Shown: positions 1 through 64,000 of the stretch, one piece after another
Layout of the letters: each line of letters begins with the position of its first letter
How positions within the stretch are numbered: the stretch's first letter is position 1
DNA from: Candidatus Latescibacterota bacterium
GTDB lineage: Bacteria > Latescibacterota > UBA2968 > GCA-2709665
Assembly (NCBI GenBank): GCA_965208835.1
Contig: OZ242358.1
Coordinates: 2,624,001-2,688,000, forward strand
Length of the DNA: 64,000 nt
Direction: 5' to 3'
The notes under the pieces: generated by a model
Database searches by the model: none
The model's input: the letters and a program-made list of their open reading frames with translations, nothing else
Told to the model about the DNA's origin: nothing
Position numbers and translations under genes: made by a program

Positions 1-2
1 CA

Positions 3-302
3 GACGCGTCGGGAATAACCGCAGATGACGTGGATCCCCACCCGGAGTATCCCTTTCCAAACCCTTTCAATGTTCACACGACCATCGGGTTTCGAAGCAC
101 CGGCGATCCGGCGGAGTTAACGGTTTACAATGTTCTCGGACAACCCGTCAGGCGGTTTTCGATTTCAGCGGTCGCGGGTTATCATCAACCGGTGTGGGAC
201 GGGCGCGACGATCTGGGTCGATCGGTAGGCACTGGCATATACCTGATTCGCCTGAGAAACGGACCACGCCTCCGAACGATGCGCGTGGTGCTGGTTAAAT
301 GA
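3..302 (+). CDS. 3' end (partial) of a secreted protein with C-terminal FlgD-Ig / T9SS-type sorting domain
   Basis: PFPNPFN..T.I.F...LTVYNVLGQPVR...WDGRDDLGRSVGTGIYLIRL...MRVVLVK is the typical FlgD-Ig C-terminal domain; frame is open to the window edge. Confidence 0.85.
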   Translation, partial: DASGITADDVDPHPEYPFPNPFNVHTTIGFRSTGDPAELTVYNVLGQPVRRFSISAVAGYHQPVWDGRDDLGRSVGTGIYLIRLRNGPRLRTMRVVLVK

Positions 303-331
303 CCCGCGGAAGCTCCACGGGCAGCCGACGT

Positions 332-493
332 GTGTTCTGTCCCGGAAATAAGTTGCCTGAATTCGACCGTCGAGTCGCCTGGCTCGCAAGGCGCCAGAGT
401 GCAGGCGATCTGCGTAAGGTCGGCGAGCGAGGGGAACGTAGCGAGACAGGATGAATCGGCGGTGGAATGGTGAGGATTTTTCGGACAGGACAC
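332..493 (-). mobile_element. MITE copy 1 (162 bp, terminal inverted repeats GTGTYCTGTCC)
   Basis: Starts GTGTTCTGTCCCGG and ends CGGACAGGACAC; near-identical in reverse complement to 29542-29725 and 50275-50437; no transposase. Confidence 0.85.
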
Positions 494-639
494 CAGGTCC
501 TAACACGGATTTCCGCGGGCACCGGTGTGCGGAAAGGCCCGAATATATGCGTAAGAGTCCACTCTCGCGGTGACGGGGGCAATCGTCGTTAAGATTGTCT
601 CGGAGAGAATGAGAACAATTGAGGAAAGGAGGTGAAACC

Positions 640-900
640 ATGGCCCAGCCGGAGATCACGTTCAGACACGGTTCCTGCAGCGCTTCCGTCTTCGAGAACG
701 AATACAACCGCGGCAAGGATAGCTTCAACGTCCGTACCGTTTCGTTCCAGAGAAGCTACCGGGACAAGCAAGGCGAATGGCATCGTTCCAGCAGCCTGAG
801 GGTGAACGATATTCCCAAAGCGATCCTGGTACTCAACAAGGCATATGAGTACCTGACGTCCAACGGCAATACTGACGTCGAGGAAGAGTCAGAGAGCTGA
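640..900 (+). CDS. Small hypothetical protein (86 aa), possibly a PC4/SpoVG-like nucleic-acid-binding fold
   Basis: Strong SD AAAGGAGGTG before ATG 640; beta-strand-rich N-part, RSYRDKQGEW hairpin, C-terminal helix and acidic tail; followed by terminator. Confidence 0.7.
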   Translation: MAQPEITFRHGSCSASVFENEYNRGKDSFNVRTVSFQRSYRDKQGEWHRSSSLRVNDIPKAILVLNKAYEYLTSNGNTDVEEESES

Positions 901-923
901 ATCGAGCTTCATCTTAGCGAGCG

Positions 924-961
924 AAGAGGGACAGCCGGTATCATTCCGGGTGTCCCTCTTT
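924..961 (+). terminator. Intrinsic terminator
   Basis: AAGAGGGACA...TGTCCCTCTTT inverted repeat after the stop at 900. Confidence 0.7.
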
Positions 962-1058
962 CACGTTATTGCCGTTCTGCTGTTGTTTCACCGGGAGACT
1001 TTTCGTATCTTCATCTGAACACGATTCCCGCGGATCTTTGCAAGTCTGGAGTTCGTTC

Positions 1059-1979
1059 ATGGAAGAATCGTCGATCGATGTAAAAGAATCGTTGCGTCGT
1101 CTGACAGGCGAATTGCAGAATTTCGAGGAGATCGTTAAGCATATCAAGCCCCCGTCGGGTGAGATTCCCGAATTAGAGGGAATCGAAATCTACGGTGAGA
1201 CGATTCCGCTTGAGGGTCTGATCGGCGGTGATCATATCATTTATGTCGACTTCAAAAGACGGTATGATCTGGAGGCACGGATACACAAGGCGGAGCAGGA
1301 AGGGCGTGGGACCGTAGCTGCGAATCTGAGGAGATGCGAACGGATGGCCGGCGTCGCCCTCGTGGATGTTTCCGGACATCAGATTACAGATGCAATGCTG
1401 GCCGGAATGCTGCACGAGGCATTCCTGCTCGGCGCCACCTACGAGCTGGACCAGTTCGGTACGATCACCGAGAAACTGTTCGAAAATCTGAATACCCGGA
1501 TCTACAATTCTTCCAGCGTCAGCAAATTCCTGACGATGATCTATGGAGAGATCAGCGAGGACGACACGTTCACTTTTCTTTCCGCCGCCCATCCCATCCC
1601 GGTTGTATTCTCCAATCTGCAGGATCGAATTATGGACGTCAGCGAGGATCTCTTTGTGAATTTTCCTCCAATCGGCACCTTGCCCTCACAGGAGGATATA
1701 GACCGGCAGGCGATCCAGAGTGTGCTTGGCTTCAAGAAAAAATACGAGATCAACGTGTGGACGCTTCAAGGATCTGGCGACATCTTTTTGTTGTATACGG
1801 ACGGACTGGCGGACCATCGCCGGGGCGACGAAGACTATTTCCCCGATCGGCTGGAGGACATTCTCCGCCGTGTCAAGCGGCTGTCGGCTCATGGAATATT
1901 CCAAGCCATAAAGGATGACGTGCTCGATTTCGGCCAGCCACTTGACGATATCAGTCTTGTCGTAATAAAAAAAACGTGA
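1059..1979 (+). CDS. PP2C-type Ser/Thr phosphatase (SpoIIE/RsbU family), stand-alone
   Basis: IGGD, DVSGH, SAAHP, LLYTDGL, DDISLVV motifs; ATG 1059 preceded by GGAG. Confidence 0.9.
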   Translation: MEESSIDVKESLRRLTGELQNFEEIVKHIKPPSGEIPELEGIEIYGETIPLEGLIGGDHIIYVDFKRRYDLEARIHKAEQEGRGTVAANLRRCERMAGVALVDVSGHQITDAMLAGMLHEAFLLGATYELDQFGTITEKLFENLNTRIYNSSSVSKFLTMIYGEISEDDTFTFLSAAHPIPVVFSNLQDRIMDVSEDLFVNFPPIGTLPSQEDIDRQAIQSVLGFKKKYEINVWTLQGSGDIFLLYTDGLADHRRGDEDYFPDRLEDILRRVKRLSAHGIFQAIKDDVLDFGQPLDDISLVVIKKT

Positions 1980-2057
1980 TAGTGGACCCATCGGCCGCGG
2001 TCTGTCGAACCGCCGGCCTGATTCTGAAAACGGCGCAATTCCGCAGGAGGCAATGTT

Positions 2058-3467
2058 ATGAAAATGTTCGTCAATTCCCGCTGGATCGACAAGGACGAAA
2101 AGGTCGAGGTGTTGAACCCGTACGATGGATCCGTTGTCGATACGGTGCCACGCGCCGACGGACGAGATGTGCAGGCCGCCCTCGCGACGGCGGCCAGGGG
2201 CGCGGAGGTGATGGCGGCGATGCCGGCTCACGAACGATACCGGATTCTGCATCGTGCAGCCGAGTTGATGGCGGAACGCCAGGAGGAATTCGGACAGACC
2301 ATTTCAGCCGAAGAGGGAAAGGTCATTTCCGAAGGGCGCGGGGAGGCCGCCCGGTCAATCGACACGATGACGCTATCGGCCGAAGAGGCAAAACGGCTTT
2401 ACGGAGAGACCATTCCACTGGACGGCGCAACCGGTGCGGAGGGCAAATTCGGATTTACCGTTCGTGTGCCATGTGGCGTTGTCGTTGCCATTACGCCTTT
2501 CAATTTTCCCTTGAATCTGGTGTGTCACAAGGTCGGACCTGCACTTGCGGCCGGAAATTCGGTGATTGTAAAACCGGCCACCGACACGCCGCTTTCAGCG
2601 ATGAAACTCGTGGAGGTTCTTCTGGATGCGGGCGCGCCGGCCGAAGCCGTTCAGTGTATCACGGGTCCGGGAGGCGAAATCGGCGACCTGCTGTCTTCTG
2701 ACTCCCGGGTGCGGAAGATCTCCTTCACCGGAAGCAGGGACGTCGGTGAACAGATCTGCAAAACAGCGGGGTTGAAGAAAGTAACGATGGAGCTTGGGTC
2801 CAATTCACCGTTAATAGTTATGCCCGACGCCGATTTGGAAAAGGTGGCTGCCGCGACGACCGCGACAGGGTTTGCAAACGCCGGGCAGGTTTGCATTTCC
2901 GCGCAGCGCGTCATGGTCAATAAGGACGTTTACGAGGACTTCATCGATGTACTAAAGCCTCAGGTGGAGGCACTGAAAGTCGGCGATCAGCTGGATGAGT
3001 CGGTGTCCATGGGGCCGATGATCCGCGAAGGAGATGCCGAGCGGGTAGGCGCCTGGATTCGCGAGGCCAGGGAGGGCGGCGCAAGGGTGATCGTGGGCGG
3101 TGATCGGGACGGCACGTTGCACGCGCCTACGGTGGTGGCGGACGTCGATCCCAAGATGCGAATCTCATGCGACGAACTCTTCGGTCCGGCCGTCGGACTG
3201 ACACGGTTCGATACAATCGATGAGGCCATCGCCTCGGCCAACGACACCAATTACGGTTTGTCGGCCGCGTTATTCACGGAGAACCTGGACCACGCGATGC
3301 AGTTTGTAAACAAGGTGCAGTCGGGGAATATAATGGTTAACTGGGGCCCTCAATGGCGCGCGGACCTGATGCCTTACGGTGGATTGAAAGATAGCGGGAT
3401 GGGCAAGGAAGGACCAAAGTACGCGGTGGAGGAGATGACAGAGTTGAAGATGGTGGTATTTCATTAG
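2058..3467 (+). CDS. NAD(P)-dependent aldehyde dehydrogenase
   Basis: ITPFNFP, FTGS, ELGSNSP, NAGQVCIS (catalytic Cys), ELFGP, PYGGLKDSG; SD AGGAGG. Confidence 0.95.
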   Translation: MKMFVNSRWIDKDEKVEVLNPYDGSVVDTVPRADGRDVQAALATAARGAEVMAAMPAHERYRILHRAAELMAERQEEFGQTISAEEGKVISEGRGEAARSIDTMTLSAEEAKRLYGETIPLDGATGAEGKFGFTVRVPCGVVVAITPFNFPLNLVCHKVGPALAAGNSVIVKPATDTPLSAMKLVEVLLDAGAPAEAVQCITGPGGEIGDLLSSDSRVRKISFTGSRDVGEQICKTAGLKKVTMELGSNSPLIVMPDADLEKVAAATTATGFANAGQVCISAQRVMVNKDVYEDFIDVLKPQVEALKVGDQLDESVSMGPMIREGDAERVGAWIREAREGGARVIVGGDRDGTLHAPTVVADVDPKMRISCDELFGPAVGLTRFDTIDEAIASANDTNYGLSAALFTENLDHAMQFVNKVQSGNIMVNWGPQWRADLMPYGGLKDSGMGKEGPKYAVEEMTELKMVVFH

Positions 3468-3642
3468 CCGTGATGGGCGGGCGCACGAGACAAAAAACGC
3501 ACGTCGAGCGGGAAGCCTCGTGATACACGACCACGGATGAAACGTGAAAACCCCCGGATCGCAGGCGGATGGCCGGCGATCGGGGGCGGCCCGTGGGTGA
3601 AAAGGCCGCGTCCATCCGTTCAGAAGCATCTAGGGCAGAAAG

Positions 3643-3674
3643 AAAGCGGAGTGGCGTCTTTGGCGCTCCGCTTT
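3643..3674. terminator. Bidirectional intrinsic terminator between convergent ALDH and HU/IHF genes
   Basis: AAAGCGGAG...CTCCGCTTTT. Confidence 0.7.
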
Positions 3675-3777
3675 TGGCATTTACTGTGGGACTATCGTTG
3701 GAATACCGGGTTTGCAAACTGCTGTAAGGGCCGACCCGATGGTTGAAGATACATCAGCGGTACCGGCCGGGACCCTG

Positions 3778-4107
3778 TCACCCGTGCAGTGCTTCGGATT
3801 CCCCCTGGCCCGGGGGTTCCAGCGGCTGGTGGAGTGCTTTCTTGATGAGGACACCCGCTTTGAAGTAGCTTTTCTTTCGTGCCGGCACATAGACGATTTC
3901 ACCTGTCCTGGGGTTCCGTGCGGCAGGCTTGGGCTTTGTGTTTTTTACGCCAAGTACTCCGAAACCACGAATCTCGATGCGGTCACCGGAAATGAGGCTC
4001 TCGCGCATAGCCTTGAACAGTGTATCTACAACCTCGTAGGCGAGTTGCTTCTTGACGCCCAGCCGGTCGGAAATTTCGAGCGCCAGATCCTTTTTGGTTG
4101 TCGTCAT
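3778..4107 (-). CDS. HU/IHF family DNA-binding protein
   Basis: TKKDL...RIEIRGFG...ARNPRTGE..VPARK...FKAG; SD GGGAGG before ATG 4107. Confidence 0.95.
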   Translation of the reverse strand: MTTTKKDLALEISDRLGVKKQLAYEVVDTLFKAMRESLISGDRIEIRGFGVLGVKNTKPKPAARNPRTGEIVYVPARKKSYFKAGVLIKKALHQPLEPPGQGESEALHG

Positions 4108-4612
4108 TTTGTCCTCCCGTTTGGCCTGCTCGATCAAGCCGAAACATAATATAGACCCAAAGTGCTGATTGCCGCAAGAAAAAAATTTACTAGAAGTTAC
4201 ACGAATTTTCGCCAAGCGGGATCCAGAATTTACGGCCTGGGCATTTCCATAATCTATTGTTTTTAATGATCTTGCGTGTAAATTCATCTATTTTATTGAA
4301 TTTTAGACACTTACACGAATTATCTTTATTCGCATTCTAAGTTTTCGGCGTCGCGCGAACACTGTATCCGGCTTGATTCGCTAAAGGGAACAGACGATCC
4401 CAATGCGGATATTTCGGTGTTGCTGCAGGTCGACGTCGGCGTGCGAAATTCATGGAAATCGCCTTTGGCGGTGTTGACTTTCGATTGGACAGGCAGTGGC
4501 GGTAAGGTCGGTGAAAGGGCAGGTTGAACGCAACCGGGGCGGTATCGTCAACCCATGCGAAAAGGTCCGGGGTTCCCCGTTGATTTCTGAAAACCATGCT
4601 GTGTTTCGAATC

Positions 4613-5827
4613 TCAGCCGCGTCGTTGATCGTTAAGGGCCTCAATGAGCCGGTCGACATGGTCAAATCCGTTACAAATGTGGGTAGACACCCGGATCCAA
4701 TGGGCGCCGTCAATGCGTTCCGCCGGCACGGTGATCCGATATCGCTCATAGAGGTCGAGGCTTTCGAATCCCGTGACGTGAAACGCCGAGATTGAACCGG
4801 ACATGTCCGCCTTGGACGGTGTGAGAAGTCTTGCCCAGCCGGTTGCCTTCATTCCTTCCCTCAGATACGCCGCCAGCGTCCGGCCTCTACGTAGAATTCG
4901 ACATTTACCGACCCCTTCCTGGAAGTCGACGGCTTCTCCGACTGCAGCAAAGGCGGCCTGGTCGCGGGTACCCCAGTTCTCGATTCCCCACATGAACGGT
5001 CGGTCGTTGATCCGGAGCATCCCGTCCCCGCCCCGTTTCGGACCCTCGCGGCTGTATCCCCAACTTACAATGACGTGATTCAATCGCTCCTGTGCGCGTG
5101 GCGACACGTAAAGAAACCCCGTACCCTTGGGCGCGCACAGCCACTTGTGGCAGTTGCCGCCGTAAAAGTCACATTCAAGGGAATCCAGGTCCAACGGGAT
5201 CATACCCGGCGCATGGGCACCGTCGACTGCGATCATCGCGCCACGCTGGTGGGCAAGGCGGGCCAACGCTCCGACTGGCGTTATCCGGCCGGTACGGGTA
5301 AAGATGTGGCTACAAAGTACCAGGCGGGTGCGAACGGTAAATTCAGGTTCAAATGCATCCAGTATGGTCTCGGGATTATCAGCCGTTGGAGGGATTCTGG
5401 CGCGCTTCACCACAACCCCGTGCCGTCGTTCCGCCTGATGAAGGCAATAGTCGATTGCACCGTATTCATGGTTTGAGGCCAGAATCTCATCACCGGGCCG
5501 CCAGTCCAGGCCGTTAACCACCACATTGATGGATGCGGTGACGTTGCAGGTGAATGCGATGTCCTCCGGCGGGGCGTTAATAAAGTCGCCCAAACGGCGG
5601 CGGCTTTCGTCCACGGCGTCCGTATGTTTCGCCCGATTCCGGATCGGGCTGCGTTCCACATCCTTCAGGATCGCGATCATCTTCTCGAAGACACGCCTGG
5701 GCTGCACGCCAACGGAGCCGGTATTGAGATAGATCTCATCGTCGGCGATCATAAAGGCTGTGCGAATCTTCTGCCAGTAGACTTCCTCGTCCGTGGAAGT
5801 CGGCCAGTTTGTGTCGCGCAAGTTCAC
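4613..5827 (-). CDS. PLP-dependent class V aminotransferase (isopenicillin N epimerase / cysteine desulfhydrase-like)
   Basis: YLNTGSVG, NHEYGA, VDGAHAPG, GNCHKWLCAPKG (PLP lysine), GTRD, RVSTH. Confidence 0.9.
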   Translation of the reverse strand: MNLRDTNWPTSTDEEVYWQKIRTAFMIADDEIYLNTGSVGVQPRRVFEKMIAILKDVERSPIRNRAKHTDAVDESRRRLGDFINAPPEDIAFTCNVTASINVVVNGLDWRPGDEILASNHEYGAIDYCLHQAERRHGVVVKRARIPPTADNPETILDAFEPEFTVRTRLVLCSHIFTRTGRITPVGALARLAHQRGAMIAVDGAHAPGMIPLDLDSLECDFYGGNCHKWLCAPKGTGFLYVSPRAQERLNHVIVSWGYSREGPKRGGDGMLRINDRPFMWGIENWGTRDQAAFAAVGEAVDFQEGVGKCRILRRGRTLAAYLREGMKATGWARLLTPSKADMSGSISAFHVTGFESLDLYERYRITVPAERIDGAHWIRVSTHICNGFDHVDRLIEALNDQRRG

Positions 5828-6366
5828 CCGAACCTCCTGGAACGACGTTGAAGGAAATTGAGTGGCATGGGCCGGCGAAGACCGGGATGCGGGGCCGAGA
5901 GTTCCAGTTTATCCACAATTGTAAATCCCGGACTGGCTGTTTTCAAGTCCTTTGTGAACAAGACCGGGGCCAGCCGCGGCTGCCGGGCTGGCTTCCGCGC
6001 CTTGACGATCGTCGCCCTCGTGGATATATTCGTGCCCTTGCAACGGGAGCCGGAATCATTTGACCGGGTGGTATTGCCCATGTCCTGGCCGGTTTACGAC
6101 CACAAATGGTCCGCTCTGCGGGTCTGCACGGATATTCAGCGTCATCCGAAGAGTCCGCCCATTGCCGCTTCCCGTTTTCTGCCTGCGACAACTGAGGCGG
6201 CCCCGCACCCGGCGACACTGGCACCCAAGTGTGTGACCGGTGTTTTCCGAAATCCGGACCCGCGGTTTCGAGCCCGTCGAAATGCACCCGGCATTACCTC
6301 CCTGCATTGACGGGTCGACACGAAATCGGTCGCGAAGTCACGAGACTCGACCTGCCGTAACCCGCC

Positions 6367-6395
6367 TTGACAGCTACATTTATCTTGTCTATATT
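6367..6395 (+). promoter_or_regulatory. Sigma70-type promoter of the formate dehydrogenase operon
   Basis: TTGACA-17 nt-TATATT in an AT-rich patch ~90 bp upstream of ATG 6482. Confidence 0.75.
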
Positions 6396-6481
6396 ATTTC
6401 GAGTTGTCACAAGCGTCTCCCGCTGGCAGGATGCCGGTGGGCGTTATTTTCTTCCAAGCTTGCATCGACAGGGAGTGTGCA

Positions 6482-8146
6482 ATGGCGGACCCTTCGGACG
6501 CCGAATTGGTTCGACGCTGGAAAGACGAACCCGCGCCGCTGCTGCCGGTGTTGCACGCGTTCCATGATCGGGACGGATACGTCTCCGATGAGGCCATCCG
6601 GTCCATTTCTGCCGGGATGAAAACACCACTTGCCGATTTGTTCGGTACCGTGTCGTTTTACCATCACATTTCCCGATCGCCCGGTGGACTCGATAGATTC
6701 CGCGTGTGCACCGGCCCGATATGCGTGCTCCGGGGCGCGCAGGAGATGTGCGACGCCCTGAAAGGTGTCCCGATGGCGTGTGCGGGCAGGTGTGACGAAC
6801 CGGTGCCGGTGATTCAGAACCATCGGGTTCTCGTGGGGACGCACGCACGGCACCTTCGGGAGGTCCCCACGCCGCTGCCGGCTGAAAACCCCGGCGGATT
6901 GGAGGAGTGCGTCTTTCGTCATATTCGCGCACCAAACCGTTCGAATCTCGAAGGGTATCACGCGACACGCGGGTACGACGGATTGGAGAGAGCAATAACG
7001 CAGATGCGCCCCGCGGAGGTTGTGGAGCGGATCACTGAGAGCGGGCTGGCCGGCCGGGGAGGGGCCGGCTTCCCCACGGGCGAGAAGTGGAAGGGTGTCG
7101 CGGGAGCCGCTGGCGGTCCGAAAACGGTCGTCTGCAATGCCGACGAGGGAGAACCCGGCTGCTTCAAGGACAGGGCCCTGATGGACTACGATCCGCACGC
7201 GGTACTGGAGGGAATGGTCATCGCCGCGTACGCGACCGGCGCCACGCGTGGGTTCATCTACCTGCGGTACGAATATCCGCAAACGCTGAATATTCTCGAA
7301 TGCGCCATCGAAGAAGCGGAGGCCGCCGGTCTGATTGGCGATGGCATCCTGGGGACGGATTTCGACTTTCAGATACATATCCGTCGTGGGGGAGGGGCCT
7401 ATGTGTGCGGAGAGGAAGGGTCGTTGTTGAACAGCCTGGAGGGCAGGCATCCGTTTCCGAGAAACCGGCCGCCGTATCCGGTAACCCACGGGTTTGAGGA
7501 CCTGCCCACGGCGGTGAATAACGTTGAAACGCTGGTGGCTGTACCTCAGATCATCCGAAAGGGCGCAGGCTGGTACCGAAATCTTGGATTGAACGGCCAG
7601 TCGGGCACCAAAGTCATCAGTCTGTCGGGCGATATCGCGAATCCCGGCAATTACGAAGTCCCGTTCGGCTTGCCGCTGAGAACACTGCTTTACGATTGGG
7701 GCGGCGGCGCCCCTGATGGCCGGAACATCCAGGCGGTGACGATGGCGGGACTATCCGGCGGCTTTGTAGCGGGCGCCGCGCTTGAAGCGACGCTGGACGA
7801 ATCCAGCCTCCGCGGTTACGGGTCCTTTCTGGGCGCCGGGGGCATCATCGTCTTTGACGACAGCAGGGACATGGTGGAGGTTGCCCACTGCGCGATGGCC
7901 TTTTTTGCGGACGAGTCGTGCGGCAAGTGTTTTCCGTGCCGCATCGGCACACGCCGGCTGGTCGAGCGGCTTGACGGCGATGGTGGATCCGGGCGGGTCG
8001 GGCAATGGCGGGCCGAGGTACACGATATCGGCGAGACGATGATGGCGACCAGCGCGTGCGGCCTGGGTACGGCGGCGCCTCTGGTGACCGAAAGCCTGAT
8101 GAAGTATTTTCCGGATCAGGTCGAGAGGCACGTGTTACAACAGTAG
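6482..8146 (+). CDS. NAD-linked formate dehydrogenase diaphorase subunit (NuoE-NuoF / FdsG-FdsB fusion)
   Basis: N-terminal NuoE-like part (SFYHH, CTGPIC, CAGRC), then GRGGAGFPTG, NADEGEPG, GAYVCGEE, SCGKCFPCRIG...CGLG. Confidence 0.9.
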   Translation: MADPSDAELVRRWKDEPAPLLPVLHAFHDRDGYVSDEAIRSISAGMKTPLADLFGTVSFYHHISRSPGGLDRFRVCTGPICVLRGAQEMCDALKGVPMACAGRCDEPVPVIQNHRVLVGTHARHLREVPTPLPAENPGGLEECVFRHIRAPNRSNLEGYHATRGYDGLERAITQMRPAEVVERITESGLAGRGGAGFPTGEKWKGVAGAAGGPKTVVCNADEGEPGCFKDRALMDYDPHAVLEGMVIAAYATGATRGFIYLRYEYPQTLNILECAIEEAEAAGLIGDGILGTDFDFQIHIRRGGGAYVCGEEGSLLNSLEGRHPFPRNRPPYPVTHGFEDLPTAVNNVETLVAVPQIIRKGAGWYRNLGLNGQSGTKVISLSGDIANPGNYEVPFGLPLRTLLYDWGGGAPDGRNIQAVTMAGLSGGFVAGAALEATLDESSLRGYGSFLGAGGIIVFDDSRDMVEVAHCAMAFFADESCGKCFPCRIGTRRLVERLDGDGGSGRVGQWRAEVHDIGETMMATSACGLGTAAPLVTESLMKYFPDQVERHVLQQ

Positions 8147-8192
8147 TCCGGTATGGTGCCGACGCCAACGTCCTTGTCCGGGAAGGCGGGGA

Positions 8193-10934
8193 GTGATGAC
8201 CATAGAAAAAGATAGAGCCAACGGCGCCACGATGACCCTGGACGGCGAGACGGTCTCGTTCTCCGACGGGGAAACCGTTTTCGACGTTGCGCAACGGCAC
8301 TCGAAATCCGTGCCGACCCTGTGTTACGACGACCGGCTGGAGCCCTTCGGAAGTTGCCGCCTCTGCGTGGTCGATGTGGAAGGCGCCCGAACCCCCATGG
8401 CTTCCTGCACCACACCCGCGACGCCCGGGATGGTCGTTCGTACGGAAACGGATGTGATTCAGAAGTATCGAAAGGTGTTGCTGGAGATGGTGGCGTCGGA
8501 AAATCCCGAGATCGACGTGGACCCTCTCAGCGGATACGCTTCCCAGGAACTGAGCGCACTCGTGGATCGGTACGGCGCACGGACCGGCCGGTTTGCGGGA
8601 ACTCAGTCCGGACGCAGTAAGACAGAGGACGACAATCCGTTTCTGCTGCGGGACTACGACAAGTGCATCTCCTGCTACCGTTGCGTGCGCGTATGCGCCG
8701 AGCAGGAGGGAGACGACGCCATCAGCGTGATGAACCGCGGCTTCGAGACGCAGATTGTAACCGAGTTCGACGGTCTGCTGAAAGACTCGTCCTGTACGTT
8801 CTGCGGGCAGTGCATTCAGACCTGCCCCACTGGCGCGCTCGCGGACAAAAAGGCGCTGCGGGGCGCCAGCGAACCGGGGAAGATCGAAAAAACGCGTACG
8901 ATCTGCACGTATTGCGGGGTTGGGTGTTCCGTGGACCTGATGACGAAAGGGGAGAGAATCGTGGGTATCCAGCCTGCGATGGACGGTCCGGCGAACCACG
9001 GCGCGCTCTGTGTAAAAGGACAATTCGCATTCGACTTCGTGCATCACCGCGATCGCCTGAAGGTTCCGCTTGTACGCCGGTGTGACGGCAGACTGCACGA
9101 AGCGAACTGGGATGAGGCACTTGATCGCGCAGCTCGCGGTTTCCTGGATGCTCGTACGGAACATGGAAAGTACGGTGCGTATGGCGTGGCCTCCGGCCGT
9201 GCGCCTACAGAGGCCGCGTACCTAATGGGTAAATTTATCCGCGCCGGCTTCGGCACCAACTACATAGACAACTGCAGCCGTGCCTGACACGCCCCAACGG
9301 TTGCCGGTCTGGCAGCCACGGTCGGAAGGGGCGCGATGTCGAATCCGCTGGTCGATATGGACAAGCCCGACGTGTTCTTCTGCATCGGGACAAACATGAC
9401 CGAGTGCCATCCGGTAGCGGCCACGCGACTGAAGAAAGCAATTCGGGGCGGTGCAAAGCTGATCGTCGCGGATCCGCGGCGCATTCCGCTGGCGGAGATG
9501 GCGGATCTGTATCTTCCGTTGCGTGTGGGGTCGGATGTCGCTCTCCTGCTGGCAATGGCCCATGTCATTGCGCGGGAGGGTTTGATCGACAATGACTTTG
9601 TCAATAGCCGGACGGTGAAGTCTGAAGAATTCCTCGAGCACGTGAAGGAATATTCCCCGGAATGGGCCGAGCGGATAACGGGGGTTCCGGCGAAGGACAT
9701 CGAACTCGCCGCGATCTGGTTCGGTATGGCGGACCGCGGCGCGATCTACTATACGCTGGGAATAACCGAGCATATCTGCGGCGTTGACAATGTCCAGTGC
9801 CTGTGTAATCTCGCGCTGATGACGGGTAACGTGGGGCGAGAGGGTACGGGCATCAATCCGATGCGCGGCCAGAACAATATCCAGGGCGCGGGCGATTCAG
9901 GAGCCGTTCCGGACAAATTCCCCGGGTTCCAACCGTGCGACGATCCGGAGAATGCGGCGAAGTTCTCACGGCTGTACGGTAAGCGTCTGGAAGCTGAAAA
10001 GGGGATCACGAAGGTGGCGGCATTGAACCTGTGCGGAGACCGGATCCGCGCGATGCTGATCGACGGGGAGAACACGGTCGTGTCCGATCCGGACAGGGCG
10101 CATTGCACGCACGCATTGCAGAGCCTCGACCACCTGGTGGTGATTGACATTTTCCTGACCGAAACGGCCGAACTCGCCGACGTCGTGCTGCCCGCCACTG
10201 CCTGGGGAGAGACGGACGGCACGTGTACAAATACGGAGCGGCGCGTCCAGCGGCTGCGTGCCGCGGTCCCGCCCCCGGGGGAAGCCCGTCCTGACTGGTG
10301 GATCATCAGTGAGATTGCGAAACGGATTGGGACGCCCGGGTTCGAGTACGCCTCTGCTGAAGACGTGTTCAATGAGCTATGCAGAGTATCTCCAATATAC
10401 GCCGGACTGGATTGGGACCGGATAGAGCACGGCAAGTACCACTGGCCGGTCCCTGATTTCGAACATCCAGGTACCCCCATGTTGCACGAGGGCGAGTTCA
10501 CAAACGGTCGGGGTATCTTCACGAAGCATCGTTATCGCAATCCGGCGGAGACGGTCAGCGACGACTTTCCGGTATGGCTGACAACCGGCCGACGGTTGCA
10601 GGCCTACCATACGCGGACTCAGACCGGACGGGCGGCAGGAATGGACTATTTTCTTTCCGAAGAGACGCTGGAGGTACACCCTGCCGACGTGTCCGCATGG
10701 GGTCTTACCGACGGCGGCTGGTGTCAGATGTCCAGCGCGCGGGGTTCCATCAAAATCAAGGTGAAGGCAACACGGCAGTCTCCACCGGGCACGGTGTTCG
10801 CAAGTTTTGGCTTTAACGACGTACCGGTGAATATCCTAACGGGATCGGGCTACGATCCGGTCACGGAGACAGCGGAGTTGAAGGTCTGCCCGGTTCGTAT
10901 AGAAACAATTGTGCCCGAACCACATACACCCTGA
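8193..10934 (+). CDS. fdhF: Formate dehydrogenase alpha subunit, selenocysteine-containing (UGA 9285-9287 read as Sec)
   Basis: ORFs 8193-9287 and 9336-10934 are in one frame; junction reads NCSRA-U-HAPTVAGL, matching the FdhF active site; N-terminal 2Fe-2S and two 4Fe-4S motifs, CTYCGVGC, RGQNNIQG, molybdopterin-binding C-terminus. Confidence 0.93.
9288..9317 (+). promoter_or_regulatory. Bacterial SECIS element
   Basis: 11 nt after UGA, hairpin GGTTGCC-GGTCT-GGCAGCC (9299-9317); same spacing and loop sequence as the E. coli fdhF SECIS. Confidence 0.9.
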
Positions 10935-10943
10935 GGATTAAAG

Positions 10944-11774
10944 TTGAATCCAGGGATTTCACAGCGCGCCGTTTCGAGGGTGGATGACGGCTGCCCGGCG
11001 CGTTCGACCCACGACGAACTCGCAGTTGAAGAACCCCTGGAAATCCGCGTCGCGGGGGATCCGATAGCCGTTACCATGCGTTCGCCGGGAGAAGATGCGC
11101 GGCTGGCCGTGGGGTTTCTGTTCTCTGAAGGGATTATCGCGTCAGTCGAAGACGTGGGACGGGTCTTTCACTGCGGACGGCCCGGGACCGAAGGATATGG
11201 CAACGCGATCGACGTACTTCCTGCGCCCGGGCACAATCTGGATATCGAACGGGTGAGCGCCAGCCGGCGCGGCACACTCACCACGTCGGCGTGCGGTGTC
11301 TGTGGTCGGCAGGACATTGCGGACCTGGTGGCGCGCTGTGCCGTGTTGCCGCCCGGGCCGAGAATTCCGAAGGAACTGCTCATCCAGTCGATGGAACAGA
11401 TGACCCGGATTCAACCCACGTTTTCCCATACCGGCGGCGTACACGCCGCCGCCGCATTCGATCGGGACGGCCGCGCGCTTGTATGCTCCGAAGACGTTGG
11501 ACGCCACAATGCAGTGGACAAAACCGTCGGTGCCCTGCTTTTCGACCGGCTGGTGGGAGCGTCTGCGGGAGCCACCCTGCTGACGGTGAGCGGAAGAGCG
11601 AGTTTTGAAATCGTACAGAAAGCGGCCGTCGCGCGAATACCCGTAGTCGCAAGCGTCTCCGCTGCCAGCTCACTGGCGGTTGATCTTGCATCCGATGTGG
11701 GTATTACCCTCGCGGGGTTCGTTCGGAGGAAGGGTTTCAATCTGTATGCGCACCCTGAACGTGTCGCGCAATAA
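10944..11774 (+). CDS. fdhD: Formate dehydrogenase accessory sulfurtransferase FdhD
   Basis: EEPLEI, SACGVCG, TGGVHAA, EDVGRHNAVDK, SGRASFEIVQKA. Confidence 0.95.
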   Translation: MNPGISQRAVSRVDDGCPARSTHDELAVEEPLEIRVAGDPIAVTMRSPGEDARLAVGFLFSEGIIASVEDVGRVFHCGRPGTEGYGNAIDVLPAPGHNLDIERVSASRRGTLTTSACGVCGRQDIADLVARCAVLPPGPRIPKELLIQSMEQMTRIQPTFSHTGGVHAAAAFDRDGRALVCSEDVGRHNAVDKTVGALLFDRLVGASAGATLLTVSGRASFEIVQKAAVARIPVVASVSAASSLAVDLASDVGITLAGFVRRKGFNLYAHPERVAQ

Positions 11775-11784
11775 GGAGCAGGCG

Positions 11785-12012
11785 ATGCCTATATTCGAGT
11801 TCATCTGCGGAAGTTGCCGTCATCCCTTCGAGACGCTGATTCAGGGCAGTCAGAAACCGAGTTGTCCGTCCTGCGGCAGCAGCGATCTCGAAAAGCAGCT
11901 ATCGGTTTTCGCTGTAAACGGTGGCAGCGGTCAAACCGATGCGAGTACGCTGCCGGGTCCGTGCGGAACCTGCGGAGACCCCAGAGGCCCCGGCGCCTGT
12001 TCACTGAATTAG
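11785..12012 (+). CDS. FmdB-family zinc-ribbon protein
   Basis: MPIFEFICGSC...CPSCGS..LEK.LS; SD AAGGAG. Confidence 0.9.
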   Translation: MPIFEFICGSCRHPFETLIQGSQKPSCPSCGSSDLEKQLSVFAVNGGSGQTDASTLPGPCGTCGDPRGPGACSLN

Positions 12013-12213
12013 CCTCAATTCGCGGGAAACAGCACCGCGTCGCCGCGTCGCAGACTTCCGAAACGGGACGAAGGGATCGACCGGTAGGATGCCTTCTTCC
12101 ATCCACGTCCAGTGACCCGAAGCATCCCGGGTATCCGACGTCGAATCGCCTGAATTAACTCGCGTCTATTCGATTTAACGTCACCGTAAAACGACGAATC
12201 AAGAATGGGCTTT

Positions 12214-12247
12214 GGATCCCGGGCCAGGAGACCGGGATCTTTTTTTT
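12214..12247 (+). terminator. Intrinsic terminator
   Basis: GATCCCGG...CCGGGATC followed by T8. Confidence 0.8.
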
Positions 12248-12487
12248 AAGTCCTTGAAATCGAAGCAATAATCGAAATCAGTCGATCTTCTTCAGGGGTT
12301 TACGGCGACATGAAGGTTGTGAGGATTGCATTTGTGCATTCAGCCATTCCGGGCTATCTTTGGCGGCGTTGGTCCATTATTGCGTCACCACCGTGCGAAC
12401 GGCCCTCGGCGCGATTTTATGTCGTTCCGAACGAACAGGAATGGTCGCCGGCCTGCCAGGCTGCCGGAGCATCGGAGCGTATTCCGC

Positions 12488-14236
12488 ATGGGCGGCATCT
12501 TCTCAAGATCCTACCGCCGCATTCAGAAATCCATAGCCGAGGACCGTTGTGTGATTCTGGATGGTGGTGTCGCAACTGAATTGGACCGGATAGGCCTTCA
12601 GGATCACGCCATAAGCGATCACAGCCTCTGGGGCACCCGGGCACTGTACCATGAACCCTATAAGGTGCTGGATGTACACCGGCGATTTGTAAAGGTCGGC
12701 TGCGACGTGATTTCAACCAATACCTGGGGAATTCTCGAGGGGTCGGAGATTGGCGGGCGCGGTAGGACGGCGGACGAGGGGATATCGCATTGGATGGACG
12801 TAGCCCGACGCGGCATCGAATTGGCTCGCCAGGCGAATCGGGAGTTGGGGAGGCAAGACGAATGCGCGGTGGCCTTCAGCGTGAACGGAGACATCGATTC
12901 GTCTCAGCGGCTGGAGCGCCTGCAACTGCTGGCAAGGGTATTCGCGGACGAACCGCCCGACCTCGTTTTGATGGAGACAATGTCAATCGTCCGCGACGAC
13001 CTCACGCTTCCAGCGATTGAAATGATGATTCAGACAGGTATTCCGGTGTGGCTGAGCTTCCGGCGCTGCCGACAGGGTCTGTGCGGGGTACACGGACAGC
13101 ATTGGGGCGGTCCGGAAGGAGACTATTTCGGCAGACTGTCCGGCCGGTTCCAGCGAATGGGGATTGGCGCCCTGTTGATCAACTGTCTGCCGATAGAACA
13201 CGTACCAGGGATGATCTCGTGGCTGAGGGACTTTACCGATCTTCCACTGGGCGTATACCCGAATCTTGGGCGTTACCTGGATCCCGGTTGGAAATTCGAC
13301 ACATCGGTCGGGCCCCGGCGCTTTGCAATGCTGGCCGAGGCCTGGCGTGAAGAGGGGGCGAAGATCGTCGGCGGGTGCTGCGGCGTCACGCCGGAACACA
13401 TTGCCGAAGCCAGGAAAGCGCTGGCGTGTACGGAGGCGGGCCGAAAGCGGGTCCAGCCGCACGCCTTCGCGACGGCAGGGATCCGTCATAATGATGCCGT
13501 CGTACCGCATCCATGGGTAGACGAGAGCAACAGGACACTCTTCCCGCTGCCTTTTCCCGAGATTGTGTGCGATCCGGGCGTGTTCGCTCCCACGCAGGGC
13601 AGCTTTCTGATCTGGAAGCACCTGTTTCGAACGCGTGCCGGTCGGGGTCAACGCTGTCTGGACGTGGGTTGCGGCACCGGAATCCTGTCCGTCCAGCTCG
13701 CGTTGAACGGAGCGGAACAGGTTGTGGCCATCGACGTCCAGAAGGAAGCGGTGGGCAATACAATGACGAACGCGTTTCGAAACGGCGTGGCCGACCGCAT
13801 TTCCGGAAGGGTACTGGACCTCTATACCTATATTCCCGAAGAAAAATACGACCTGGTAATCGGCAGCCTGTATCAGATGCCGGTGGATCCCATGAAACAG
13901 ACGGCCGGGCACCGTCCCGCCGATTTCTGGGGCAGGAACCTGTTCGATCATCTGCTCTCTCTCCTTCCGGAGATGCTGGCCGATGGCGGCGTGGCCTATC
14001 TGATGCAGATTTCGGCCTTAAGCCAGGTCCGGACGTCAGAGTTGATTTCGGCTGCGGGGCTGGAGGCGAAGCTCCTCGACTTCAGCTTTTTTCACTTCAG
14101 CCCGACATTCGAAGAAAATACCGACCAGATCCGGCGGGTCGCCGAGTTATCCGATGCATTCCACCTCAATTTTGGTCGGGACAACGTGATGGTGATGTAC
14201 CTGCTGGAGATCGGTCCTGGCGGAAGCAATCCCTAG
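12488..14236 (+). CDS. Homocysteine S-methyltransferase domain fused to a class I SAM-dependent methyltransferase domain
   Basis: ILDGGVATEL, GCDVISTNT, INCL, YPNLG, GGCCG (Zn ligands), then LDVGCGTG and VAIDV; start uncertain (12326-12488). Confidence 0.85.
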   Translation: MGGIFSRSYRRIQKSIAEDRCVILDGGVATELDRIGLQDHAISDHSLWGTRALYHEPYKVLDVHRRFVKVGCDVISTNTWGILEGSEIGGRGRTADEGISHWMDVARRGIELARQANRELGRQDECAVAFSVNGDIDSSQRLERLQLLARVFADEPPDLVLMETMSIVRDDLTLPAIEMMIQTGIPVWLSFRRCRQGLCGVHGQHWGGPEGDYFGRLSGRFQRMGIGALLINCLPIEHVPGMISWLRDFTDLPLGVYPNLGRYLDPGWKFDTSVGPRRFAMLAEAWREEGAKIVGGCCGVTPEHIAEARKALACTEAGRKRVQPHAFATAGIRHNDAVVPHPWVDESNRTLFPLPFPEIVCDPGVFAPTQGSFLIWKHLFRTRAGRGQRCLDVGCGTGILSVQLALNGAEQVVAIDVQKEAVGNTMTNAFRNGVADRISGRVLDLYTYIPEEKYDLVIGSLYQMPVDPMKQTAGHRPADFWGRNLFDHLLSLLPEMLADGGVAYLMQISALSQVRTSELISAAGLEAKLLDFSFFHFSPTFEENTDQIRRVAELSDAFHLNFGRDNVMVMYLLEIGPGGSNP

Positions 14237-14270
14237 ATCGTCTTGTTCACTCCTCGCGAGAGACTGCAAT

Positions 14271-15101
14271 ATGCCCGATGGTTTCCTCAAGGGACGCGCC
14301 GCAGTTGTCACGGGCGGCGCGAGCGGACTGGGCAGGGCCATCGCAATGCGTCTTGCGGAAAGGGGCGCCGACGTCTGTATTATGTCCCTGAGCAGCCGTC
14401 GCGTGAAGCGGGTGGAGAGCGAGGTGAAATACTTCGCCGCCGTCGACGAGATCGAGGCGACCCGGCTGGACATCGAGGGAACGGGCGTTCGTTGCGTCGC
14501 CCTGGACGGAGACGTGTGTTCTTCAGCGGATGTGGAGGAGATGGTCGGCCTGGCGGTGGGGACCTTCGGCAGTTTGGATGTTCTGGTGAACAACGCCGCC
14601 ACAAACGTAATCCATCCGATTCTCAACCACGACGACCAGGCGTGGAGGCGGGTGGTTGACGTCAACCTGTTCGGACCCTACCTGTGTACCCGGCACGCGC
14701 TGCCGCACATGATCAAAAACGGTTGGGGACGGATCGTATCGATCGGCTCCACAAACGCACACGTCGGTACGCCCGACTACAGTGCGTACGCGGCGTCCAA
14801 GCACGGTTTGTTGGGATTCAACAGGTCTCTTGCGCTGGAAGTGGCTCCACACGGCATCACAGCCAATACGGTCAGCCCTGCTACAATTGAGACCCCGTCA
14901 GGTGAGATGCATCTGCAGAGGTGGGCGGACGACCAGGGTCTTTCCCTTGAAGCCTTGCGCAAGGAGGTCATGAAATCCTATCCTCAGGGGAGGTTCCTGC
15001 GCCCGGAAGAAATCGCCGATCTTGTTGTTTTCCTGTGCCGGGATGAAGCTCGGGGAATCAACGGGGAGGACATAAGCGTGACAACGGGTGCGATGTACTA
15101 G
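14271..15101 (+). CDS. Classical SDR oxidoreductase
   Basis: TGGASGLG, NNAA, YAASK. Confidence 0.93.
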   Translation: MPDGFLKGRAAVVTGGASGLGRAIAMRLAERGADVCIMSLSSRRVKRVESEVKYFAAVDEIEATRLDIEGTGVRCVALDGDVCSSADVEEMVGLAVGTFGSLDVLVNNAATNVIHPILNHDDQAWRRVVDVNLFGPYLCTRHALPHMIKNGWGRIVSIGSTNAHVGTPDYSAYAASKHGLLGFNRSLALEVAPHGITANTVSPATIETPSGEMHLQRWADDQGLSLEALRKEVMKSYPQGRFLRPEEIADLVVFLCRDEARGINGEDISVTTGAMY

Positions 15102-15200
15102 CCGCCCGCTGAAGAAGCCCATCCGGGCGACGGACGGAAGGGTAGCGGAACACGCCCGAGGTACTGCCTTGCCCCGGTATTCGGACAATTGGAGGGTTTA

Positions 15201-15983
15201 ATGAATCTTGGGCTTAAAGGCCGTCGGGCGCTGGTGACAGGCGCGAGCAAGGGAATCGGAAAGGCAATTGCATTCGAACTCGCAGGAGAGGGCGCGGCTC
15301 TCGCGATCTGCGCCCGCGGCGCGGGCGTACTTGAAGAAACGGCGGCGGCGCTCAGGGAGAAAACCTGCGTGGACGTATTCGCCCGTACTGCCGACGTCAC
15401 TGACGGCAAACAGGTTCAGTCGTTCGTGGAGCAGGCCGCCGCGGCGCTGGGTGGCCTGGATATTCTGATAAACAACGCCGGCAGCGCACTTCCAGGTACG
15501 TTCGAAGAGGTGGACGAGGTTCGCTGGCGCGCGGACCTCGATGTGAAGCTGTTCGCTGCGATGCGCTGCGTGCGTTCCGCACTGCCCTATCTGAAACAAA
15601 GCACGCAGGCCAGGATAATCAACATCAATTCCATAGTCGGACGCCAGATCGCGCCGGAGTACATTGCCAACAGCACAGACCGAGCGGCATGCCTGGCGTT
15701 CAGCAAGGGTCTCGCGGACAACCTGGCGCCATACGGTGTCCTTGTCAACAGCGTGAATCCCGGCAATGTGAAGAGCCAGGCCTGGGGAAGCACATTGGAC
15801 TATTTCGCGCCGGACGCGGAACTGGAGGAATATTACGAACAGGCCGGCCGGGAAACACCGCTGGGCAGGGTGGGGGAAGCCGACGAGATCGCGGCAGTCG
15901 TTACTTTCCTGGCAAGCAAACGGGCGAGCTATATTACAGGAGCTTCAATCGACGTGGACGGCGGTCTGGTGAGATATATTTAG
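15201..15983 (+). CDS. SDR oxidoreductase with atypical active site
   Basis: TGASKGIG, NNAG, PLGRVG, YITG; YxxxK replaced by NSTDR; SD GGAGGG. Confidence 0.9.
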   Translation: MNLGLKGRRALVTGASKGIGKAIAFELAGEGAALAICARGAGVLEETAAALREKTCVDVFARTADVTDGKQVQSFVEQAAAALGGLDILINNAGSALPGTFEEVDEVRWRADLDVKLFAAMRCVRSALPYLKQSTQARIININSIVGRQIAPEYIANSTDRAACLAFSKGLADNLAPYGVLVNSVNPGNVKSQAWGSTLDYFAPDAELEEYYEQAGRETPLGRVGEADEIAAVVTFLASKRASYITGASIDVDGGLVRYI

Positions 15984-16048
15984 GTGACTCCCGGGTGTCC
16001 GGCGGTAGCGGCACATGATTCGGTACCGCGAACCGGTAGCTCGCGCTC

Positions 16049-18310
16049 GTGAAGGTACGAATATTGTCAAATCCTCGATTCGAGAAATCCTCGCCCGTGC
16101 CCGGTCTGGGGCTGGAAGGTTACGCCGATGAGATAACCCTTCCGGCCGGAGCGGATGTCGCTTTCAAACTGGGCGGTCCTCCGGGTACCGTCGAGGTAAA
16201 CCTTTCGCGGCTGATTCACGGCGATCCGAATCCTGACGGACCAGGTTACCGGGAAGAACGCGTATCGTGGGGGCAGCCGGAACGGATTGAGGTTTCCCAC
16301 CAGGCGACGGATTATGGTTCGTACGTAGAGATTCCCCACTCCGATACGCTGAATCCGACAGTCGCGTTTACCGTGGGCCTCTGGTTTCAGCCATCGCTGG
16401 GCGGCGGCGGATGGCGGGCCCTCGTCGTGAAGTGGGCGCGCGACAACCTGGCCTACGGGATTTTCTTCGCCGGCGAGCGGTTTCTGACAGCAGCCGTGTC
16501 TCACGACGGGAGGACGGCGCACTGGGCGACTGCCAGAGAGAACATCCACGTTGGCAACTGGCAGTTCGTGGCGTTCTCGTACCGTCCCGATCCGGGCGAA
16601 ATTCGTCTCTATCAGCAGGTTGGAGATACGGCTGGCGTGGTCGAAACCCGATCGTCCCGCGATTCACTGAGTCTTTCGTCGAAAAATGTCGGGACGGGTC
16701 CTGTGTTCGCGGGCAACGCGCCGTTGTTATTCGGCGCCTGTCAGGATCCCGATCGAATCGGCAGCCACTGGGCCCATTTCACGGGAAAGATCGCGCAACC
16801 CGTAATTTTCGGAGCCGCGCTCGACCGCGAAGAGGTCCAGGCGCTTGCAGACGGACAGGACCCGCTGTCTCTCGGTCCCGTTATCGGATGCTGGCATTTC
16901 GGCCTGGAGGTGACGGGCCCCCGGGTCGTCGATCTGTCGGACAACATGAACCATGGGCTTGCCGTCAATGCGCCCGGGCGTGCGGTGACGGGTCCCTTCT
17001 GGAGGGGAATGCCGTCCAGGCTCTATACGGATCGGCCTGACGACTACAACGCGATCTACCTGCACGAAGACGACCTGGAAGATGCAGGGTGGCCGACGTC
17101 ATTTTCGGTTGCGGTACCGCCCGACGCGAGATCCGGCATATATACGCTGCGCGCCGGGACTGATTCGGACACGCTGTTCGTGCCGTTTATCGTGACGTCA
17201 AAGACGCCGCGGTCCGAATTGGCCTTTCTGATTCCCACGCTCACGTGGCAGGCATACGGAAGTAACCGCGCCGCGTACAGCTATACTGAAGACGGCGTAC
17301 TGGACCGTACGCTGTGCACGTACGACGTACACAGCGACGGGTCGATGGTTCACTATTATTCGCGCCTCCAACCCACGCGGGGATGGAATCCGAGCGCGGG
17401 TTTTCAGAACTGGGGGGCGCACAACATCACGGCGAACCTCTACCTGATCGACTGGCTGGAGGCGACGGCGTTCGAATACGAGGTATTGGCGGACGAAGAC
17501 CTTCACCGTGGGGGCGCCGACCTGCTTTCCGGTTACCGATGTGTGGTCATGGGCAGCCATCCCGAATACCACACCGAAACCATGGTCGACAGCCTGGCGG
17601 CGTATGTCCGAAACGGGGGCCGCCTCGTCTATTTGAGCGGCAATGGTCTCTACTGGGTGATGTCCATCGACACCCGGCGGCCACACCTGCTTGAACTTCG
17701 CCGTGGCGGAGAAGGAGACTACGGACCGACGTACGATCCCGCGCCGGGGGAGTCCCAACACAGCACCACACTGGAACTCGGAGGTCTGTGGGCAAGGCGT
17801 GGACGTCCGCCGCGGCGGACGGTCGGAGTGGAACACGCGTCGAACGCCTGGATCGAAGCCGATGAAAAACGAGGATTCCGGAGGCTTCCGTCAAGCATGG
17901 ACCCCAGTTACGCATGGGTGTTCAATGGCGTCGGGCAGGACGAGGTTATCGGAGACTTCGGTCTGAACCTGGGCAGCGCGGCAGGGTTTGAACTGGATGC
18001 CGTGCAGTCCTGGGCGTGGGACCGGTTCACGCCTGAGCCTGTCGTACTTGCCCGGGCGGCGCACCCCGACTTTATCCCGGCCCGGCGCACGCACGTCTCG
18101 CCGACAGCCGACCTGGCAATCATGGACTTTGCCGGGGGAGGCGCGGTTTTTTCCGCTGGATCCGTAACCTGGACGGGCAGCCTTTCCCACAACGGATACG
18201 CGAATAACGTCTCGACGATCACGCGTAACGTGATTCGCCGGTTTCTGGATACGCCCGACGGCCAGACCGTGCTGGAAGATCCCGGTCCAACGTCACCGGT
18301 AAGGGAATGA
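16049..18310 (+). CDS. N,N-dimethylformamidase beta-subunit family protein with LamG insert
   Basis: RLIHGDPNPDGPG, LamG segment, HEDDLEDAGW, SGIY, TWQAY, TYD, SHPEY, YLSGNGLYW, GAVFSAGS. Confidence 0.88.
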   Translation: MKVRILSNPRFEKSSPVPGLGLEGYADEITLPAGADVAFKLGGPPGTVEVNLSRLIHGDPNPDGPGYREERVSWGQPERIEVSHQATDYGSYVEIPHSDTLNPTVAFTVGLWFQPSLGGGGWRALVVKWARDNLAYGIFFAGERFLTAAVSHDGRTAHWATARENIHVGNWQFVAFSYRPDPGEIRLYQQVGDTAGVVETRSSRDSLSLSSKNVGTGPVFAGNAPLLFGACQDPDRIGSHWAHFTGKIAQPVIFGAALDREEVQALADGQDPLSLGPVIGCWHFGLEVTGPRVVDLSDNMNHGLAVNAPGRAVTGPFWRGMPSRLYTDRPDDYNAIYLHEDDLEDAGWPTSFSVAVPPDARSGIYTLRAGTDSDTLFVPFIVTSKTPRSELAFLIPTLTWQAYGSNRAAYSYTEDGVLDRTLCTYDVHSDGSMVHYYSRLQPTRGWNPSAGFQNWGAHNITANLYLIDWLEATAFEYEVLADEDLHRGGADLLSGYRCVVMGSHPEYHTETMVDSLAAYVRNGGRLVYLSGNGLYWVMSIDTRRPHLLELRRGGEGDYGPTYDPAPGESQHSTTLELGGLWARRGRPPRRTVGVEHASNAWIEADEKRGFRRLPSSMDPSYAWVFNGVGQDEVIGDFGLNLGSAAGFELDAVQSWAWDRFTPEPVVLARAAHPDFIPARRTHVSPTADLAIMDFAGGGAVFSAGSVTWTGSLSHNGYANNVSTITRNVIRRFLDTPDGQTVLEDPGPTSPVRE

Positions 18311-18350
18311 ACCCAATGATCAGCCGTGGAAAAACGAAGGACTCATCCCG

Positions 18351-19418
18351 ATGAACGAAAGTGCATCGAAAAACACCCGGGGCCTGTTGCAGCGGCTTGA
18401 CGAAGACGCGGTGATATGCGCCGAGGGGTACCTGTTTGAACTCGAGCGCCGGGGGTATCTGCAGGCGGGGCCATACGTGCCGGAGGTCGTACTCGAGCAT
18501 CCTGAGGTCGTGGCCGGGCTGCATCGCGAATTCTGGCGGGCGGGCACCGACGTGATCGAGGCGTTTACATACTACGGGCACCGCGAAAAACTGCGCATCA
18601 TCGGCAGGGAACACCTTCTGGAGCCGCTGCAGAAGAACGCGTTGTCAATCGCGCAGTCGGTCGCCGCCTCCGTCGATGGAGAACGCCCGCTGGTTGCAGG
18701 CAACATCTGCAATACCAACATTTGGGATCCGGCCGATCGCAAAACCGAAGGGCAGGTTGCGGCGATGTTCGACGAGCAGGTGGCCTGGGCGGCCGAGGCG
18801 GGCGTGGATTTCATGATCGCAGAGACATTCTCCTTTTTCGGGGAGGCTGCGCTGGCGCTGGCGTCCATCAGACGCGCCGGCATGCCGGCTGTCGTCACGT
18901 TCGCACACCATCGCGAGGAAGGATTGAGGGATGGCGTCCTGCTGGATGAGGCCGCAATTCGACTTGAACAGGCAGGCGCTGACGTCGTGGGGGTGAATTG
19001 CACCAGGGGACCGCGGACCATGCTACCCGACGTTGAACGCATCCGGCGTTCTGTGTCCTGCCACGTGGCGGCATTGCCGGTACCGTATCGTACGACAGAT
19101 GAGCAACCGACGTTTCAGTCGCTCGTGGAAACGGACTCCCATAGTCCGCCGGAGGGAGGTTCGTTTCCCACGGCGCTGGATCCCTTTTCATGCCACAGGT
19201 ATGAGATGGCCGCGTTTGCCCGTAAAGCGTTCGAAATGGGCGTGCGGTACCTGGGCGTCTGCTGCGGAGCAGGGCCACACCACGTCAGATCGATCGCGGA
19301 AGCGCTGGGACGGCGTCCGCCCGCCAGCAGGTACTCTCCGGATATGTCCAGGCACTATGCGCTGGGCAGCGATGCCAGGCTCAGGCGTCACAACCAGGAG
19401 TTCGTGGACAAGCTGTGA
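18351..19418 (+). CDS. Betaine-homocysteine S-methyltransferase-like protein
   Basis: EGYLFELERRGY, HREF.RAG.DV..AFTYY, GVNCTRGP, GVCCG. Confidence 0.9.
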   Translation: MNESASKNTRGLLQRLDEDAVICAEGYLFELERRGYLQAGPYVPEVVLEHPEVVAGLHREFWRAGTDVIEAFTYYGHREKLRIIGREHLLEPLQKNALSIAQSVAASVDGERPLVAGNICNTNIWDPADRKTEGQVAAMFDEQVAWAAEAGVDFMIAETFSFFGEAALALASIRRAGMPAVVTFAHHREEGLRDGVLLDEAAIRLEQAGADVVGVNCTRGPRTMLPDVERIRRSVSCHVAALPVPYRTTDEQPTFQSLVETDSHSPPEGGSFPTALDPFSCHRYEMAAFARKAFEMGVRYLGVCCGAGPHHVRSIAEALGRRPPASRYSPDMSRHYALGSDARLRRHNQEFVDKL

Positions 19419-19506
19419 GGAGCCCGGCGGCCGGTTCCAGCCCGTAATGGCGTGACTCTCCGGACGTCGCGGCGAATCCGGGAATCGACCAGGAGCCCAA
19501 GAGTCC

Positions 19507-21108
19507 ATGCGATCCTGTGCGGCCGCAATCGCGGAAACCCTGCACGAAGGCGGGGTACGGTACGTTTTCGGCCACCCCGGCGGCGAGGTGGTGGACCTGA
19601 TCGAGGCGCTGGAGAAGGCCGGGATCCGATTCGTACTGACCGGCCATGAGGCCGCCGCAGCCTTTATGGCGAGCACCGTCGGACGCCTCACGGGGACGCC
19701 TGGCGTCTGCCTTGCGACACTTGGCCCGGGCGCCTGCAATCTGGTGCTGGGCGTCGGCGCCGCGTACCTCGACAGAGACCCGATACTGGCCCTATCCGCG
19801 CGCAGCCCGGCATCCCGGTCCGTGGTCAGTCAGAAGCAGAATCTGTCGCTCAATGAATTGTTCGGTCCCGTCTGCAAATGGTCGGTCGACCTTTCGAAAA
19901 CAGGCGTTCGGGAAACGATAACGTCCGCTTTGAGGGTCTCGACCGCCGCGCCGGCCGGGCCGGTATACCTCACGATACCGAATGACGTCGCCGTGGACCG
20001 CGCGTCCCGTGGCGAGGGAGCGTCCACGCCGGACCTGACTTGCGGGCACAGCGGGAGTCTCGACGCGATAGCGGCGGTATTGAACAGGGCTGAACGTCCT
20101 GTGGGCATTGTGGGCGTCGCGCTGGACGCCACGCGGGATTCCGCTGCGGTGCGCCGGTTTTTTTCTCAGTCGCAGATTCCCTACGTCGTGCTGCCGCAGG
20201 CGAAGGGTATCGCCGATGAGTTCGGTCCGGGGTATCTGGGCACGGTGGCGTCGGCCGCGGGAGACGCTGTTCTCGTGAATCTGATAAGGAGGAGCGATTG
20301 CCTTCTGGGGGTGGGTTTCGATCCGGTTGAATCCGCCCAGGACTGGCATCTTCGTCAGCCGGTTTTCTCTCTGGCAGGCTGCTCGATTGCCTTTGGCGAC
20401 TTCATGCCGGCTTCGGAGTGTGTGGGCGACGTCACAATTCTTCTGGATCGCCTGCTCGAAGCATATAAGACGCGCGCTTCGTGGACGGCCGCCGACTTTC
20501 GCGGCGCGAGGCAGGGTGTCGCGGATGCGATCTGTCCCGTCACGGATGCCGGCGCCAATGGGCTTTCCCCGTTCCATCTGGTGCGTGAGTTACACGAAAC
20601 GCTGCCCGATGAGACCATTCTTTCCGTCGACGTCGGCGCGCACAAGATGCTGGTCTCGCAGGTCTGGCGGGCGGCTTCGCCAGGGACGTTCCTGACGTCA
20701 AACGGCCTTTCCGCGATGGGGTACGGTCTGCCGTCGGCGCTGGCGGCGGCGCTCATACGGACCGGCCGACCGGTGGCGGGCGTATTCGGCGACGCCGGTT
20801 TCGCAATGATGGTCCAGGAACTGGAAACCGCGCGACGGCTTGGGCTGCGTCCGTTGCTCGTGGTGATGTGCGACCGGTCTCTGGCAATTGTCAAGGTCGC
20901 CCAGGCCATGCGTAACATCCCGTTTCGCGGCGTGGATTTCCTGCCGGTGGATTGGGCGAGGGTGGCTGAAGGCTTTGGCGCAAGGGGGGTGACCGTGACG
21001 ACACTGGAGGAAGTGCGGCGGACCGGAGAGGCCTGGCTGGAGAAGCCGGAGTTGACGGTCGTGGCTGCCCGGGTGGACGAGGAGCTATATGCAGGAATGG
21101 AATACTAG
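19507..21108 (+). CDS. Thiamine-diphosphate-dependent enzyme (acetolactate synthase-like family)
   Basis: FGHPGGE, HEAAAAFMA, TLGPGACN, DVGAHK, SNGLSAMGYGLP, GDAGF. Confidence 0.9.
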   Translation: MRSCAAAIAETLHEGGVRYVFGHPGGEVVDLIEALEKAGIRFVLTGHEAAAAFMASTVGRLTGTPGVCLATLGPGACNLVLGVGAAYLDRDPILALSARSPASRSVVSQKQNLSLNELFGPVCKWSVDLSKTGVRETITSALRVSTAAPAGPVYLTIPNDVAVDRASRGEGASTPDLTCGHSGSLDAIAAVLNRAERPVGIVGVALDATRDSAAVRRFFSQSQIPYVVLPQAKGIADEFGPGYLGTVASAAGDAVLVNLIRRSDCLLGVGFDPVESAQDWHLRQPVFSLAGCSIAFGDFMPASECVGDVTILLDRLLEAYKTRASWTAADFRGARQGVADAICPVTDAGANGLSPFHLVRELHETLPDETILSVDVGAHKMLVSQVWRAASPGTFLTSNGLSAMGYGLPSALAAALIRTGRPVAGVFGDAGFAMMVQELETARRLGLRPLLVVMCDRSLAIVKVAQAMRNIPFRGVDFLPVDWARVAEGFGARGVTVTTLEEVRRTGEAWLEKPELTVVAARVDEELYAGMEY

Positions 21109-21152
21109 CATTTTTGGCGCCGGAGCGCCGCAGACGTGAATGTGAGGCAACC

Positions 21153-22490
21153 GTGCGGATACCCGAACACACGACATATCTGATTATCGGCGCCGGGGTT
21201 CACGGTCTGAGTACCGGCTATCACCTGGCGCGGGCGTTGAAGAGCCGGCGCAGAGCTTCCCGGTCCGATGTGCTGATCGTGGACAAGAAGGGGGTGGCTG
21301 CGGGGGCTTCCGGCATCGCCTGCGGCGTCATCCGCAATAACTATTTCCAACCGGCCATGCGCGAACTGATGGCGCACAGCGTCGACATTTGGGAGACCGA
21401 TCCGGAGGCGTTCAGCTACCATCCCGTCGGCTACATGCAGATCAGCCCCGAGTCCATGCATGAGGACGTTGCCAGCATCGCACAACAACAGCGCGAAATT
21501 GGTTACAAATCGGAGTTTATAGAGGGTGACGCGGACTGCCTGAAATATATGCGGCATTTGTTTCACGACTGGCAGGCGAAGGGAATTACGTCTGTTCTCC
21601 ATGAAAAGCGAGGGGGGTACGCCAACAACCGAGCGTCGATGACGGGCCTGGCCGCCAAGGCCGGGAGCGAAGGCGTCAGGATTCTGGAAGGCGTCGAGGT
21701 CACCGGATTCCGATTCGATGGAGGGGCGGTCTCCGCCGTGGAAACGGATCGCGGCGTGATCCGGGCGGACGAGGTCGTTGTCGCCGCGGGGCCGTGGGCA
21801 AAGCTGCTCTGGGACATGCTGAATCTGCCGGAATCGGTGACCATCAAGGGTTCTGACGGGGCATTGCACCACGATATTCCGATGTGGAGTTACTGGTGTC
21901 TACAGGAAGGTACGCTCGGCGTCAACCCCGATTTTCTCAAGACCAACGACGGCAGGATGCCTCCGGTGATTCATCTGGACACGGACGCGCCTCTGTATTC
22001 GGACGTAGACGGTTCGTTGATTACCGATCGCCTGTGGGGCATCTACTACAAACCCGATTTCCACTTCGGGGGTGTTCAGGGCGGGGCAATGCCCTACCGG
22101 GTCGAGAGACCTCCGGACGACGTGGCTGTGGACCCCTATGGACCGGAATCCCCCGATTTCATCGTGGGCGAGCAGTTCGCCCATCAGTGGTGTTCCGCGC
22201 TGGCATTCTGTCACAAGCGGTTTGAAGGAAAGTCATCGCTCTTCAAGAAAGAGCCGTCCGGAGGCATTGGCGCGTTTACACCCGACAGTTTCCCGGTATT
22301 CGACCGGTTTCACCAGAACTGCTACTTCATTGCGGACTCGAATCACGGATACAAGATGATCGGGGTGGGCAGGCTGGTGGCCGAGGAACTCCTGGGCAAG
22401 TCCACGCGTCTGCTGGCGCCGTTCCGCTTTTCCCGCTATGCCAAGGGAAGGCTCCATCCGGTATCCAACAGTCCGTTCCCCTGGAGTTGA
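21153..22490 (+). CDS. FAD-dependent N-methyl amino acid oxidoreductase (N-methylglutamate dehydrogenase MgdA / sarcosine oxidase beta-like)
   Basis: IIGAGVHGLS, ASGIACGVIRNNYFQP, FTPDSFPVFD, DSNHGYK, SPFPWS; GTG start inferred. Confidence 0.85.
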   Translation: MRIPEHTTYLIIGAGVHGLSTGYHLARALKSRRRASRSDVLIVDKKGVAAGASGIACGVIRNNYFQPAMRELMAHSVDIWETDPEAFSYHPVGYMQISPESMHEDVASIAQQQREIGYKSEFIEGDADCLKYMRHLFHDWQAKGITSVLHEKRGGYANNRASMTGLAAKAGSEGVRILEGVEVTGFRFDGGAVSAVETDRGVIRADEVVVAAGPWAKLLWDMLNLPESVTIKGSDGALHHDIPMWSYWCLQEGTLGVNPDFLKTNDGRMPPVIHLDTDAPLYSDVDGSLITDRLWGIYYKPDFHFGGVQGGAMPYRVERPPDDVAVDPYGPESPDFIVGEQFAHQWCSALAFCHKRFEGKSSLFKKEPSGGIGAFTPDSFPVFDRFHQNCYFIADSNHGYKMIGVGRLVAEELLGKSTRLLAPFRFSRYAKGRLHPVSNSPFPWS

Positions 22491-22657
22491 GCGTTCACCG
22501 GGCCTGTCCGGACACGATCATTTCGCGCAGCGCACCCGGGGTGTTGACCGGTCAGTCATTGAGGACGACATCCCGGTGAAGAGATCTTCGGTAAAACCCT
22601 GTTCCTGCATGTCACGGTCGTAAAGCGCATTTCCCGGGACGGCAGACGGAAAGTTCA

Positions 22658-23905
22658 ATGATGTCTCGACCCGACGTTCGGCGCCGAATGCGCATCAGGC
22701 ATACGGACTGGGGCGACGCCGTGCGTATCGATCTCAATCAGCTGGGTTCGCGACTGCCCGCGCAAGGTATCCAGGGCGCAACATGGTCCGAGGAGGCCGG
22801 CGAGGCATTGCGCGACGAATGGGCCGAATCCCAGAACGTGGCGCTTTGCGACACATTGACGGAGGTCGCCGCCCGTCTCGGCGGGAATTTCGATTCCTTT
22901 GCCGAGTGGACGGTCTTGCACAACAGGCGGTACGACGGCACCCATATGCGGAGTGAACGGCGGGCGCGGTTCGGCCCCGGGTACCGCGCGGCGATTACGA
23001 CGCTCGGCTGGGCGCATCCGAGTGCAAACCTTTCCACGTGCATCCAGGCGGTTGGTTACGTGCCGAAAGCCCGCGCGACGTTTCAGCAGACCATGTGGCG
23101 GCCGGAATCATTGTACGATACCGAGTTCATGGCACTCGCCCCCGCCGTTGTGACCCGATTCGGCGGAGGCCGGCAGATCCATCTTTCGGGCGTTGTCGCA
23201 TGGGACGAGGGGATCAACCCGCTGTTCAAAGGACAACCTGAACGCCAGATCCGCCACGTGTTCGACCTCATCCAGGGCGTTTTTGAGGAGGGAGGCGGCA
23301 CGCTGGCCGACGTCGTGCGCCTCCGTCCCTTCGCCCACTGTCCAAAGATCGCGCGCCTTATCCGTGAGGAAGTGGAACGGCGCTGGGCAGGCCGTCCGCG
23401 ACCGGTCGTGATGATGTCTGACAGCCGGAGTTTTGGCGATCCGCCCAGCCTGTACGCGGAAATACAGGTCATGGGGGTCCTTTCCGACAACGACGGCGTG
23501 CGGCACTCGGAAACGCAGCCGCCTGCCGGAATCCCGGATGAGGGCGCCTTGCGGATTCGCAGCAGCCGCGTTCGCGACTGGGAACTGGTCCAAGTGGGCG
23601 AATTGAGGGCACCCCCGGGCGAGCGGCCGGACCTGGAGGCGGAACGCGTTACGGAACAGTTGGCGACCGTCCTCGAACGGGTGTCGCTTTCGCCGAAGGA
23701 TGTCTGTCTGACATTTGCCTATGTCAGTTCACCGGAATCCGCCGCGGCTTTCTCGGCAGTTGCCTCTCGAGCCGTGCCGTCGGATACGGTGCACGTGTTG
23801 CCGTGCCCCGCAATGCCTGAGCTGGATACGCGCAATATCAAGGTGGAGTTGACGGCAGGAAGACGCCTGGATCCCGTCTCGACGACGAAGTCGAACAATC
23901 CCTGA
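22658..23905 (+). CDS. Rid (YjgF/RidA)-domain protein with apparently three tandem degenerate Rid repeats
   Basis: Central IHLSGVV...Q...VFD.I..V...GGTLADVVR...AEIQ; flanking ~130-aa segments end in similar CIQAVG and KVELTA strands. Confidence 0.6.
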   Translation: MMSRPDVRRRMRIRHTDWGDAVRIDLNQLGSRLPAQGIQGATWSEEAGEALRDEWAESQNVALCDTLTEVAARLGGNFDSFAEWTVLHNRRYDGTHMRSERRARFGPGYRAAITTLGWAHPSANLSTCIQAVGYVPKARATFQQTMWRPESLYDTEFMALAPAVVTRFGGGRQIHLSGVVAWDEGINPLFKGQPERQIRHVFDLIQGVFEEGGGTLADVVRLRPFAHCPKIARLIREEVERRWAGRPRPVVMMSDSRSFGDPPSLYAEIQVMGVLSDNDGVRHSETQPPAGIPDEGALRIRSSRVRDWELVQVGELRAPPGERPDLEAERVTEQLATVLERVSLSPKDVCLTFAYVSSPESAAAFSAVASRAVPSDTVHVLPCPAMPELDTRNIKVELTAGRRLDPVSTTKSNNP

Positions 23906-24030
23906 CCGCACAGGCGGCAAGGGGCCGTTCCGCGCGTTTTCTTACGTACAGGTCAGGAACGATCTTCACCGCTGATCGGTCTAATTCATAAAGCACGTTT
24001 TTCCCTCTGTACCCTGATGAGGGGCCTGAA

Positions 24031-24921
24031 ATGCGCATCGTTGCGACCGGCTTGACGAAAATCTATCCGAAGGGGACCGTGCCCGCGCTGGACAGCGTGG
24101 ACCTGGAGATCGGAAAGGGAACATTCGGCCTGCTCGGGCCGAACGGCGCGGGAAAAACCACGCTCATCAAGATTCTTTCAACTCAAATGGCGCCGACATC
24201 CGGCCGTGTCAGCATCGGTACGTGGGATCTGCAGCGGAACCGCTCCGATGTGCGTCGCAGCCTGGGATATCTTCCGCAACACTTCGGGTCGTACCCGCAA
24301 CTGACGGCGTGGGAATTCATGGACTATATGGACCGGCTGGCGACGGGCCGGCGCAGGAACGGCAGAAAGGCGCGGGTGCGCGACGCACTTGAGAACGTGG
24401 GGCTCTACGAAGCGCGCGACCGCCGGACGGGTACGTTTTCCGGGGGGATGATGCGGCGTCTCGGGATCGCTCAAGCCATCGTCGGCGATCCGGAAATCCT
24501 GGTTGTTGACGAGCCCACGGTGGGACTCGATCCGGAAGAACGCATACGCTTCCGGGGGATCCTCGCGCGGTTGAGTCGGGACAGGGCAATCCTGATCTCC
24601 ACCCATATCGTGGGTGACATTTCGAGTACCTGTGATGACCTGGCGGTGCTGAATGCAGGACGGATCGTCTACAGGGGATCTCCGGAGGCACTGGTTACTC
24701 GCGCCGAAGGCAAGACCTGGCGCGTGCAGGCGGATGATGCCGAATTCGAAACGATATCCCAACGGTTTCTGGTTGTGACGGTCGCCGTGGACGGAGGCCG
24801 GATGGATCTCAGGTTCGTGGGCGATGGTCCGCCGCCGGCCCAGGCGGAACCGGTCTCGCCAAATCTCGAAGACGCGTACGTCTATTTTATGGGCATGGAG
24901 AATGCGGAAGGGGCTGCGTAG
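24031..24921 (+). CDS. ABC transporter ATP-binding protein (ABC-2 type)
   Basis: GPNGAGKT, YLPQ, FSGGM, VVDEP, STH, PNLEDAY. Confidence 0.95.
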   Translation: MRIVATGLTKIYPKGTVPALDSVDLEIGKGTFGLLGPNGAGKTTLIKILSTQMAPTSGRVSIGTWDLQRNRSDVRRSLGYLPQHFGSYPQLTAWEFMDYMDRLATGRRRNGRKARVRDALENVGLYEARDRRTGTFSGGMMRRLGIAQAIVGDPEILVVDEPTVGLDPEERIRFRGILARLSRDRAILISTHIVGDISSTCDDLAVLNAGRIVYRGSPEALVTRAEGKTWRVQADDAEFETISQRFLVVTVAVDGGRMDLRFVGDGPPPAQAEPVSPNLEDAYVYFMGMENAEGAA

Positions 24922-24924
24922 GCC

Positions 24925-27900
24925 ATGAATACCGTCTTCACCATTTTGTCCGTGGCCAGATACGAACGCAAAATGCTGATGCGTACGATCCGGTTTCGCA
25001 TCCTGGGTGGTATCGGCGTGCTCATCCCCGTTGTTCTGGGCATCGGCCTGGCGATCGCGGAGTCCAGAGGCGTTGAATTCGAGTCTGTCAGCGGAATCGG
25101 CGCCTACATGCCCTTTTTTGTCTACAGCCTCCTCCAGACCGTTGTGATCGCGTTTATCGTGGGTGACTTCCGGGCCGCGGATGAACGCGCCGGAATTTAC
25201 GAGGTGGTCGCCGCACGTCCGCTTTCTACCGCCGAACTGGTCATTGGGAAGTATCTGGGGGTTCTGGGTGCGCTGATTACGCTGAGCCTGATCGTGCTGG
25301 TACTCAGCCTCGGAGTGCAGGCGGCCAAGATCAGCATTACGGGAGCGCCGTTTGCCATTCGACCCTATCTGACGTACTTGCTCCTGCTGAACCTGCCGGG
25401 GCTGATCTACATGTCCGCGCTTACGTTTTTCCTCGGGGCGGTATTGCGCCGTCAGGCCGCGGTGACCGTGCTGACCATCGCTTACGTCCTGATTGTTCTC
25501 CTGTTCCTCGGGCGCCGATACGGCGGCGTCTACGACTTCGGCGCATTCTTCGCCCCCGTGTTCTACTCGGATATGCTCGGGCTTGGCGATATTCGGCGCG
25601 TCGTCGAAATCCGGTTTTTCTACACGATGCTTGCCCTATTCTTCTTTGGTCTGTCAATCGACCGGTATCCACGGCTGCCCCAGTCCCTGTCCTGGCGCAG
25701 GTTCGGTCGATGTCTGACCGCCGGCGGTTTCGCTGCCGCGCTGTGCCTGTACATTTACATGGAAAACCGGGACTCGTCAGATCTGGCATTCAGGACGGCG
25801 CAGCTGGAAGTTCAGGAGAGATATGCCGGACATCCAACGGTGGCCGTTTCGCATTACTCGCTCGACCTGGACCTCGCGACCGCGCGGACGCCGCTGCGGG
25901 GCAGGGCGGTTCTGAGCATTTCGAACCCTCATTCCGCGCCGCTGGATACCCTCGTTTTCAGCCTCAACCCGGGATTGAGACTGCGAACCGTGAGTGCAAA
26001 AAACGGTGAGGGCGCCGCCGTCGACTGGCAACGCGAATACGCCGTCGTACGGGTCGCCCGAACGCTCCAACCCGACAGCATGGCGACGTTGGCGTTCGAA
26101 TACGACGGTTCGATTGACCTCAGCGGATTCGATCTGAGGCGTCATCCGGATGCGAGGCGTCTGCAGAAACGGCGCGCGGGGCCGGGTAGAAAAGGTGATC
26201 TGACCGCCTGGATCGGGGGGAATTCCGTATTCCTGCCGCCCCGCAGCCGGTGGTACCCTTCGCCGGGTGTGGACTACGGACACGAGGATGGCAGACCCGT
26301 GTCCTTCGCCACCGCGGATCTGGAAATCTCTCTTCCGGCGGGACTGGAGGTTGTAACCCAGGGGATGCCGGTCAGCCGGAAGGCGGAGGGCGGACGGGAG
26401 GTCCATTCGTGGAAGGCACGACGCCCCGTGCCTTTTCTCTCGCTCAACGCTGGCGTCTACCGAGTATTCCAGGCCGAGATTCATAACATCCAATGCGCCG
26501 TTTACGTTCATCCGACCCATGCCAGGCAGGTCACCTTCTTCGAAGACGCAAGGGATGACGCCCTCGAAACGCTGGGCGAAATCCTGGACAGCGTTGAACA
26601 GGAAACCGGGCTGGCCTATCCCTACGAACGCCTGTCGGTTGTGGAGGTGCCATTCCAGGTACAATGGTATTACGACGGATGGGAGGAAGCCGGAGGACTC
26701 GTGCAGCCGGGAGTGCTGATGCTGGAAGAGGACGTGCTGATGCGGCTCAATCTGCAGCGGCGTCTGAAGTGGATGCAGCGGCGACAACGGCGAAACGACG
26801 ATCCCGCCAGGATCAAACGGGATCTGCTGGTCAGCGCCGTCCTGCGCACATTCTTCGGCCGGGAGTCGACACAGGGCGGCATCTACCGAAGTCCGGTTGC
26901 GCAGCTCTGGTCGTTCAACAAGGGCTTCGAAGGCGAACACTACTCCCTGCTCAAGCGCGGAATGCCCGTCTATATTCAGCAACATCTCGAGACCAGCCTG
27001 CAACAAGGCTTCTATTCGCGGAGGGGCAGGTTCCGCGGTCGGTTCCGGCGCAACAGGGGCGCGCAAGGCGTCTCATGGGATACGGTAACGTCAAAGATGC
27101 GCCAGCGTTCTTTCGCGGAGCTGGATCCGAGTGCCGACGCGGAACTCTACCGTGCAGTCGTCGACGCCAAGGGCGCCTCCATGTTCGGGATGATGCAGGC
27201 CGTGGTGGGTGACGAGACGTTCAGAGACCTGGTCAGCGGATTCGAAGCGGCGAACCGCCACGCGGCGGTCGACTTCGGGTCCTTCGAGCGGGCGGCTGTC
27301 GGGGATTCCTCGCGCCAGGTGGAACGACCCGACCTGCATCGCCTCGTCAGCGACTGGCTGCACGGCACCCAGGTTCCCGGATACACACTGACACGGGCAA
27401 AGGCATACAAAGTGGACGATGGGTGGGGCATGATGGTGTATCAGGTCATCGTAAGGATTCGAAACGGCGAGCCGGGGCGCGGATTCGTCCAGATTCGAGC
27501 GATGGGGAGCGAAGACGAGGCGGTCAAGGGCGTCGAAATAGAAGGCGGGCAGGAGGTTGAGGTGGGGTTGATCCTCTGGGAACGGCCATCGAGAGTCAGC
27601 GTCGAGCCGTTTTTTGCACGCAACCGTCGCGTGTTGATGGTGCCGTTGCGCATACCCGAACAACCGATGGACGGATCCGCTACGACCTACGTGAGGGAGG
27701 TGGCACCGGATGAGACCGGATTGACCGAGATCATCGTGGACAACGACGACGATGGCTTCGAAATGCCGGTCCGCAGGGTGCGGCGCTATCTCCGACCACA
27801 GTTGAAGGGTGACAACTGGCAGGAGCGTCAGTTGCCGTTTTCCTTCGGCCGGTATGAAAACAACTTCCGGTGGAAGAAACCCGGCGACGGCGCGCAACCG

Positions 27901-28323
27901 GCCGTCTGGACCGCCCGATTGCCGCACAGCGGCGATTACGACGTCTACTACTATTTCATTCATCCAAGGTTCTCCAGGCGCCTGCGTATGGCCACGGAAT
28001 TCAGCCTTGTCGTCTCCCACGGAGGCGAGGTGGATACACTGGCGGTTGAAGCAGGCAAACTCAAGGGCGGCTGGAACGTACTGGGACGATACCGGTTCGA
28101 AGGCGGGGAGTTTGCCAGCGTCGAATTGTCCGACCGGGCAAACGGGCGCCTATATGCGGATGCGGTGCGCTGGAGGTACGTGGACCCCGACCACCCGGAA
28201 GAGGTGTATGAAGAAGATCTACCCGCATGGGATTTCGGCCGGGGACGTCGGGCCAGCGACCGGAGCGGACGAGGCGGCGGCAGCCGGAGTGGCGGAGGAC
28301 AATGGCGTGGAAGAGGTTGGTAA
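24925..28323 (+). CDS. ABC-2 permease fused to a degenerate M1 aminopeptidase-like ectodomain and a golvesin/xanthan-lyase-type C-terminal domain
   Basis: About 7 N-terminal TM helices with RPLS.AE..IGK; HYSLDLDL, WYP, YPYERLSVVEVP, AKG..MF.M, DWL; IIVDNDD...GDYDVY...GWNVLGRY...ADAVRW; no HExxH. Confidence 0.75.
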   Translation: MNTVFTILSVARYERKMLMRTIRFRILGGIGVLIPVVLGIGLAIAESRGVEFESVSGIGAYMPFFVYSLLQTVVIAFIVGDFRAADERAGIYEVVAARPLSTAELVIGKYLGVLGALITLSLIVLVLSLGVQAAKISITGAPFAIRPYLTYLLLLNLPGLIYMSALTFFLGAVLRRQAAVTVLTIAYVLIVLLFLGRRYGGVYDFGAFFAPVFYSDMLGLGDIRRVVEIRFFYTMLALFFFGLSIDRYPRLPQSLSWRRFGRCLTAGGFAAALCLYIYMENRDSSDLAFRTAQLEVQERYAGHPTVAVSHYSLDLDLATARTPLRGRAVLSISNPHSAPLDTLVFSLNPGLRLRTVSAKNGEGAAVDWQREYAVVRVARTLQPDSMATLAFEYDGSIDLSGFDLRRHPDARRLQKRRAGPGRKGDLTAWIGGNSVFLPPRSRWYPSPGVDYGHEDGRPVSFATADLEISLPAGLEVVTQGMPVSRKAEGGREVHSWKARRPVPFLSLNAGVYRVFQAEIHNIQCAVYVHPTHARQVTFFEDARDDALETLGEILDSVEQETGLAYPYERLSVVEVPFQVQWYYDGWEEAGGLVQPGVLMLEEDVLMRLNLQRRLKWMQRRQRRNDDPARIKRDLLVSAVLRTFFGRESTQGGIYRSPVAQLWSFNKGFEGEHYSLLKRGMPVYIQQHLETSLQQGFYSRRGRFRGRFRRNRGAQGVSWDTVTSKMRQRSFAELDPSADAELYRAVVDAKGASMFGMMQAVVGDETFRDLVSGFEAANRHAAVDFGSFERAAVGDSSRQVERPDLHRLVSDWLHGTQVPGYTLTRAKAYKVDDGWGMMVYQVIVRIRNGEPGRGFVQIRAMGSEDEAVKGVEIEGGQEVEVGLILWERPSRVSVEPFFARNRRVLMVPLRIPEQPMDGSATTYVREVAPDETGLTEIIVDNDDDGFEMPVRRVRRYLRPQLKGDNWQERQLPFSFGRYENNFRWKKPGDGAQPAVWTARLPHSGDYDVYYYFIHPRFSRRLRMATEFSLVVSHGGEVDTLAVEAGKLKGGWNVLGRYRFEGGEFASVELSDRANGRLYADAVRWRYVDPDHPEEVYEEDLPAWDFGRGRRASDRSGRGGGSRSGGGQWRGRGW

Positions 28324-28367
28324 TCCACTGGAGATCAGCGTATTATAACCCTTTTTTGAGGTGAAAC

Positions 28368-29453
28368 TTGAAGAGAAAAGTCCTGGGCGGTTTTTATATG
28401 GTATTCACCGCATCTGCCATTCTGGCCGGATGCGGCGGGCAAACAGAACAGCGGTCCGTGGATCTGACCGTCCCCGTGACGGTTCAGGCAGTGCGTCTGG
28501 ACACCATGGAGGCGACAGTGGCGGCCACGGGCACGCTCCGGCCCTTCAAAGAAGCCCGTATTCAGACCGAGGTGGAGGGAATTATTCAATTCGTGGCGCG
28601 GGGCGTCGGCGGACGACTGACGGAAGGGATGCGGGTGACCCGGAACCAGGAGATCGCCCGTCTTGCAAACAGGGAGCTCGTTGTCAACGCGCGCCTGGAA
28701 TCCCGTGAACTTGCGCGCTCCGCGGCGACGCGCACGCTGCGCGAGCAGGAGGTACTCGTAGAACGCAAACTGGGCACGGAGAGAGACCTGGAAGAAGCGC
28801 GCCGGGCCCTCGCCGAGGCCGAATCCAACTATGAAGATGCTCTCGTTCAGATCGCCAAGACGACGATTCGGACGCCAATCGCCGGTTTTCTGACAGGATT
28901 GGCCGATATTACCGAAGGCACGCTGGTGGAAGCCCGCACCACCGTTGCAACGGTGATGGATTACAATCAGGTGTTCGTCGATCTCAAGATTCCAAATGCA
29001 TATATCGCATCCGTTTCACCGGGCCAGGTCTTGCGGGTAGAGAACTACGCGTTGCCCAACCGGCGGTTTCTGGGGACCGTCAAGGTCGTGGACCCCGCCA
29101 TCGATCCGACGACGCGTACGTTCCGGGTGCTGGGGGTGGTAAAGAACCCGAACCTGATGCTGCGCCCCGGGATGTTCGTAAAGGCCGAGATTGTCACCCG
29201 GTCTCACGAAGACGCGGTCGTGGTCCCGCGCCGCTTCGTCCTGACCCGCCAGAATCGTAAGGTGGTGTTCGTCGAAGAGGAGGGAAGGGCACAGATGCGC
29301 AATGTGAAACTGGGATTGGAGGGGCCGGAGCAGGTCGAGATTCTCGAAGGGCTTGAACCGGGTGAGCGCCTCATTACCAGCAATTACGAGACGCTGCGGC
29401 CGCGTACGCGCGTGCGGGTGACCGGGGACGGCGTGTCGGGGCAGCAACGATAA
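28368..29453 (+). CDS. RND periplasmic adaptor (membrane fusion) lipoprotein
   Basis: Lipobox LAGC; ATGTL.P, TTIRTPIAG, IDPTTRTF, LRPGMFV. Confidence 0.92.
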   Translation: MKRKVLGGFYMVFTASAILAGCGGQTEQRSVDLTVPVTVQAVRLDTMEATVAATGTLRPFKEARIQTEVEGIIQFVARGVGGRLTEGMRVTRNQEIARLANRELVVNARLESRELARSAATRTLREQEVLVERKLGTERDLEEARRALAEAESNYEDALVQIAKTTIRTPIAGFLTGLADITEGTLVEARTTVATVMDYNQVFVDLKIPNAYIASVSPGQVLRVENYALPNRRFLGTVKVVDPAIDPTTRTFRVLGVVKNPNLMLRPGMFVKAEIVTRSHEDAVVVPRRFVLTRQNRKVVFVEEEGRAQMRNVKLGLEGPEQVEILEGLEPGERLITSNYETLRPRTRVRVTGDGVSGQQR

Positions 29454-29541
29454 CCGTGAGCGCCGTACATCCATCGTCCTGACTGCCGTACCGGCTCGAG
29501 AGGTCCCGTCTGCAACGAACGAAACATCGTGTGAAATTTTT

Positions 29542-29725
29542 GTGTCCTGTCCCGAAATTTCCTCACCATTCGACCGCCGATTCATCCCGTCTCGCTGCGT
29601 TCCCGTCGCTCGCCGACCATACGCAGGTTGCCTGCGCTCCGGCGCTGGTTCCTGAGCCTGTCGAAGGATGCGAGCCGGGCGACTCAGCGGTCGAATTCAT
29701 CCAACTTATTTCCGGGACAGAACAC
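29542..29725 (+). mobile_element. MITE copy 2 (184 bp, with ~21-bp internal insertion)
   Basis: GTGTCCTGTCCCG...CGGGACAGAACAC; aligns to copies 1 and 3 except for extra TGGTTCCTGAGCCTGTCGAAGGA. Confidence 0.85.
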
Positions 29726-29734
29726 CAGATTGGA

Positions 29735-29782
29735 CCCCTCTGGGGCCCGGCGACAGCGTGTGGGCCTTCCGGAGGGTTTTTT
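29735..29782 (+). terminator. Terminator-like hairpin between adaptor and RND genes
   Basis: CCCTCTGGGGCCC...GGGCCTTCCGGAGGG followed by T7. Confidence 0.5.
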
Positions 29783-29954
29783 TAACCCGCTGTGTCGATG
29801 CACGCATACCGGAGACATGGACCCGCGACCCACGATGTCTTCAGGCATCGTCACACTCGATCCCGGGGACCTTTTCCTGCCATCGTCTCCATCCATGTAA
29901 ATCTACGGTTTCTGAGTTAAAGAAACCTGTTCTTGCGCAAAAAGGGCCGATACG

Positions 29955-32900
29955 ATGTCATTGCCCGAATTCTCGACGAAATATCCCGTGACGGTCGCTA
30001 TGGCGACGCTGACGGTAGCGCTTCTCGGCTGGATTTCGCTGGAGCGGCTGGACGTGGATCTGTTGCCCGACCTGCGTTCGCCCGTGATCACTGTGGACCT
30101 GCGTTTTCCGGGCAAGACGCCCAGAGAGATGGAGGAACGATATGCGCAGCACCTGGAGGGTGACATCGGCACGGTGCGACACGTCAAACGGGTACATTCC
30201 GTGTCACGCTCCGGGCAGGCCGTGGTAATCGCGGAATTCGAGTGGGACGCGGACATGGATTTCGCCGTACTCGATGTGCAGAAGAAAGTGGCCCGGTACG
30301 CGTCGGACCCGGATATCACGAGCCTGGACGTTACACAGGAAGACCCGCAGGCGTTGCCGGTGATGCGCCTCGCCGTATCGGGAGCGGACTGGCAGGATCC
30401 CGACGAATTACTGGGCAGGGTGGAGAACATCATTCGGCCCAAGCTTGAAGGGATGTCCGGAGTGGCTTCGGTGGAAATCGAAGGGGGGGCCGAGAAAGAG
30501 ATCCGCGTCACACTGGATTCCTATCTCCTGCAAGCATTTGGCGTTAATTCCGAAACGGTGGTCTCGCGGATTCGCGAGGCGAATTCGGATGTCTCCGGAG
30601 GAACGCTGAAGGACGGGCAGCGATCTTATCTGGTAAAGGGCCTGGGACGCCTGACGGATCTTGCGGACGTGAACAATCTGGTTGTGGGCGAGCGCAGGGG
30701 CGAATCGACGAACGGCGGAGACGACGCTTCGACCCACCGCGTGCCGGTCATGGTCAGCGACGTGGGTACCGTAGCTCTGCAATACAGAGAGCGTGAAACC
30801 ATCGTGCGCCTGGACGGTATTGAATGTGTAGGGCTTTCAGTTTACAAGGAAGCCGACTCGAATACCTCTTCAGTCGTCAACGGAGTCCTCCAGGAACTGG
30901 GAAGCCTGGAGGCCGATCTGGCCGGCATCCGGTTTACCGTGGTGGAGAACCAGGCGCGCTTTGTCGAACGCGCGGTAGATGAAGTGGAAGAGGCGGCTGT
31001 TATCGGCGCGTTGCTGGCCGTGGGCGTGCTGCTTGCCGCGCTCCGGCAATGGACGGCCACGCTGGTGATCGGCCTTGCCATTCCGATCTCCGTCCTGGCG
31101 ACCTTTACGCTGATGTATTTCCAAGGGTTGTCGTTGAACGTGATGACCCTCGGCGGTCTGGCGCTGGGCGCGGGCATGCTGGTGGATAACGCCATCGTCG
31201 TGATTGAAAACATCTACCGGCACCTCGAAAGTGGAGAAACCGCCGTGGAAGCCTCGGTGAAAGGCGCCGGCGAGGTCGGGGTCGCGATTCTGGCTTCCAC
31301 CCTGACGACGGTTTCCGTCTTTCTGCCGATCGTCTATCTTCAGGGGTTGGCCGGCGAACTCTTCAAGGAACAGGCCTGGACGGTTGCGTTTTCACTGATT
31401 TCGTCTCTTGCCGTAGCGATGACGGTGGTCCCAATGTTGACCGCACGGCTCTTCAGTCGGTATCGGCGCAGATCCACCAGGGCCGCCGGGGCGGGGACGT
31501 TCAGGCGTTTTCTGGATGCGTCCCTTAACCATAAGGGCCGCACGATGGCGGTACTGGCAGCCTGCCTTCTGGCCGCCTTCTATATGGCCTCGTCCATCCA
31601 TACGTCATTCATTCCCACGGAAGACGAGGGCGTACTTCACGTGGACCTCGCAATGCCGGAGGGCACAAGGCTCGAGTCGACAGACAGAGTGGCGAGGCGG
31701 GTTGCGGCGATTGCACAGGCGGTTGCCGGAGAGGAAGCACGGCACATCTACCTGCGGGCGGGAACCGATCCGAACCGGTTCACGGCCGTGGGAGAACCCA
31801 CAGGCCCGAACCGGGCCGAGCTGACGGTCGTCCTGGGCCCGCAAACGGACCGCCGGGGTGTCACTGAACTCACCGCCGCACTGGATGCAGCTCTTCTGGA
31901 AGTTCCGAACGTCAAGGTTAACTATCGACTGCACAAATCTGCGTTGGAAGGACTTGTACGTGGAGGCGCCGCACCGGTCCAGGTGGAGGTCAGCGGTGAG
32001 AATCTGGTACTGCTTCGGGAGCTGACGGCAGACTTGAAACGGCGTATGGACGTGCTGTCGACGGTATATAATGTACGAACCAGCTTCCAGGACGGTCAAC
32101 CCGAGGTGGACGTCGTGCTGCGGCCGGAAGTCACAGCGGCGTTCGGCCTTACCTCACAGAACCTCGTGCGTGAACTCGAGCGCAGACTCGGCGGCGAGGA
32201 AGCCGGAGAACTCTCCAAGGACCAGCGTGCGCGAACCATCCGGGTGGGGTTCGAAGACGTGGATCTTCGTGAGTTGGAACATGCGAGAATCGACGGCCCC
32301 GACGGGGCAAGGCTCACGCTGGGAGACCTCGCCGACCTTCGCGTGGTCCAGGGTCCAAGAGAAATTCTGCGTGACGGTCAGCGCAGGGTGGGGAGGGTAT
32401 CCGCTTTTCTGACCGAAGGCGTGGTCTTGAGCCAGGCGGCAACGCAGATCAGACAGGCGGTCAGTCAGATGGCCATTCCACACGGGTACCGGATAACCAT
32501 AACCGGCGAGGAACGGGAACGTGCCGAATCGTTCGGAGGCCTGCAATTCGCCCTTCTGCTTTCCGTGGTGCTCGTCTACATGGTCATGGCATCGCTCTTC
32601 GAGTCTCTGCTGCATCCGTTTACCGTGATGCTGACCGTGCCGCTGGCCGGCATCGGGGTGGTGTTCGCATTCTGGGGACTGGGAGAGGCTTTCGGCGTGA
32701 TGGCTTTCATCGGAGCGATCATGCTGGGAGGCATCGCGGTCAACGACGCCATCATCCTGGTGGACCACATCAACCAGTTGCGGCGGAAAGCGGGCGATGT
32801 CAGGATGGCCGTCCTCCAGGGCGCGCAGGATCGTCTGCGTCCCATCCTGATGACCAGCGCCACGACCATTCTGGCACTGCTGCCCATGGCGGTGGGTGTC

Positions 32901-33038
32901 GGCGAAGGCGCCCGCCTGCGGGCGCCGATGGCAGTGGCGGTTATCGGCGGATTGGTGACGTCCACATTAATGACCCTGGTGGTGATTCCAGTCGTCTACG
33001 AAATGATCGAACGGCTCAGAAACAGGAGGACGGCGTGA
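29955..33038 (+). CDS. RND efflux permease (AcrB-like)
   Basis: 1027 aa; VDLLPD, GMLVDNAIVVIEN, FES.LHP, AVNDAIIL, RLRPILMT, PMAVAVIGGL. Confidence 0.95.
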   Translation: MSLPEFSTKYPVTVAMATLTVALLGWISLERLDVDLLPDLRSPVITVDLRFPGKTPREMEERYAQHLEGDIGTVRHVKRVHSVSRSGQAVVIAEFEWDADMDFAVLDVQKKVARYASDPDITSLDVTQEDPQALPVMRLAVSGADWQDPDELLGRVENIIRPKLEGMSGVASVEIEGGAEKEIRVTLDSYLLQAFGVNSETVVSRIREANSDVSGGTLKDGQRSYLVKGLGRLTDLADVNNLVVGERRGESTNGGDDASTHRVPVMVSDVGTVALQYRERETIVRLDGIECVGLSVYKEADSNTSSVVNGVLQELGSLEADLAGIRFTVVENQARFVERAVDEVEEAAVIGALLAVGVLLAALRQWTATLVIGLAIPISVLATFTLMYFQGLSLNVMTLGGLALGAGMLVDNAIVVIENIYRHLESGETAVEASVKGAGEVGVAILASTLTTVSVFLPIVYLQGLAGELFKEQAWTVAFSLISSLAVAMTVVPMLTARLFSRYRRRSTRAAGAGTFRRFLDASLNHKGRTMAVLAACLLAAFYMASSIHTSFIPTEDEGVLHVDLAMPEGTRLESTDRVARRVAAIAQAVAGEEARHIYLRAGTDPNRFTAVGEPTGPNRAELTVVLGPQTDRRGVTELTAALDAALLEVPNVKVNYRLHKSALEGLVRGGAAPVQVEVSGENLVLLRELTADLKRRMDVLSTVYNVRTSFQDGQPEVDVVLRPEVTAAFGLTSQNLVRELERRLGGEEAGELSKDQRARTIRVGFEDVDLRELEHARIDGPDGARLTLGDLADLRVVQGPREILRDGQRRVGRVSAFLTEGVVLSQAATQIRQAVSQMAIPHGYRITITGEERERAESFGGLQFALLLSVVLVYMVMASLFESLLHPFTVMLTVPLAGIGVVFAFWGLGEAFGVMAFIGAIMLGGIAVNDAIILVDHINQLRRKAGDVRMAVLQGAQDRLRPILMTSATTILALLPMAVGVGEGARLRAPMAVAVIGGLVTSTLMTLVVIPVVYEMIERLRNRRTA

Positions 33039-36000
33039 TTCTCCCCGATCTTGCGGTCCGGCGGCCGGTCACCACGTCCATGTTCTTTGCCGCGTTCGCC
33101 ATATTGGGGGTGGTGTCGTGGACGAGGCTCCCCATACAGCTTTTTCCGGAGCTGATCTTTCCGGAGGTATATGTCACGCTGACGCTGCAGGGGGCCTCTC
33201 CGGAACAGGTAGAGAGAGATCTGCTGATTCCCGTCGAAGGCGAGATCGGCAAACTCGACGGCGTCCAGGAGATGGAATCGTTCGCGATGGCAAACAGGGG
33301 GGGTGTCCGGGTATCCTACGCCCCCGACGTGGATATGAAATTCGCCCTGCTTCAGCTGCAGAGCAACCTGAACCGATTGCAGGCATCGCTGCCCGAACGC
33401 ACGCAGACCGATGTACGGAGGTTCGATTCGACCGATCTCAGCAGCAGCATTATGGAGCTTCACGTGCTTGCCGACTGGGACCTGAACCAGTTGCGGGAGT
33501 TCGCGGAGGAAAAGATCCGACCCGAACTGGAGTCTGTCGACGGCGTCGTGAACGTATCCGTATTGGGCGGGCGCCGCAGCGCGGTTGAAATCGTCCTGGA
33601 TCCGTTCCTGCTGGAAGCGCACGGCCTTTCGACGGGCCAGGTACGGACACGCCTTAACAGCCACAACCGGAGACGTGAGTACCTGGGTCGGGTATACGAC
33701 GGGAACCGGGCCTATTCGGTTAGCATTCAGGGACAGTTTACGGACCTGCACCAGATTCGCAATCTCGTCTTGAACGAGGACGGCACGCTCAGGTTGGGCG
33801 ACGTCTCGCGGATCAGGCACGGACTTCAGGAGCAGGCCGATCGGCACAGAGTCAACGGCAAACCTTCTGTGGGCGTGCGCGTCCAGAAGGACGACGAAGC
33901 GAATCTGATCGAAGTGGCCGCTGACGTGGAAACCGCCGTTGGCCGGCTGAATCGGAATCTCGAGAGTGAGGGTGTGGAACTGGGCGTGAGTTCCTCCCAG
34001 GCCGATCTGATGACGGGGGCGCTCTCCACCCTGAAACAGGCGGCCATCGTCGGTGCCGTGCTCGGGCTCATCGTACTCTTTCTGTTTCTTCGCAACCTGC
34101 GTTTTGTCTCGGTCCTCCTGCTGGCCATCCCGGTCTCCCTCCTGATGACCTTTAATCTGATGTACCTGGGCGGGCTGTCCGTCAACGTGCTGTCGCTTTG
34201 CGGTCTCGCGCTCGCGATGGGAATGCTCGCGGACAACGGCATCGTGGTGATGGAGAATATCTTCAAACACTACGAACGAGGAAAGTCGCCCGCGCGCGCG
34301 GCACGGGACGGGGCGTCCGAAGTCGGGCGCGCGGTGATCGCGGCGACAGCAACCACGGTAACCGCATTCCTGCCGGTTCTGTTCATCGAAAGCGACGCAC
34401 GAGACCTGCTGCGTGAACTCGCGTTGTCCATGGCGTTTCCGCTTGTGGCTTCGCTGCTGGTGGCGCTTACGCTTGTCCCCGCCCTTGCCGTCCGCGCATT
34501 GAGCAGCGAGGTCCGGCAGCCGCCGGACGTCCGTGGCCTGCTCGAACGGTATACCATGCTGTTGAAGGCCGCATTGCGGCACCGTGCATCTGTGGTCCTG
34601 GCGGTCGGCGCCGCCCTTGCGCTGACACTCGTCCTGGCCTTCTTCTACCTGCTTCAACAACAGGTACGGAGGGAGGAGACGCGCTTTACGGTTTACGTGA
34701 ATCTGCCGGAAGGCGCCACGCTGGATGCCACGGATGAGGTTGTGAAACAGGTGGAGGAATCCGTACGGGACGTGCCCGGTCTGGATCGCTTTACGGCGTC
34801 GGTCCGTGAGGCCGAGGCCGACGTAAACGTCCTGCTGCATAACCGTTCCGGGCGGCCCGGTGGTATCTCGCTGGATGAAATCAAGGAACAGCTGGACGAG
34901 AAACTGCAGAATGTACAGGGAGGTGTCGTTGGATACGAACCCAGGCCCAGGGCGGGGAGGGGGGGCCGTGGGCAGGGGATAGGTCAACGCCGGCGGCGCA
35001 GTTCCGGAGGGTTCGATCTGACCGGAACCACGCCTGCAGAGCAGGTCGTGGTACGCGGATACGACTTTACGATACTGACAATGATCGCGAACGACGTGTC
35101 ATACCGGCTTGAGGAACTCGAGGAGGTGGATGCCAACAGTGTACGTGCCGACGCCGAACGGAGTTCGCCCGAGGTCCAGGTGATTCCCGACGCGTCGGCC
35201 CTGTTCGACAGGCGGCTCGACACGCGGGAGGTCCTCGCTGCAATGGGTGACACCCGATGGGACGGGTTCAGAACGACCGTTCCGTTTCTGCTGCCCGATG
35301 CCACCGAGATACCCATCGAAGTGCGAACGATCGAAGAGGAGGACCGCGACCGGTACGGGCTGTCTGAATTCCGGCGTTCGCGCATTCTGAACCAGGACGG
35401 CCACTACGTACCTCTTAACGAAGTCGCCCGGGTCCGGACGGACGAGGGCAGAAGCAGCCTGTTGCGGACCGACCAGACTCGCCGGCTCGTGGTTTCGTAC
35501 AGGTTTCCATCGGAAGTTCTGGATTCTCAACCACGATTGGATCTTGCGAGGCGGGCGGTGCGCGCGACGCTGCAGGATATGCTGCTTCCCGAGGGTTATT
35601 CGATCGAAGTCATCGAGGCACACGAGGAGATGATTTACTATTGGATGATGGCAATAGCCGCGGTACTCATCTATATGATTCTGGCCTCGCTGTTTGAATC
35701 TCTCTCCTCTCCGATAATCATCCTGTGTACGCTTCCGCCCGCGGCCATCGGCTCCTGCTGGGCGCTGATGATGTCAGGTACGGGCCTGAGCCAGCAGGAG
35801 GGTCCCATGGCGCTACTGGGCTTCATCGTCCTGCTTGGTATTGCGGTGAATAACGGGATTATCCTGATCGACGCCGTCGGTGTGCTCAGATCCCGATTCG
35901 GCTATCGTCGGGAACGCGCCGTACTGGCGGCCGCGAGATCCCGTGTAAGACCCATCCTGATGACAACGGCCACCACGCTGCTGGGCGTTCTTCCGCTGGC

Positions 36001-37747
36001 GCTGGAATTCGGCGGCGATTTTGAGATCTGGCCACCCTTCGCAATCACGGTACTGGGCGGATTGTCGGTCTCCATGGTGTCCACGCTGATCCTGATTCCA
36101 GTCGTATATATGGGACTGGATCAAATCGGAGATTGGCTTGCAGATATGGGGTTAATCGGCGTCGCGCTCTCGCTGCTGGCCACGGCCGCGGCCGGCTACG
36201 GCATATTTGTCCGATATGAAAGCACCTTCTGGGCAAGCCTGTCGATAATACCACTCTGGATTGTCTTTTTGACCGTGGCGTGGATCATCCAGAAGGTACA
36301 TCGCTCGCGAGTCGCCGCCCGCCGCGTGTCGAGCGCCGTACACGCCATTCAGTTGAGAAACCTTACCAAGATTTACGGTGCACCCGGACGATTCGTGCGG
36401 GAGTGGGCGCGTGATGAGCGCCGGCGCGGGCGGCTGATGAAAACAGGTCTGGATCCGCAGGACCGCAAGGCGATCCGCGACGCACTCTTTTGGAAGCTGC
36501 CTTTGCTTGCGCTGTTGTCGTTATTCACCGCCTATTTCGAAGACGAAATCTGGGTCTATCTGCATGGGTTGGCGTTGGCCTTTATGGTGGCCCACGTGGG
36601 TCGATGTTTCGCAGACCTCCGCCAGTGGCATCTGCAGGCGCCGTTCGCTGCCATTGTCAGACTGCTGAACAAAGTCGTTCTTCCACTGACGCTTATCGCC
36701 TATGTGCACTGGCGGCTGGACCTGCTTTCGGTCACGCTTGCCACATTCGGACTGTGGGCCGCCTATCGTCTGGCACGCCGGCTTGCAAACCGGGTACGGA
36801 CGGGCGAGATCGATCCTGATGCCCTGTCGGGACGTCTTCTGCGACCGCGCCGGTGGTTCTATCAGATGGCGTCGGCGCTGCCTATTATTGGCGTTCCCCG
36901 GCGGGAATTTCGGGCGCTGGCTGGCGTCAACCTGGAAATCGGCAGGGGGATGTTCGGTCTTCTGGGTCCGAATGGCGCCGGCAAGACCACGTTGATGCGT
37001 ATTCTCTGCCGTGTACTCGAACCCAGCTACGGGTCCATTCTGATCGACGGCCGAAATATCCCGAATAAGGGTTCGATCCATGGACTGATCGGGTACCTGC
37101 CACAGCACTTCGGCAACTACGGACACCTTTCCGCATACGAGTTTCTGGAGTATAGAGCGCTGCTCGAGGGCTTCAAGGACAGAAAGATTCGCGAGACCCG
37201 GGTGATCGAATCTCTGGAGCAGGTCAATCTGAGCGAACGAAGAGACGATCCGATCGGCTCTTTTTCGGGCGGAATGAAGCAGCGCCTCGGCATCGCGCAG
37301 ACGCTCCTGCACGCCCCGCTGATCGTCGTCGTGGACGAGCCCACGGCGGGACTCGATCCGTTGGAGCGTATCCGGTTTCGCAACCTGCTCGCCAGGCTGA
37401 GTCAGGATCGCATCGTCATTTTTTCCACGCATATCGTGGAAGACATCTCGGGAAGCTGCAATCGGCTGGCGGTACTGGACCAGGGGCGTCTACTGTATAC
37501 GGGAACGCCGGGGGAGATGAGAAATCTGGCGGCGGGCCGGGTGTGGGACGCGGTGGTTCCGGACGGACGCTTTTCCGACATGGAGGAACAACTGAAGCTC
37601 ATATCGCACCAGCGAACCCCCGACGGCGTCCGGATGCGATTCCTGTCGGAACGGGCACCGGCCGGAATCGGCGCACAGATCGTGGACCCAACCCTGGAAG
37701 ACGCATATCTCTACCTGCTTGGCGGAGGGGAGGGACAGCCGTGCTGA
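33035..37747 (+). CDS. RND permease fused to extra TM helices and a C-terminal ABC ATPase domain
   Basis: aa 1 to ~1025 RND (GMLADNGIVVMEN, AVNNGIIL, RVRPILMT), then TM segments, then GPNGAGKT, YLPQ, FSGGM, VVDEP, STH, PTLEDAY; GTGA overlap with the upstream RND gene. Confidence 0.92.
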   Translation: MILPDLAVRRPVTTSMFFAAFAILGVVSWTRLPIQLFPELIFPEVYVTLTLQGASPEQVERDLLIPVEGEIGKLDGVQEMESFAMANRGGVRVSYAPDVDMKFALLQLQSNLNRLQASLPERTQTDVRRFDSTDLSSSIMELHVLADWDLNQLREFAEEKIRPELESVDGVVNVSVLGGRRSAVEIVLDPFLLEAHGLSTGQVRTRLNSHNRRREYLGRVYDGNRAYSVSIQGQFTDLHQIRNLVLNEDGTLRLGDVSRIRHGLQEQADRHRVNGKPSVGVRVQKDDEANLIEVAADVETAVGRLNRNLESEGVELGVSSSQADLMTGALSTLKQAAIVGAVLGLIVLFLFLRNLRFVSVLLLAIPVSLLMTFNLMYLGGLSVNVLSLCGLALAMGMLADNGIVVMENIFKHYERGKSPARAARDGASEVGRAVIAATATTVTAFLPVLFIESDARDLLRELALSMAFPLVASLLVALTLVPALAVRALSSEVRQPPDVRGLLERYTMLLKAALRHRASVVLAVGAALALTLVLAFFYLLQQQVRREETRFTVYVNLPEGATLDATDEVVKQVEESVRDVPGLDRFTASVREAEADVNVLLHNRSGRPGGISLDEIKEQLDEKLQNVQGGVVGYEPRPRAGRGGRGQGIGQRRRRSSGGFDLTGTTPAEQVVVRGYDFTILTMIANDVSYRLEELEEVDANSVRADAERSSPEVQVIPDASALFDRRLDTREVLAAMGDTRWDGFRTTVPFLLPDATEIPIEVRTIEEEDRDRYGLSEFRRSRILNQDGHYVPLNEVARVRTDEGRSSLLRTDQTRRLVVSYRFPSEVLDSQPRLDLARRAVRATLQDMLLPEGYSIEVIEAHEEMIYYWMMAIAAVLIYMILASLFESLSSPIIILCTLPPAAIGSCWALMMSGTGLSQQEGPMALLGFIVLLGIAVNNGIILIDAVGVLRSRFGYRRERAVLAAARSRVRPILMTTATTLLGVLPLALEFGGDFEIWPPFAITVLGGLSVSMVSTLILIPVVYMGLDQIGDWLADMGLIGVALSLLATAAAGYGIFVRYESTFWASLSIIPLWIVFLTVAWIIQKVHRSRVAARRVSSAVHAIQLRNLTKIYGAPGRFVREWARDERRRGRLMKTGLDPQDRKAIRDALFWKLPLLALLSLFTAYFEDEIWVYLHGLALAFMVAHVGRCFADLRQWHLQAPFAAIVRLLNKVVLPLTLIAYVHWRLDLLSVTLATFGLWAAYRLARRLANRVRTGEIDPDALSGRLLRPRRWFYQMASALPIIGVPRREFRALAGVNLEIGRGMFGLLGPNGAGKTTLMRILCRVLEPSYGSILIDGRNIPNKGSIHGLIGYLPQHFGNYGHLSAYEFLEYRALLEGFKDRKIRETRVIESLEQVNLSERRDDPIGSFSGGMKQRLGIAQTLLHAPLIVVVDEPTAGLDPLERIRFRNLLARLSQDRIVIFSTHIVEDISGSCNRLAVLDQGRLLYTGTPGEMRNLAAGRVWDAVVPDGRFSDMEEQLKLISHQRTPDGVRMRFLSERAPAGIGAQIVDPTLEDAYLYLLGGGEGQPC

Positions 37748-38463
37748 ACTGGCGGGAACTGCTGTTGACCACGTGGCGGCTTTATCGGCTGAGCTGCAGG
37801 ATCATCTTTCACAGGAAACTGATGTTCATGTCCATTGGCATCCTTGTCTATTACGCCGCCATGTACGCATTCGCGGTGTGGCGTCCCGACGAAGGATTCG
37901 GCGTATCGAGGGCGCTCCATGTTCTGGTTGAAATTCCCGGCATCGCACTGGCCATCTATCTGACGATGGATCTCGTCGCTGGCGAACGTGACAGGAATAC
38001 ACTGGAGACGTTGTTCAGCACAACCTCGTCGCACTACAGGATCTGGACGATTCGAATGTTGGGGGTCTATCTGGTGCTTGCGGGAACACTAACGGGAATG
38101 ACGATTGTCGCCTACTTCTTCTTCGCGGAACTGCCGATCCTATGGGGCGGGTTGAACGCCTTTCTGCCGGCGTGCTTTGCAGCGGGGCTCACTTTTTACT
38201 TTTCCGTTCTCTGTCGAAGCGGAAACGCGGCCGCAATGCTCGCAACGGGCGTGATGGGCCTGACGCTTGTTGCCTCACAATCAATGCCCGACTCGCCCTT
38301 CGTGCTTTTTCTGGATACGTTCGATCCCCCGGTGGGAATGGAAGACACGTTGTGGGGCGACCGCGTACTGCTGAATCGCATGGCGGTCGCGCTGCTGTCG
38401 GGCCTGCTGCTTCTTATTGGTCTTCGCAAGATGGAAGCCAGGGAAAGATTGGTATCTTCGTAG
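37741..38463 (+). CDS. ABC-2 type permease
   Basis: About 6 TM helices, GERDRNTLETLFST motif; GTG overlaps the upstream stop. Confidence 0.8.
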   Translation: MLNWRELLLTTWRLYRLSCRIIFHRKLMFMSIGILVYYAAMYAFAVWRPDEGFGVSRALHVLVEIPGIALAIYLTMDLVAGERDRNTLETLFSTTSSHYRIWTIRMLGVYLVLAGTLTGMTIVAYFFFAELPILWGGLNAFLPACFAAGLTFYFSVLCRSGNAAAMLATGVMGLTLVASQSMPDSPFVLFLDTFDPPVGMEDTLWGDRVLLNRMAVALLSGLLLLIGLRKMEARERLVSS

Positions 38464-38516
38464 GTTTGCGCTGCCCCGCATCTGATGAACCCGGGCCGAA
38501 TCCTCTCCAGCACATT

Positions 38517-39659
38517 CTATTCCCTGCTTACATCCAATCGGACCTTCCGGGGAACGACGTTTACGACCGCCAGGTCCGTCCCGTGCCTTACCGACTCGGT
38601 GCCGAATTCAAAGGTTCTGCGTCCAAACCTCACGTAACCGGCGTCGATAACGAGTTGGAAGTCGTCCACGGGCGCCAATAGGATTGCACGACGCGGACCC
38701 TTCATGGTAACGTCTACGACGGCAGGTGTAACGCCCTTCAGCTTATAGCCACGTGGCAGATTCTCCACGCCGACCTTCACTTCGTATGTCGTTTCCCGGA
38801 CCGCCGCGCCGGGTACCAGAAACATCCACGCGCAGAACGCCAGCACGAGGGAAACCAACCCCTCCGCAAGACGCCGCACCAGCCGGCCCCGTCCGTTTTT
38901 CCGCCCGCCGGCGACCACGTGCTGCGCATGTTCCTGCAACCTGGCCAGAAGTTCAACCGGGTCGCCTACGACTTCCAGCACTCCCTGTTGCGCCACGGAG
39001 ATGGTGCCGCGCTCTTCGGAGACAACGAGGCACAGGGCATCGCTGCGTTCGGCCAGCCCGAGCGCAGCGGCGTGGCGGGTGCCTCCCGCGCCGAGTTCGG
39101 TGCGGTTTTCCGAAAGCGGCAGATGTACGGCGAAACGCTCCAGTTGGTCATCTTTCATCACCAGAGCCCCGTCGTGGCCCGCCGACGACGTACCGAACAG
39201 GCTGTCGATCAGCTCTTCACTGATATTGGCCTGTAGCGCGATCCCGCCCTGCAGAAGCCTGTCCAGCGGCTCTCGCCCGGGCAGGACCACGAGGGCGCCC
39301 CGCCGCTTCACCGCCAGCTGATGAATCGCACGAACCAGCACCGCCAGGCTGCCTCCTCGGGGCCGGGATACCCGTCTGCCGAGGCCCAGCGCGGCAATCT
39401 GTTCGAACAGCCGCCGGAGGTCGTCCTGAAATACAACGACAAGCAGCACAACCAGCACTGCGAAAAAACCCTGGAATATCCACGCCGTCAGCTGCAGTTC
39501 GAATTGCCGGGCCAGCAGATAGAAGACGCCCAGAAACGCCAGCCCCACAAGCGCCATTCGCGCGTGCATTCTCCGTGTCCAGGCAAGCAGACCCCAGATC
39601 AATACACCCACGACCGCTACGTCCACCAGATCGGCAAATGCGATGTCCATTAACGCCAT
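38517..39659 (-). CDS. cdaA: Diadenylate cyclase CdaA with C-terminal TM and YbbR (CdaR-like) domain
   Basis: 3 N-terminal TMs, VVFQDDLRR, GALVV, HDGA, GTRHAAALGL, VVSEERG; C-terminal P..V.VT.KG...VP.KV. Confidence 0.88.
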   Translation of the reverse strand: MALMDIAFADLVDVAVVGVLIWGLLAWTRRMHARMALVGLAFLGVFYLLARQFELQLTAWIFQGFFAVLVVLLVVVFQDDLRRLFEQIAALGLGRRVSRPRGGSLAVLVRAIHQLAVKRRGALVVLPGREPLDRLLQGGIALQANISEELIDSLFGTSSAGHDGALVMKDDQLERFAVHLPLSENRTELGAGGTRHAAALGLAERSDALCLVVSEERGTISVAQQGVLEVVGDPVELLARLQEHAQHVVAGGRKNGRGRLVRRLAEGLVSLVLAFCAWMFLVPGAAVRETTYEVKVGVENLPRGYKLKGVTPAVVDVTMKGPRRAILLAPVDDFQLVIDAGYVRFGRRTFEFGTESVRHGTDLAVVNVVPRKVRLDVSRE

Positions 39660-39992
39660 TTCGGGGGTTCTGCGGCTGTGAAATTCAGGCTTCCGAATGC
39701 TAAAGCATACACTTGAGCGGTGGATTTATCCACCGGTACGGAATATGGGCAATCTTTCACATTTCGTCAAGACCCCGTCCGGTATTCATCAATAATCCGG
39801 CGAATGCCCGCCGGGTACCGTGACACCCTGATCGTCGCGGGGTCCGCCGACCGCTTCGTGAAACGGAATTGCCCGTTGTACCCGTCTTTCGCTTGGCCGG
39901 TACCCGGAAAATACATATATTTATCGACTCCGGAATCAACAGGAAATGGATACCGATTCATCAGGCGCTGTTACGGCATGGAGGTAAGTGAT

Positions 39993-40673
39993 ATGCAGGG
40001 TACACGGGGACGGTTGACCAGACGGGAACTCAGGCAGGACGAGTTTGTCAACAGAATACTGGCGGCGTGGGCCTATGTGGAAGAGAACTATGTCCGGGTG
40101 CTTGCCGCCGGCGGGGGAGTGGTTGTCCTGATCCTGCTCGGCGTATTCGTCATGCACCAGATGGACGCCCAGGCCATGGAGGCGGTGGAGGCGGAGGGCC
40201 GGGTCCGGGTACTGCTGCTCCAGGGGAGGGTCGACGATGCCATTCTGGACGCGGAACGCGTTGCGGAAGCCTATAGCGGAGATGCGGCAGCGGGGCGGGC
40301 GCTTCAACTGGCTGGCGGTCTTTATTTCGAAACCGGACGCTACGCGGAGGCGCGTGCTGCATTCGAGAGATACCTGCAGGCGTTCGACGGGGGAGGACCC
40401 GCGAGGTACAGCGCCTGGTCCGGTATCGCGGCCGCAATGGCAGAAGAGGGTGATCAGGCAGGTGCGGCAGCCAAATACCTGGCGTTCGCCGACGAATTCG
40501 TCGACTCGCCGTTTGCGCCCAATGCGCTAAGGGAGGCTGCGCGCTGTTACAGACTATCGGGCGATACAGTCCAGGCCGGAACGCTGCTCCAGCGCATCCT
40601 GGACCGTTATCCCAGAAGCCCGGTTGCGCAAAGCGCCGGGGAGGAACTCAATCAGATGGGTGGTGTCGGATGA
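39993..40673 (+). CDS. Single-pass membrane tetratricopeptide repeat protein (YfgM/CpoB-like)
   Basis: RRELRQDEF, one TM helix, TPR helices, YPRS; SD GGAGGT. Confidence 0.8.
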   Translation: MQGTRGRLTRRELRQDEFVNRILAAWAYVEENYVRVLAAGGGVVVLILLGVFVMHQMDAQAMEAVEAEGRVRVLLLQGRVDDAILDAERVAEAYSGDAAAGRALQLAGGLYFETGRYAEARAAFERYLQAFDGGGPARYSAWSGIAAAMAEEGDQAGAAAKYLAFADEFVDSPFAPNALREAARCYRLSGDTVQAGTLLQRILDRYPRSPVAQSAGEELNQMGGVG

Positions 40674-43600
40674 CGGATCCGGAACTGAAAACGACCCGGT
40701 CACGCGAATTCAACCCGACCGACCTGGCCGACGATATCCTGCTGGTGGTACCTGACGATATGTTGCGCCATTCCGCTGTCGCCAGCGTTCGCGACGCGGT
40801 GGGGAAGGTGGGACGACCGCCGGAAACGATCCCTCAGGGATGTTTCCGACCGGAGCAGTTCCGGGAAAGGCATGTCATTGCATTCGGAAATCTGGCAAAT
40901 AACCGGGCGATCCAGCGATTATACACCGCCCGGTGTTGTTTTGTGGATACCTTGTTCCCTGGCGCGAACGGCTATCTGGTCAAGTCGATTTCAGATCCGT
41001 TCGGATACGGCCGCAATTGCATTGTCGCGGGTGCCAGTTCCGATGATGGACTGGCGGCGGGCCTCGGCGTTTTCACGGACATCGTCGCCGCCGGCAACGG
41101 CTGTCTGGACCGCGTCCACGCCGCGTCTTCGGGACCGGAAATGCCCCTCCCGCCGGATGCTTCGGAGATCAACCGGATGGTACGGGACGATCTGAAGATC
41201 TGGGGAACGGGGTGGTCGGCTTCGCCGTTTCGCGGAGGCAGGCTGCTGACATATCTCTGGCGTCATTACCTCACGGACCACCCGGTCTGGGCGCGAGCGG
41301 CGGTGGAAATCCTGAAGGGATCCATAGAACCGTGGCGCGCGGAATGCCGTGCGCACCCGGAGGCCTACCACTGTTTCTTCAACCTGCACCTCTATATTCA
41401 TCTATGGGACCTCGTGGAAGACAACCCGCTGTTTACGCGGGAAGACCGTCTGGGGGCCGTCACGATGTTCGCCGAGTTGCTGAGGCATCTTATGAAGCTC
41501 TCGTACGTCTCGGAGGAAGTGAATCCTCCAGGTGAAATCCGGCAGAACCACACGACTTTCATCGGGTTGAACCTGGCGGTGGGCGGCGACTACATGACAA
41601 GGCGGCACGGAATTGGGGAGTTTCGACGGGCGAACGAAATCGCAAGCCGCATATTCGAAGGTCAGATGGACTGTTACAAGCCCGATGACGATGGGGGAGT
41701 GGGGTACGTCTGGCACACGCCCCAGGAAACACTCAGCTACTCTCTGTACCGCGACGACGACCGTTACCTGACCGGGGGCCACGTGGCGGACCTCTGCAAA
41801 CTGGCCGTTGTCACCACCGATAATATGCGCAGCGAATGCGGTTACGGCGATACCTCCGGGTATTCTGCATTCGCCACAGACGGATGGGAAGCGCGCCTCT
41901 GGCCGTTGATGGTTTCGACCTGGTATCGTCCGGACCCCGGACACCTCTGGACGTTGAACTGGCTGGGCGAGGGAAAACGGCCTCCAACGGACGGGGCGCT
42001 GCACGGCCTCTATTCGGCGGTCGAGTACGTGGGCGACCGCTTCGCCATTGAAGGATGCGCGCCGGAAGCGCCCCGCGATCTGCTTGGAATCTGCGTGATG
42101 GATATGCCCGATGCGGTGCTGTCCTGGGTGCGTCGATATACCCCGCAGGCGCATCATCCGGACCCCCGCAGACGGTATTTCGACAAGCTGTCGCTGCGCC
42201 GTAATTTCGAGCCGGGGGGCGAGTACCTGTTGCTGGAAGGCATCGGCACGACCTGCCATGGCCACGAAGATACCAACGCGATCATCCGGCTGACATGGAA
42301 CAACAGGGCCTGGCTGGCGGACGGGGATTACATCCGGGCGGCGCCCAGGTTTCACAATTCCGTCACGGTCATGCGCGACGGCGTGGGAGTCCTCGAGTCG
42401 CCCGGTGAGGGCGTTGTCATTCCCCCTCTGGCATCCTTGAGCATCGGTAACGACGGCGCGGAACTCGCGACGCTCCGTTCCGAAGCCGCAGGATACAACG
42501 GCGTGGACTGGCAGCGCGACATTTTCTGGCGCAAGAGCCGCTATATGGTGGTCCTGGACCGGCTGCGCTGCCACGAAGCGGGTGACTATCGTCTGCAGTG
42601 TCTGTGGCGGACGGTGGGGGACCCGGCGCTCGAGGAGGAAGGGGTTCGCATCCGACAGGAGGGAGAGGAATTTCATATCCGTAACGCGGACGGTTCGTCG
42701 CAGGAAATCGTACCGGATCCGCACGTCAAGAGCCGATGGGGGAGCTATCCTTATTCGGACGGGACGATTTCCGTACTGCATCAGCGAACCGGGTGTACTC
42801 TCGATGCGGGAACGTCGTTTACCTTTTTGAATCTGCTTACCCCGGACCCCGACATCCGTATTGAGCGGATCGGTGCTGACGCGGTAAAGGTGACGGATGG
42901 AGACGAAGTCGCTCTGTTGGGCGCCGGGACCCTTGATTTGGATGGTCTTCAGCTTTCGGGAAGCATGTTCGGGTGCCTCGCCCAAGGCAATCGCGCGGTC
43001 CTGAATGGCGTCGAACGGCTGGGCGGACGAGCGGTCGGCAGCGATGAACGGGCACTGGACGATCCCGAGTTTGCGACCCGTATCCGCCGTGCGCCGGAAG
43101 CATCTCCGGCAGCCCGGCCCGCAGACCGCCCTCCGGTTTCCGGCGGGCCGTCGGAACGATGGCGCCGCGAATTCCCGCACAGGATTCGCCACGTCTGCGT
43201 CTCAGACGAAGACGAATTGCTTCTTGCGTATGGCACGGAGGTCGCGTGTCTGTGTGCGGCGAACGGCGATACGGCCTGGTCCCGGCCGATTGACGCGGAA
43301 GGCGGCGCCAGCCGCGTGCATCTGTCGGATATCGACGGTGACGGGAATTCGGAAGCAATGGTGGGTACCGAAGACTCGCAACTGGTTGTTCTGGTAGGGG
43401 ATTCGGGTGTGGAACGGTGGCGGCGCGGAATGGCGAATATGTTCAATCGCGGTACCCGGGTGTCCGCCATTGCGGTGGCCGACCTGGAGGGGAACGGCGA
43501 CCTGAGCGTGCTTGCCGGTACCGAAGGATGGTTTGTCAACGTGTTTGCGAACGACGGCAGCCCCAGATGGGCCGAGTGGTTTCGATATCACGCCATCACG

Positions 43601-44212
43601 GCGTTGACAGTCACAGACACGGACGGCGATGGCAGGGCCGAGGTTCTGGCTGGCACGGAATATTACACGCCGCTGACGGTACACAACTTCGACGGTTCGT
43701 TTCGCTGGTCCACGTTCGAGCAGGTTGGATCGCACGGCAACGCCACAACGCCCAGGCGCGGCATCGGTCTGAAACATATGGTGCTGTGCGACCTGGACCG
43801 CGACGGCGTTCTGGAAATCGTTTACGGCACGGAGGACGGTTGGATCTATGCCGTGAAACCGCAGGACGGCGAGGAAATCTGGCATGTCAATCTCGTTGGG
43901 GAGATCACAGGGCTCGTCGCCCTGGACGATGTCATCGTCGCGGCGTGCGAATTCGGCGTGCTGTACGGGCTTGATTTCAACGGGAATATGGTATGGCATC
44001 GGAACGAAGCGCAATGGATCCACGCGCTGGCCGAATCAGCCGGTGTAATCGCCGCCGCGGTCAACCGGCGGGAGATCCGGACGTACGATCGGGAGGGACG
44101 CTGCCAGGGTTCGCTGGAAATGCCCGCAAACGTCACGTCGCTCACCGCGGCCAAAGACGGATTCGTCTGTGCCGATGAACGGGGCGTCGCAATGATTGAT
44201 CTCCAGGCATGA
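40670..44212 (+). CDS. Large protein with heparinase II/III-like lyase region and C-terminal FG-GAP/PQQ-like beta-propeller
   Basis: RQNH, CHGHEDTN, FHNSVTV, WQRDIFW; repeats DIDGDG, DLEGNG, DTDGDG, DLDRDG. Confidence 0.65.
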   Translation: MTDPELKTTRSREFNPTDLADDILLVVPDDMLRHSAVASVRDAVGKVGRPPETIPQGCFRPEQFRERHVIAFGNLANNRAIQRLYTARCCFVDTLFPGANGYLVKSISDPFGYGRNCIVAGASSDDGLAAGLGVFTDIVAAGNGCLDRVHAASSGPEMPLPPDASEINRMVRDDLKIWGTGWSASPFRGGRLLTYLWRHYLTDHPVWARAAVEILKGSIEPWRAECRAHPEAYHCFFNLHLYIHLWDLVEDNPLFTREDRLGAVTMFAELLRHLMKLSYVSEEVNPPGEIRQNHTTFIGLNLAVGGDYMTRRHGIGEFRRANEIASRIFEGQMDCYKPDDDGGVGYVWHTPQETLSYSLYRDDDRYLTGGHVADLCKLAVVTTDNMRSECGYGDTSGYSAFATDGWEARLWPLMVSTWYRPDPGHLWTLNWLGEGKRPPTDGALHGLYSAVEYVGDRFAIEGCAPEAPRDLLGICVMDMPDAVLSWVRRYTPQAHHPDPRRRYFDKLSLRRNFEPGGEYLLLEGIGTTCHGHEDTNAIIRLTWNNRAWLADGDYIRAAPRFHNSVTVMRDGVGVLESPGEGVVIPPLASLSIGNDGAELATLRSEAAGYNGVDWQRDIFWRKSRYMVVLDRLRCHEAGDYRLQCLWRTVGDPALEEEGVRIRQEGEEFHIRNADGSSQEIVPDPHVKSRWGSYPYSDGTISVLHQRTGCTLDAGTSFTFLNLLTPDPDIRIERIGADAVKVTDGDEVALLGAGTLDLDGLQLSGSMFGCLAQGNRAVLNGVERLGGRAVGSDERALDDPEFATRIRRAPEASPAARPADRPPVSGGPSERWRREFPHRIRHVCVSDEDELLLAYGTEVACLCAANGDTAWSRPIDAEGGASRVHLSDIDGDGNSEAMVGTEDSQLVVLVGDSGVERWRRGMANMFNRGTRVSAIAVADLEGNGDLSVLAGTEGWFVNVFANDGSPRWAEWFRYHAITALTVTDTDGDGRAEVLAGTEYYTPLTVHNFDGSFRWSTFEQVGSHGNATTPRRGIGLKHMVLCDLDRDGVLEIVYGTEDGWIYAVKPQDGEEIWHVNLVGEITGLVALDDVIVAACEFGVLYGLDFNGNMVWHRNEAQWIHALAESAGVIAAAVNRREIRTYDREGRCQGSLEMPANVTSLTAAKDGFVCADERGVAMIDLQA

Positions 44213-44263
44213 GAATCCATGTGCGATAGTCGCCGTATACCATAACCGGACGAACTCGACGAA

Positions 44264-44291
44264 AACCGGTATAAGATATATTATGTAAACT
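44264..44291 (+). other. dif: dif site (XerCD chromosome dimer resolution)
   Basis: AACCGGTATAA-GATATA-TTATGTAAACT with 11-6-11 layout; right arm identical to the Bacillus subtilis dif arm TTATGTAAACT; intergenic; gene orientation converges here. Confidence 0.85.
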
Positions 44292-44335
44292 TGCGTGCCG
44301 TGAGATGGTGCTGTTTGGTGTCTTTTGCGCATATT

Positions 44336-45004
44336 CTATCCGAAGGGCACATTTTTGCGGTCTTTGTTCCGTAGTGTGGATAATTCGGTTTTCAGCCGCC
44401 CTATTTCCCGGTTTTTGCCAGCCAGGTCCTCTTTAAATGCCTCACAGCTGTTTTCGAGGGCCTTGTTCTTTTCTCTCAGGAAGTTCCGTTCTTCGCCAAG
44501 GCGCTTCAGTTCCTTTCGGAGCCAATGTGCCGAAAGCGCCGCCTCTTCCCTGGTTTTTTCGGCGGCGCGGAGACTTTCGCGCAACCCCTCGATGTCATCC
44601 TTGTATTTTCGCGCTTCGGTCCAACCGGACGCCGCCGACGCTTCGAGTTGGGCCTGCCGTTCGTTCAGTGCGCGAATTTCGGCCGTGCGTTCCGCCAGTG
44701 CCCGCTCGACGGCATCCAGTTTTCCTATTCGTTGTTGCAGCTGGTCGTAATCGCCCCGGTCGAGCTGTACGAGTGACTCGTTATGGAGTCCCTCCAGTCT
44801 TTCCGGATCCAGAAGTTTTCCATATTTTTTCCTGTAAATTTCCAATATATTTCCTTTGGGAATCCGCCACGCGCCATTCCACTTCCGGGCTTTCAGATAT
44901 TCCCGATCTATATAGTTTCGGACCGTTTTCGTGGTTACTTTAAGTAAATTCGCGGCCTGGTCGATGGTGAGATGTTCCGCCTGGTCGATCTGAATGTCGG
45001 ACAT
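44336..45004 (-). CDS. Excisionase/MerR-type HTH protein with long C-terminal coiled coil
   Basis: LTIDQAANLLKVTTKTVRNYI...L.A.K..GAWRIP, then ~130 aa of heptad-rich E/K/R/L; lower GC than neighbours; SD GGAGG. Confidence 0.85.
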   Translation of the reverse strand: MSDIQIDQAEHLTIDQAANLLKVTTKTVRNYIDREYLKARKWNGAWRIPKGNILEIYRKKYGKLLDPERLEGLHNESLVQLDRGDYDQLQQRIGKLDAVERALAERTAEIRALNERQAQLEASAASGWTEARKYKDDIEGLRESLRAAEKTREEAALSAHWLRKELKRLGEERNFLREKNKALENSCEAFKEDLAGKNREIGRLKTELSTLRNKDRKNVPFG

Positions 45005-45035
45005 GGATCCTCCATCACTTGATTATTCCATTTAT

Positions 45036-45079
45036 TTTCCTAGATTATTATAGGAAATTTCATTCCTGAATTCAAGGAA
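45036..45079. promoter_or_regulatory. Paired inverted repeats (candidate operator) between divergent HTH gene and gcvT
   Basis: TTTCCTA-N8-TAGGAAA (45036-45057) and TTCCT-N7-AGGAA (45063-45079). Confidence 0.45.
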
Positions 45080-45118
45080 GATTCGCGATTCGGTATTGTT
45101 TTCCGGAAGGATGCTCAA

Positions 45119-46228
45119 ATGGACGACGCAACCCTGAAACGCACCCCACTCTACCGGCAGCACGTCAAACTGAATGCCAAAATGGTCGAATTCGGCGGAT
45201 GGGAGATGCCGGTTCAGTATGCCGGCATCATTGAGGAACATCGGGCGGTAAGAACGGCGGCGGGGCTGTTTGACGTGAGCCACATGGGGCAGGTCCGGGT
45301 CTCTGGGACCGGCGCGAGGGATTTTCTGCGATATCTGGCAGCCAACGATATCCGGAAACTGGATATCGGCAGATGCCAATATTCCTTTCTCCTGAACGAG
45401 CGCGGCGGTACGATCGACGACATGATGGTCTATCGGACCGGTGAGGACTCATACACACTCGTCGTCAACGCCTCGAACGCCGAAAGAGACTGGGCGCACA
45501 TTGTATCCACGGGGACCGGCCTGAAGGACGTCCGTCTGGAGAACCGGATCGGCAAACGGGCCCTCCTGGCCTTCCAAGGTCCACTTGCGGCTGAAATCCT
45601 GTCGGAGCTGACGCCGGAAGACGTCGGGGCCCTGCGTTTCCACGATGTACGCCCGTACACCGTCGCCGGCTGGCCCGTATTGCTCGCGGCATCGGGTTAT
45701 ACCGGGGAAAACGGATTCGAAATCTTCGTGGGGACGAACGAGGTGGAATCGCTGTGGTGCGCGCTTCTCGAGGCCGGCAAGCGCGCCGGTGCGGTCCCGG
45801 CCGGTCTTGGAGCCCGCGATACCCTCCGGCTGGAGGCTTCGCTGGCTCTTTACGGACACGAACTCGACGAGAATACGTCCCCTCTGGAGGCCAACCTCGG
45901 TTTCGCCGTGGCGAAAACGGGGACTTACATCGGCTCTGAGGCGATCCGGGAACAGTTGGCAGGCGGCGTCAGCAAGAGGCTGGTCATGCTGGAAATGATC
46001 GACAAGGGCATTCCACGCCAGGGTTACGGAATTCATCGTTCGGACGGCAGCGACGCGGGTGTGATCACCAGCGGGTCCGTTTCACCGTGGACCGGCAGGA
46101 ACATCGCCATGGGCTTTGTGGACCCGAAGCTTGCCCGCCGGGAACAGGAAGTGCTTGTTGCCGTCCGGAACCGGCGGCTTCGGGCGAAGGTGGTTCGCAG
46201 GCCGTATTACCGGCGCCCCGGAAGTTAA
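45119..46228 (+). CDS. gcvT: Glycine cleavage system aminomethyltransferase
   Basis: LKRTPLY, FGGWEMPVQY, FDVSHMG, GYTGE.GFE, GLGARDTLRLEA.L.LYGHE. Confidence 0.96.
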   Translation: MDDATLKRTPLYRQHVKLNAKMVEFGGWEMPVQYAGIIEEHRAVRTAAGLFDVSHMGQVRVSGTGARDFLRYLAANDIRKLDIGRCQYSFLLNERGGTIDDMMVYRTGEDSYTLVVNASNAERDWAHIVSTGTGLKDVRLENRIGKRALLAFQGPLAAEILSELTPEDVGALRFHDVRPYTVAGWPVLLAASGYTGENGFEIFVGTNEVESLWCALLEAGKRAGAVPAGLGARDTLRLEASLALYGHELDENTSPLEANLGFAVAKTGTYIGSEAIREQLAGGVSKRLVMLEMIDKGIPRQGYGIHRSDGSDAGVITSGSVSPWTGRNIAMGFVDPKLARREQEVLVAVRNRRLRAKVVRRPYYRRPGS

Positions 46229-46320
46229 CGTCCTGTCCCGGAACACCAGCGTCATCTCCCCTACCCTGCCCGTATCGTATTTCCCGCCCACGCGGGCCTG
46301 CACACGCAGCCTGTTTGAAA

Positions 46321-46355
46321 AAAGACCCGGAATCGCTCGACGATTCCGGGTCTTT
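46321..46355. terminator. Bidirectional terminator between gcvT and leuS
   Basis: AAAGACCCGGAATCG-N5-CGATTCCGGGTCTTT. Confidence 0.85.
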
Positions 46356-46357
46356 AT

Positions 46358-48811
46358 CTACACCACGATATTGACGAGGCGATTGGGAACGACAATCACC
46401 TTCTTGGGCGCTTTGCCCGCGAGATGGCTCCTCACATTCGGCTGCTCCAGCGCCAGTCTCGTGACGTCGTTGCCCTCTGCATCCACGTCCACCTGAAACC
46501 TGGCGCGGACCTTGCCGTTGACCTGCACCGGCATCTGAATGGTTGCCGGACGCGCAAGATCCTCGTCCCATTCCGGCCAGGCCTGCTCGTGGACGCTGTA
46601 GCTCCCGCCGATGCGTTCCCACAATTCTTCCGATATATGCGGCGCAAAGGGCGCCAACAGCAGGCACAGCGAGCGAATGGCATCTTTCCAGGCATCCGAT
46701 TCGACGACCGCAGCGGTCTTCAGTTTGCCAAGGCGGTTGACACAGGTCATCAACGCGGCGACGGCGGTGTTGAAGTCGAAGGATTCCAGGTCCTCCGAGA
46801 CTTTTCTGATCGCCTGGTGGGTGATCCTTCTCAATTCCGTTGTCTCCCCGACTCCCGGGGGTTTGCCGGCCGACTCAGCCGGCTCGCTGACTAGAGACCA
46901 GACCCGGTTCAGAAACCGGGGAACGCCTTCCATGCTCGCCGAGTTCCAGGGGCCGCCCTGGTCCCAACGGCTGATGAACATAAGATATGCCCTGACGCTG
47001 TCAACGCCGTGCGCATCGATGAGATCGTCCGGGTTCACCACGTTTCCGCGGGACTTGCTCATTTTCTCGGAATCCTCTCCGAGAATGATGCCCTGATTGA
47101 ACAGCCGGACCATCGGTTCTGCCTCGTCGGTGGCGATGAGCTTCATGTCCCGCATCGCCATGGTGAAGAAACGGGTATAGAGCAGATGCATGGTCGCGTG
47201 CTCGATACCACCCGTATATTGATCCACCGGCAGCCAGTACGCCCCCTCTTCCGGGTCGAACGGTCCGGCTGCGAATTGCGGGCTGAGATACCGGTACTGA
47301 TACCATGACGAACACATGAACGTATCCATCGTATCGGTTTCTCTCCGCGCGTCCCCCTGGCATTCAGGGCAGGTCGTATGCAGGAATCCCTCGTGACGCT
47401 TCAGTGGAGATTCGCCCGTGGGCAGAAACTCCGCATCTTCCGGCAGTTTCACAGGAAGATCCGTCTCAGGGACCGGCACCACGCCGCAAGTGTCGCAGTA
47501 GACGATCGGTATGGGGCAGCCCCAGTACCGCTGGCGGGAAATCAGCCAGTCGTGCAACCGATAATTGACCTTGCGCTTACCGATTTCCCGCGCTTCCAAA
47601 TCTTCAGCCACCGCGACCTTCGCCGCGTCGGACGGCATGCCGCTGAACCGGCCTGAATTGGCCAGCGTGCCCTTTCCCTCGTAGGGACGCCCGAGCGGCC
47701 GGCCATCCCAGTCCGGCGGCGCGATGACCGTCGGAACGGGCAATCCATACTGTCTCGCGAAACCGAAATCCCGCTCGTCGTGTCCTGGTACGGCCATGAT
47801 CGCGCCGGTTCCGTACGTCGTAAGCACATAATCGGCGATGTAGATGGGTACCTCGGCGTTGTTCATCGGGTTGATCGCATACGCTCCCGTAAAGACACCG
47901 TCGCGATCCTTGTCCAGAGACAACCGGTCGATTTCCGACCGCCGGCCGGCTTTCTCCCGGTACGATGCGACCTCCGCCGCGCGGGCCCGGGTTGTAATCG
48001 CGTCGACAAGCTCGTGTTCAGGCGCCAATACCGCGAACGTGACCCCGAATATCGTATCGGCGCGCGTGGTAAAAACCCGAAACGATTCACCCGAACCCTT
48101 CACGGCCATTTCAAACTCCACCCCTTCACTGCGGCCGATCCAGTTGGTCTGCATCGTTTCGACCCGGCCGGGCCATTCCAGGCCCGAAAAATCAAGCAGC
48201 GAATCCGCGTATTTCGTAATCCGGAACAACCACTGATCCAGGTCTTTCTTCACAACGGGAGTATCGCACCGTTCGCAATGGCGGTCATCTCCCCACACCT
48301 GCTCTCTGGCAAGCGTCGTATTGCAACGCGGACACCAGTCCACCGGGGCCTTTTTCCGATAGGCCAATCCGTGGCGAAAGAACTGCAGGAAGAGCCACTG
48401 CGTCCACTTGTAGTACTCGGGTTCACACGTTACGATCTCCCTTTCCCAGTCGAACATGGCACCCATTTTCTTCAGGTGTCCACGCATTTTCTCTACGTTG
48501 TCCATGGTCCATCTGGCAGGATGAATCCCTCGTTCGATGGCGGCGTTTTCCGCCGGCAGTCCGAACGCATCAAACCCTATTGGAAACAAGACGTTATATC
48601 CCTTCATCCGCATCCATCTGGCGCGTGCGTCGGAAGGCACCATCGCGTACCAGTGCCCGATATGCAGGTCTCCCGAGGTATACGGCAACATGGTCAGCGC
48701 ATAGTGCTTGGGCCTGCCTTTCCTGACACCGCTCCTGTAGACACCTGTCTGTTCCCAGCGAGTGCGCCACTTTGACTCGATCGCTTCGAAATCGTATCCA
48801 CTTTCAGCCAT
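46358..48811 (-). CDS. leuS: Leucine--tRNA ligase
   Basis: LHIGH, WIGRSEG, YGTGAIMAVPGHDERD, DWLISRQRYWG, KMSKS, QVNGKVR. Confidence 0.98.
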   Translation of the reverse strand: MAESGYDFEAIESKWRTRWEQTGVYRSGVRKGRPKHYALTMLPYTSGDLHIGHWYAMVPSDARARWMRMKGYNVLFPIGFDAFGLPAENAAIERGIHPARWTMDNVEKMRGHLKKMGAMFDWEREIVTCEPEYYKWTQWLFLQFFRHGLAYRKKAPVDWCPRCNTTLAREQVWGDDRHCERCDTPVVKKDLDQWLFRITKYADSLLDFSGLEWPGRVETMQTNWIGRSEGVEFEMAVKGSGESFRVFTTRADTIFGVTFAVLAPEHELVDAITTRARAAEVASYREKAGRRSEIDRLSLDKDRDGVFTGAYAINPMNNAEVPIYIADYVLTTYGTGAIMAVPGHDERDFGFARQYGLPVPTVIAPPDWDGRPLGRPYEGKGTLANSGRFSGMPSDAAKVAVAEDLEAREIGKRKVNYRLHDWLISRQRYWGCPIPIVYCDTCGVVPVPETDLPVKLPEDAEFLPTGESPLKRHEGFLHTTCPECQGDARRETDTMDTFMCSSWYQYRYLSPQFAAGPFDPEEGAYWLPVDQYTGGIEHATMHLLYTRFFTMAMRDMKLIATDEAEPMVRLFNQGIILGEDSEKMSKSRGNVVNPDDLIDAHGVDSVRAYLMFISRWDQGGPWNSASMEGVPRFLNRVWSLVSEPAESAGKPPGVGETTELRRITHQAIRKVSEDLESFDFNTAVAALMTCVNRLGKLKTAAVVESDAWKDAIRSLCLLLAPFAPHISEELWERIGGSYSVHEQAWPEWDEDLARPATIQMPVQVNGKVRARFQVDVDAEGNDVTRLALEQPNVRSHLAGKAPKKVIVVPNRLVNIVV

Positions 48812-48938
48812 TTGACGGCTCCCTGAACTCACAGTTTACCAGTCCGTTGACAAAGTCGCGCTGCAGGCGAGGCCGAGCAACGCAGTACTTCGACCGCAAG
48901 GGCCGGCCGCAGTCCGGATGGGCTCTTTCAACGGGCTG

Positions 48939-50234
48939 TTATGGGTAAAGCCGCTGCAGCATCCGGGGAAACGGAATGGTCTCCCGTACATGCCGCAACC
49001 CGCAGATCCACGCCACGGTCCGTTCAATGCCCAGGCCGAAACCGGCGTGAGGCACCGATCCGTAGCGTCTGAGGTCCAAATACCATTGAAAAGGGGTTTC
49101 GTCGAGTCTGTGTTCGGCAATCTTCCGCCGTAATTCCTCCAGGTCGTCCTCACGCTGTCCGCCCCCGATGATTTCTCCGAATCCCTCGGGCGCGAGCATA
49201 TCCATGCAAAGCGCCAACCGGCCGTCGTCCGGATCCCCCTTCATGTAGAATGCTTTACAGGAGGCCGGATATCTGTGCACCAGGACCGGACGATCGAATT
49301 GTTCCGCCAGAACGGTTTCCTCGTCGCCGCCGAAATCATCGCCCCACCGATGCGATACGCCGCTCCGATTCAGGATGTCCACCGCTTCCGTATAGGAGAT
49401 TCTGGGAAACGGTTTCTTTACTCGCTTGAGCGGCTCGAGGTCCCGCTGAAGCAACTCCAGTTCCTTTCGCCGGCTTTTCAAGACCTGCTGTACCACGGTG
49501 CTGACGAAGTCCTCCGCCAGATCCATGTCCCCGCTCAGGTCCAGGTACGCCACCTCCGGCTCGACCATCCAGAATTCGGTCAGGTGCCTCCGGGTTTTCG
49601 ATTTTTCGGCCCTGAACGTCGGCCCGAAGCAATAGACCTTTCCAAAGGCCATGGCGCTGGCTTCCAGATAGAGCTGCCCGCTCTGGGTCAGATACGCCTG
49701 GTCGTCGAAGTAGTCGGTCTGGAACAGCGTTGTCGTTCCCTCGCACGAGGAAGGCGTAAAGATTGGCGAATCCGTCAGTACGTATTCTCTTTCATCGAAG
49801 TAATTCCTGCACGCCCGAATCACTTCGCTTCGCACGCGCAGAATGGCGTGCTGGCGGGAGGAACGCAGCCAGAGATGGCGATGATCCATCAGAAATGCCG
49901 TTCCGTGCTCCTTTGGTGTAATGGGATACGGTTCCGACGTCTGAACCACCTCGATATCGGTGACCCCTATCTCGAAACCCAGAGGCGAGCGCACGTCCTC
50001 GCGAACAACCCCCCATACGCGCAGAGACGACTCCTGGGTCAGGCCGGCGGCGCGCTCGAACAGGTCCGGCGAAACGTCCCCCTTGAACAGAACACACTGC
50101 ACCACACCGGTTCCGTCTCTCAACTGCAGAAAGCTCAGTCTGCCGCTGGAGCGTTTGTTGTGCAGCCAGCCCTGGAGAAGAACGGCACGCCCGTCGTACT
50201 CTGAGATCCTTGAAATCGAAATGGGTACGGCCAT
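48939..50234 (-). CDS. asnS: Asparagine--tRNA ligase
   Basis: [54 protein letters not shown]. Confidence 0.97.
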
Positions 50235-50274
50235 CGGGGGGCCTCCCGGCAGTCACGCGATCAGTCCTGGCTCA

Positions 50275-50437
50275 GTGTCCTGTCCCAAAAATTCCTCACC
50301 ATTCGACCGCCGATTCATCCCGTCTCGCTACGTTCCCCTCGCTCGCCGACCTTACGCAGGTCGCCTGCGCTCCGGCGCCTTGCAAGCCAGGCGACTCCGC
50401 GGTCGAATTCAGGCAACTTATTTCCGGGACAGGACAT
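50275..50437 (+). mobile_element. MITE copy 3 (163 bp)
   Basis: GTGTCCTGTCCC...GGGACAGGACAT; aligns along its length with copies 1 and 2. Confidence 0.85.
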
Positions 50438-50447
50438 CAGCAAAACC

Positions 50448-50481
50448 AAAAAAGACGACCGGATGGTGCCGATCGCCTTTT
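50448..50481 (-). terminator. Intrinsic terminator of pnp
   Basis: Minus strand GGCGATCGG-N6-CCGGTCGTC followed by T6. Confidence 0.7.
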
Positions 50482-50506
50482 GCCGACCTCTGGCTTACCA
50501 GGCGGG

Positions 50507-52645
50507 TTAGCGCCGATGGGGCCTTCGCGGTCCGCGTGATTGGCGCGGCGGCGGTTCGACGTATCCGGGAGGCGGTTCGAACGTCGCCTTGCGACTAAGT
50601 CGAACCTTGCCCTGGTCGTCGATCGAAATGACCTTGACGTCCAGCTTATCCCCTTCGGACAGGACGTCTTCGACCTTGTTCACCCGTTGGTAGTCCAGCT
50701 CTGAAATGTGGCAGAGTCCTTCTTTTCCCGGCAGAATCTCGATAAAGGCGCCAAAGTCCAGGGTTCGCTTGACGGTGCCGTTGTACACCCTGCCGACTTC
50801 CGGATCCTCCACCAGCGCCTTGATCATCTCCATGGCTTCTTCGCCGGCCTTGGCGTCTACCGAACTGACCGTGATAAGTCCGTCGTCGTCCACTGCCACG
50901 GTCGCGCCCGTTTCTTCGATGCTGCGAATGGTCTTTCCGCCAGGACCGATTACCGTACCGATCTTTGCCGGGTCGATATATAGAGAAAGAATTCGCGGCG
51001 CGTACGGTGACAACTCCGGCTTCGGGCCGGCGATCGCTTCCGTCATTTTACCCAGAATGTGGTCCAGCGCGCCGCGCGCGCGCCCGAAAGCCTCCTGCAT
51101 GATCTCAAGACTGATACCCTTGATCTTGATGTCGAGCTGAATCGAAGTGAGTCCCTCGGCCGTGCCGGCGATCTTCAGGTCCATGTCGCCAAGATGGTCT
51201 TCCGCGCCCAGTATGTCGGTCAGCAAGGCCCAGTTGGCATTGTCGTCCCCCATGACCAGCCCGACGCCGGCACCCGCAACGGCCGTCTTGACGGGAACCC
51301 CCGCATCCATCAGGGCGAGCGATCCGCCGCACACCGTTGCCATTGAGGACGAACTGTTCGACTCCAGTATTTCGGAAACCACACGGATTGTGTAGGGGAA
51401 GTGTTTCTCATTGGGCACGACCGGAACCAGCGCTTTTTCGGCAAGGACGCCGTGCCCGATCTCCCTCCGACCGGGCGCCCCGATCCGGCGGGTTTCTCCC
51501 ACGCTGTACGAGGGAAAGTTGTAATCCAGCATGAAACTCTTGTAGGACATCCCCTCCAGATCGTCCACCATCCGGGTATCCAGCTTGCTGCCCAGCGTGG
51601 CCACACACAGCGCCTGGGTCTGGCCTCTTGTGAACACGGCCGACCCGTGTGCTCGCGGCAGAACGCCGAGTTCAATCTGAATCGGCCGTACCTCGTCCAG
51701 GGCCCTGCCGTCGATCCGGCGGCCTTCGTCCAGTATCATCCGGCGCATCTCCGCCTTGACGATTGCCTCGATCTCCGCGGTGATTTCAGCGCTTGACTCC
51801 GGAAACTCCTGTTCCAGGGCCGCCTGTGCATCGGCTTCGATGCCGGCAATGACGTTCGCCCTGTCTTCCTTCTCGGACAACCGGTTCGCGTCTGCGATGC
51901 GCTGCGCCGCATGTGCCCTTACGGCTTCTTCGAGTGCTTCATTGGGTTCGGGTTCAACGACTTCCCGCTTTGGCTTCCCGCACCTGGATACGAGTTCTTC
52001 CTGCATCTCCACGAGCCTGACGATGGCTTCCTGGCCTACCCGCAGCGCCCCAAGTACGTCGGCGTCCGGCGCCTCATGGCACTCGCCTTCGACGGAAATG
52101 ATCGACTCCTTGTTTCCGGACACGATGATGTTGATGTCGCTCTCATCCAACTGTTGGTGGGTTGGATTGATCACGTACTCGCCGTCTATCTGACCCACCT
52201 TAACAGCGCCGATCGGTCCTTCGAATGGGATATCGGAAATACAGACAGCCGCCGATGCGCCGTTCATCGCCAGCACCGCGGGGTCGTTCTCTTCATCGTA
52301 CGATAGAATCGTTACCAAAACCTGAGTTTCCACGTCCCGTTTCAGGAACAACGGCCTGATCTGGTGATCGATCAGCCTGGCGCTCAGCTTCTCCGTTGTG
52401 GAGGGTGCGCCTTCCCGTTTGAAGAAGTTCCCCGGTATCCTGCCGCTTGCGTACATTTTCTCGCGATAATCCACCGTTAACGGGAAAAAATCCATATCGG
52501 ATTCTCTGGTATCTGCCACAGTTGCCACCAGGACCACGGTTTCGCCATACTGCATCCAGACGGCGCCGTGGGCCTGCTTGGCCACGCGTCCGTGTTCAAT
52601 GGATAATGTCCGTCCTTCCAGTTCCAACTCTATTTTTTCTGCCAT
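50507..52645 (-). CDS. pnp: Polyribonucleotide nucleotidyltransferase
   Basis: FFPLTVDYRE, RREIGHG, EDHLGDMD.K.AGT, KH (IGPGG) and S1 domains. Confidence 0.98.
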   Translation of the reverse strand: MAEKIELELEGRTLSIEHGRVAKQAHGAVWMQYGETVVLVATVADTRESDMDFFPLTVDYREKMYASGRIPGNFFKREGAPSTTEKLSARLIDHQIRPLFLKRDVETQVLVTILSYDEENDPAVLAMNGASAAVCISDIPFEGPIGAVKVGQIDGEYVINPTHQQLDESDINIIVSGNKESIISVEGECHEAPDADVLGALRVGQEAIVRLVEMQEELVSRCGKPKREVVEPEPNEALEEAVRAHAAQRIADANRLSEKEDRANVIAGIEADAQAALEQEFPESSAEITAEIEAIVKAEMRRMILDEGRRIDGRALDEVRPIQIELGVLPRAHGSAVFTRGQTQALCVATLGSKLDTRMVDDLEGMSYKSFMLDYNFPSYSVGETRRIGAPGRREIGHGVLAEKALVPVVPNEKHFPYTIRVVSEILESNSSSSMATVCGGSLALMDAGVPVKTAVAGAGVGLVMGDDNANWALLTDILGAEDHLGDMDLKIAGTAEGLTSIQLDIKIKGISLEIMQEAFGRARGALDHILGKMTEAIAGPKPELSPYAPRILSLYIDPAKIGTVIGPGGKTIRSIEETGATVAVDDDGLITVSSVDAKAGEEAMEMIKALVEDPEVGRVYNGTVKRTLDFGAFIEILPGKEGLCHISELDYQRVNKVEDVLSEGDKLDVKVISIDDQGKVRLSRKATFEPPPGYVEPPPRQSRGPRRPHRR

Positions 52646-52722
52646 CCACCCCTTCTCCTCAGCAAAAATGAACGTACAGCCAGCCTGTAGAACGCAATGG
52701 GAAACATACGCTACAGGTATAA

Positions 52723-52992
52723 TTAACCACGTATTCCGAGTTTAACGATCAAAGCACGGTAGCCGGTCAGGTCGCGACGTTGCATATATCTCAGGAAACG
52801 CCGGCGCTTGCCGACCAGTTTGAGCAACCCTCGGCGGGAATGGTGATCTTTCCCGTGCCGCTGGGCGTGTTCGGTCAACATCCTGATGCGTTCCGTCAAT
52901 AGCGCGACTTGCACTTCGACGGAGCCGGTGTCACTGGCGGCCCGACCGAAGGAATCCACCAGTTCGGCTTTCCTTTCTTTTGCTAAACCCAA
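52723..52992 (-). CDS. rpsO: 30S ribosomal protein S15
   Basis: [23 protein letters not shown]; TTG start with SD GGAGGTG. Confidence 0.97.
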
Positions 52993-53948
52993 TGCTTCAC
53001 CTCCATTTGATGGTCCAACTCCTGTCCTATAATGTCACGGGCACACTGCCCGTCCTTGTGAATTTGCGCAATCAGCGATTCCGGATCCGGAAACCGGCGT
53101 TCGCCACGCAGCCGATCCAGCAGTTCCAGCGATATCCGGCGTCCGTAAAGATTCCCGCTAAAATCCAGCAGATGGGCTTCTAACAATCTGCTCTTGCCGT
53201 TAAAAGTCGGCCGCACTCCAAGGTTTACAACAGCCGCGTACGGTTCAGGCACAAACGCCTTCGCCGCGTATACACCGTTCGGCGGCAACAGTTTCATGGT
53301 ATCGTCGGGCACGATATTCGCGGTCGGATAACCCAGCTCCCGCCCCCGGCCGTCGCCCGGCGCCACACGGCCTGAAACGGGATATCCGCCTCCAAGCATC
53401 TCGCGCGCTTCGTCGATTCTGCCCTCTCGAATCAGGTCCCGAAGCCGGCTGCTGCTCACCGGGCGCTCTCCCGCCATCGTGGGGGACACAATAGCAACGT
53501 CGAAACCGAACCGATGACCGAGCGCCCGCATGGTATCGGGATCGCCGCTGCGACCCTTGCCGAATCCGTGATCGTAACCCAGCACCACGACCTTCGCGTC
53601 CAGATACGTCACCAGATAGGTCGATACGAATGCCTCGGGACTCAGCATCTGTACCTCCCTGGTGAACGGGACGACCGCCAGAATGTCGATTCCGGCGTCC
53701 TGAAGCCGCCGCCGCTTCTCCTCCATCGACGTAAGGACGACCGGCGGGTCGTCGGGATGGATAACTGCCCGCGGATGTGGATCGAACGTTACTGCAACGG
53801 CGCTGCCCGACCGTGCCCGGGCCATGGCGACGACGGCTTCGATTACAGCGCGATGTCCCCGGTGGACACCGTCGAAGGTGCCGGTCGTTACCACCGTATT
53901 TTTTAGCTCGAGCGTCTGTTCCAAAGTCCGTGTCTGCATCCGGATCAA
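52983..53948 (-). CDS. ribF: Riboflavin kinase / FAD synthetase
   Basis: [44 protein letters not shown]. Confidence 0.96.
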
Positions 53949-54853
53949 CTTTCAGGCTGACGCAGCACCCGAACCGGCTTCAGCATCCGGTCGGAGGCCC
54001 GCCAGCGTCCGATGCCGAGCAACACCCCCTCGGGATAGAGCGCCCTCACGAGCCGACCCGACTCGAGAGCGGTACTGTCTTCCAGATTCGCGACGGCATT
54101 TCCGTGAGCAAAACACCCTGCCTGAGCGGCATCCAGGTTGAGACGCGGCAGGTCACGCAATAACCGGTTGGGATCCATCAGAAACGGCTGCAACTCCGCT
54201 TTCGATCGAACGGATTCGAGCTGGTCGAACGTGACGCACTGGTCAATGCGAACAGGGCCGGCGGCCGTACGTCTGAGTCCGGCCAGATACGCGCCGCATC
54301 CCAGCTTCCGGCCGATATCGTCGGCCAGGGTGCGGACATAAGTCCCTTTTGAACAGGAGACCGTCAGGTGTAGATCGGGAGGCCTGAAATCTTCTAATTC
54401 AATTTCGTAAACGCGCACGCGGGACGGTCGTCGGGCGACTTCCGTGCCCTCCCGTGCCAGTTGGTACAACCGCCTGCCATCCATCTTTCGGGCCGAGAAC
54501 ATTGGCGGAATCTGTTCGATTTCGCCGACAAACCCAGCCACCGTGGCACGGACGTCCTCCAACCGGCCGGGTACTCGGTTGGATCGCGCAACGACGTCGC
54601 CTTCCGCGTCGAGCGTGCTTGTGCGGACCCCGAGACGGACATGGGCGGAGTACGTCTTGTCGTGGTCCGTGAGATAGGAACTGAGCCGGGTCGCCCTGCC
54701 CAGACACAGCACGAGGACGCCGGTCGCGAGCGGATCCAGGGTGCCCGTATGCCCTACCTTCCGGATGTTCAGCCGGCGTCGAACACGGTCAATCACGTCG
54801 TGGGACGTCATTCCCGGGGGCTTGTCAATCGGCAACACGCCAGTGACGTTGAT
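53945..54853 (-). CDS. truB: tRNA pseudouridine(55) synthase; start GTG 54838 or non-canonical ATC 54853
   Basis: DKPPGMTSHDV, KVGHTGTLDPLATGVL, CSKGTYVRTL. Confidence 0.95.
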   Translation of the reverse strand: MNVTGVLPIDKPPGMTSHDVIDRVRRRLNIRKVGHTGTLDPLATGVLVLCLGRATRLSSYLTDHDKTYSAHVRLGVRTSTLDAEGDVVARSNRVPGRLEDVRATVAGFVGEIEQIPPMFSARKMDGRRLYQLAREGTEVARRPSRVRVYEIELEDFRPPDLHLTVSCSKGTYVRTLADDIGRKLGCGAYLAGLRRTAAGPVRIDQCVTFDQLESVRSKAELQPFLMDPNRLLRDLPRLNLDAAQAGCFAHGNAVANLEDSTALESGRLVRALYPEGVLLGIGRWRASDRMLKPVRVLRQPES

Positions 54854-54866
54854 TCTGCCCTCCGTT

Positions 54867-55205
54867 CTACGAATTCAAGTCGTCCAGCAGCCTGTCGATC
54901 CTGCTGGCCTGTTCCAGAGACTCGTCCAGCCTGAACTCCAGTTCCGGCACGTTTCTCAGCCGGATGCGTCCGCCCAGTTCCCTGCGGAGGAACGGGAGCG
55001 CCCGCTGGAGTGTCTTGAGGCTCTCGTCGCGAATCTGATCCTCACCCATCACGCTGACGTGTACCCGCGCGAATTTCAGATCTCGCGACACCTGCACGCC
55101 CGTGACGGTGACGTAGCCCAGACGGGGGTCTTTAAGGTGCCGGTGGATCAGGTCACTGAGTTCCAACTGTATCTGCCGACCCACACTCTCCGAACGCCAC
55201 ATCAC
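54867..55205 (-). CDS. rbfA: Ribosome-binding factor A
   Basis: KDPRLG.VTVT.V..SRDL..A, LRNVPELEF..D.S. Confidence 0.95.
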   Translation of the reverse strand: MMWRSESVGRQIQLELSDLIHRHLKDPRLGYVTVTGVQVSRDLKFARVHVSVMGEDQIRDESLKTLQRALPFLRRELGGRIRLRNVPELEFRLDESLEQASRIDRLLDDLNS

Positions 55206-55483
55206 ATCAGTTCCAGAGAATAGTCAACGAGCTCCAAACGATGGTCCCGCTGCACCTGGTCTACGACTTTGGAAAGCACGCGATTGACGTAACGAGATTC
55301 GTTTGCCACCATCGCAACGCCAACCTCAGCCTTCTGCCAGAGTTCGTTATGACCGACCTCGGAAACGGACACGTTGTATTTCGCCCGGATCCGTTGCCGA
55401 AGACTCTCAAGAACACGGCGTTTACTCTTCAGGGAGCCGCTTTCGGGCAGATATAAAACCAGACGACACAGGCCGATGGTCAT
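55202..55483 (-). CDS. DUF503 (YlxP) family protein
   Basis: SLKSKRRV, YNVSVSEV, LWQKA; conserved position between infB and rbfA. Confidence 0.92.
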   Translation of the reverse strand: MTIGLCRLVLYLPESGSLKSKRRVLESLRQRIRAKYNVSVSEVGHNELWQKAEVGVAMVANESRYVNRVLSKVVDQVQRDHRLELVDYSLELM

Positions 55484-55486
55484 GTC

Positions 55487-57955
55487 TTATAGCGTGCGCG
55501 CGGTCTCAACGTGTTCATAGGCCTCGATCACATCGCCCAGCTTGGTATCGTTGAAATTCTCCAGGCCGATACCGCATTCAAACCCGGACTGGACCTCCCT
55601 CACGTCGTCCTTGAACCTGCGCAGGGACCCGACCCGGCCCTCGTAAACGACAACATTGTCGCGCAGCACCCGCACCATGGCGCTGCGTGTCATTCTCCCG
55701 TTGGAAATGTAACAGCCGGCGATGATTCCGACCCGCGGCACCTGGAACGTCTCCCGGACCTCCGCCGATCCCACCACCTGTTCGTCGATCTCGGGGGTGA
55801 GCAAACCGGCAAGCGCCGCCTTGATGTCTTCCACCGCTTCGTAGATCACCCGGTAGGAACGGACGTCGACCCGCTCCTGGGCAACCACTTCTCGCGCGCG
55901 GACATCCGGACGCACATTGAATCCGATGATGATCGCGTCCGATGCGGAAGCGAGCAGTACGTCGGACTCCGACACCGCACCCACCCCGCGGTGGATCACG
56001 TTGATGCGGACTTCGTCGCTTGGGATCTGCATCAGGGAGTCGTGGAGTGCTTCTACGGAACCGTCGACGTCTCCCTTTAGTATCAGACGCAACTCCTGGA
56101 CCTGACCGGCCTTGATCTGATCGTGAATGTCAACCAGGCTGACCCTGCGTATCCTGTGTGCTTCCCGCTCACGGCGCAATTGCTGCCTTTTCTGGCTGAT
56201 ATCCCTGGCGGTACGTTCGTTTTCCACGGAGTAGAAGGAGTCTCCGGCCTGAGGCAGCCCGGACAGGCCAAGCACCTGGACCGGCACCGAGGGTCCTGCA
56301 TCGGGAACCCGATGCCCGCGCTCGTCCAATAAAGCCCTCGCCCTGCCACTGTAGAGACCTGTGACGAAAGTATCGCCGACGCTGAGCGTTCCTTCCTGAA
56401 CGAGCACGGTCGCCACATTGCCGCGGCCTCGGTCCAGGCGGGCCTCGACAATGGCGCCTTTCGCGCGTTTCGCCGGATTGGCCTTCAGCTCCAGCAGATC
56501 GGTTTCCAATGCCAGCAACTCAAGCAGATCGTTGACGTTCTCACCGGTCTTTGCGGAGATCTCACAGGACTGAACCTTACCTCCGTATTCCTCAAGTACA
56601 ACACTGTGTTCCGTCAGTTGCCGCTTGATTCGATCCACGTCCGCACCAGGAAGGTCTATCTTGTTGATGGCCAGCACCATCGGAACGCCCGCCGCGCGTG
56701 CATGGTCGATCGCTTCCACCGTCTGGGGCATGACATTGTCGTCGGCCGCCACAATGAGGACAACCACGTCCGTCACCTGGGCTCCCCTGGCGCGCATCGC
56801 GGTAAATGCCTCGTGACCTGGCGTATCGAGAAAGGTCACCATGCGTCCGTTGTCCAGTTCCACGTGATATGCGCCGATATGCTGGGTGATGCCGCCCGCC
56901 TCTCCCGCGACCACGTTGGTGTTGCGGACATAATCCAGAAGCGACGTCTTGCCGTGGTCGACATGGCCCATGATGGTGACCACCGGAGGACGCGGCGCGA
57001 GATCGTCTTCCACGTCTTCTTCTTCCTGTTCCAGCACGTCTTCCGCAAACTCCTGGAGTTCTTCAACGCCAATCCCGAACTCGTCGGCAACCAGGGTAAT
57101 GGTGTCCATATCCAGCCGCTGGTTGATGGTGACCATAAGGCCCAACGTGAGACATTGTTTTATGACGTCGGTGAGCGGTATGTCCATCAGTGTCGACAAC
57201 TCGCCTACCGTCGTAAACTCGTTAACCTTGATGATGCGTTCTATACCCTCTTCTTCGCCGGCGTCCTCGTCGTCCCTGCGACGGCGTCGACGTGAACGGG
57301 CCGTGCCAGTCTCCATCTGAGCCATCGTGCGGCGTACGCTGGCTTCGATTTCCGTCTGGTCCGGTGCGGGCCTGCCGCGCCTTCGGCGACGGCGCCTGCC
57401 TTCGCCCTTTTCAGGGGCGGGTTTTTCCTGCGGCTTCGATGACTCGGTCTGGCTGCGCGTTCCCGGTGCGCCAACGACCTCAACCGTCGGTTCTCTGCGC
57501 GCCGCATCGCGCCTTCGCCGGCGCGTTGCCTGGTCGTCGCGGATTTCACGAATCTCTACCGCCTCGCGGACCGGCTCCGCAGGTTTGGGCGTTTCCGTCT
57601 TCTTTGACGCGGCCTTTTTCGCGCTTGCGGTTCTGGTCCTGGCGGGTGTCTTCCTGGCTTCCTTTTCGGCTCCCTGACGTTGCCTTCGCTGCTCGGACTT
57701 GCGTTTGATTTCCTGGCGTGAGGCGTTACGCTCCTCCTCGAATTTTCCCTGAATGCTGTCGAACATCTCCTTGGTACAGACGGCCATGTGATTCTTGACA
57801 TCGAATCCCAGACCCCTGACCACTTCGACCATTGCAACACTCGAGAGATTGAACTCCCGCGCAACTTCGTAGATTCGGCGTTTCTTGCCATCGGTGTCGT
57901 CGGATGCCGCGGTGGCCGTCGTTGCGGGCGCATTTCTGTTCATCTTCCGACTCAC
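55487..57955 (-). CDS. infB: Translation initiation factor IF-2
   Basis: [39 protein letters not shown]. Confidence 0.98.
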
Positions 57956-59478
57956 CTCCCTTCATCTTCCGAGGGTCTGCTGACCTGATTGTCTTCAGAT
58001 GCCGCAGGCTGTACCGCCGCGCCTTCTTCCGAAAGCTCAATCTCCCCGTCCGCCTCCGGCTCGTCCTCGTCCGCCTCCGCGGACGCAGCTGCTTCGGCAG
58101 CCGCTGCAGCCTCCGCCTCCGCGATGCGCGCCGCTTCCTCTTCAGCAATGCGTGCCGCTTCCTCTTCAGCAATGCGTGCCGCTTCCTCGGCCCGCTGCCT
58201 TTCAAGTTCCTCTCGGTAGGCCTGCACCTTTACGGTCACGATTTCATCCGCGGCACTCTGGATCTTTTCGCCGGTGGACTCCCCAATTCCGGGTACTTCG
58301 AGCAATCGTACGAGCGACACATCCACAAGATCGTTGGCGGACAATATTCCCGCGGCCTCGAGACGATCCAGCATCACTTTCCCCACGCCGGCGACTTCCG
58401 TCAGTGGTACGAATGTCGCCTCCTTTTCCAACTGCATTTCCTGGAATCGGGTCTCCGTGATTATATCGACCTTCCAGCCGGTAAGTTGCGCTGCCAGACG
58501 GGCGTTCTGCCCTGACTTACCAATTGCCAGCGACAACTGGTCGTCTTCGACGATCGCCGTCATCGTCGTTTTGTTGCGATCGACCACCACGCGTTTGACC
58601 GTTGCGGGACTCAGCGAACGGGAAAGGAAGATGGCTTCGTCGTCGCTCCAGGGTACGATGTCGATCCGCTCGTTGCTCAACTCCCGAACGACCGCCTGGA
58701 CACGGGACCCTTTCATACCCACGCAGGCGCCAACCGGATCGATCCTGGCGTCGTTTGAGTATACCGCGATCTTCGCCCTTTCGCCCGGTTCACGGGCGAC
58801 CGCCTTGATTTCAATGATGCCCTCATAGATTTCAGGGACTTCGAACTGGAAGAGCTTGACCAGAAACTGCGGATGTGTCCGGGACAGCACCACCTGAGGC
58901 CCCTTGGAGGTGCGGAGGACATTGACGAGATAGGCGCGTATGGGGTCTCCCTGTCGGTAACGCTCCTTGCGAATCTGCTCCTTGAGCGGGATGACCGCCT
59001 CGGTGCGCCCCAGGTTAATCAGAATATCGCCGTGGCTGATCTGCTGGACGGTACCGCTGATGATTTCGCCGATCCGAGTCTGGTAATCCTCGTAGATTTT
59101 CTCGCGCTCGGCTTCCCGAACCCGCTGGATCAGGATCTGCTTGGTGGACTGAATGGCATTCCGGCCGAAGTCGGCGAACCGGAGCATCTGCCTGATTTCC
59201 CCGTTGACCTTCACACCCGGTTCAATCTCACGCGCAGCCGTAAGGCCGATCTGAAGGGACGGGTCCTCGATCTCTTCGTCCTTGACGACGGATTTGATGG
59301 CGAAGACCTCGATATCGCCGGAATTGGCGTCTATATTCACCTCGACGTTGTCCGACGTGCCGTACCGCCTCTTCGTTGCGGAGAGCAGCCCTATTTCAAG
59401 GGTTTCGATGACCAGTGCCTTGTCGACGTTTTTTTCCTGGGCAATCTGGCCCAGCGCCTCCAGGACTTCGTAATTCAA
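57952..59478 (-). CDS. nusA: Transcription termination/antitermination factor NusA
   Basis: FGRNAIQ, SRTHP, AREPG, DPVGACVG..GSRVQ, LAIGK.GQNARLA; TTG start. Confidence 0.97.
   Translation of the reverse strand: MNYEVLEALGQIAQEKNVDKALVIETLEIGLLSATKRRYGTSDNVEVNIDANSGDIEVFAIKSVVKDEEIEDPSLQIGLTAAREIEPGVKVNGEIRQMLRFADFGRNAIQSTKQILIQRVREAEREKIYEDYQTRIGEIISGTVQQISHGDILINLGRTEAVIPLKEQIRKERYRQGDPIRAYLVNVLRTSKGPQVVLSRTHPQFLVKLFQFEVPEIYEGIIEIKAVAREPGERAKIAVYSNDARIDPVGACVGMKGSRVQAVVRELSNERIDIVPWSDDEAIFLSRSLSPATVKRVVVDRNKTTMTAIVEDDQLSLAIGKSGQNARLAAQLTGWKVDIITETRFQEMQLEKEATFVPLTEVAGVGKVMLDRLEAAGILSANDLVDVSLVRLLEVPGIGESTGEKIQSAADEIVTVKVQAYREELERQRAEEAARIAEEEAARIAEEEAARIAEAEAAAAAEAAASAEADEDEPEADGEIELSEEGAAVQPAASEDNQVSRPSEDEGR
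58121..58188 (-). repeat. 24-bp coding tandem repeat (EEEAARIA, about 3 units) in the NusA tail
   Basis: GCCGCTTCCTCTTCAGCAATGCGT repeated exactly twice plus partial copies. Confidence 0.85.
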
Positions 59479-59490
59479 AAGAAGATCTCC

Positions 59491-59967
59491 TCAAAATTCA
59501 AAATGCAGGTTGGCTTTTCGTATTTCGTCCGCCGGAACGATCCGGGTCCGGCCATCGACAGCAAGCACAACTTCGGGGCCGTCGAATCGCATCAACCGGC
59601 CAATCAGGACGCGCCCGCCATCCAGTATTACCTTTACGGTGCGGCCGACGGCGCGTTTGTAGTCGCGATCCGACTTCAGGGGTCTGTCGAGCCCGGGCGA
59701 GGAGACCTCAAGTAGGTACCGCCCGCTGATCGGATCGTGAGTATCGAGGACATCCGCGATTCCGCGGCTTAGGCGCGCACATTCATCGACGGTGATCCCG
59801 CCCACGCGATCCACGTCGATGCGAAGCGTCAGGTTCCGGGGGTTGCCGGAAAGCTGAAGGTCAACCAGGTCCGCACCCTGGTGCTTCAGATAGGGCGCGA
59901 CCAGCTTTTCGATGCATTCCTGCAGCGCCGGATCGTCCATAAACCGGAAACTCGAACTGTAGCCCAC
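59491..59967 (-). CDS. rimP: Ribosome maturation factor RimP (start 59940 or 59967)
   Basis: GITVDECA.LSR, YLLEVSSPGLDRPL. Confidence 0.95.
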   Translation of the reverse strand: MGYSSSFRFMDDPALQECIEKLVAPYLKHQGADLVDLQLSGNPRNLTLRIDVDRVGGITVDECARLSRGIADVLDTHDPISGRYLLEVSSPGLDRPLKSDRDYKRAVGRTVKVILDGGRVLIGRLMRFDGPEVVLAVDGRTRIVPADEIRKANLHFEF

Positions 59968-59973
59968 ATATTC

Positions 59974-59999
59974 AAAAGAGCGGGCACCCGCCCACTCTC
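59974..59999 (-). promoter_or_regulatory. rimP leader hairpin (attenuator)
   Basis: Minus strand GAGAGTGGGC-GGGT-GCCCGCTCTTTT, the conserved rimP-leader stem with U tract. Confidence 0.8.
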
Positions 60000-60015
60000 G
60001 CTGTTCAGAAAAATA

Positions 60016-60044
60016 AATATATGGTATTTCACACTATAGCGCAA
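60016..60044 (-). promoter_or_regulatory. Sigma70-type promoter of the rimP-nusA-infB operon
   Basis: Minus strand TTGCGC-17 nt-TATATT just upstream of the leader hairpin. Confidence 0.65.
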
Positions 60045-60070
60045 GCACAAATTTCCCAAACGAGACCCTC

Positions 60071-60433
60071 TCAGGCGCCTCCGTCGACCAAGCGTCTGAG
60101 TTCGTCAAGCATACCGCGCATCTCCTTCAGGACGTCGTCCAGTTCCGGCGGTTGCCCGGCTCCGGCAGTCTCCGTTTCGACATTGAGGTCTCTCCAAAGC
60201 GAGGGTTTTTCACGCAGCCGTTCGCGCGCTCCCTGAAGCGTATATTTCTCGTCCTGCCTCAGACGTCTGATGGCAAGGGCAATTTTGATATCCCGCTCCT
60301 GATAGAGCCGCTTCCCGGCGCGTGCCCGCCTGGGCCGGAGCATGGTAAATTCCTTCTCCCAATAGCGCAATACCTGAGGTTCGATACCGGTCTTTTCAGC
60401 GACTTCCCGGATGGAATAGTAGATCTTGTTCAT
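60071..60433 (-). CDS. Short MerR-family DNA-binding protein
   Basis: YYSIREVA...VLRYWEKEF..LRP.R...GKRLY...DI...YTLQGA; C-terminal leucine heptads. Confidence 0.9.
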   Translation of the reverse strand: MNKIYYSIREVAEKTGIEPQVLRYWEKEFTMLRPRRARAGKRLYQERDIKIALAIRRLRQDEKYTLQGARERLREKPSLWRDLNVETETAGAGQPPELDDVLKEMRGMLDELRRLVDGGA

Positions 60434-60439
60434 TCGATA

Positions 60440-61759
60440 TCATCTTTTCTTCTTGAACACGATCCGTACCGGAGTCCCCTCCAGTTCGAACCGCTCCCGC
60501 AAACGGCGTTCCAGATACCGGCGATAGTGTTCAGGCACGTCTTTCGGTCTCGTGGTAAAGAAAATCACCGTGGGCGGCTCCACCACGGGTTGAACACAAT
60601 AATACATCTTCGACGCCCGTCCCCTCCTGGTGGGCGGCGGATGGGATGCGTTGACTTCCTCCAGGAGTCGATTCAGGGCCGACGTGGCGATTCGCATGCG
60701 GCGCCTGTCGTAAACCTCAAGCGCCGTTTCCACAAGCTTCCAGGCGCGTTGGCCGGAGAGCGCCGAGACGAAAAAAACCGGAAAGTCCCGCAGCGAAGGA
60801 AACCGTCCGACAATGTCCCGTTTGTGTACGATCGCCGTCTTCTCGTCTTTATCAATCAAATCCCATTTGTTCATCGCCAGCAGCGCGCCTTTGCCCATTT
60901 CGGCGGCGTCACCGAGTATCTTGACGTCCTGCAGTGTGACACCTTCATTCGCATCGGCGAGGACGATGGCGACGTCGCACCTGTCCAGGCTTGTTCTGGT
61001 CCGTACCGAACTGTAATATTCGACCTGCTCCTTCACCCTCGTGCGGCGGCGAAGTCCCGCGGTATCGATCAGCAGGAGATCGCGTCCGTTTCGCTTCATC
61101 GGAAGGTCGATCGCATCACGCGTCGTGCCGGGTACAGGGCTGACCACCATCCTCTCTTCACCGGCCAGCCGATTGACAAAGGTGGACTTCCCGACATTGG
61201 GCCGGCCTACGACCGCAATACGTGGCGGGCCGTCATCCTCTTCGGCGGAAGGATCGGCTTCCGGTATGAGAGAAACCACTTCGTCCAGAAGATCGCCGGA
61301 CTTCCGCCCGCTCAACGCCGACACGGGAACGGGATCGCCAAGCGCCAGGCCGTAGAAGCCGGACACGTCCGGTTCGTCCCTCTCCGAATCCACTTTGTTG
61401 ACGACAGGCAGGCACGGTGTACCGTTAAGGCGCACAAGACGGGCAATGGCCGCGTCGTCGTCGGTCGGACCGGTCCGGGCGTCCATCACCAGCAGGATCA
61501 CATCCGCTTCCGCCACGGCCAGCTCCACCTGGTCCCCGACGGACCGAGCGATGCCCGCCTCGGGATTGAGCGTATAGCCGCCGGTATCCACCAGCGTGAA
61601 GACCCGGCGGTTCCAGTAAACCTCCGCGTAGTTTCGATCCCTGGTCACGCCGGGCAGATCGTCCACGACGGCCCGCCGCTGACCCAGAAACCGATTGAAG
61701 AGCGTGGATTTTCCGACGTTTGGCCGGCCGACTATCGCTACGACACGTTGCTTCGGCAC
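60440..61759 (-). CDS. der: Ribosome biogenesis GTPase Der (EngA)
   Basis: Two GRPNVGKST / DT.G / NK.D GTPase domains; GTG start 61759. Confidence 0.97.
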   Translation of the reverse strand: MPKQRVVAIVGRPNVGKSTLFNRFLGQRRAVVDDLPGVTRDRNYAEVYWNRRVFTLVDTGGYTLNPEAGIARSVGDQVELAVAEADVILLVMDARTGPTDDDAAIARLVRLNGTPCLPVVNKVDSERDEPDVSGFYGLALGDPVPVSALSGRKSGDLLDEVVSLIPEADPSAEEDDGPPRIAVVGRPNVGKSTFVNRLAGEERMVVSPVPGTTRDAIDLPMKRNGRDLLLIDTAGLRRRTRVKEQVEYYSSVRTRTSLDRCDVAIVLADANEGVTLQDVKILGDAAEMGKGALLAMNKWDLIDKDEKTAIVHKRDIVGRFPSLRDFPVFFVSALSGQRAWKLVETALEVYDRRRMRIATSALNRLLEEVNASHPPPTRRGRASKMYYCVQPVVEPPTVIFFTTRPKDVPEHYRRYLERRLRERFELEGTPVRIVFKKKR

Positions 61760-61784
61760 AAGAAAGGCTCCCAGGCCTGCCGCG

Positions 61785-63200
61785 TCAGGCCACCTGATGC
61801 GGCAATATATATGGATGCTGCGTCGCCATCGGATCGCCGGACGCGCCCGGGCGGGCATCCCCACGTGCGATCCGAGCCGCCGTTTCGGCAAGATCGTATG
61901 TACCAATGCTGAACCGGCACTTCAGGGCCTGTTCCAGATCGTTCGGGGTCAGGTCGTCGAGAAACAGGCCGTGATGGCTTATGCAGTTGGGCGGCAGGAC
62001 CACGACGTCGGTTTCCCGCCACTGCGTCTTGAGGGCATGCAGCATATCCTCGCCCGTCAGCAGTCCCGATACCGTAATACCCTCACCCAGGAAACGGTTC
62101 TTCACCTCCACGACATGCGCGGTCAACCAGGGGATCCGGTTCAGACGCTCCGCCATTGGCCGGATGAATCCCGCGCCAAGCACACTCGTGACCATCGTCA
62201 TTGAAATTCGGTTGCAGTTCAGCGATTTCAACGCGGGGAAGCCCGCCTCGAAGCGATCCGTGAACCGCCGTACCATGCCAACGCCGTTCTCCACAAGAGG
62301 AAACCCGTCGTAGTGCGCTGCCTCGGGAATTCCGCGTCCCGCCATCAGGTAGAACTCGTCTCCGAAATAGACGAAATTGACGCCGAACCTGCGGTGAAGC
62401 CTGCCCTGCCACGCCCTGGCCTGGTCCAGGCACGACAGCGCGACTTCGGGGGTTACCGGGTCCAGACTCGGCAGATTCCGTCGGTACCGGGTCAGGCCCA
62501 GCGGAACGATGCCCACAGACGCTACCGAAGGATACCATTGGGCCAGATCGAATACGGTGCGTTTGAGGTGCTGTCCGTCGTTGAGTCCCGGGCACAGAAC
62601 AACCTGCGCGTGCATCTGAATGTTGTGTTTCGCCAGGAAACCGATACGCTCCATGACGTCCACCGGCTCCGTACGTCCCAGCAACGTACCCCGGAGATCG
62701 GGATCGGTGGCGTGGACCGAAATATACATGGGGCTGAGTCGCTGTTCGACAATTCTCTGAAACTCCGCATCGGACAGATTCGTGAGCGTGACGTACGCAC
62801 CGTGCAGGAATGAGAGTCTGTAATCGTCGTCCTGGTAGTAGAGGGTTTTGCGCATCTTTCTGGGCATCTGGTGGAGAAAACAGAATACGCACTTGTTGTT
62901 GCATTTGATGATGGGCATTTCTGAAAGGGTTACGCCAAGGTCATCGTCCGCGTCCTTTTCGATATCCACCACGATGACGTCTTGCCCGCGCCGGAGCACC
63001 ACCTCCACCGTCTCTTCCGCGATGTGAAAGCGATAATCGATGGGATCGCGTACGGATTCCCCGTTGATGGCCTCGATGACGTCCCCTTGACGGATGCCGA
63101 CAGCCTCTCCGATACCTCCGGAGGCCACCGCATCCACGCCGAGCCCCACAACCGCCTCATCCACCTGAGGCAAACCCTCTATCTGACCTGGCCTATTCAT
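61785..63200 (-). CDS. PDZ / radical-SAM-like DUF512 protein
   Basis: PDZ N-terminus, CNNKCVFC, DDDYRLSFL.G.YVTLTN, QVVLCPG.NDG, ENGVG, ITVSGLLTG.D. Confidence 0.9.
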   Translation of the reverse strand: MNRPGQIEGLPQVDEAVVGLGVDAVASGGIGEAVGIRQGDVIEAINGESVRDPIDYRFHIAEETVEVVLRRGQDVIVVDIEKDADDDLGVTLSEMPIIKCNNKCVFCFLHQMPRKMRKTLYYQDDDYRLSFLHGAYVTLTNLSDAEFQRIVEQRLSPMYISVHATDPDLRGTLLGRTEPVDVMERIGFLAKHNIQMHAQVVLCPGLNDGQHLKRTVFDLAQWYPSVASVGIVPLGLTRYRRNLPSLDPVTPEVALSCLDQARAWQGRLHRRFGVNFVYFGDEFYLMAGRGIPEAAHYDGFPLVENGVGMVRRFTDRFEAGFPALKSLNCNRISMTMVTSVLGAGFIRPMAERLNRIPWLTAHVVEVKNRFLGEGITVSGLLTGEDMLHALKTQWRETDVVVLPPNCISHHGLFLDDLTPNDLEQALKCRFSIGTYDLAETAARIARGDARPGASGDPMATQHPYILPHQVA

Positions 63201-63260
63201 ATGACGATATATCTAACTGTTAGAGAATAAAGTGCACAAAATACTTACACTATTACTTTG

Positions 63261-63288
63261 AAGTTAAAACAAATGTGGAAAACGTCAA
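63261..63288 (-). promoter_or_regulatory. Possible sigma70 promoter for DUF512-der
   Basis: Minus strand TTGACG-16 nt-TAACTT in an AT-rich intergenic region. Confidence 0.45.
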
Positions 63289-63392
63289 GCAAAATGTCTG
63301 GAACCGCTGGCATTTTCGAACCCGGCCAACAGCGACGGGCAGGCGCCACCACGCCCACCAAACGTATCGGATGTGTGAATCCGCCTCCCCTT

Positions 63393-63935
63393 TCAATCTT
63401 TCGCCGGGGCCAGCAGCCGGGGTCTATGGATAGCGACCTGTTTCTTGACGAGCGGGTCCAGATCGATGACGCCACGCAGGGTTCGTGCCTCCAGGACCTG
63501 CCGTGCGGTCAGCCCCTCCGCCCCGGTGAACGTGGTACTGCGGAGGTCCGTGTTGTGGAACACGGCGTTATCAAGGTCCGTTTCCTTGAGGGAGCCTTCG
63601 CTCAGATCGCAGTCGGTAAAGTCGGCGCCTGCAAGTACCGCCCCGTAGAGGTTCACACAGTTCAGGTTGGCCCGGCGGAAGGTGGCATTCAGAAGATAGG
63701 CATCGCTCAGGTCTGTGTGGTCCAGCACGGTGCCGTCCAGGTTCGCGCCGACGAGCGTGGCGGAGCTCAGATTCTCGTAGCTCAGGTCCATTCCGCTGAA
63801 ATCCACACCGCTGAGGTCTTCGTAGCTGAAATCGGCGCCAGACACATCGGGCGTGAGTTCCCGGTTCTCCGCCCGCCAGCCGTTCCAGGCCTGAACGCTC
63901 TTCCTGATGATGTCCAGATGATCAGGATCCGCCAT
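63393..63935 (-). CDS. Pentapeptide repeat protein
   Basis: WNGWR...PDVSGADFS followed by A(D/N)Lxx repeats. Confidence 0.92.
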   Translation of the reverse strand: MADPDHLDIIRKSVQAWNGWRAENRELTPDVSGADFSYEDLSGVDFSGMDLSYENLSSATLVGANLDGTVLDHTDLSDAYLLNATFRRANLNCVNLYGAVLAGADFTDCDLSEGSLKETDLDNAVFHNTDLRSTTFTGAEGLTARQVLEARTLRGVIDLDPLVKKQVAIHRPRLLAPAKD

Positions 63936-64000
63936 GGTTCAATTGCCCTGCATGTTTTAACGGGCTTACGTCGTGAGCGTATTGACGAAATGACTGACGA

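What the first reader, a model, noticed from the sequence alone, without database searches (positions are those of the whole stretch)
24031..38463. Hybrid RND-ABC transporter operon: a complete heterodimeric ABC covalently tethered to an RND pair
Seen: six co-oriented genes encode a free ABC ATPase, a permease-peptidase-like fusion, an adaptor lipoprotein, an RND, an RND-ABC ATPase fusion (1570 aa) and an ABC-2 permease, with overlapping or near-touching junctions at 24921/24925, 33035-33038 and 37741-37747. Both ATPases keep Walker A, Q-loop, signature, Walker B and H-loop and are clear paralogues. Known: RND pumps are proton-driven trimers, ABC-2 exporters need two NBDs and two TMDs, and the two superfamilies normally work separately. 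Inference: the parts add up to one heterodimeric ABC (2 NBD + 2 TMD) held against a heteromeric RND, possibly handing substrate from an ATP-driven to a PMF-driven exporter or gating the RND with ATP. No TolC-like gene is in the locus. I know of no characterised example, though similar loci may exist unannotated in FCB genomes.
Basis: partly seen in the sequence, partly recalled or inferred. Interest (0 to 1): 0.88.

Follow-up and report, generated by a model that had tools for sequence, protein, structure and literature searches.

The report
Conserved RND pump fused to ABC ATPase
A conserved gene cluster joins a proton-driven RND efflux pump and an ATP-driven ABC transporter, with one RND subunit covalently fused to an ABC ATPase, and this combination, found in several bacterial phyla, appears never to have been studied.

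Summary
Window 24031-38463 holds six co-oriented genes:
- a free ABC ATPase;
- an ABC-2 permease fused to an M1-aminopeptidase-like domain;
- an RND adaptor lipoprotein;
- an RND;
- a 1570-aa RND-ABC ATPase fusion;
- a small ABC-2 permease.

The fusion is not an artefact:
- 110 of the 120 best database relatives are 1486-1646 aa, and all 120 carry both domains.
- 82 of 168 genomes sampled from the window's phylum have it.
- It also occurs in three other phylum samples: 4/151, 13/201 and 25/151.
- An independent metagenome contig crosses both junctions without gaps.

All six genes are present in 28 of 32 fetched loci. Three lack the free ATPase and one region is cut.

New findings:
- The fused ATPase domain is split. 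Two extra TM helices follow the RND, and a conserved four-TM insertion separates strand beta1 from Walker A.
- The peptidase-like domain has the M1 fold but no zinc motif in 0/21 orthologues.
- Many relatives carry a TolC-like gene inside the operon.

My favoured mechanism is an ATP-to-proton-motive-force export relay; it is inferred, not shown. A heterodimeric ABC remains unproven. Literature searches found no description.

The parts
24031..24921 (+). Free ABC ATPase (A1, 296 aa), DrrA/GldA-like, with a C-terminal accessory domain. Walker A 24136-24162, Q-loop 24271-24288, signature 24436-24459, Walker B 24496-24519, H-loop 24595-24612.
   Evidence: ORF. Pfam ABC_tran 1.3e-30. NCBIfam best hit drrA, 2.2e-58, below its cut-off. 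Motifs invariant in 18 orthologues. Coordinates.
24925..28323 (+). ABC-2 permease fused to a large extracytoplasmic module (B, 1132 aa):
- N-terminal interface helix, 6 TM helices and a 7th long helix (aa 1-300).
- M1-aminopeptidase-fold domains (aa ~305-815) without a zinc site.
- Beta-sandwiches, including a Golvesin_C / xanthan-lyase-C-terminal-like module (aa 964-1086).
- Arg/Gly-rich loop (27016-27069) and tail (28237-28320).
   Evidence: Pfam. PDB sequence hit to xanthan lyase 6f2p, aa 986-1082, E 2e-6. AF2 model pLDDT 74.4. Foldseek best hits IRAP/ERAP1/ERAP2, E 3e-20, about 650 columns. HExxH 0/21 and GxMEN 0/21.
28368..29453 (+). RND periplasmic adaptor (MFP) lipoprotein. Lipobox ILAGC at 28419-28433; the likely true start is the ATG at 28398.
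   Evidence: NCBIfam RND_mfp 2e-56, 191 bits, above its 94.9 cut-off. HlyD_D23 7.5e-25. Lipobox read from the translation.
29454..29954 (.). 501-nt non-coding spacer between the adaptor and RND1 genes, with a short hairpin followed by a T-run near 29760-29785. In more distant relatives the two genes abut or overlap.
   Evidence: Sequence. No Rfam family. Gene spacing in other loci.
29955..33038 (+). RND1 (1027 aa), unfused HAE-type RND permease. TM4 reads VDNA and TM10 reads VNDA.
   Evidence: ACR_tran 3.4e-223, full length. TM4/TM10/TM11 motifs conserved in 21/21 orthologues.
33035..36124 (+). RND2 portion (aa 1-1030) of the fusion protein. TM4 ADNG (34205-34264), TM10 VNNG (35816-35881). Gly/Arg-rich periplasmic insertion at 34940-35011.
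   Evidence: ACR_tran 2.3e-184, aa 5-1027. Best solved relative MdtB 9lyq_B, E 8.8e-86. Motifs 21/21. Gly-rich insertion (Arg-rich in the window's clade) present in 21/21 RND2 and 0/21 RND1. Coordinates.
36125..36322 (+). Two extra transmembrane helices (aa 1031-1096) that follow RND TM12 and bring the chain back to the cytoplasm.
   Evidence: AF2 helices 2-31 and 34-66 of the fragment. Invariant W4, W36 and R60. Positive-inside pattern read from the sequence.
36341..36379 (+). Strand beta1 of the NBD with the A-loop Tyr (motif ..LTKIYG).
   Evidence: AF2 strand 74-84. K82 and Y84 invariant in 22 sequences. Aligns with the N-terminus of the free ATPase (read).
36389..36877 (+). Insertion inside the NBD: an amphipathic helix, four transmembrane helices and a return helix (fragment aa 89-251).
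   Evidence: AF2 helices 89-107, 111-137, 141-165, 172-198, 201-225 and 239-251. Invariant W94, R99, W123, P126, W143, P187, G236, Y246. A profile of this linker finds only this family among 1.84 billion representatives: 141 hits, and in 22/22 of those of 1500 aa or more it lies after an RND.
36908..37747 (+). Remainder of the fused NBD (beta2, Walker A 36965-36991, signature 37262-37285, Walker B 37322-37345, H-loop 37421-37438) plus a C-terminal accessory domain.
   Evidence: ABC_tran 1.9e-26. Invariant motifs. Foldseek best hits TM_1403 (4yer), NosF, ABCA1/4/7 and LptB.
37741..38463 (+). Small ABC-2 permease (F, 240 aa). Its start overlaps the fusion gene's stop by 7 nt.
   Evidence: Sub-threshold ABC2_membrane hits. 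Profile-profile match to the TMD of B: probability 81%, E 1.2e-5. Conserved directly after the fusion gene in all 32 loci examined.

Best explanation
The locus encodes one self-contained, envelope-spanning export module built from two transporter classes.

Shown:
- A heteromeric RND pair (RND1 and RND2) with its adaptor lipoprotein is always encoded together with an ABC-2 (type V-like) set of two ATPase domains and two permeases. In many relatives an in-operon TolC-like channel is also present.
- One ATPase domain is covalently attached to the C-terminus of RND2 through two extra TM helices, and it carries a conserved four-TM insertion between strand beta1 and Walker A. This NBD is therefore pinned to the membrane next to the RND.
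- One permease carries a roughly 850-aa extracytoplasmic module with an M1-aminopeptidase fold that has lost its zinc site, plus a carbohydrate-binding-like beta-sandwich.

Inferred (most likely mechanism): a two-stage relay.
1. The ATP-driven ABC-2 part moves an amphipathic, lipid-linked or glycan-bearing product from the cytoplasm or inner leaflet to the periplasmic face.
2. The dead-peptidase/CBM-like module holds it there.
3. The proton-driven RND/adaptor/outer-membrane channel, held alongside by the covalent tether, expels it across the outer membrane.

In this genome the outer-membrane channel must be encoded elsewhere. The substrate is unknown.
For: Fusion real and old:
- All 120 best relatives carry PF00873 and PF00005, and 110/120 are 1486-1646 aa, at 37-89% identity.
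- 82/168 genomes of the phylum sample have the linker plus NBD, nearly all in open frames of about 1540 aa or more; a few are cut at contig ends.
- 4/151, 13/201 and 25/151 in three other phylum samples.
- Contig X6 record 26 (2412 nt) spans 35695-38106 with 58 substitutions and no gap, and no indels are listed in 4 runs.

Module conserved:
- 17/20 loci have all six genes in the same order.
- In the other 3/20 the free ATPase orthologue (84% identical to its same-genus orthologue) sits alone elsewhere in the genome, with no permease within 6 kb. It is retained although unlinked.
- 3/3 loci of the Gemmatimonadales-centred sample and 8/9 further loci have all components.
- Flanking genes are not conserved beyond genus or family.

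Envelope-spanning: an OEP gene lies inside the operon in 9/20, 3/3 and 5/5 loci.

Both energy modules look functional:
- All ATPase motifs are invariant in both NBDs.
- The TM4 Asp and TM11 Arg are invariant in both RNDs, 21/21 each.

Tether geometry: AF2 model with pLDDT 78.9, and the charge distribution obeys the positive-inside rule (read).

NBD class: ABC-2/DrrA/NosF/ABCA-like.

Precedent for an RND and a type V ABC being needed for one export pathway: MmpL7 plus DrrABC for PDIM (PMC11539658, abstract seen).
Against: - There is no functional, expression or interaction data of any kind.
- No substrate clue comes from neighbouring genes.
- A covalent tether shows proximity, not substrate hand-over.
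- The relatives of permease B form large families (ABC-2 plus Peptidase_M1 clusters of over 1000 members) whose genomic context I did not examine. The ATPase1/permease-B pair may therefore be an autonomous transporter that merely travels with the RND genes. In 4/4 Acidobacteriota-sample loci it is a separate, divergent transcription unit.
- The periplasmic location of the M1-like module rests on a predicted 7th helix, not on experiment.
- The ABC-2 assignment of both permeases is below Pfam thresholds.
Confidence: 0.5

Rival explanations
1. Mechanotransmission or gating. The ABC-2 part carries nothing across the inner membrane. ATP hydrolysis drives movements of the large periplasmic pseudo-peptidase module, as in MacB, LolCDE, FtsEX or NosDFY. 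These movements load, clear, assemble or gate the RND/adaptor/channel complex.
For: - Large extracytoplasmic domain on an ABC permease.
- NosF of the NosDFY machine is among the closest solved NBDs.
- The catalytically dead M1 fold suggests a binding or mechanical role.
- The NBD is rigidly pinned to the membrane by six extra TM helices.
The mechanisms of MacB, LolCDE and FtsEX are recalled from memory, not taken from a call.
Against: - The permeases look like 6-TM ABC-2 domains, not the 4-TM MacB/FtsX type.
- The second permease F has no periplasmic domain.
- Nothing distinguishes this rival from the relay model computationally.
Confidence: 0.22
2. Co-localisation only. Two or three independent pumps (an A1/B homodimer, an NBD2/F homodimer and an RND1/RND2 trimer) are co-encoded. 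One pair is fused for co-expression, stoichiometry or membrane targeting, with no mechanistic coupling between ATP and proton-driven cycles.
For: - The A1-B pair is a separate divergent unit in 4/4 loci of one phylum sample.
- A1 is unlinked in 3/20 loci.
- Both NBDs are canonical, as expected for homodimers.
- B-like proteins form large families of their own.
Against: - The fusion and its peculiar six-TM linker are conserved with invariant Trp and Pro residues across four phylum-level samples. This is hard to explain without a structural role.
- A1 and the fused NBD are each other's closest paralogues by a wide margin.
- The full gene set stays together in 28 of 32 loci.
Confidence: 0.17
3. 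ATP-powered RND. The fused NBD replaces or supplements the proton relay of RND2, so that this RND protomer is driven by ATP.
For: - RND2 lacks the TM10 Asp that RND1 has (VNNG against VNDA/S, 21/21 each).
- Neither has the AcrB-type TM10 Lys. AcrB residue numbering is recalled from memory.
Against: - The DN (TM4) / NN (TM10) pattern of RND2 is the commonest pattern among the unfused RND paralogues of the same genome: 5 of the 10 other paralogues. It is therefore not a loss tied to the fusion.
- The TM4 Asp and TM11 Arg are invariant.
- A dedicated ABC-2 permease directly follows the NBD in all 32 loci, giving it a conventional partner.
Confidence: 0.06
4. Artefact. The 1570-aa ORF results from an assembly error or a lost stop or frameshift between an RND gene and an ABC gene.
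For: None found.
Against:: the same architecture and length occur in well over a hundred independent genomes and contigs, many on single-contig assemblies. The linker is under purifying selection.
Confidence: 0.01

Closest known systems
MdtABC-type heteromeric RND tripartite pumps (two tandem RND paralogues plus one adaptor)
   Same: Two paralogous RND genes in tandem with overlapping stop and start, preceded by one adaptor gene. MdtB is the best solved-structure match of RND2 (9lyq_B, E 8.8e-86). An OMF is encoded in the operon in many relatives and elsewhere in this genome.
   Different: No Mdt-type pump carries an NBD or extra TM helices. RND1 and RND2 are only 33% identical to each other, and orthology to MdtB/MdtC was not tested. 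TM4 reads DN instead of DD, and TM10 has no Lys. The MdtB2C stoichiometry is recalled from memory, not from a call.
MacAB-TolC and other ABC-driven tripartite pumps
   Same: ATPase, adaptor and TolC-like channel in one envelope-spanning exporter. A permease with a large periplasmic domain.
   Different: MacB is a 4-TM type VII ABC with its own fused NBD and no RND. Here the permeases are 6-TM ABC-2-like, and the adaptor is of the RND_mfp class, followed by RND genes. A 2021 review of tripartite systems gave no RND-ABC fusion in the passages found; only the first 300,000 characters are held (PMC8277102).
DrrABC (type V ABC) working with the RND MmpL7 in PDIM export of mycobacteria
   Same: A DrrA-like ATPase with a C-terminal extra domain, two different ABC-2 permeases, and an RND transporter are all required for one lipid export route (PMC11539658, abstract). 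DrrA is the best NCBIfam match of both NBDs here.
   Different: In mycobacteria the proteins are separate. There is one ATPase type, the RND is of the MmpL class, and there is no adaptor or TolC. No physical coupling is known from the abstract I read. Here one NBD is covalently fused to a HAE-type RND.
'ABC transporter permease / M1 family aminopeptidase' proteins (automatic annotation; uncharacterised)
   Same: Same architecture as permease B: an ABC-2 TMD followed by an M1-fold module (ESM Atlas clusters; fold match).
   Different: B and its 20 orthologues lack HExxH and GxMEN (0/21) and add a Golvesin_C module. Whether the wider family keeps the zinc site, or sits near RND genes, was not examined.
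NosDFY and ABCA-type NBDs
   Same: These are the closest solved NBD folds, including the C-terminal regulatory domain.
   Different: None of them has transmembrane helices inserted between beta1 and beta2 of the NBD, or is fused to an RND.

Membership tests
RND superfamily, HAE-type permease (Pfam ACR_tran) | Full-length match to the 12-TM, two-periplasmic-loop RND profile | tested here: met
   P0004 aa 5-1018 (3.4e-223) and P0005 aa 5-1027 (2.3e-184) cover profile positions 3-1020 of 1021. Both score below the NCBIfam RND_permease_2 subfamily cut-off: 628 and 528 bits against 1250.
RND superfamily, HAE-type permease (Pfam ACR_tran) | Proton-relay residues: TM4 Asp(-Asp), TM10 Lys, TM11 Arg (AcrB pattern; numbering recalled) | tested here: inconclusive
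   The TM4 Asp and TM11 Arg are invariant in both RNDs (21/21 each). The second TM4 Asp is Asn and the TM10 Lys is Asn. RND1 has an Asp next to it and RND2 has not. The same DN/NN pattern occurs in 5 of the 10 other RND paralogues of this genome.
RND tripartite efflux system | Adjacent periplasmic adaptor (MFP) gene and an outer-membrane factor | tested here: met
   RND_mfp 191 bits, above its 94.9 cut-off. An OEP gene lies inside the operon in 9/20, 3/3 and 5/5 relatives' loci. There is none in this 64-kb window, and one homologue lies elsewhere in the genome.
ABC ATPase (Pfam ABC_tran) | Walker A, Q-loop, signature, Walker B with catalytic Glu, H-loop | tested here: met
   All are invariant in 22 fused NBDs and in 18 free ATPases. 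Positions are given.
ABC ATPase (Pfam ABC_tran) | One contiguous soluble NBD fold | tested here: not met
   In the fused chain, beta1 (with the A-loop Tyr) is separated from beta2 and Walker A by about 175 residues that contain four predicted TM helices. This is conserved in all 22 aligned sequences.
ABC-2 / type V exporter permeases | Six-TM ABC-2 membrane domain recognised by family profiles | tested here: inconclusive
   Pfam ABC2_membrane_3 scores 29.6 bits (cut-off 31.6) for B and 17.4 bits for F. The AF2 model of B shows an interface helix plus 6 TM helices plus a 7th helix. B and F match each other with HHalign probability 81%. The fold of F was not modelled.
M1 zinc aminopeptidases | M1 fold (N-terminal beta domain plus thermolysin-like domain) | tested here: met
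   Foldseek best hits are IRAP, ERAP1 and ERAP2, E 3e-20 to 1e-17, about 620-690 aligned columns, 11-13% identity, on a model with pLDDT 74.4.
M1 zinc aminopeptidases | HExxH(18)E zinc site and GxMEN exopeptidase motif | tested here: not met
   HExxH in 0 of 21 and GxMEN in 0 of 21 orthologues. The Pfam Peptidase_M1 hit is below its cut-off: 18.5 against 27.7 bits. It is not a peptidase by these criteria.
MacB-type (type VII) ABC tripartite pumps | Four-TM FtsX-like permease with a periplasmic domain between TM1 and TM2 | tested here: not met
   No FtsX or MacB_PCD Pfam hit. In B the periplasmic module follows the 7th helix at the C-terminus.
   There is no degenerate site in either NBD. Gene order and the divergent arrangement fit both hetero- and homodimers.

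The most novel reading that the evidence does not exclude
The six proteins form one supercomplex:
- an RND1(2):RND2(1) heterotrimer whose single RND2 carries, on its six-TM tether, one NBD;
- that NBD dimerises with the free ATPase;
- this assembles a heterodimeric ABC-2 transporter (small permease plus pseudo-peptidase permease) directly against the RND.

This would be the first transporter that spends both ATP and proton-motive force on one substrate. It would carry the substrate from the cytoplasm or inner leaflet through the periplasm and a TolC-like duct in a single machine. It would also be the first NBD with membrane helices inserted in its fold.
Probability: 0.3. Interest if true: 0.92.

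Novelty: new variant of a known kind. Interest (0 to 1): 0.8.

Why it matters
RND pumps and ABC exporters are the two main engines of export across the Gram-negative envelope, and they are treated as separate machines with separate energy sources. A covalent, anciently conserved fusion of the two gives a natural system for testing several open points:
- whether inner-membrane transporters hand substrates directly to RND pumps;
- how a dimeric ATPase can be matched to a trimeric RND;
- whether ATP and proton cycles can be coupled.

The fusion is present in at least four phylum-level groups and in about half of the sampled genomes of the window's own phylum. The membrane-inserted NBD and the zinc-less M1 module are new structural themes for ABC transporters. 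The carriers are poorly studied environmental lineages whose named relatives are Gemmatimonadota, Acidobacteriota, Latescibacterota, KSB1 and Krumholzibacteria. The exported product may therefore be an unrecognised envelope or extracellular component of these bacteria.

Tried and rejected
- Assembly or frameshift artefact: rejected.
- 'Proton-dead' fused RND: considered because RND2 lacks the TM10 Asp of RND1. Rejected as specific evidence because 5 of the 10 other RND paralogues of the same genome share the pattern.
- Active M1 peptidase: rejected (0/21 zinc motifs).
- Extra six TM helices as a cryptic ABC TMD: Pfam finds nothing there. Foldseek matches of the linker-plus-NBD model are NBD-driven, and the long ABCA alignments have rmsd of about 19 Å. 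No support.
- Complex prediction of the permease-B TMD (aa 1-295) with permease F: verdict 'no answer', score 0.12 under the 0.32 mark. This is no evidence either way.
- Sequencing runs: no RNA holder is listed, so nothing can be said on expression or operon structure. Only DNA contigs were laid.
- Promoter/terminator and Rfam scans of 23500-39000: nothing above chance and no family.
- The search for related loci with the linker alignment A2 failed because it has no conserved stretch. I used five of those named records only as entry points to other phyla. None of the five genomes themselves has the linker (0/5).
- Standalone 'linker plus NBD' form: of the short hits I read four. Three begin inside the family's sequence: two in the RND C-terminal region and one in the linker. 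One (P0152, 526 aa) starts with Met within the first extra helix. This is ambiguous, so a split form is neither shown nor excluded. No 'shorter' search with the search for homologous proteins was run.
- Substrate clues from flanking genes: none conserved.
- Literature: searches, and term look-ups in PMC8277102 (first 300,000 characters only), found no RND-ABC fusion. Subscription journals, TCDB and InterPro notes could not be searched. Supplementary files were not consulted.

Full report
**1. Observation**

The ORF list and translations reproduce the six co-oriented genes at the stated coordinates.

Pfam and NCBIfam give:
- a DrrA/GldA-like ABC ATPase (P0001);
- a 1132-aa protein with weak ABC-2 membrane hits at its N-terminus, a weak Peptidase_M1 hit and a significant Golvesin_C hit (P0002);
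- an RND_mfp adaptor above its curated cut-off, with an ILAGC lipobox (P0003);
- a full-length ACR_tran protein (P0004);
- a 1570-aa chain with full-length ACR_tran (aa 5-1027) and ABC_tran (aa 1297-1438) (P0005);
- a small protein with weak ABC-2 hits (P0006).

The junctions are as described, with Shine-Dalgarno-like GGAGG(A/G) before the two overlapping GTG starts. The small permease starts at 37741. Four orthologues have Met at that alignment column.

**2. The fusion is real and conserved**

- A word-indexed search with residues 1031-1570, restricted to proteins of 863-2748 aa, listed 120 best hits. All carry PF00873 plus PF00005. 110 are 1486-1646 aa and the other 10 are shorter, evidently partial. 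Identity is 37-89%. Some lie on contigs of 4.7-8.1 Mb.
- Names given by sources include Gemmatimonadota, Acidobacteriota, Latescibacterota, candidate division KSB1 and Krumholzibacteria.
- In the window's own genome (one 5.18-Mb contig) the linker, the M1-like permease and the small permease are single-copy.
- In 168 genomes sampled from the window's phylum, 88 matched at E <= 1e-60. In 82 of these the match covers the linker (E <= 6.5e-106), nearly all in open frames of about 1540 aa or more; a few are cut at contig ends. The other 6 matched only at the level of the free ATPase.
- A profile of the linker alone (alignment A2) against 1.84 billion representatives found only 141 proteins at E <= 1e-3. 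All 22 of those of 1500 aa or more have the linker directly after an RND (from residue 1020-1062, or the corresponding offset). Most of the rest look like gene fragments, to judge from where the profile match begins.
- Using named MAG records only as entry points, the same profile found the fusion in three other phylum samples. It occurred in 4/151 genomes around a Gemmatimonadales record, 13/201 around an Acidobacteriota record and 25/151 around a Krumholzibacteriia record. Nearly all were again in open frames of about 1550 aa or more.
- Contigs from four public runs of other studies were laid on 35000-38500. One (X6 record 26, 2412 nt) runs from 35695 to 38106 with 58 substitutions and no gap, and no insertions or deletions were listed in any run.

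An assembly or frameshift artefact is excluded.

**3. Neighbourhood**

| Sample | Loci | Result |
|---|---|---|
| Window's phylum | 20 regions of 20 kb | 17 hold all six genes in the same order and strand; 3 (one genus) lack the free ATPase |
| Gemmatimonadales-centred | 3 | 3/3 hold the full set plus an OEP |
| Acidobacteriota | 4 | 4/4 hold all six, split into two divergent units, ATPase1-permeaseB and adaptor-RND1-RND2/NBD-permeaseF |
| Krumholzibacteriia | 5 | 4 are colinear with an OEP; the fifth has a 3.8-kb insert, an RND1 split into two ORFs, and is cut before the ATPase |

- In the three genomes that lack the adjacent free ATPase, a true orthologue (84% identical to the same-genus orthologue) lies elsewhere. 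No B-like or F-like permease lies within 6 kb of it.
- A TolC-like gene (PF02321, E 1e-40 to 1e-48 for the three tested in Pfam) sits between the M1-like permease and the adaptor in 9 of the 20 own-phylum loci. Two further loci have a weak OEP-like ORF just after the small permease.
- Flanking genes are not conserved beyond the genus or family. The block is therefore a self-contained six- or seven-gene module.
- The window has no OEP-like ORF. One homologue lies about 570 kb away in the genome.

**4. Anatomy of the fused chain**

The alignment of 22 linker-plus-NBD segments and an AF2 model (pLDDT 78.9) show the following order after RND TM12:
1. Two helices of about 30 residues each.
2. A short basic stretch.
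3. Strand beta1 of the NBD, with invariant Lys and the A-loop Tyr.
4. An amphipathic helix.
5. Four hydrophobic helices.
6. A return helix.
7. Only then beta2 and Walker A.

Comparison with the free ATPase shows the insertion lies exactly between beta1 and beta2: the free ATPase has about 10 residues there and the fused NBD about 175. The charge distribution follows the positive-inside rule, which is my reading of the sequence.

Invariant Trp, Pro, Arg and Gly positions are spread over the six helices, and no invariant charged residue lies within them. This suggests a packing or tethering role.

The NBD core is closest to TM_1403, NosF, ABCA1/4/7 and LptB. It keeps every catalytic motif, as does the free ATPase. 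The two NBDs are 46% identical, far closer to each other than to any other ATPase in the genome.

**5. The RND pair**

- MdtB is the best solved relative of RND2.
- Across 21 orthologue pairs, RND1 always has TM4 VDNA and TM10 VND(A/S). RND2 always has TM4 xDN(G/S) and TM10 VNNG. Both keep the TM11 Arg.
- The AcrB-type TM10 Lys is absent from both.
- Five of the ten other RND paralogues in this genome also show DN/NN. RND2 is therefore not specially deprived of a relay, and I see no evidence that ATP replaces protons.
- RND2, but never RND1, carries a 20-35-residue Gly-rich insertion (Arg-rich in the window's clade) in its periplasmic part (21/21 against 0/21).

**6. The M1-like permease**

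- AF2 (pLDDT 74.4) predicts an N-terminal interface helix, six TM helices and a seventh long helix (255-300). That helix would carry the rest of the protein out of the cytoplasm.
- These are followed by a beta domain, a helical domain and beta-sandwiches.
- Foldseek's best matches are IRAP, ERAP1 and ERAP2 (E down to 3e-20, about 650 columns, 11-13% identity).
- No orthologue has HExxH or GxMEN (0/21 each).
- The C-terminal sandwich matches the C-terminal module of a Paenibacillus xanthan lyase (E 2e-6; Pfam Golvesin_C).
- ESM Atlas neighbours are clusters labelled Golvesin_C/ABC-2 and 'ABC transporter permease / M1 family aminopeptidase'.
- Arg/Gly-rich loops and tails occur in the window's clade.
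- The small permease aligns to the TMD of this protein by profile comparison (probability 81%).

**7. Mechanism**

Shown:
- covalent linkage of one NBD to RND2;
- membrane pinning of that NBD;
- conserved co-occurrence of two NBDs, two ABC-2-like permeases, two RNDs and an adaptor, often with an OMF;
- intact ATPase motifs and intact core RND residues.

Inferred as most likely (about 0.5): a relay. The ABC-2 part brings a cytoplasmic or inner-leaflet product to the periplasmic face. The zinc-less M1/CBM-like module binds it. The adjacent RND/adaptor/OMF expels it.

The nearest functional precedent is PDIM export, which needs both the RND MmpL7 and the type V ABC DrrABC (PMC11539658, abstract read).

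Rivals:
- a MacB/NosDFY-like mechanotransducer acting on the RND complex (0.22);
- mere co-localisation of independent pumps (0.17);
- an ATP-driven RND protomer (0.06);
- an artefact (0.01).

Canonical sites in both NBDs, the gene pairing and the divergent arrangement in one phylum fit both.

**8. Comparison and novelty**

Every domain belongs to a known family. The membership table shows where features are met, and where they are not: the split NBD, the dead M1 site, and the absence of MacB-type features.

What is not known from the literature I could search (and passages of PMC8277102) is the following:
- any RND fused to an ABC NBD;
- an NBD with inserted TM helices;
- this seven-gene module.

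Automatic annotations already show both domains (for example JGI's 'AcrB/ABC-type ... ATPase subunit'), so the architecture is visible in databases but uncharacterised. I rate it a new variant of known kinds. There is a substantial chance (about 0.3) that it is a new type of dual-energised machine.

**9. Limits**

- The VIA fold libraries were absent.
- There are no RNA data.
- The complex prediction gave no verdict.
- Residue numbering and mechanisms of AcrB, MdtBC, MacB, LolCDE, FtsEX and MmpL3 are recalled, not taken from calls.

Noticed in passing
window 29454-29954: A 501-nt non-coding spacer lies between the adaptor and RND1 genes, with a short hairpin followed by a run of T near 29760-29785. 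In the same-genus locus L035 the gap is about 320 nt. In more distant loci the two genes abut or overlap. The module may be split into two transcripts in this genus.
   Followed up: partly
window 34940-35011 (P0005 aa 636-659); also 27016-27069 and 28237-28320 in P0002: Gly-rich low-complexity segments, also Arg-rich in the window's clade, sit in the predicted periplasmic parts. The RND2 insertion is present in 21/21 orthologues and absent from 21/21 RND1. The RG-rich tail of permease B occurs in the window's clade only. They might bind an anionic polymer; this is unexplained.
   Followed up: partly
L052-L054 and L135-L137 (genomes G084, G081, G091): In three species of one genus the free ATPase gene has left the module. 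It sits alone elsewhere in the genome, 84% identical to its same-genus orthologue, with no ABC-2 permease within 6 kb.
   Followed up: yes
L151-L154: In four loci of the Acidobacteriota sample the module is arranged as two divergent units (ATPase1-permeaseB, and adaptor-RND1-RND2/NBD-permeaseF) sharing one intergenic region, with no OEP gene.
   Followed up: partly
L158: This locus has about 3.8 kb inserted between permease B and the OEP gene, and its RND1 is split into two ORFs at about residue 327. This may be a decaying copy or a sequencing error.
   Followed up: no
L041:1400-2908 and L042:1391-2899 (- strand): A weakly OEP-like ORF (E 1e-13 to 1e-14 against the in-operon OEP profile) lies directly downstream of the small permease gene in two genomes that lack the internal OEP.
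   Followed up: no
window 38517-39659 (- strand): A CdaA-type diadenylate cyclase gene (DAC plus CdaA_N domains) converges on the end of the module. It is followed by a TPR protein and a 1180-aa FG-GAP/PQQ-repeat protein on the + strand. The diadenylate cyclase neighbour is kept only in the same-genus locus; the TPR and FG-GAP genes each recur near one more distant locus.
   Followed up: partly
window 19507-23905: Upstream genes encode a TPP-dependent enzyme, a FAD oxidoreductase (DAO) and a 415-aa protein with an L-PSP/RidA domain. They are not linked to the module in other families.
   Followed up: partly
window 35000-38500 in runs X5, X6, X11, X13: Contigs 90-99% identical to this stretch occur in runs of several studies, labelled sponge metagenome, marine metagenome and metagenome. 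Depth peaks at 36872-36988 reflect the generic Walker A region shared with other ABC genes.
   Followed up: partly
G000:C1:3231190-3232725 (- strand), outside the window: This is the only homologue in the genome of the relatives' in-operon OEP (30% identity, E 2e-52). It lies next to an unrelated ABC ATPase hit at 3230501-3231121. It is a candidate outer-membrane partner for the module in this organism.
   Followed up: no

What the first reader, a model, noticed from the sequence alone, without database searches (positions are those of the whole stretch)
36341..36990. ABC ATPase fold split by a ~175-aa membrane insert between its first two beta-strands
Seen: the free paralogue reads IVATGLTKIY-PKGTVP-ALDSVDLEIGKGTFGLLGPNGAGKT. 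The fusion reads IQLRNLTKIY (ends 36376), then about 179 residues with roughly four hydrophobic helices, then ALAGVNLEIGRGMFGLLGPNGAGKT (from 36914). Two further TM helices sit between RND TM12 and the first strand. Inference: the NBD is anchored to the membrane twice, and the ~6 extra helices may form an unrecognised membrane module. Profile searches would miss the displaced first strand.
Basis: partly seen in the sequence, partly recalled or inferred. Interest (0 to 1): 0.8.

Follow-up and report, generated by a model that had tools for sequence, protein, structure and literature searches.

The report
Membrane-split ATPase fused to efflux pump
A conserved 1570-residue protein joins a proton-driven efflux pump to an ATP-driven transporter motor whose first strand is separated from the rest of the motor by four predicted membrane helices, an architecture we found described nowhere.

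Summary
ORF 33035-37747 (+) encodes 1570 aa: an AcrB-type RND permease (aa 5-1027), two extra TM helices, the strand AIQLRNLTKIY (aa 1104-1114), a 179-aa insert (aa 1115-1293), then the rest of an ABC ATPase.

- **Conservation:** the insert is in 66 of 66 aligned homologues, 163-240 aa long. K1112 is kept in 80/80 and Y1114 in 79/80.
- **Fold:** AlphaFold2 (pLDDT 87) makes aa 1104-1114 a strand only when the ATPase domain is present.
- **Insert:** four hydrophobic helices plus two polar cytoplasmic ones; loop charges follow the positive-inside rule.
- **Module:** profile comparison suggests the six extra helices are three copies of one TM hairpin. They have no PDB fold match by Foldseek. No complete protein without the RND part was found to carry them.
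- **Locus:** 12 of 12 fetched loci from the same phylum keep large ABC-2 protein, adaptor, RND1, this fusion, small ABC-2 permease.
- **Partner:** the permease is predicted to dock on the ATPase in the usual way.

Substrate, stoichiometry and RND-ABC coupling are inferred. I rate it a new variant of known kinds.

The parts
33035..37747 (+). Whole fusion gene, 1570 aa: RND permease, 6-helix module and ABC ATPase. The GTG start overlaps the stop of the upstream RND gene by 4 nt.
   Evidence: ORF list and translation. Pfam ACR_tran aa 5-1027, E 2.3e-184; ABC_tran aa 1297-1438, E 1.9e-26. All 120 listed homologues carry both Pfam families.
33035..36118 (+). RND (AcrB/MdtB-like) permease part, aa 1-1028, 12 TM helices. 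TM4 reads D-N and TM10 reads N-N where MdtB has D-D and K-N.
   Evidence: best solved relative MdtB, 9lyq_B, E 2.8e-85; residue counts.
36122..36325 (+). Extra TM hairpin 1 (TM13 aa 1030-1061, TM14 aa 1064-1097) linking RND TM12 to the first ATPase strand.
   Evidence: AF2 helices 2-33 and 36-69. Median best 17-residue hydropathy 1.71 and 2.09 over 78 sequences.
36344..36376 (+). Displaced first beta-strand of the ATPase domain (AIQLRNLTKIY, aa 1104-1114), ending in the invariant A-loop-type tyrosine Y1114.
   Evidence: AF2 strand 76-86, lost without the ATPase domain. K1112 80/80, Y1114 79/80. Matrix scan finds the N-terminal strand of free paralogues in 5/5.
36377..36913 (+). 179-aa insert (aa 1115-1293). 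Polar helix aa 1119-1136; TM helices aa 1144-1164, 1171-1196, 1202-1228 and 1231-1255 (hairpins 2 and 3); polar helix aa 1269-1280; linker to strand 2.
   Evidence: AF2, hydropathy and charge. Present in 66/66 at 163-240 aa. Hairpin repeats by hhalign.
36908..37744 (+). Rest of the ABC ATPase domain from strand 2 (aa 1292-1570) with its C-terminal domain. Walker A at 36965-36988.
   Evidence: Pfam and NCBIfam. Walker A, Q-loop Q, signature SGG, Walker B D-E, D-loop and H-loop H invariant in 66/66 (motif names recalled). Foldseek top hits 4yer, NosF and LptB.
37741..38463 (+). Small ABC-2-type permease (240 aa). Its GTG start overlaps the fusion's last 7 nt. Predicted membrane partner of the fused ATPase.
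   Evidence: Weak Pfam ABC2_membrane hits below cut-off. Follows the fusion in 12/12 loci. Complex prediction score 0.64 against 0.00 for controls.
29955..33038 (+). Unfused RND permease paralogue (RND1, 1027 aa, 32% identical to the RND part of the fusion). TM10 reads N-D.
   Evidence: upstream neighbour in 12/12 loci.
28368..29453 (+). Periplasmic adaptor (membrane fusion protein), 361 aa.
   Evidence: Pfam HlyD_D23; NCBIfam RND_mfp 191 bits, above the 94.9 cut-off; 12/12 loci.
24925..28323 (+). Large (1132 aa) membrane protein with a sub-threshold Pfam ABC-2-type match at the N-terminus and a Golvesin_C domain.
   Evidence: Pfam (ABC2_membrane_3 29.6 bits, below the 31.6 cut-off); homologue in 12/12 loci.
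24031..24921 (+). Free ABC ATPase paralogue (296 aa) with a contiguous strand 1 - strand 2 hairpin. It serves as the reference for the uninterrupted fold.
   Evidence: Seen in 4 of the 4 fetched loci that reach that far upstream.

Best explanation
The gene encodes one polypeptide in which an AcrB/MdtB-type RND permease (12 TM helices) continues into a six-helix membrane module and a catalytically intact ABC-2/DrrA-like ATPase domain. The module is three repeats of a TM hairpin. Hairpin 1 links RND TM12 to the ATPase's first strand. Hairpins 2 and 3 are inserted in the turn between strand 1, which ends in the adenine-stacking A-loop tyrosine Y1114, and strand 2. Because each hairpin returns the chain to the cytoplasm, strands 1 and 2 can still form the normal antiparallel hairpin. 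The ATPase fold is therefore complete, but it is stitched to the membrane by three tethers. The tethered ATPase docks in the usual ABC-2 way onto the small permease encoded by the overlapping downstream gene. The whole machine belongs to a conserved locus: free ABC ATPase, large ABC-2-like protein, adaptor, RND1, RND2-module-ATPase, small permease, plus an outer-membrane factor gene in two distant relatives. My reading of how it works is that an ATP-driven ABC-2 exporter is held against an RND pump. Substrate moved or extracted by the ABC half would then be handed to the RND, adaptor and outer-membrane duct, a hard-wired two-stage efflux. The unfused RND1 would allow a heterotrimer with two fusion protomers and hence one ATPase dimer. 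Shown by computation: the domain order, the conservation, the predicted strand pairing, the hydrophobic character and charge bias, the repeat signal, the synteny and the predicted docking. Inferred only: membrane embedding, stoichiometry, substrate, and any energetic coupling between the two halves. The confidence given applies to the architecture and the pairing with the small permease; the two-stage hand-over and the 2:1 stoichiometry are much less certain.
For: Architecture: Pfam ACR_tran aa 5-1027 and ABC_tran aa 1297-1438. All 120 listed homologues carry both families, and most are about 1550-1620 aa covering aa 1030-1570 at 94-100%. Insert: 66/66 sequences, 163-240 aa; the TM12-to-strand spacer is 74-80 aa. 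Strand: K1112 80/80, Y1114 79/80 plus one F, L1110 77/80. The A-loop aromatic residue stacks on adenine (PMC7756269, passage read). All catalytic motifs are invariant in 66/66. Fold: AF2 pLDDT 87.3, pTM 0.75, strand 76-86 and strand 264-275. The control model without the ATPase domain (pLDDT 91.8) loses the strand and keeps only a bridge at 86 and 264. Membrane character: the six helices have a median best 17-residue hydropathy of 1.42-2.09, against 1.64-2.99 for the 12 RND TM helices and -1.37 and -0.09 for the two polar helices. Charges follow the positive-inside rule. Repeats: hairpin 1 vs 2 scores 83-91% (E 1e-6 to 9e-6), 2 vs 3 scores 89-90% (E 2e-6 to 3e-6), 1 vs 3 scores 27-50%. All 18 comparisons against RND hairpins are at or below 6.6%, while the known RND internal repeats score 90-96%. 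Synteny: 12/12 loci. An OEP gene is present in the 2 distant loci examined. Docking: complex prediction score 0.64, best of 3 controls 0.00. That mark was reached by 58 of 80 solved complexes and 2 of 110 mismatched pairs. The runs agree in at least 86% of contacts and the partner's pLDDT is at least 74. The interface comprises the Q-loop and helical-subdomain region and residues 86-87 on the ATPase side, and the N-terminal helix and residues 85-101 on the permease side. ABC-2 ATPase-permease complexes have been solved, so this pass may reflect likeness to them. MdtBC is a known RND heterotrimer (PMC8277102, passage read), and MdtB is the best solved relative.
Against: No coordinates could be inspected, so strand 1 - strand 2 pairing is deduced from the DSSP strings of two models, not seen. 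Covariation between the two strands is inconclusive: the best partners of column 77 are columns 275 and 273 at z of about 2, from 72 related sequences. Two of the four insert helices are only marginally hydrophobic: the median best window is 1.42 for the first and 1.51 for the third, and 37-38% of sequences reach 1.6. The confident predicted interface with the small permease contains no residue of the six-helix module, so nothing shows what the module touches. The small permease's Pfam ABC-2 hits are below the curated cut-offs (17.5 against 31.6 bits). Nothing here tests stoichiometry, substrate or coupling. The fused ATPase could instead pair with the free ATPase. Loci were examined only within one phylum. 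Other phyla are known only from source names.
Confidence: 0.72

Rival explanations
1. Same architecture, different partners. The fused ATPase heterodimerises with the free ABC ATPase (24031-24921), and the large and small ABC-2-type proteins form the two membrane halves. The locus would then encode a single heterodimeric ABC-2 transporter tethered to one protomer of the RND trimer.
For: The locus holds two ATPase domains and two ABC-2-type membrane proteins in the window. All four loci that reach far enough upstream also have the free ATPase. The two ATPases are 45-46% identical over the whole domain and share the C-terminal domain. One fusion protomer per trimer would also resolve the 3-fold against 2-fold mismatch.
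Against: Each ATPase is immediately followed by its own permease gene, with only a 3-nt gap or an overlap between them, the usual sign of two cognate pairs. Both ATPases keep all catalytic motifs, so there is no degenerate site of the kind common in obligate heterodimers.
Confidence: 0.2
2. The insert is not transmembrane. It would be a soluble or membrane-peripheral helical bundle sitting on the ATPase as a regulatory domain, a larger analogue of the CFTR regulatory insertion.
For: Two of the four helices are only moderately hydrophobic (median 1.42 and 1.51). In the window's protein the third helix contains R, N and K. CFTR NBD1 carries a non-membrane insertion at the same site (PMC4101494, passage read).
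Against: All four helices are 21-27 residues long. At least 91% of 78 sequences exceed hydropathy 1.0 in each helix, and the second and fourth have medians of 1.85 and 2.09. The truly polar helices of the same insert score -1.37 and -0.09. The short inter-helix loops lack K and R on the predicted outer side. The insert hairpins are profile-similar to hairpin 1, which must span the membrane to connect RND TM12 to a cytoplasmic domain.
Confidence: 0.1
3. LTKIY is a chance resemblance. The ATPase domain of the fusion would work without a first strand, or use the segment just before strand 2, and aa 1104-1114 would have another role.
For: The window's own paralogue scores only modestly in the matrix scan (21 of 2000 shuffles reach it). 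HMM profiles do not reach the segment.
Against: K and Y are invariant or nearly so (80/80 and 79/80), with an alternating hydrophobic pattern before them. This is the best-conserved stretch between TM12 and strand 2. AF2 builds it as a strand only when the ATPase domain is present. The separately predicted complex places residues 86-87 among the ATPase-domain residues facing the permease.
Confidence: 0.04
4. The fusion is an assembly, frameshift or gene-calling artefact that joins separate RND and ABC genes.
For: None found. Some short database entries look split (P0124, P0128).
Against: The continuous frame is seen in 84 of 168 genomes of the phylum, including single-contig genomes, with no internal stops, and in 120 listed database proteins. 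The four short forms checked lie on contigs of 2.4-3.8 kb, and three of the four share 90% clusters with 1565-1570-aa members.
Confidence: 0.01

Closest known systems
CFTR NBD1 regulatory insertion (RI)
   Same: [quoted passage not shown]
   Different: The RI is 32 residues, disordered, cytoplasmic and dispensable. Here the insert is 163-240 residues, confidently helical in the models, predicted to cross the membrane four times, and conserved across the family.
MdtBC / MuxBC-type heterotrimeric RND pumps
   Same: Two paralogous RND permease genes sit in tandem behind an adaptor gene. MdtB is the best solved relative of the RND part, and MdtC and MdtB/MuxB are among the best NCBIfam models. MdtBC is cited as a heterotrimer (PMC8277102, passage).
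   Different: All NCBIfam scores are far below the equivalog cut-offs (for example 376.6 against 1774). The second Asp of TM4 and the Lys of TM10 are Asn (79/79). One paralogue carries 540 extra residues with an ATPase.
ABC-2 / DrrA-GldA-NosF-type ATPases with separate ABC-2 permeases (solved examples TM_1403 4yer, NosDFY 7osf and 7o0y)
   Same: These are the best sequence profiles (DrrA, GldA) and the best fold matches. The predicted docking uses the permease's N-terminal helix and residues 85-101.
   Different: Those ATPases are free cytoplasmic subunits with a contiguous strand 1 - strand 2 hairpin. This one is covalently joined to an RND permease and interrupted by TM hairpins. The DrrA model score (165.6) is below its cut-off of 312.45.
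MacB-type tripartite ABC pumps
   Same: In MacB an ATPase domain is fused to a membrane domain, and the pump works with a periplasmic adaptor and an outer-membrane duct (PMC8277102, passage).
   Different: In MacB the ATPase is N-terminal to its own permease domain and uninterrupted, and no RND component is present.

Membership tests
ABC ATPase (nucleotide-binding domain) superfamily | Walker A, Q-loop, signature (LSGGQ-like), Walker B with catalytic Glu, D-loop, H-loop | tested here: met
   GPNGAGKT, Q, SGGM.QR, DEP, GLD and H are invariant in 66/66. Pfam ABC_tran scores 93.7 bits against a cut-off of 25. Motif names are recalled knowledge.
ABC ATPase (nucleotide-binding domain) superfamily | A-loop aromatic residue at the end of strand 1, a short distance upstream of Walker A | tested here: inconclusive
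   The aromatic residue is present and conserved (Y1114 79/80, F 1/80), but it lies 197 residues before Walker A instead of a few tens (distance; the usual spacing is recalled). Stacking on adenine could not be checked without coordinates.
ABC ATPase (nucleotide-binding domain) superfamily | Contiguous strand 1 - strand 2 hairpin | tested here: not met
   A 179-aa insert lies between the strands, in 66/66 homologues. The sheet is predicted to be restored in three dimensions.
DrrA / GldA-type ABC-2 ATPase subfamily (NCBIfam TIGR01188, TIGR03522) | Score above the curated cut-off | tested here: not met
   165.6 against 312.45 and 158 against 402.6. The matches start at profile positions 5 and 17. 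It is related to these families, but not a member by NCBI's thresholds.
RND permease, AcrB/AcrD/AcrF family (PF00873) | Full-length match to the 12-TM permease profile | tested here: met
   aa 5-1027 against profile positions 3-1019 of 1021, 615.4 bits, cut-off 28.
HAE-1-type RND (AcrB/MdtB) proton relay | Two Asp in TM4 and a Lys in TM10 | tested here: not met
   The alignment to MdtB shows D-N where MdtB has D-D, and N where MdtB has K. The counts are D 79/79, N 79/79 and N 79/79. The role of these residues as a proton relay is recalled knowledge.
MdtBC-like heterotrimeric RND | Two paralogous permeases assembling into one trimer | not testable with these tools
   Only the tandem gene order (12/12 loci) and the 4-nt overlap of the two genes were seen.
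ABC-2 permease (for the downstream 240-aa protein) | Pfam ABC2_membrane profile above cut-off, and docking on the ATPase | tested here: inconclusive
   Pfam scores are 17.5 and 16.7 bits, below the cut-offs of 31.6 and 27.2. The predicted complex passes with 0.64 against 0.00.

The most novel reading that the evidence does not exclude
The three membrane tethers on strands 1 and 2, which flank the adenine-stacking tyrosine, form a mechanical link between the ATP site and the RND transmembrane domain. ATP binding or hydrolysis would then drive or gate the conformational cycle of the RND protomer, or the reverse. That protomer has lost two of the three charged relay residues (TM4 D-N and TM10 N-N in 79/79 sequences, against N-D in TM10 of its unfused partner RND1). 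This would be an RND pump partly powered or gated by ATP, a hybrid of primary and secondary active transport in one polypeptide.
Probability: 0.12. Interest if true: 0.9.

Novelty: new variant of a known kind. Interest (0 to 1): 0.72.

Why it matters
RND pumps run on the proton gradient and ABC transporters on ATP, and the two are treated as separate classes of efflux machinery. Here both are joined in one chain, conserved in half of the sampled genomes of a phylum and named from several other phyla.

The ATPase fold is also interrupted by membrane helices at the turn next to its adenine-binding tyrosine. If confirmed, three things follow:

- An ABC ATPase domain can tolerate a large membrane-spanning insertion inside its core sheet.
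- It would provide a natural system for asking whether ABC and RND transporters cooperate physically in two-stage efflux.
- It would show how a 2-fold ATPase dimer is matched to a 3-fold RND trimer.

It also shows a blind spot of profile annotation. No Pfam or NCBIfam match reported here reaches the first strand, and none covers the six-helix module.

Tried and rejected
- **Relatives of the module outside the fusion.** A word-indexed search among shorter proteins gave 7 hits, all fragments or broken frames. An exhaustive phmmer search of 1.84 billion representatives gave 50 hits. Eighteen of these are at least 1355 aa, and the 17 of about 1560-1590 aa hold the module at about residues 1018-1320. 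The other 32 are 69-1149 aa. The four short ones I checked lie on contigs of 2.4-3.8 kb, and three share clusters with 1565-1570-aa members. I therefore dropped the idea of a stand-alone form.
- **Fold match for the module.** Foldseek against the PDB gave nothing at E <= 0.001; the best was E 1.1 with TM <= 0.25. The ESM Atlas gave no usable hit.
- **Homology of the module to the small ABC-2 permease.** hhalign probability was 0.2-0.4%, so this was rejected.
- **Covariation between strands 1 and 2.** Inconclusive.
- **Literature on an RND-ABC fusion.** Five searches found no paper describing it. In the large tripartite-pump review, a term search of the first 300,000 characters held found 'fused' only for MacB and SecDF. 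Supplementary files were not open, and subscription journals are not in the library.
- **The 500-nt spacer between the adaptor and RND1 genes.** No Rfam match at E below 0.4, no promoter-like site, and one weak terminator-like hairpin.
- **Naming the organism.** Close relatives carry the record names Candidatus Latescibacterota (3) and Gemmatimonadota (1). I did not go further.
Full report
**What is there.** The window carries a 1570-aa open frame at 33035-37747 on the + strand. Pfam finds an AcrB/AcrD/AcrF permease over aa 5-1027 (E 2.3e-184) and an ABC ATPase over aa 1297-1438 (E 1.9e-26). IQLRNLTKIY is aa 1105-1114 and ends at base 36376. ALAGVNLEIG begins at aa 1294, base 36914. Walker A is aa 1311-1318. 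That leaves 179 residues between them. The free paralogue at 24031-24921 has the same two pieces six residues apart.

**Is it real and conserved?** A search with aa 1030-1570 listed 120 proteins. All carry both Pfam families, and most are about 1550-1620 aa and cover the query at 94-100% with 38-89% identity. Where the sources give names, they are Gemmatimonadota, Acidobacteriota, Latescibacterota, KSB1 and Krumholzibacteria.

- In an alignment of 66 sequences the segment between the tyrosine and strand 2 is present in all 66, at 163-240 aa. The spacer from RND TM12 to the strand is 74-80 aa.
- In 80 sequences K1112 is kept in 80, Y1114 in 79 (one F), L1110 in 77, W1124 in 78, W1153 in 78 and P1283 in 79.
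- All catalytic motifs of the ATPase are invariant in 66/66.
- In the window's phylum, a six-frame search with aa 1029-1302 found a match in 84 of 168 genomes (34 of 52 high-quality ones). It appears as one locus per genome, in two pieces in two draft genomes. It has no internal stops, and wherever the contig allowed it lies inside a frame of about 1570-1600 aa.

The fusion is therefore not an artefact.

**Is the strand part of the ATPase fold?** AlphaFold2 on aa 1029-1570 with the 66-row alignment gave pLDDT 87.3 and pTM 0.75. The elements, in model numbering (add 1028 for protein numbering), are as follows:

| Element | Model residues |
|---|---|
| Helices | 2-33, 36-69 |
| Strand | 76-86 |
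| Helices | 91-108, 116-136, 143-168, 174-200, 203-227, 241-252 |
| Strand, followed by a normal ATPase domain | 264-275 |

Every other strand of the model lies in the ATPase region, so the partner of strand 76-86 must be there. As a control I folded aa 1029-1293 alone (pLDDT 91.8). The helices were unchanged, but 76-86 was no longer a strand, and only single bridges remained at residues 86 and 264, the two ends of the insert. This fits an antiparallel hairpin whose turn has been replaced by the insert.

Three further points bear on this:

- A position matrix from the family's strand region picks the N-terminal strand as the best site in 5 of 5 free ABC paralogues or orthologues. The window's own paralogue is only modestly significant, with 21 of 2000 shuffles reaching its score.
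- Profiles miss the strand. The GldA model matches the fusion from profile position 17, but the free paralogue from position 1.
- The conserved tyrosine is in the position of the A-loop aromatic residue that stacks on adenine (PMC7756269, passage read). That it is this residue is my inference.

I could not inspect coordinates, the VIA libraries were unavailable, and covariation was inconclusive.

**Is the insert in the membrane?** Over 78 sequences the six long helices have median best 17-residue hydropathy of 1.71, 2.09, 1.42, 1.85, 1.51 and 2.09. The 12 RND TM helices of the same protein give 1.64-2.99, and the two polar helices give -1.37 and -0.09. The predicted outside loops carry 0.00-0.08 K+R per residue, while the polar helices flanking the TM part carry 0.30-0.38. 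Fourteen TM helices precede the strand and four lie within the insert, so both strands fall in the cytoplasm. That RND termini are cytoplasmic is established knowledge, recalled. Two of the insert helices are marginal, so a peripheral arrangement is not excluded.

**What is the module?** Profile-profile comparison of the three hairpins gave these results:

| Comparison | Probability | E-value |
|---|---|---|
| Hairpin 1 vs hairpin 2 | 83-91% | 1e-6 to 9e-6 |
| Hairpin 2 vs hairpin 3 | 89-90% | 2e-6 to 3e-6 |
| Hairpin 1 vs hairpin 3 | 27-50% | 2e-4 to 7e-4 |
| Module hairpins vs six RND hairpins (18 comparisons) | at most 6.6% | - |
| True RND internal repeats (TM3-4 vs TM9-10; TM5-6 vs TM11-12) | 90% and 96% | - |

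The aligned turns read Y-E-S..W, Y-F-E-D..W and W-R-L-D. I read the module as a triplicated hairpin, with moderate confidence.

The module has no detectable relative outside the fusion:

- An exhaustive search gave 50 representatives in 1.84 billion. The 17 of about 1560-1590 aa hold the module at about residues 1018-1320.
- The short hits are fragments.
- Foldseek found no fold match, and the ESM Atlas gave no usable hit.
- It shows no similarity to the small permease.

**Context.** In 12 of 12 loci fetched from different genera and families of the phylum, the order is large ABC-2-like protein, adaptor, RND1, fusion, small permease.

- The small permease starts between 27 nt before and 72 nt after the end of the fusion's stop codon. 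In the window its start overlaps the fusion's last 7 nt.
- The free ATPase is seen in the 4 loci whose fetched stretch reaches that far upstream.
- In two distant loci examined, an outer-membrane efflux protein gene (Pfam OEP, E 1e-48 and 9e-42) lies between the large protein and the adaptor.
- In distant loci the fused ATPase is 52-56% identical to the window's fused one, but 42-46% to the free one. The fusion is therefore old within the phylum.

**Partner.** Complex prediction with aa 1029-1570 and the small permease gave 0.64 (runs of 0.66, 0.64, 0.64) against 0.00 for the best of 3 controls. That mark was reached by 58 of 80 solved complexes and 2 of 110 mismatched pairs. The runs agree in at least 86% of contacts, and the partner's pLDDT is at least 74.

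On the ATPase side, the confident contacts are residues 86-87, 294-301, 321-355, 394 and 398. On the permease side they are residues 6-24, 85-101 and 234-238. I read this as the ordinary ABC-2 interface, a judgement from recalled structures. Like complexes are solved, so the pass may reflect that likeness. No residue of the six-helix module is among the confident contacts, which leaves the module's own partner open.

**Mechanism.** The committed reading is an intact ATPase stitched to the membrane by three tethers, working with the small permease, and held beside an RND pump for two-stage export. RND1 would allow two fusion protomers per trimer, by analogy with the MdtBC heterotrimer (PMC8277102, passage; MdtB is the best solved relative). 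These last steps are inference.

A bolder reading rests on the relay residues. The fusion's RND part has D-N in TM4 and N-N in TM10 where MdtB has D-D and K-N (79/79, 79/79, 79/79 and 74/79). RND1 has N-D in TM10 in the window and in 12/12 loci. ATP might therefore drive or gate the fused protomer.

**Comparison and novelty.** The closest precedent for an insertion at this site is the 32-residue regulatory insertion of CFTR NBD1 (PMC4101494, passage), which is short, disordered and cytoplasmic. The parts belong to known families. The fusion, the membrane-spanning interruption of the ATPase sheet and the hairpin-repeat module were found in no paper. Databases name the protein only generically.

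Noticed in passing
window 33035-36118 and 29955-33038: The two RND paralogues differ at the charged transmembrane residues. The fusion has TM4 D-N and TM10 N-N (79/79, 79/79, 79/79, 74/79). RND1 has TM4 D-N in the window and in the 10 of 12 loci where my pattern matched, and TM10 N-D in the window and in 12/12 loci. MdtB has D-D and K-N. Neither paralogue has the classical HAE-1 triad.
   Followed up: partly
window 34940-35026 (aa 636-664 of the fusion): A Gly/Arg-rich low-complexity stretch (PRPRAGRGGRGQGIGQRRRRSSGGFDLTG) sits inside the periplasmic part of the RND domain. The family consensus also shows a G-rich stretch here.
   Followed up: no
window 29454-29954: A spacer of about 500 nt with no convincing ORF lies between the adaptor and RND1 genes. 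The relatives L021 and L022 have almost no gap there. There is no Rfam match at E below 0.4, no promoter-like site, and one weak terminator-like hairpin at 29907-29927.
   Followed up: partly
L027:2923-4473 and L025:14124-15656: Distant relatives carry an outer-membrane efflux protein gene (Pfam OEP) between the large ABC-2-like gene and the adaptor gene. The window and its closer relatives have no gene at that position.
   Followed up: partly
window 24925-28323: The 1132-aa ABC-2-like membrane protein carries a Golvesin C-terminal domain (E 1.6e-15) and has no NCBIfam match. Its homologue in L027 has the same domain.
   Followed up: no
window 38517-39659 (-): A diadenylate cyclase gene (Pfam DAC plus the CdaA N-terminal TM domain) lies convergent to, and directly downstream of, the small permease gene.
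   Followed up: no
window 36389-36442 (aa 1119-1136): The arginine-rich polar helix just after the A-loop tyrosine (consensus GAPGRF.REW.R..RR) is among the best-conserved parts of the insert and better conserved than its membrane helices (R1122 71/80, E1123 68/80, W1124 78/80). Its role is unexplained.
   Followed up: no
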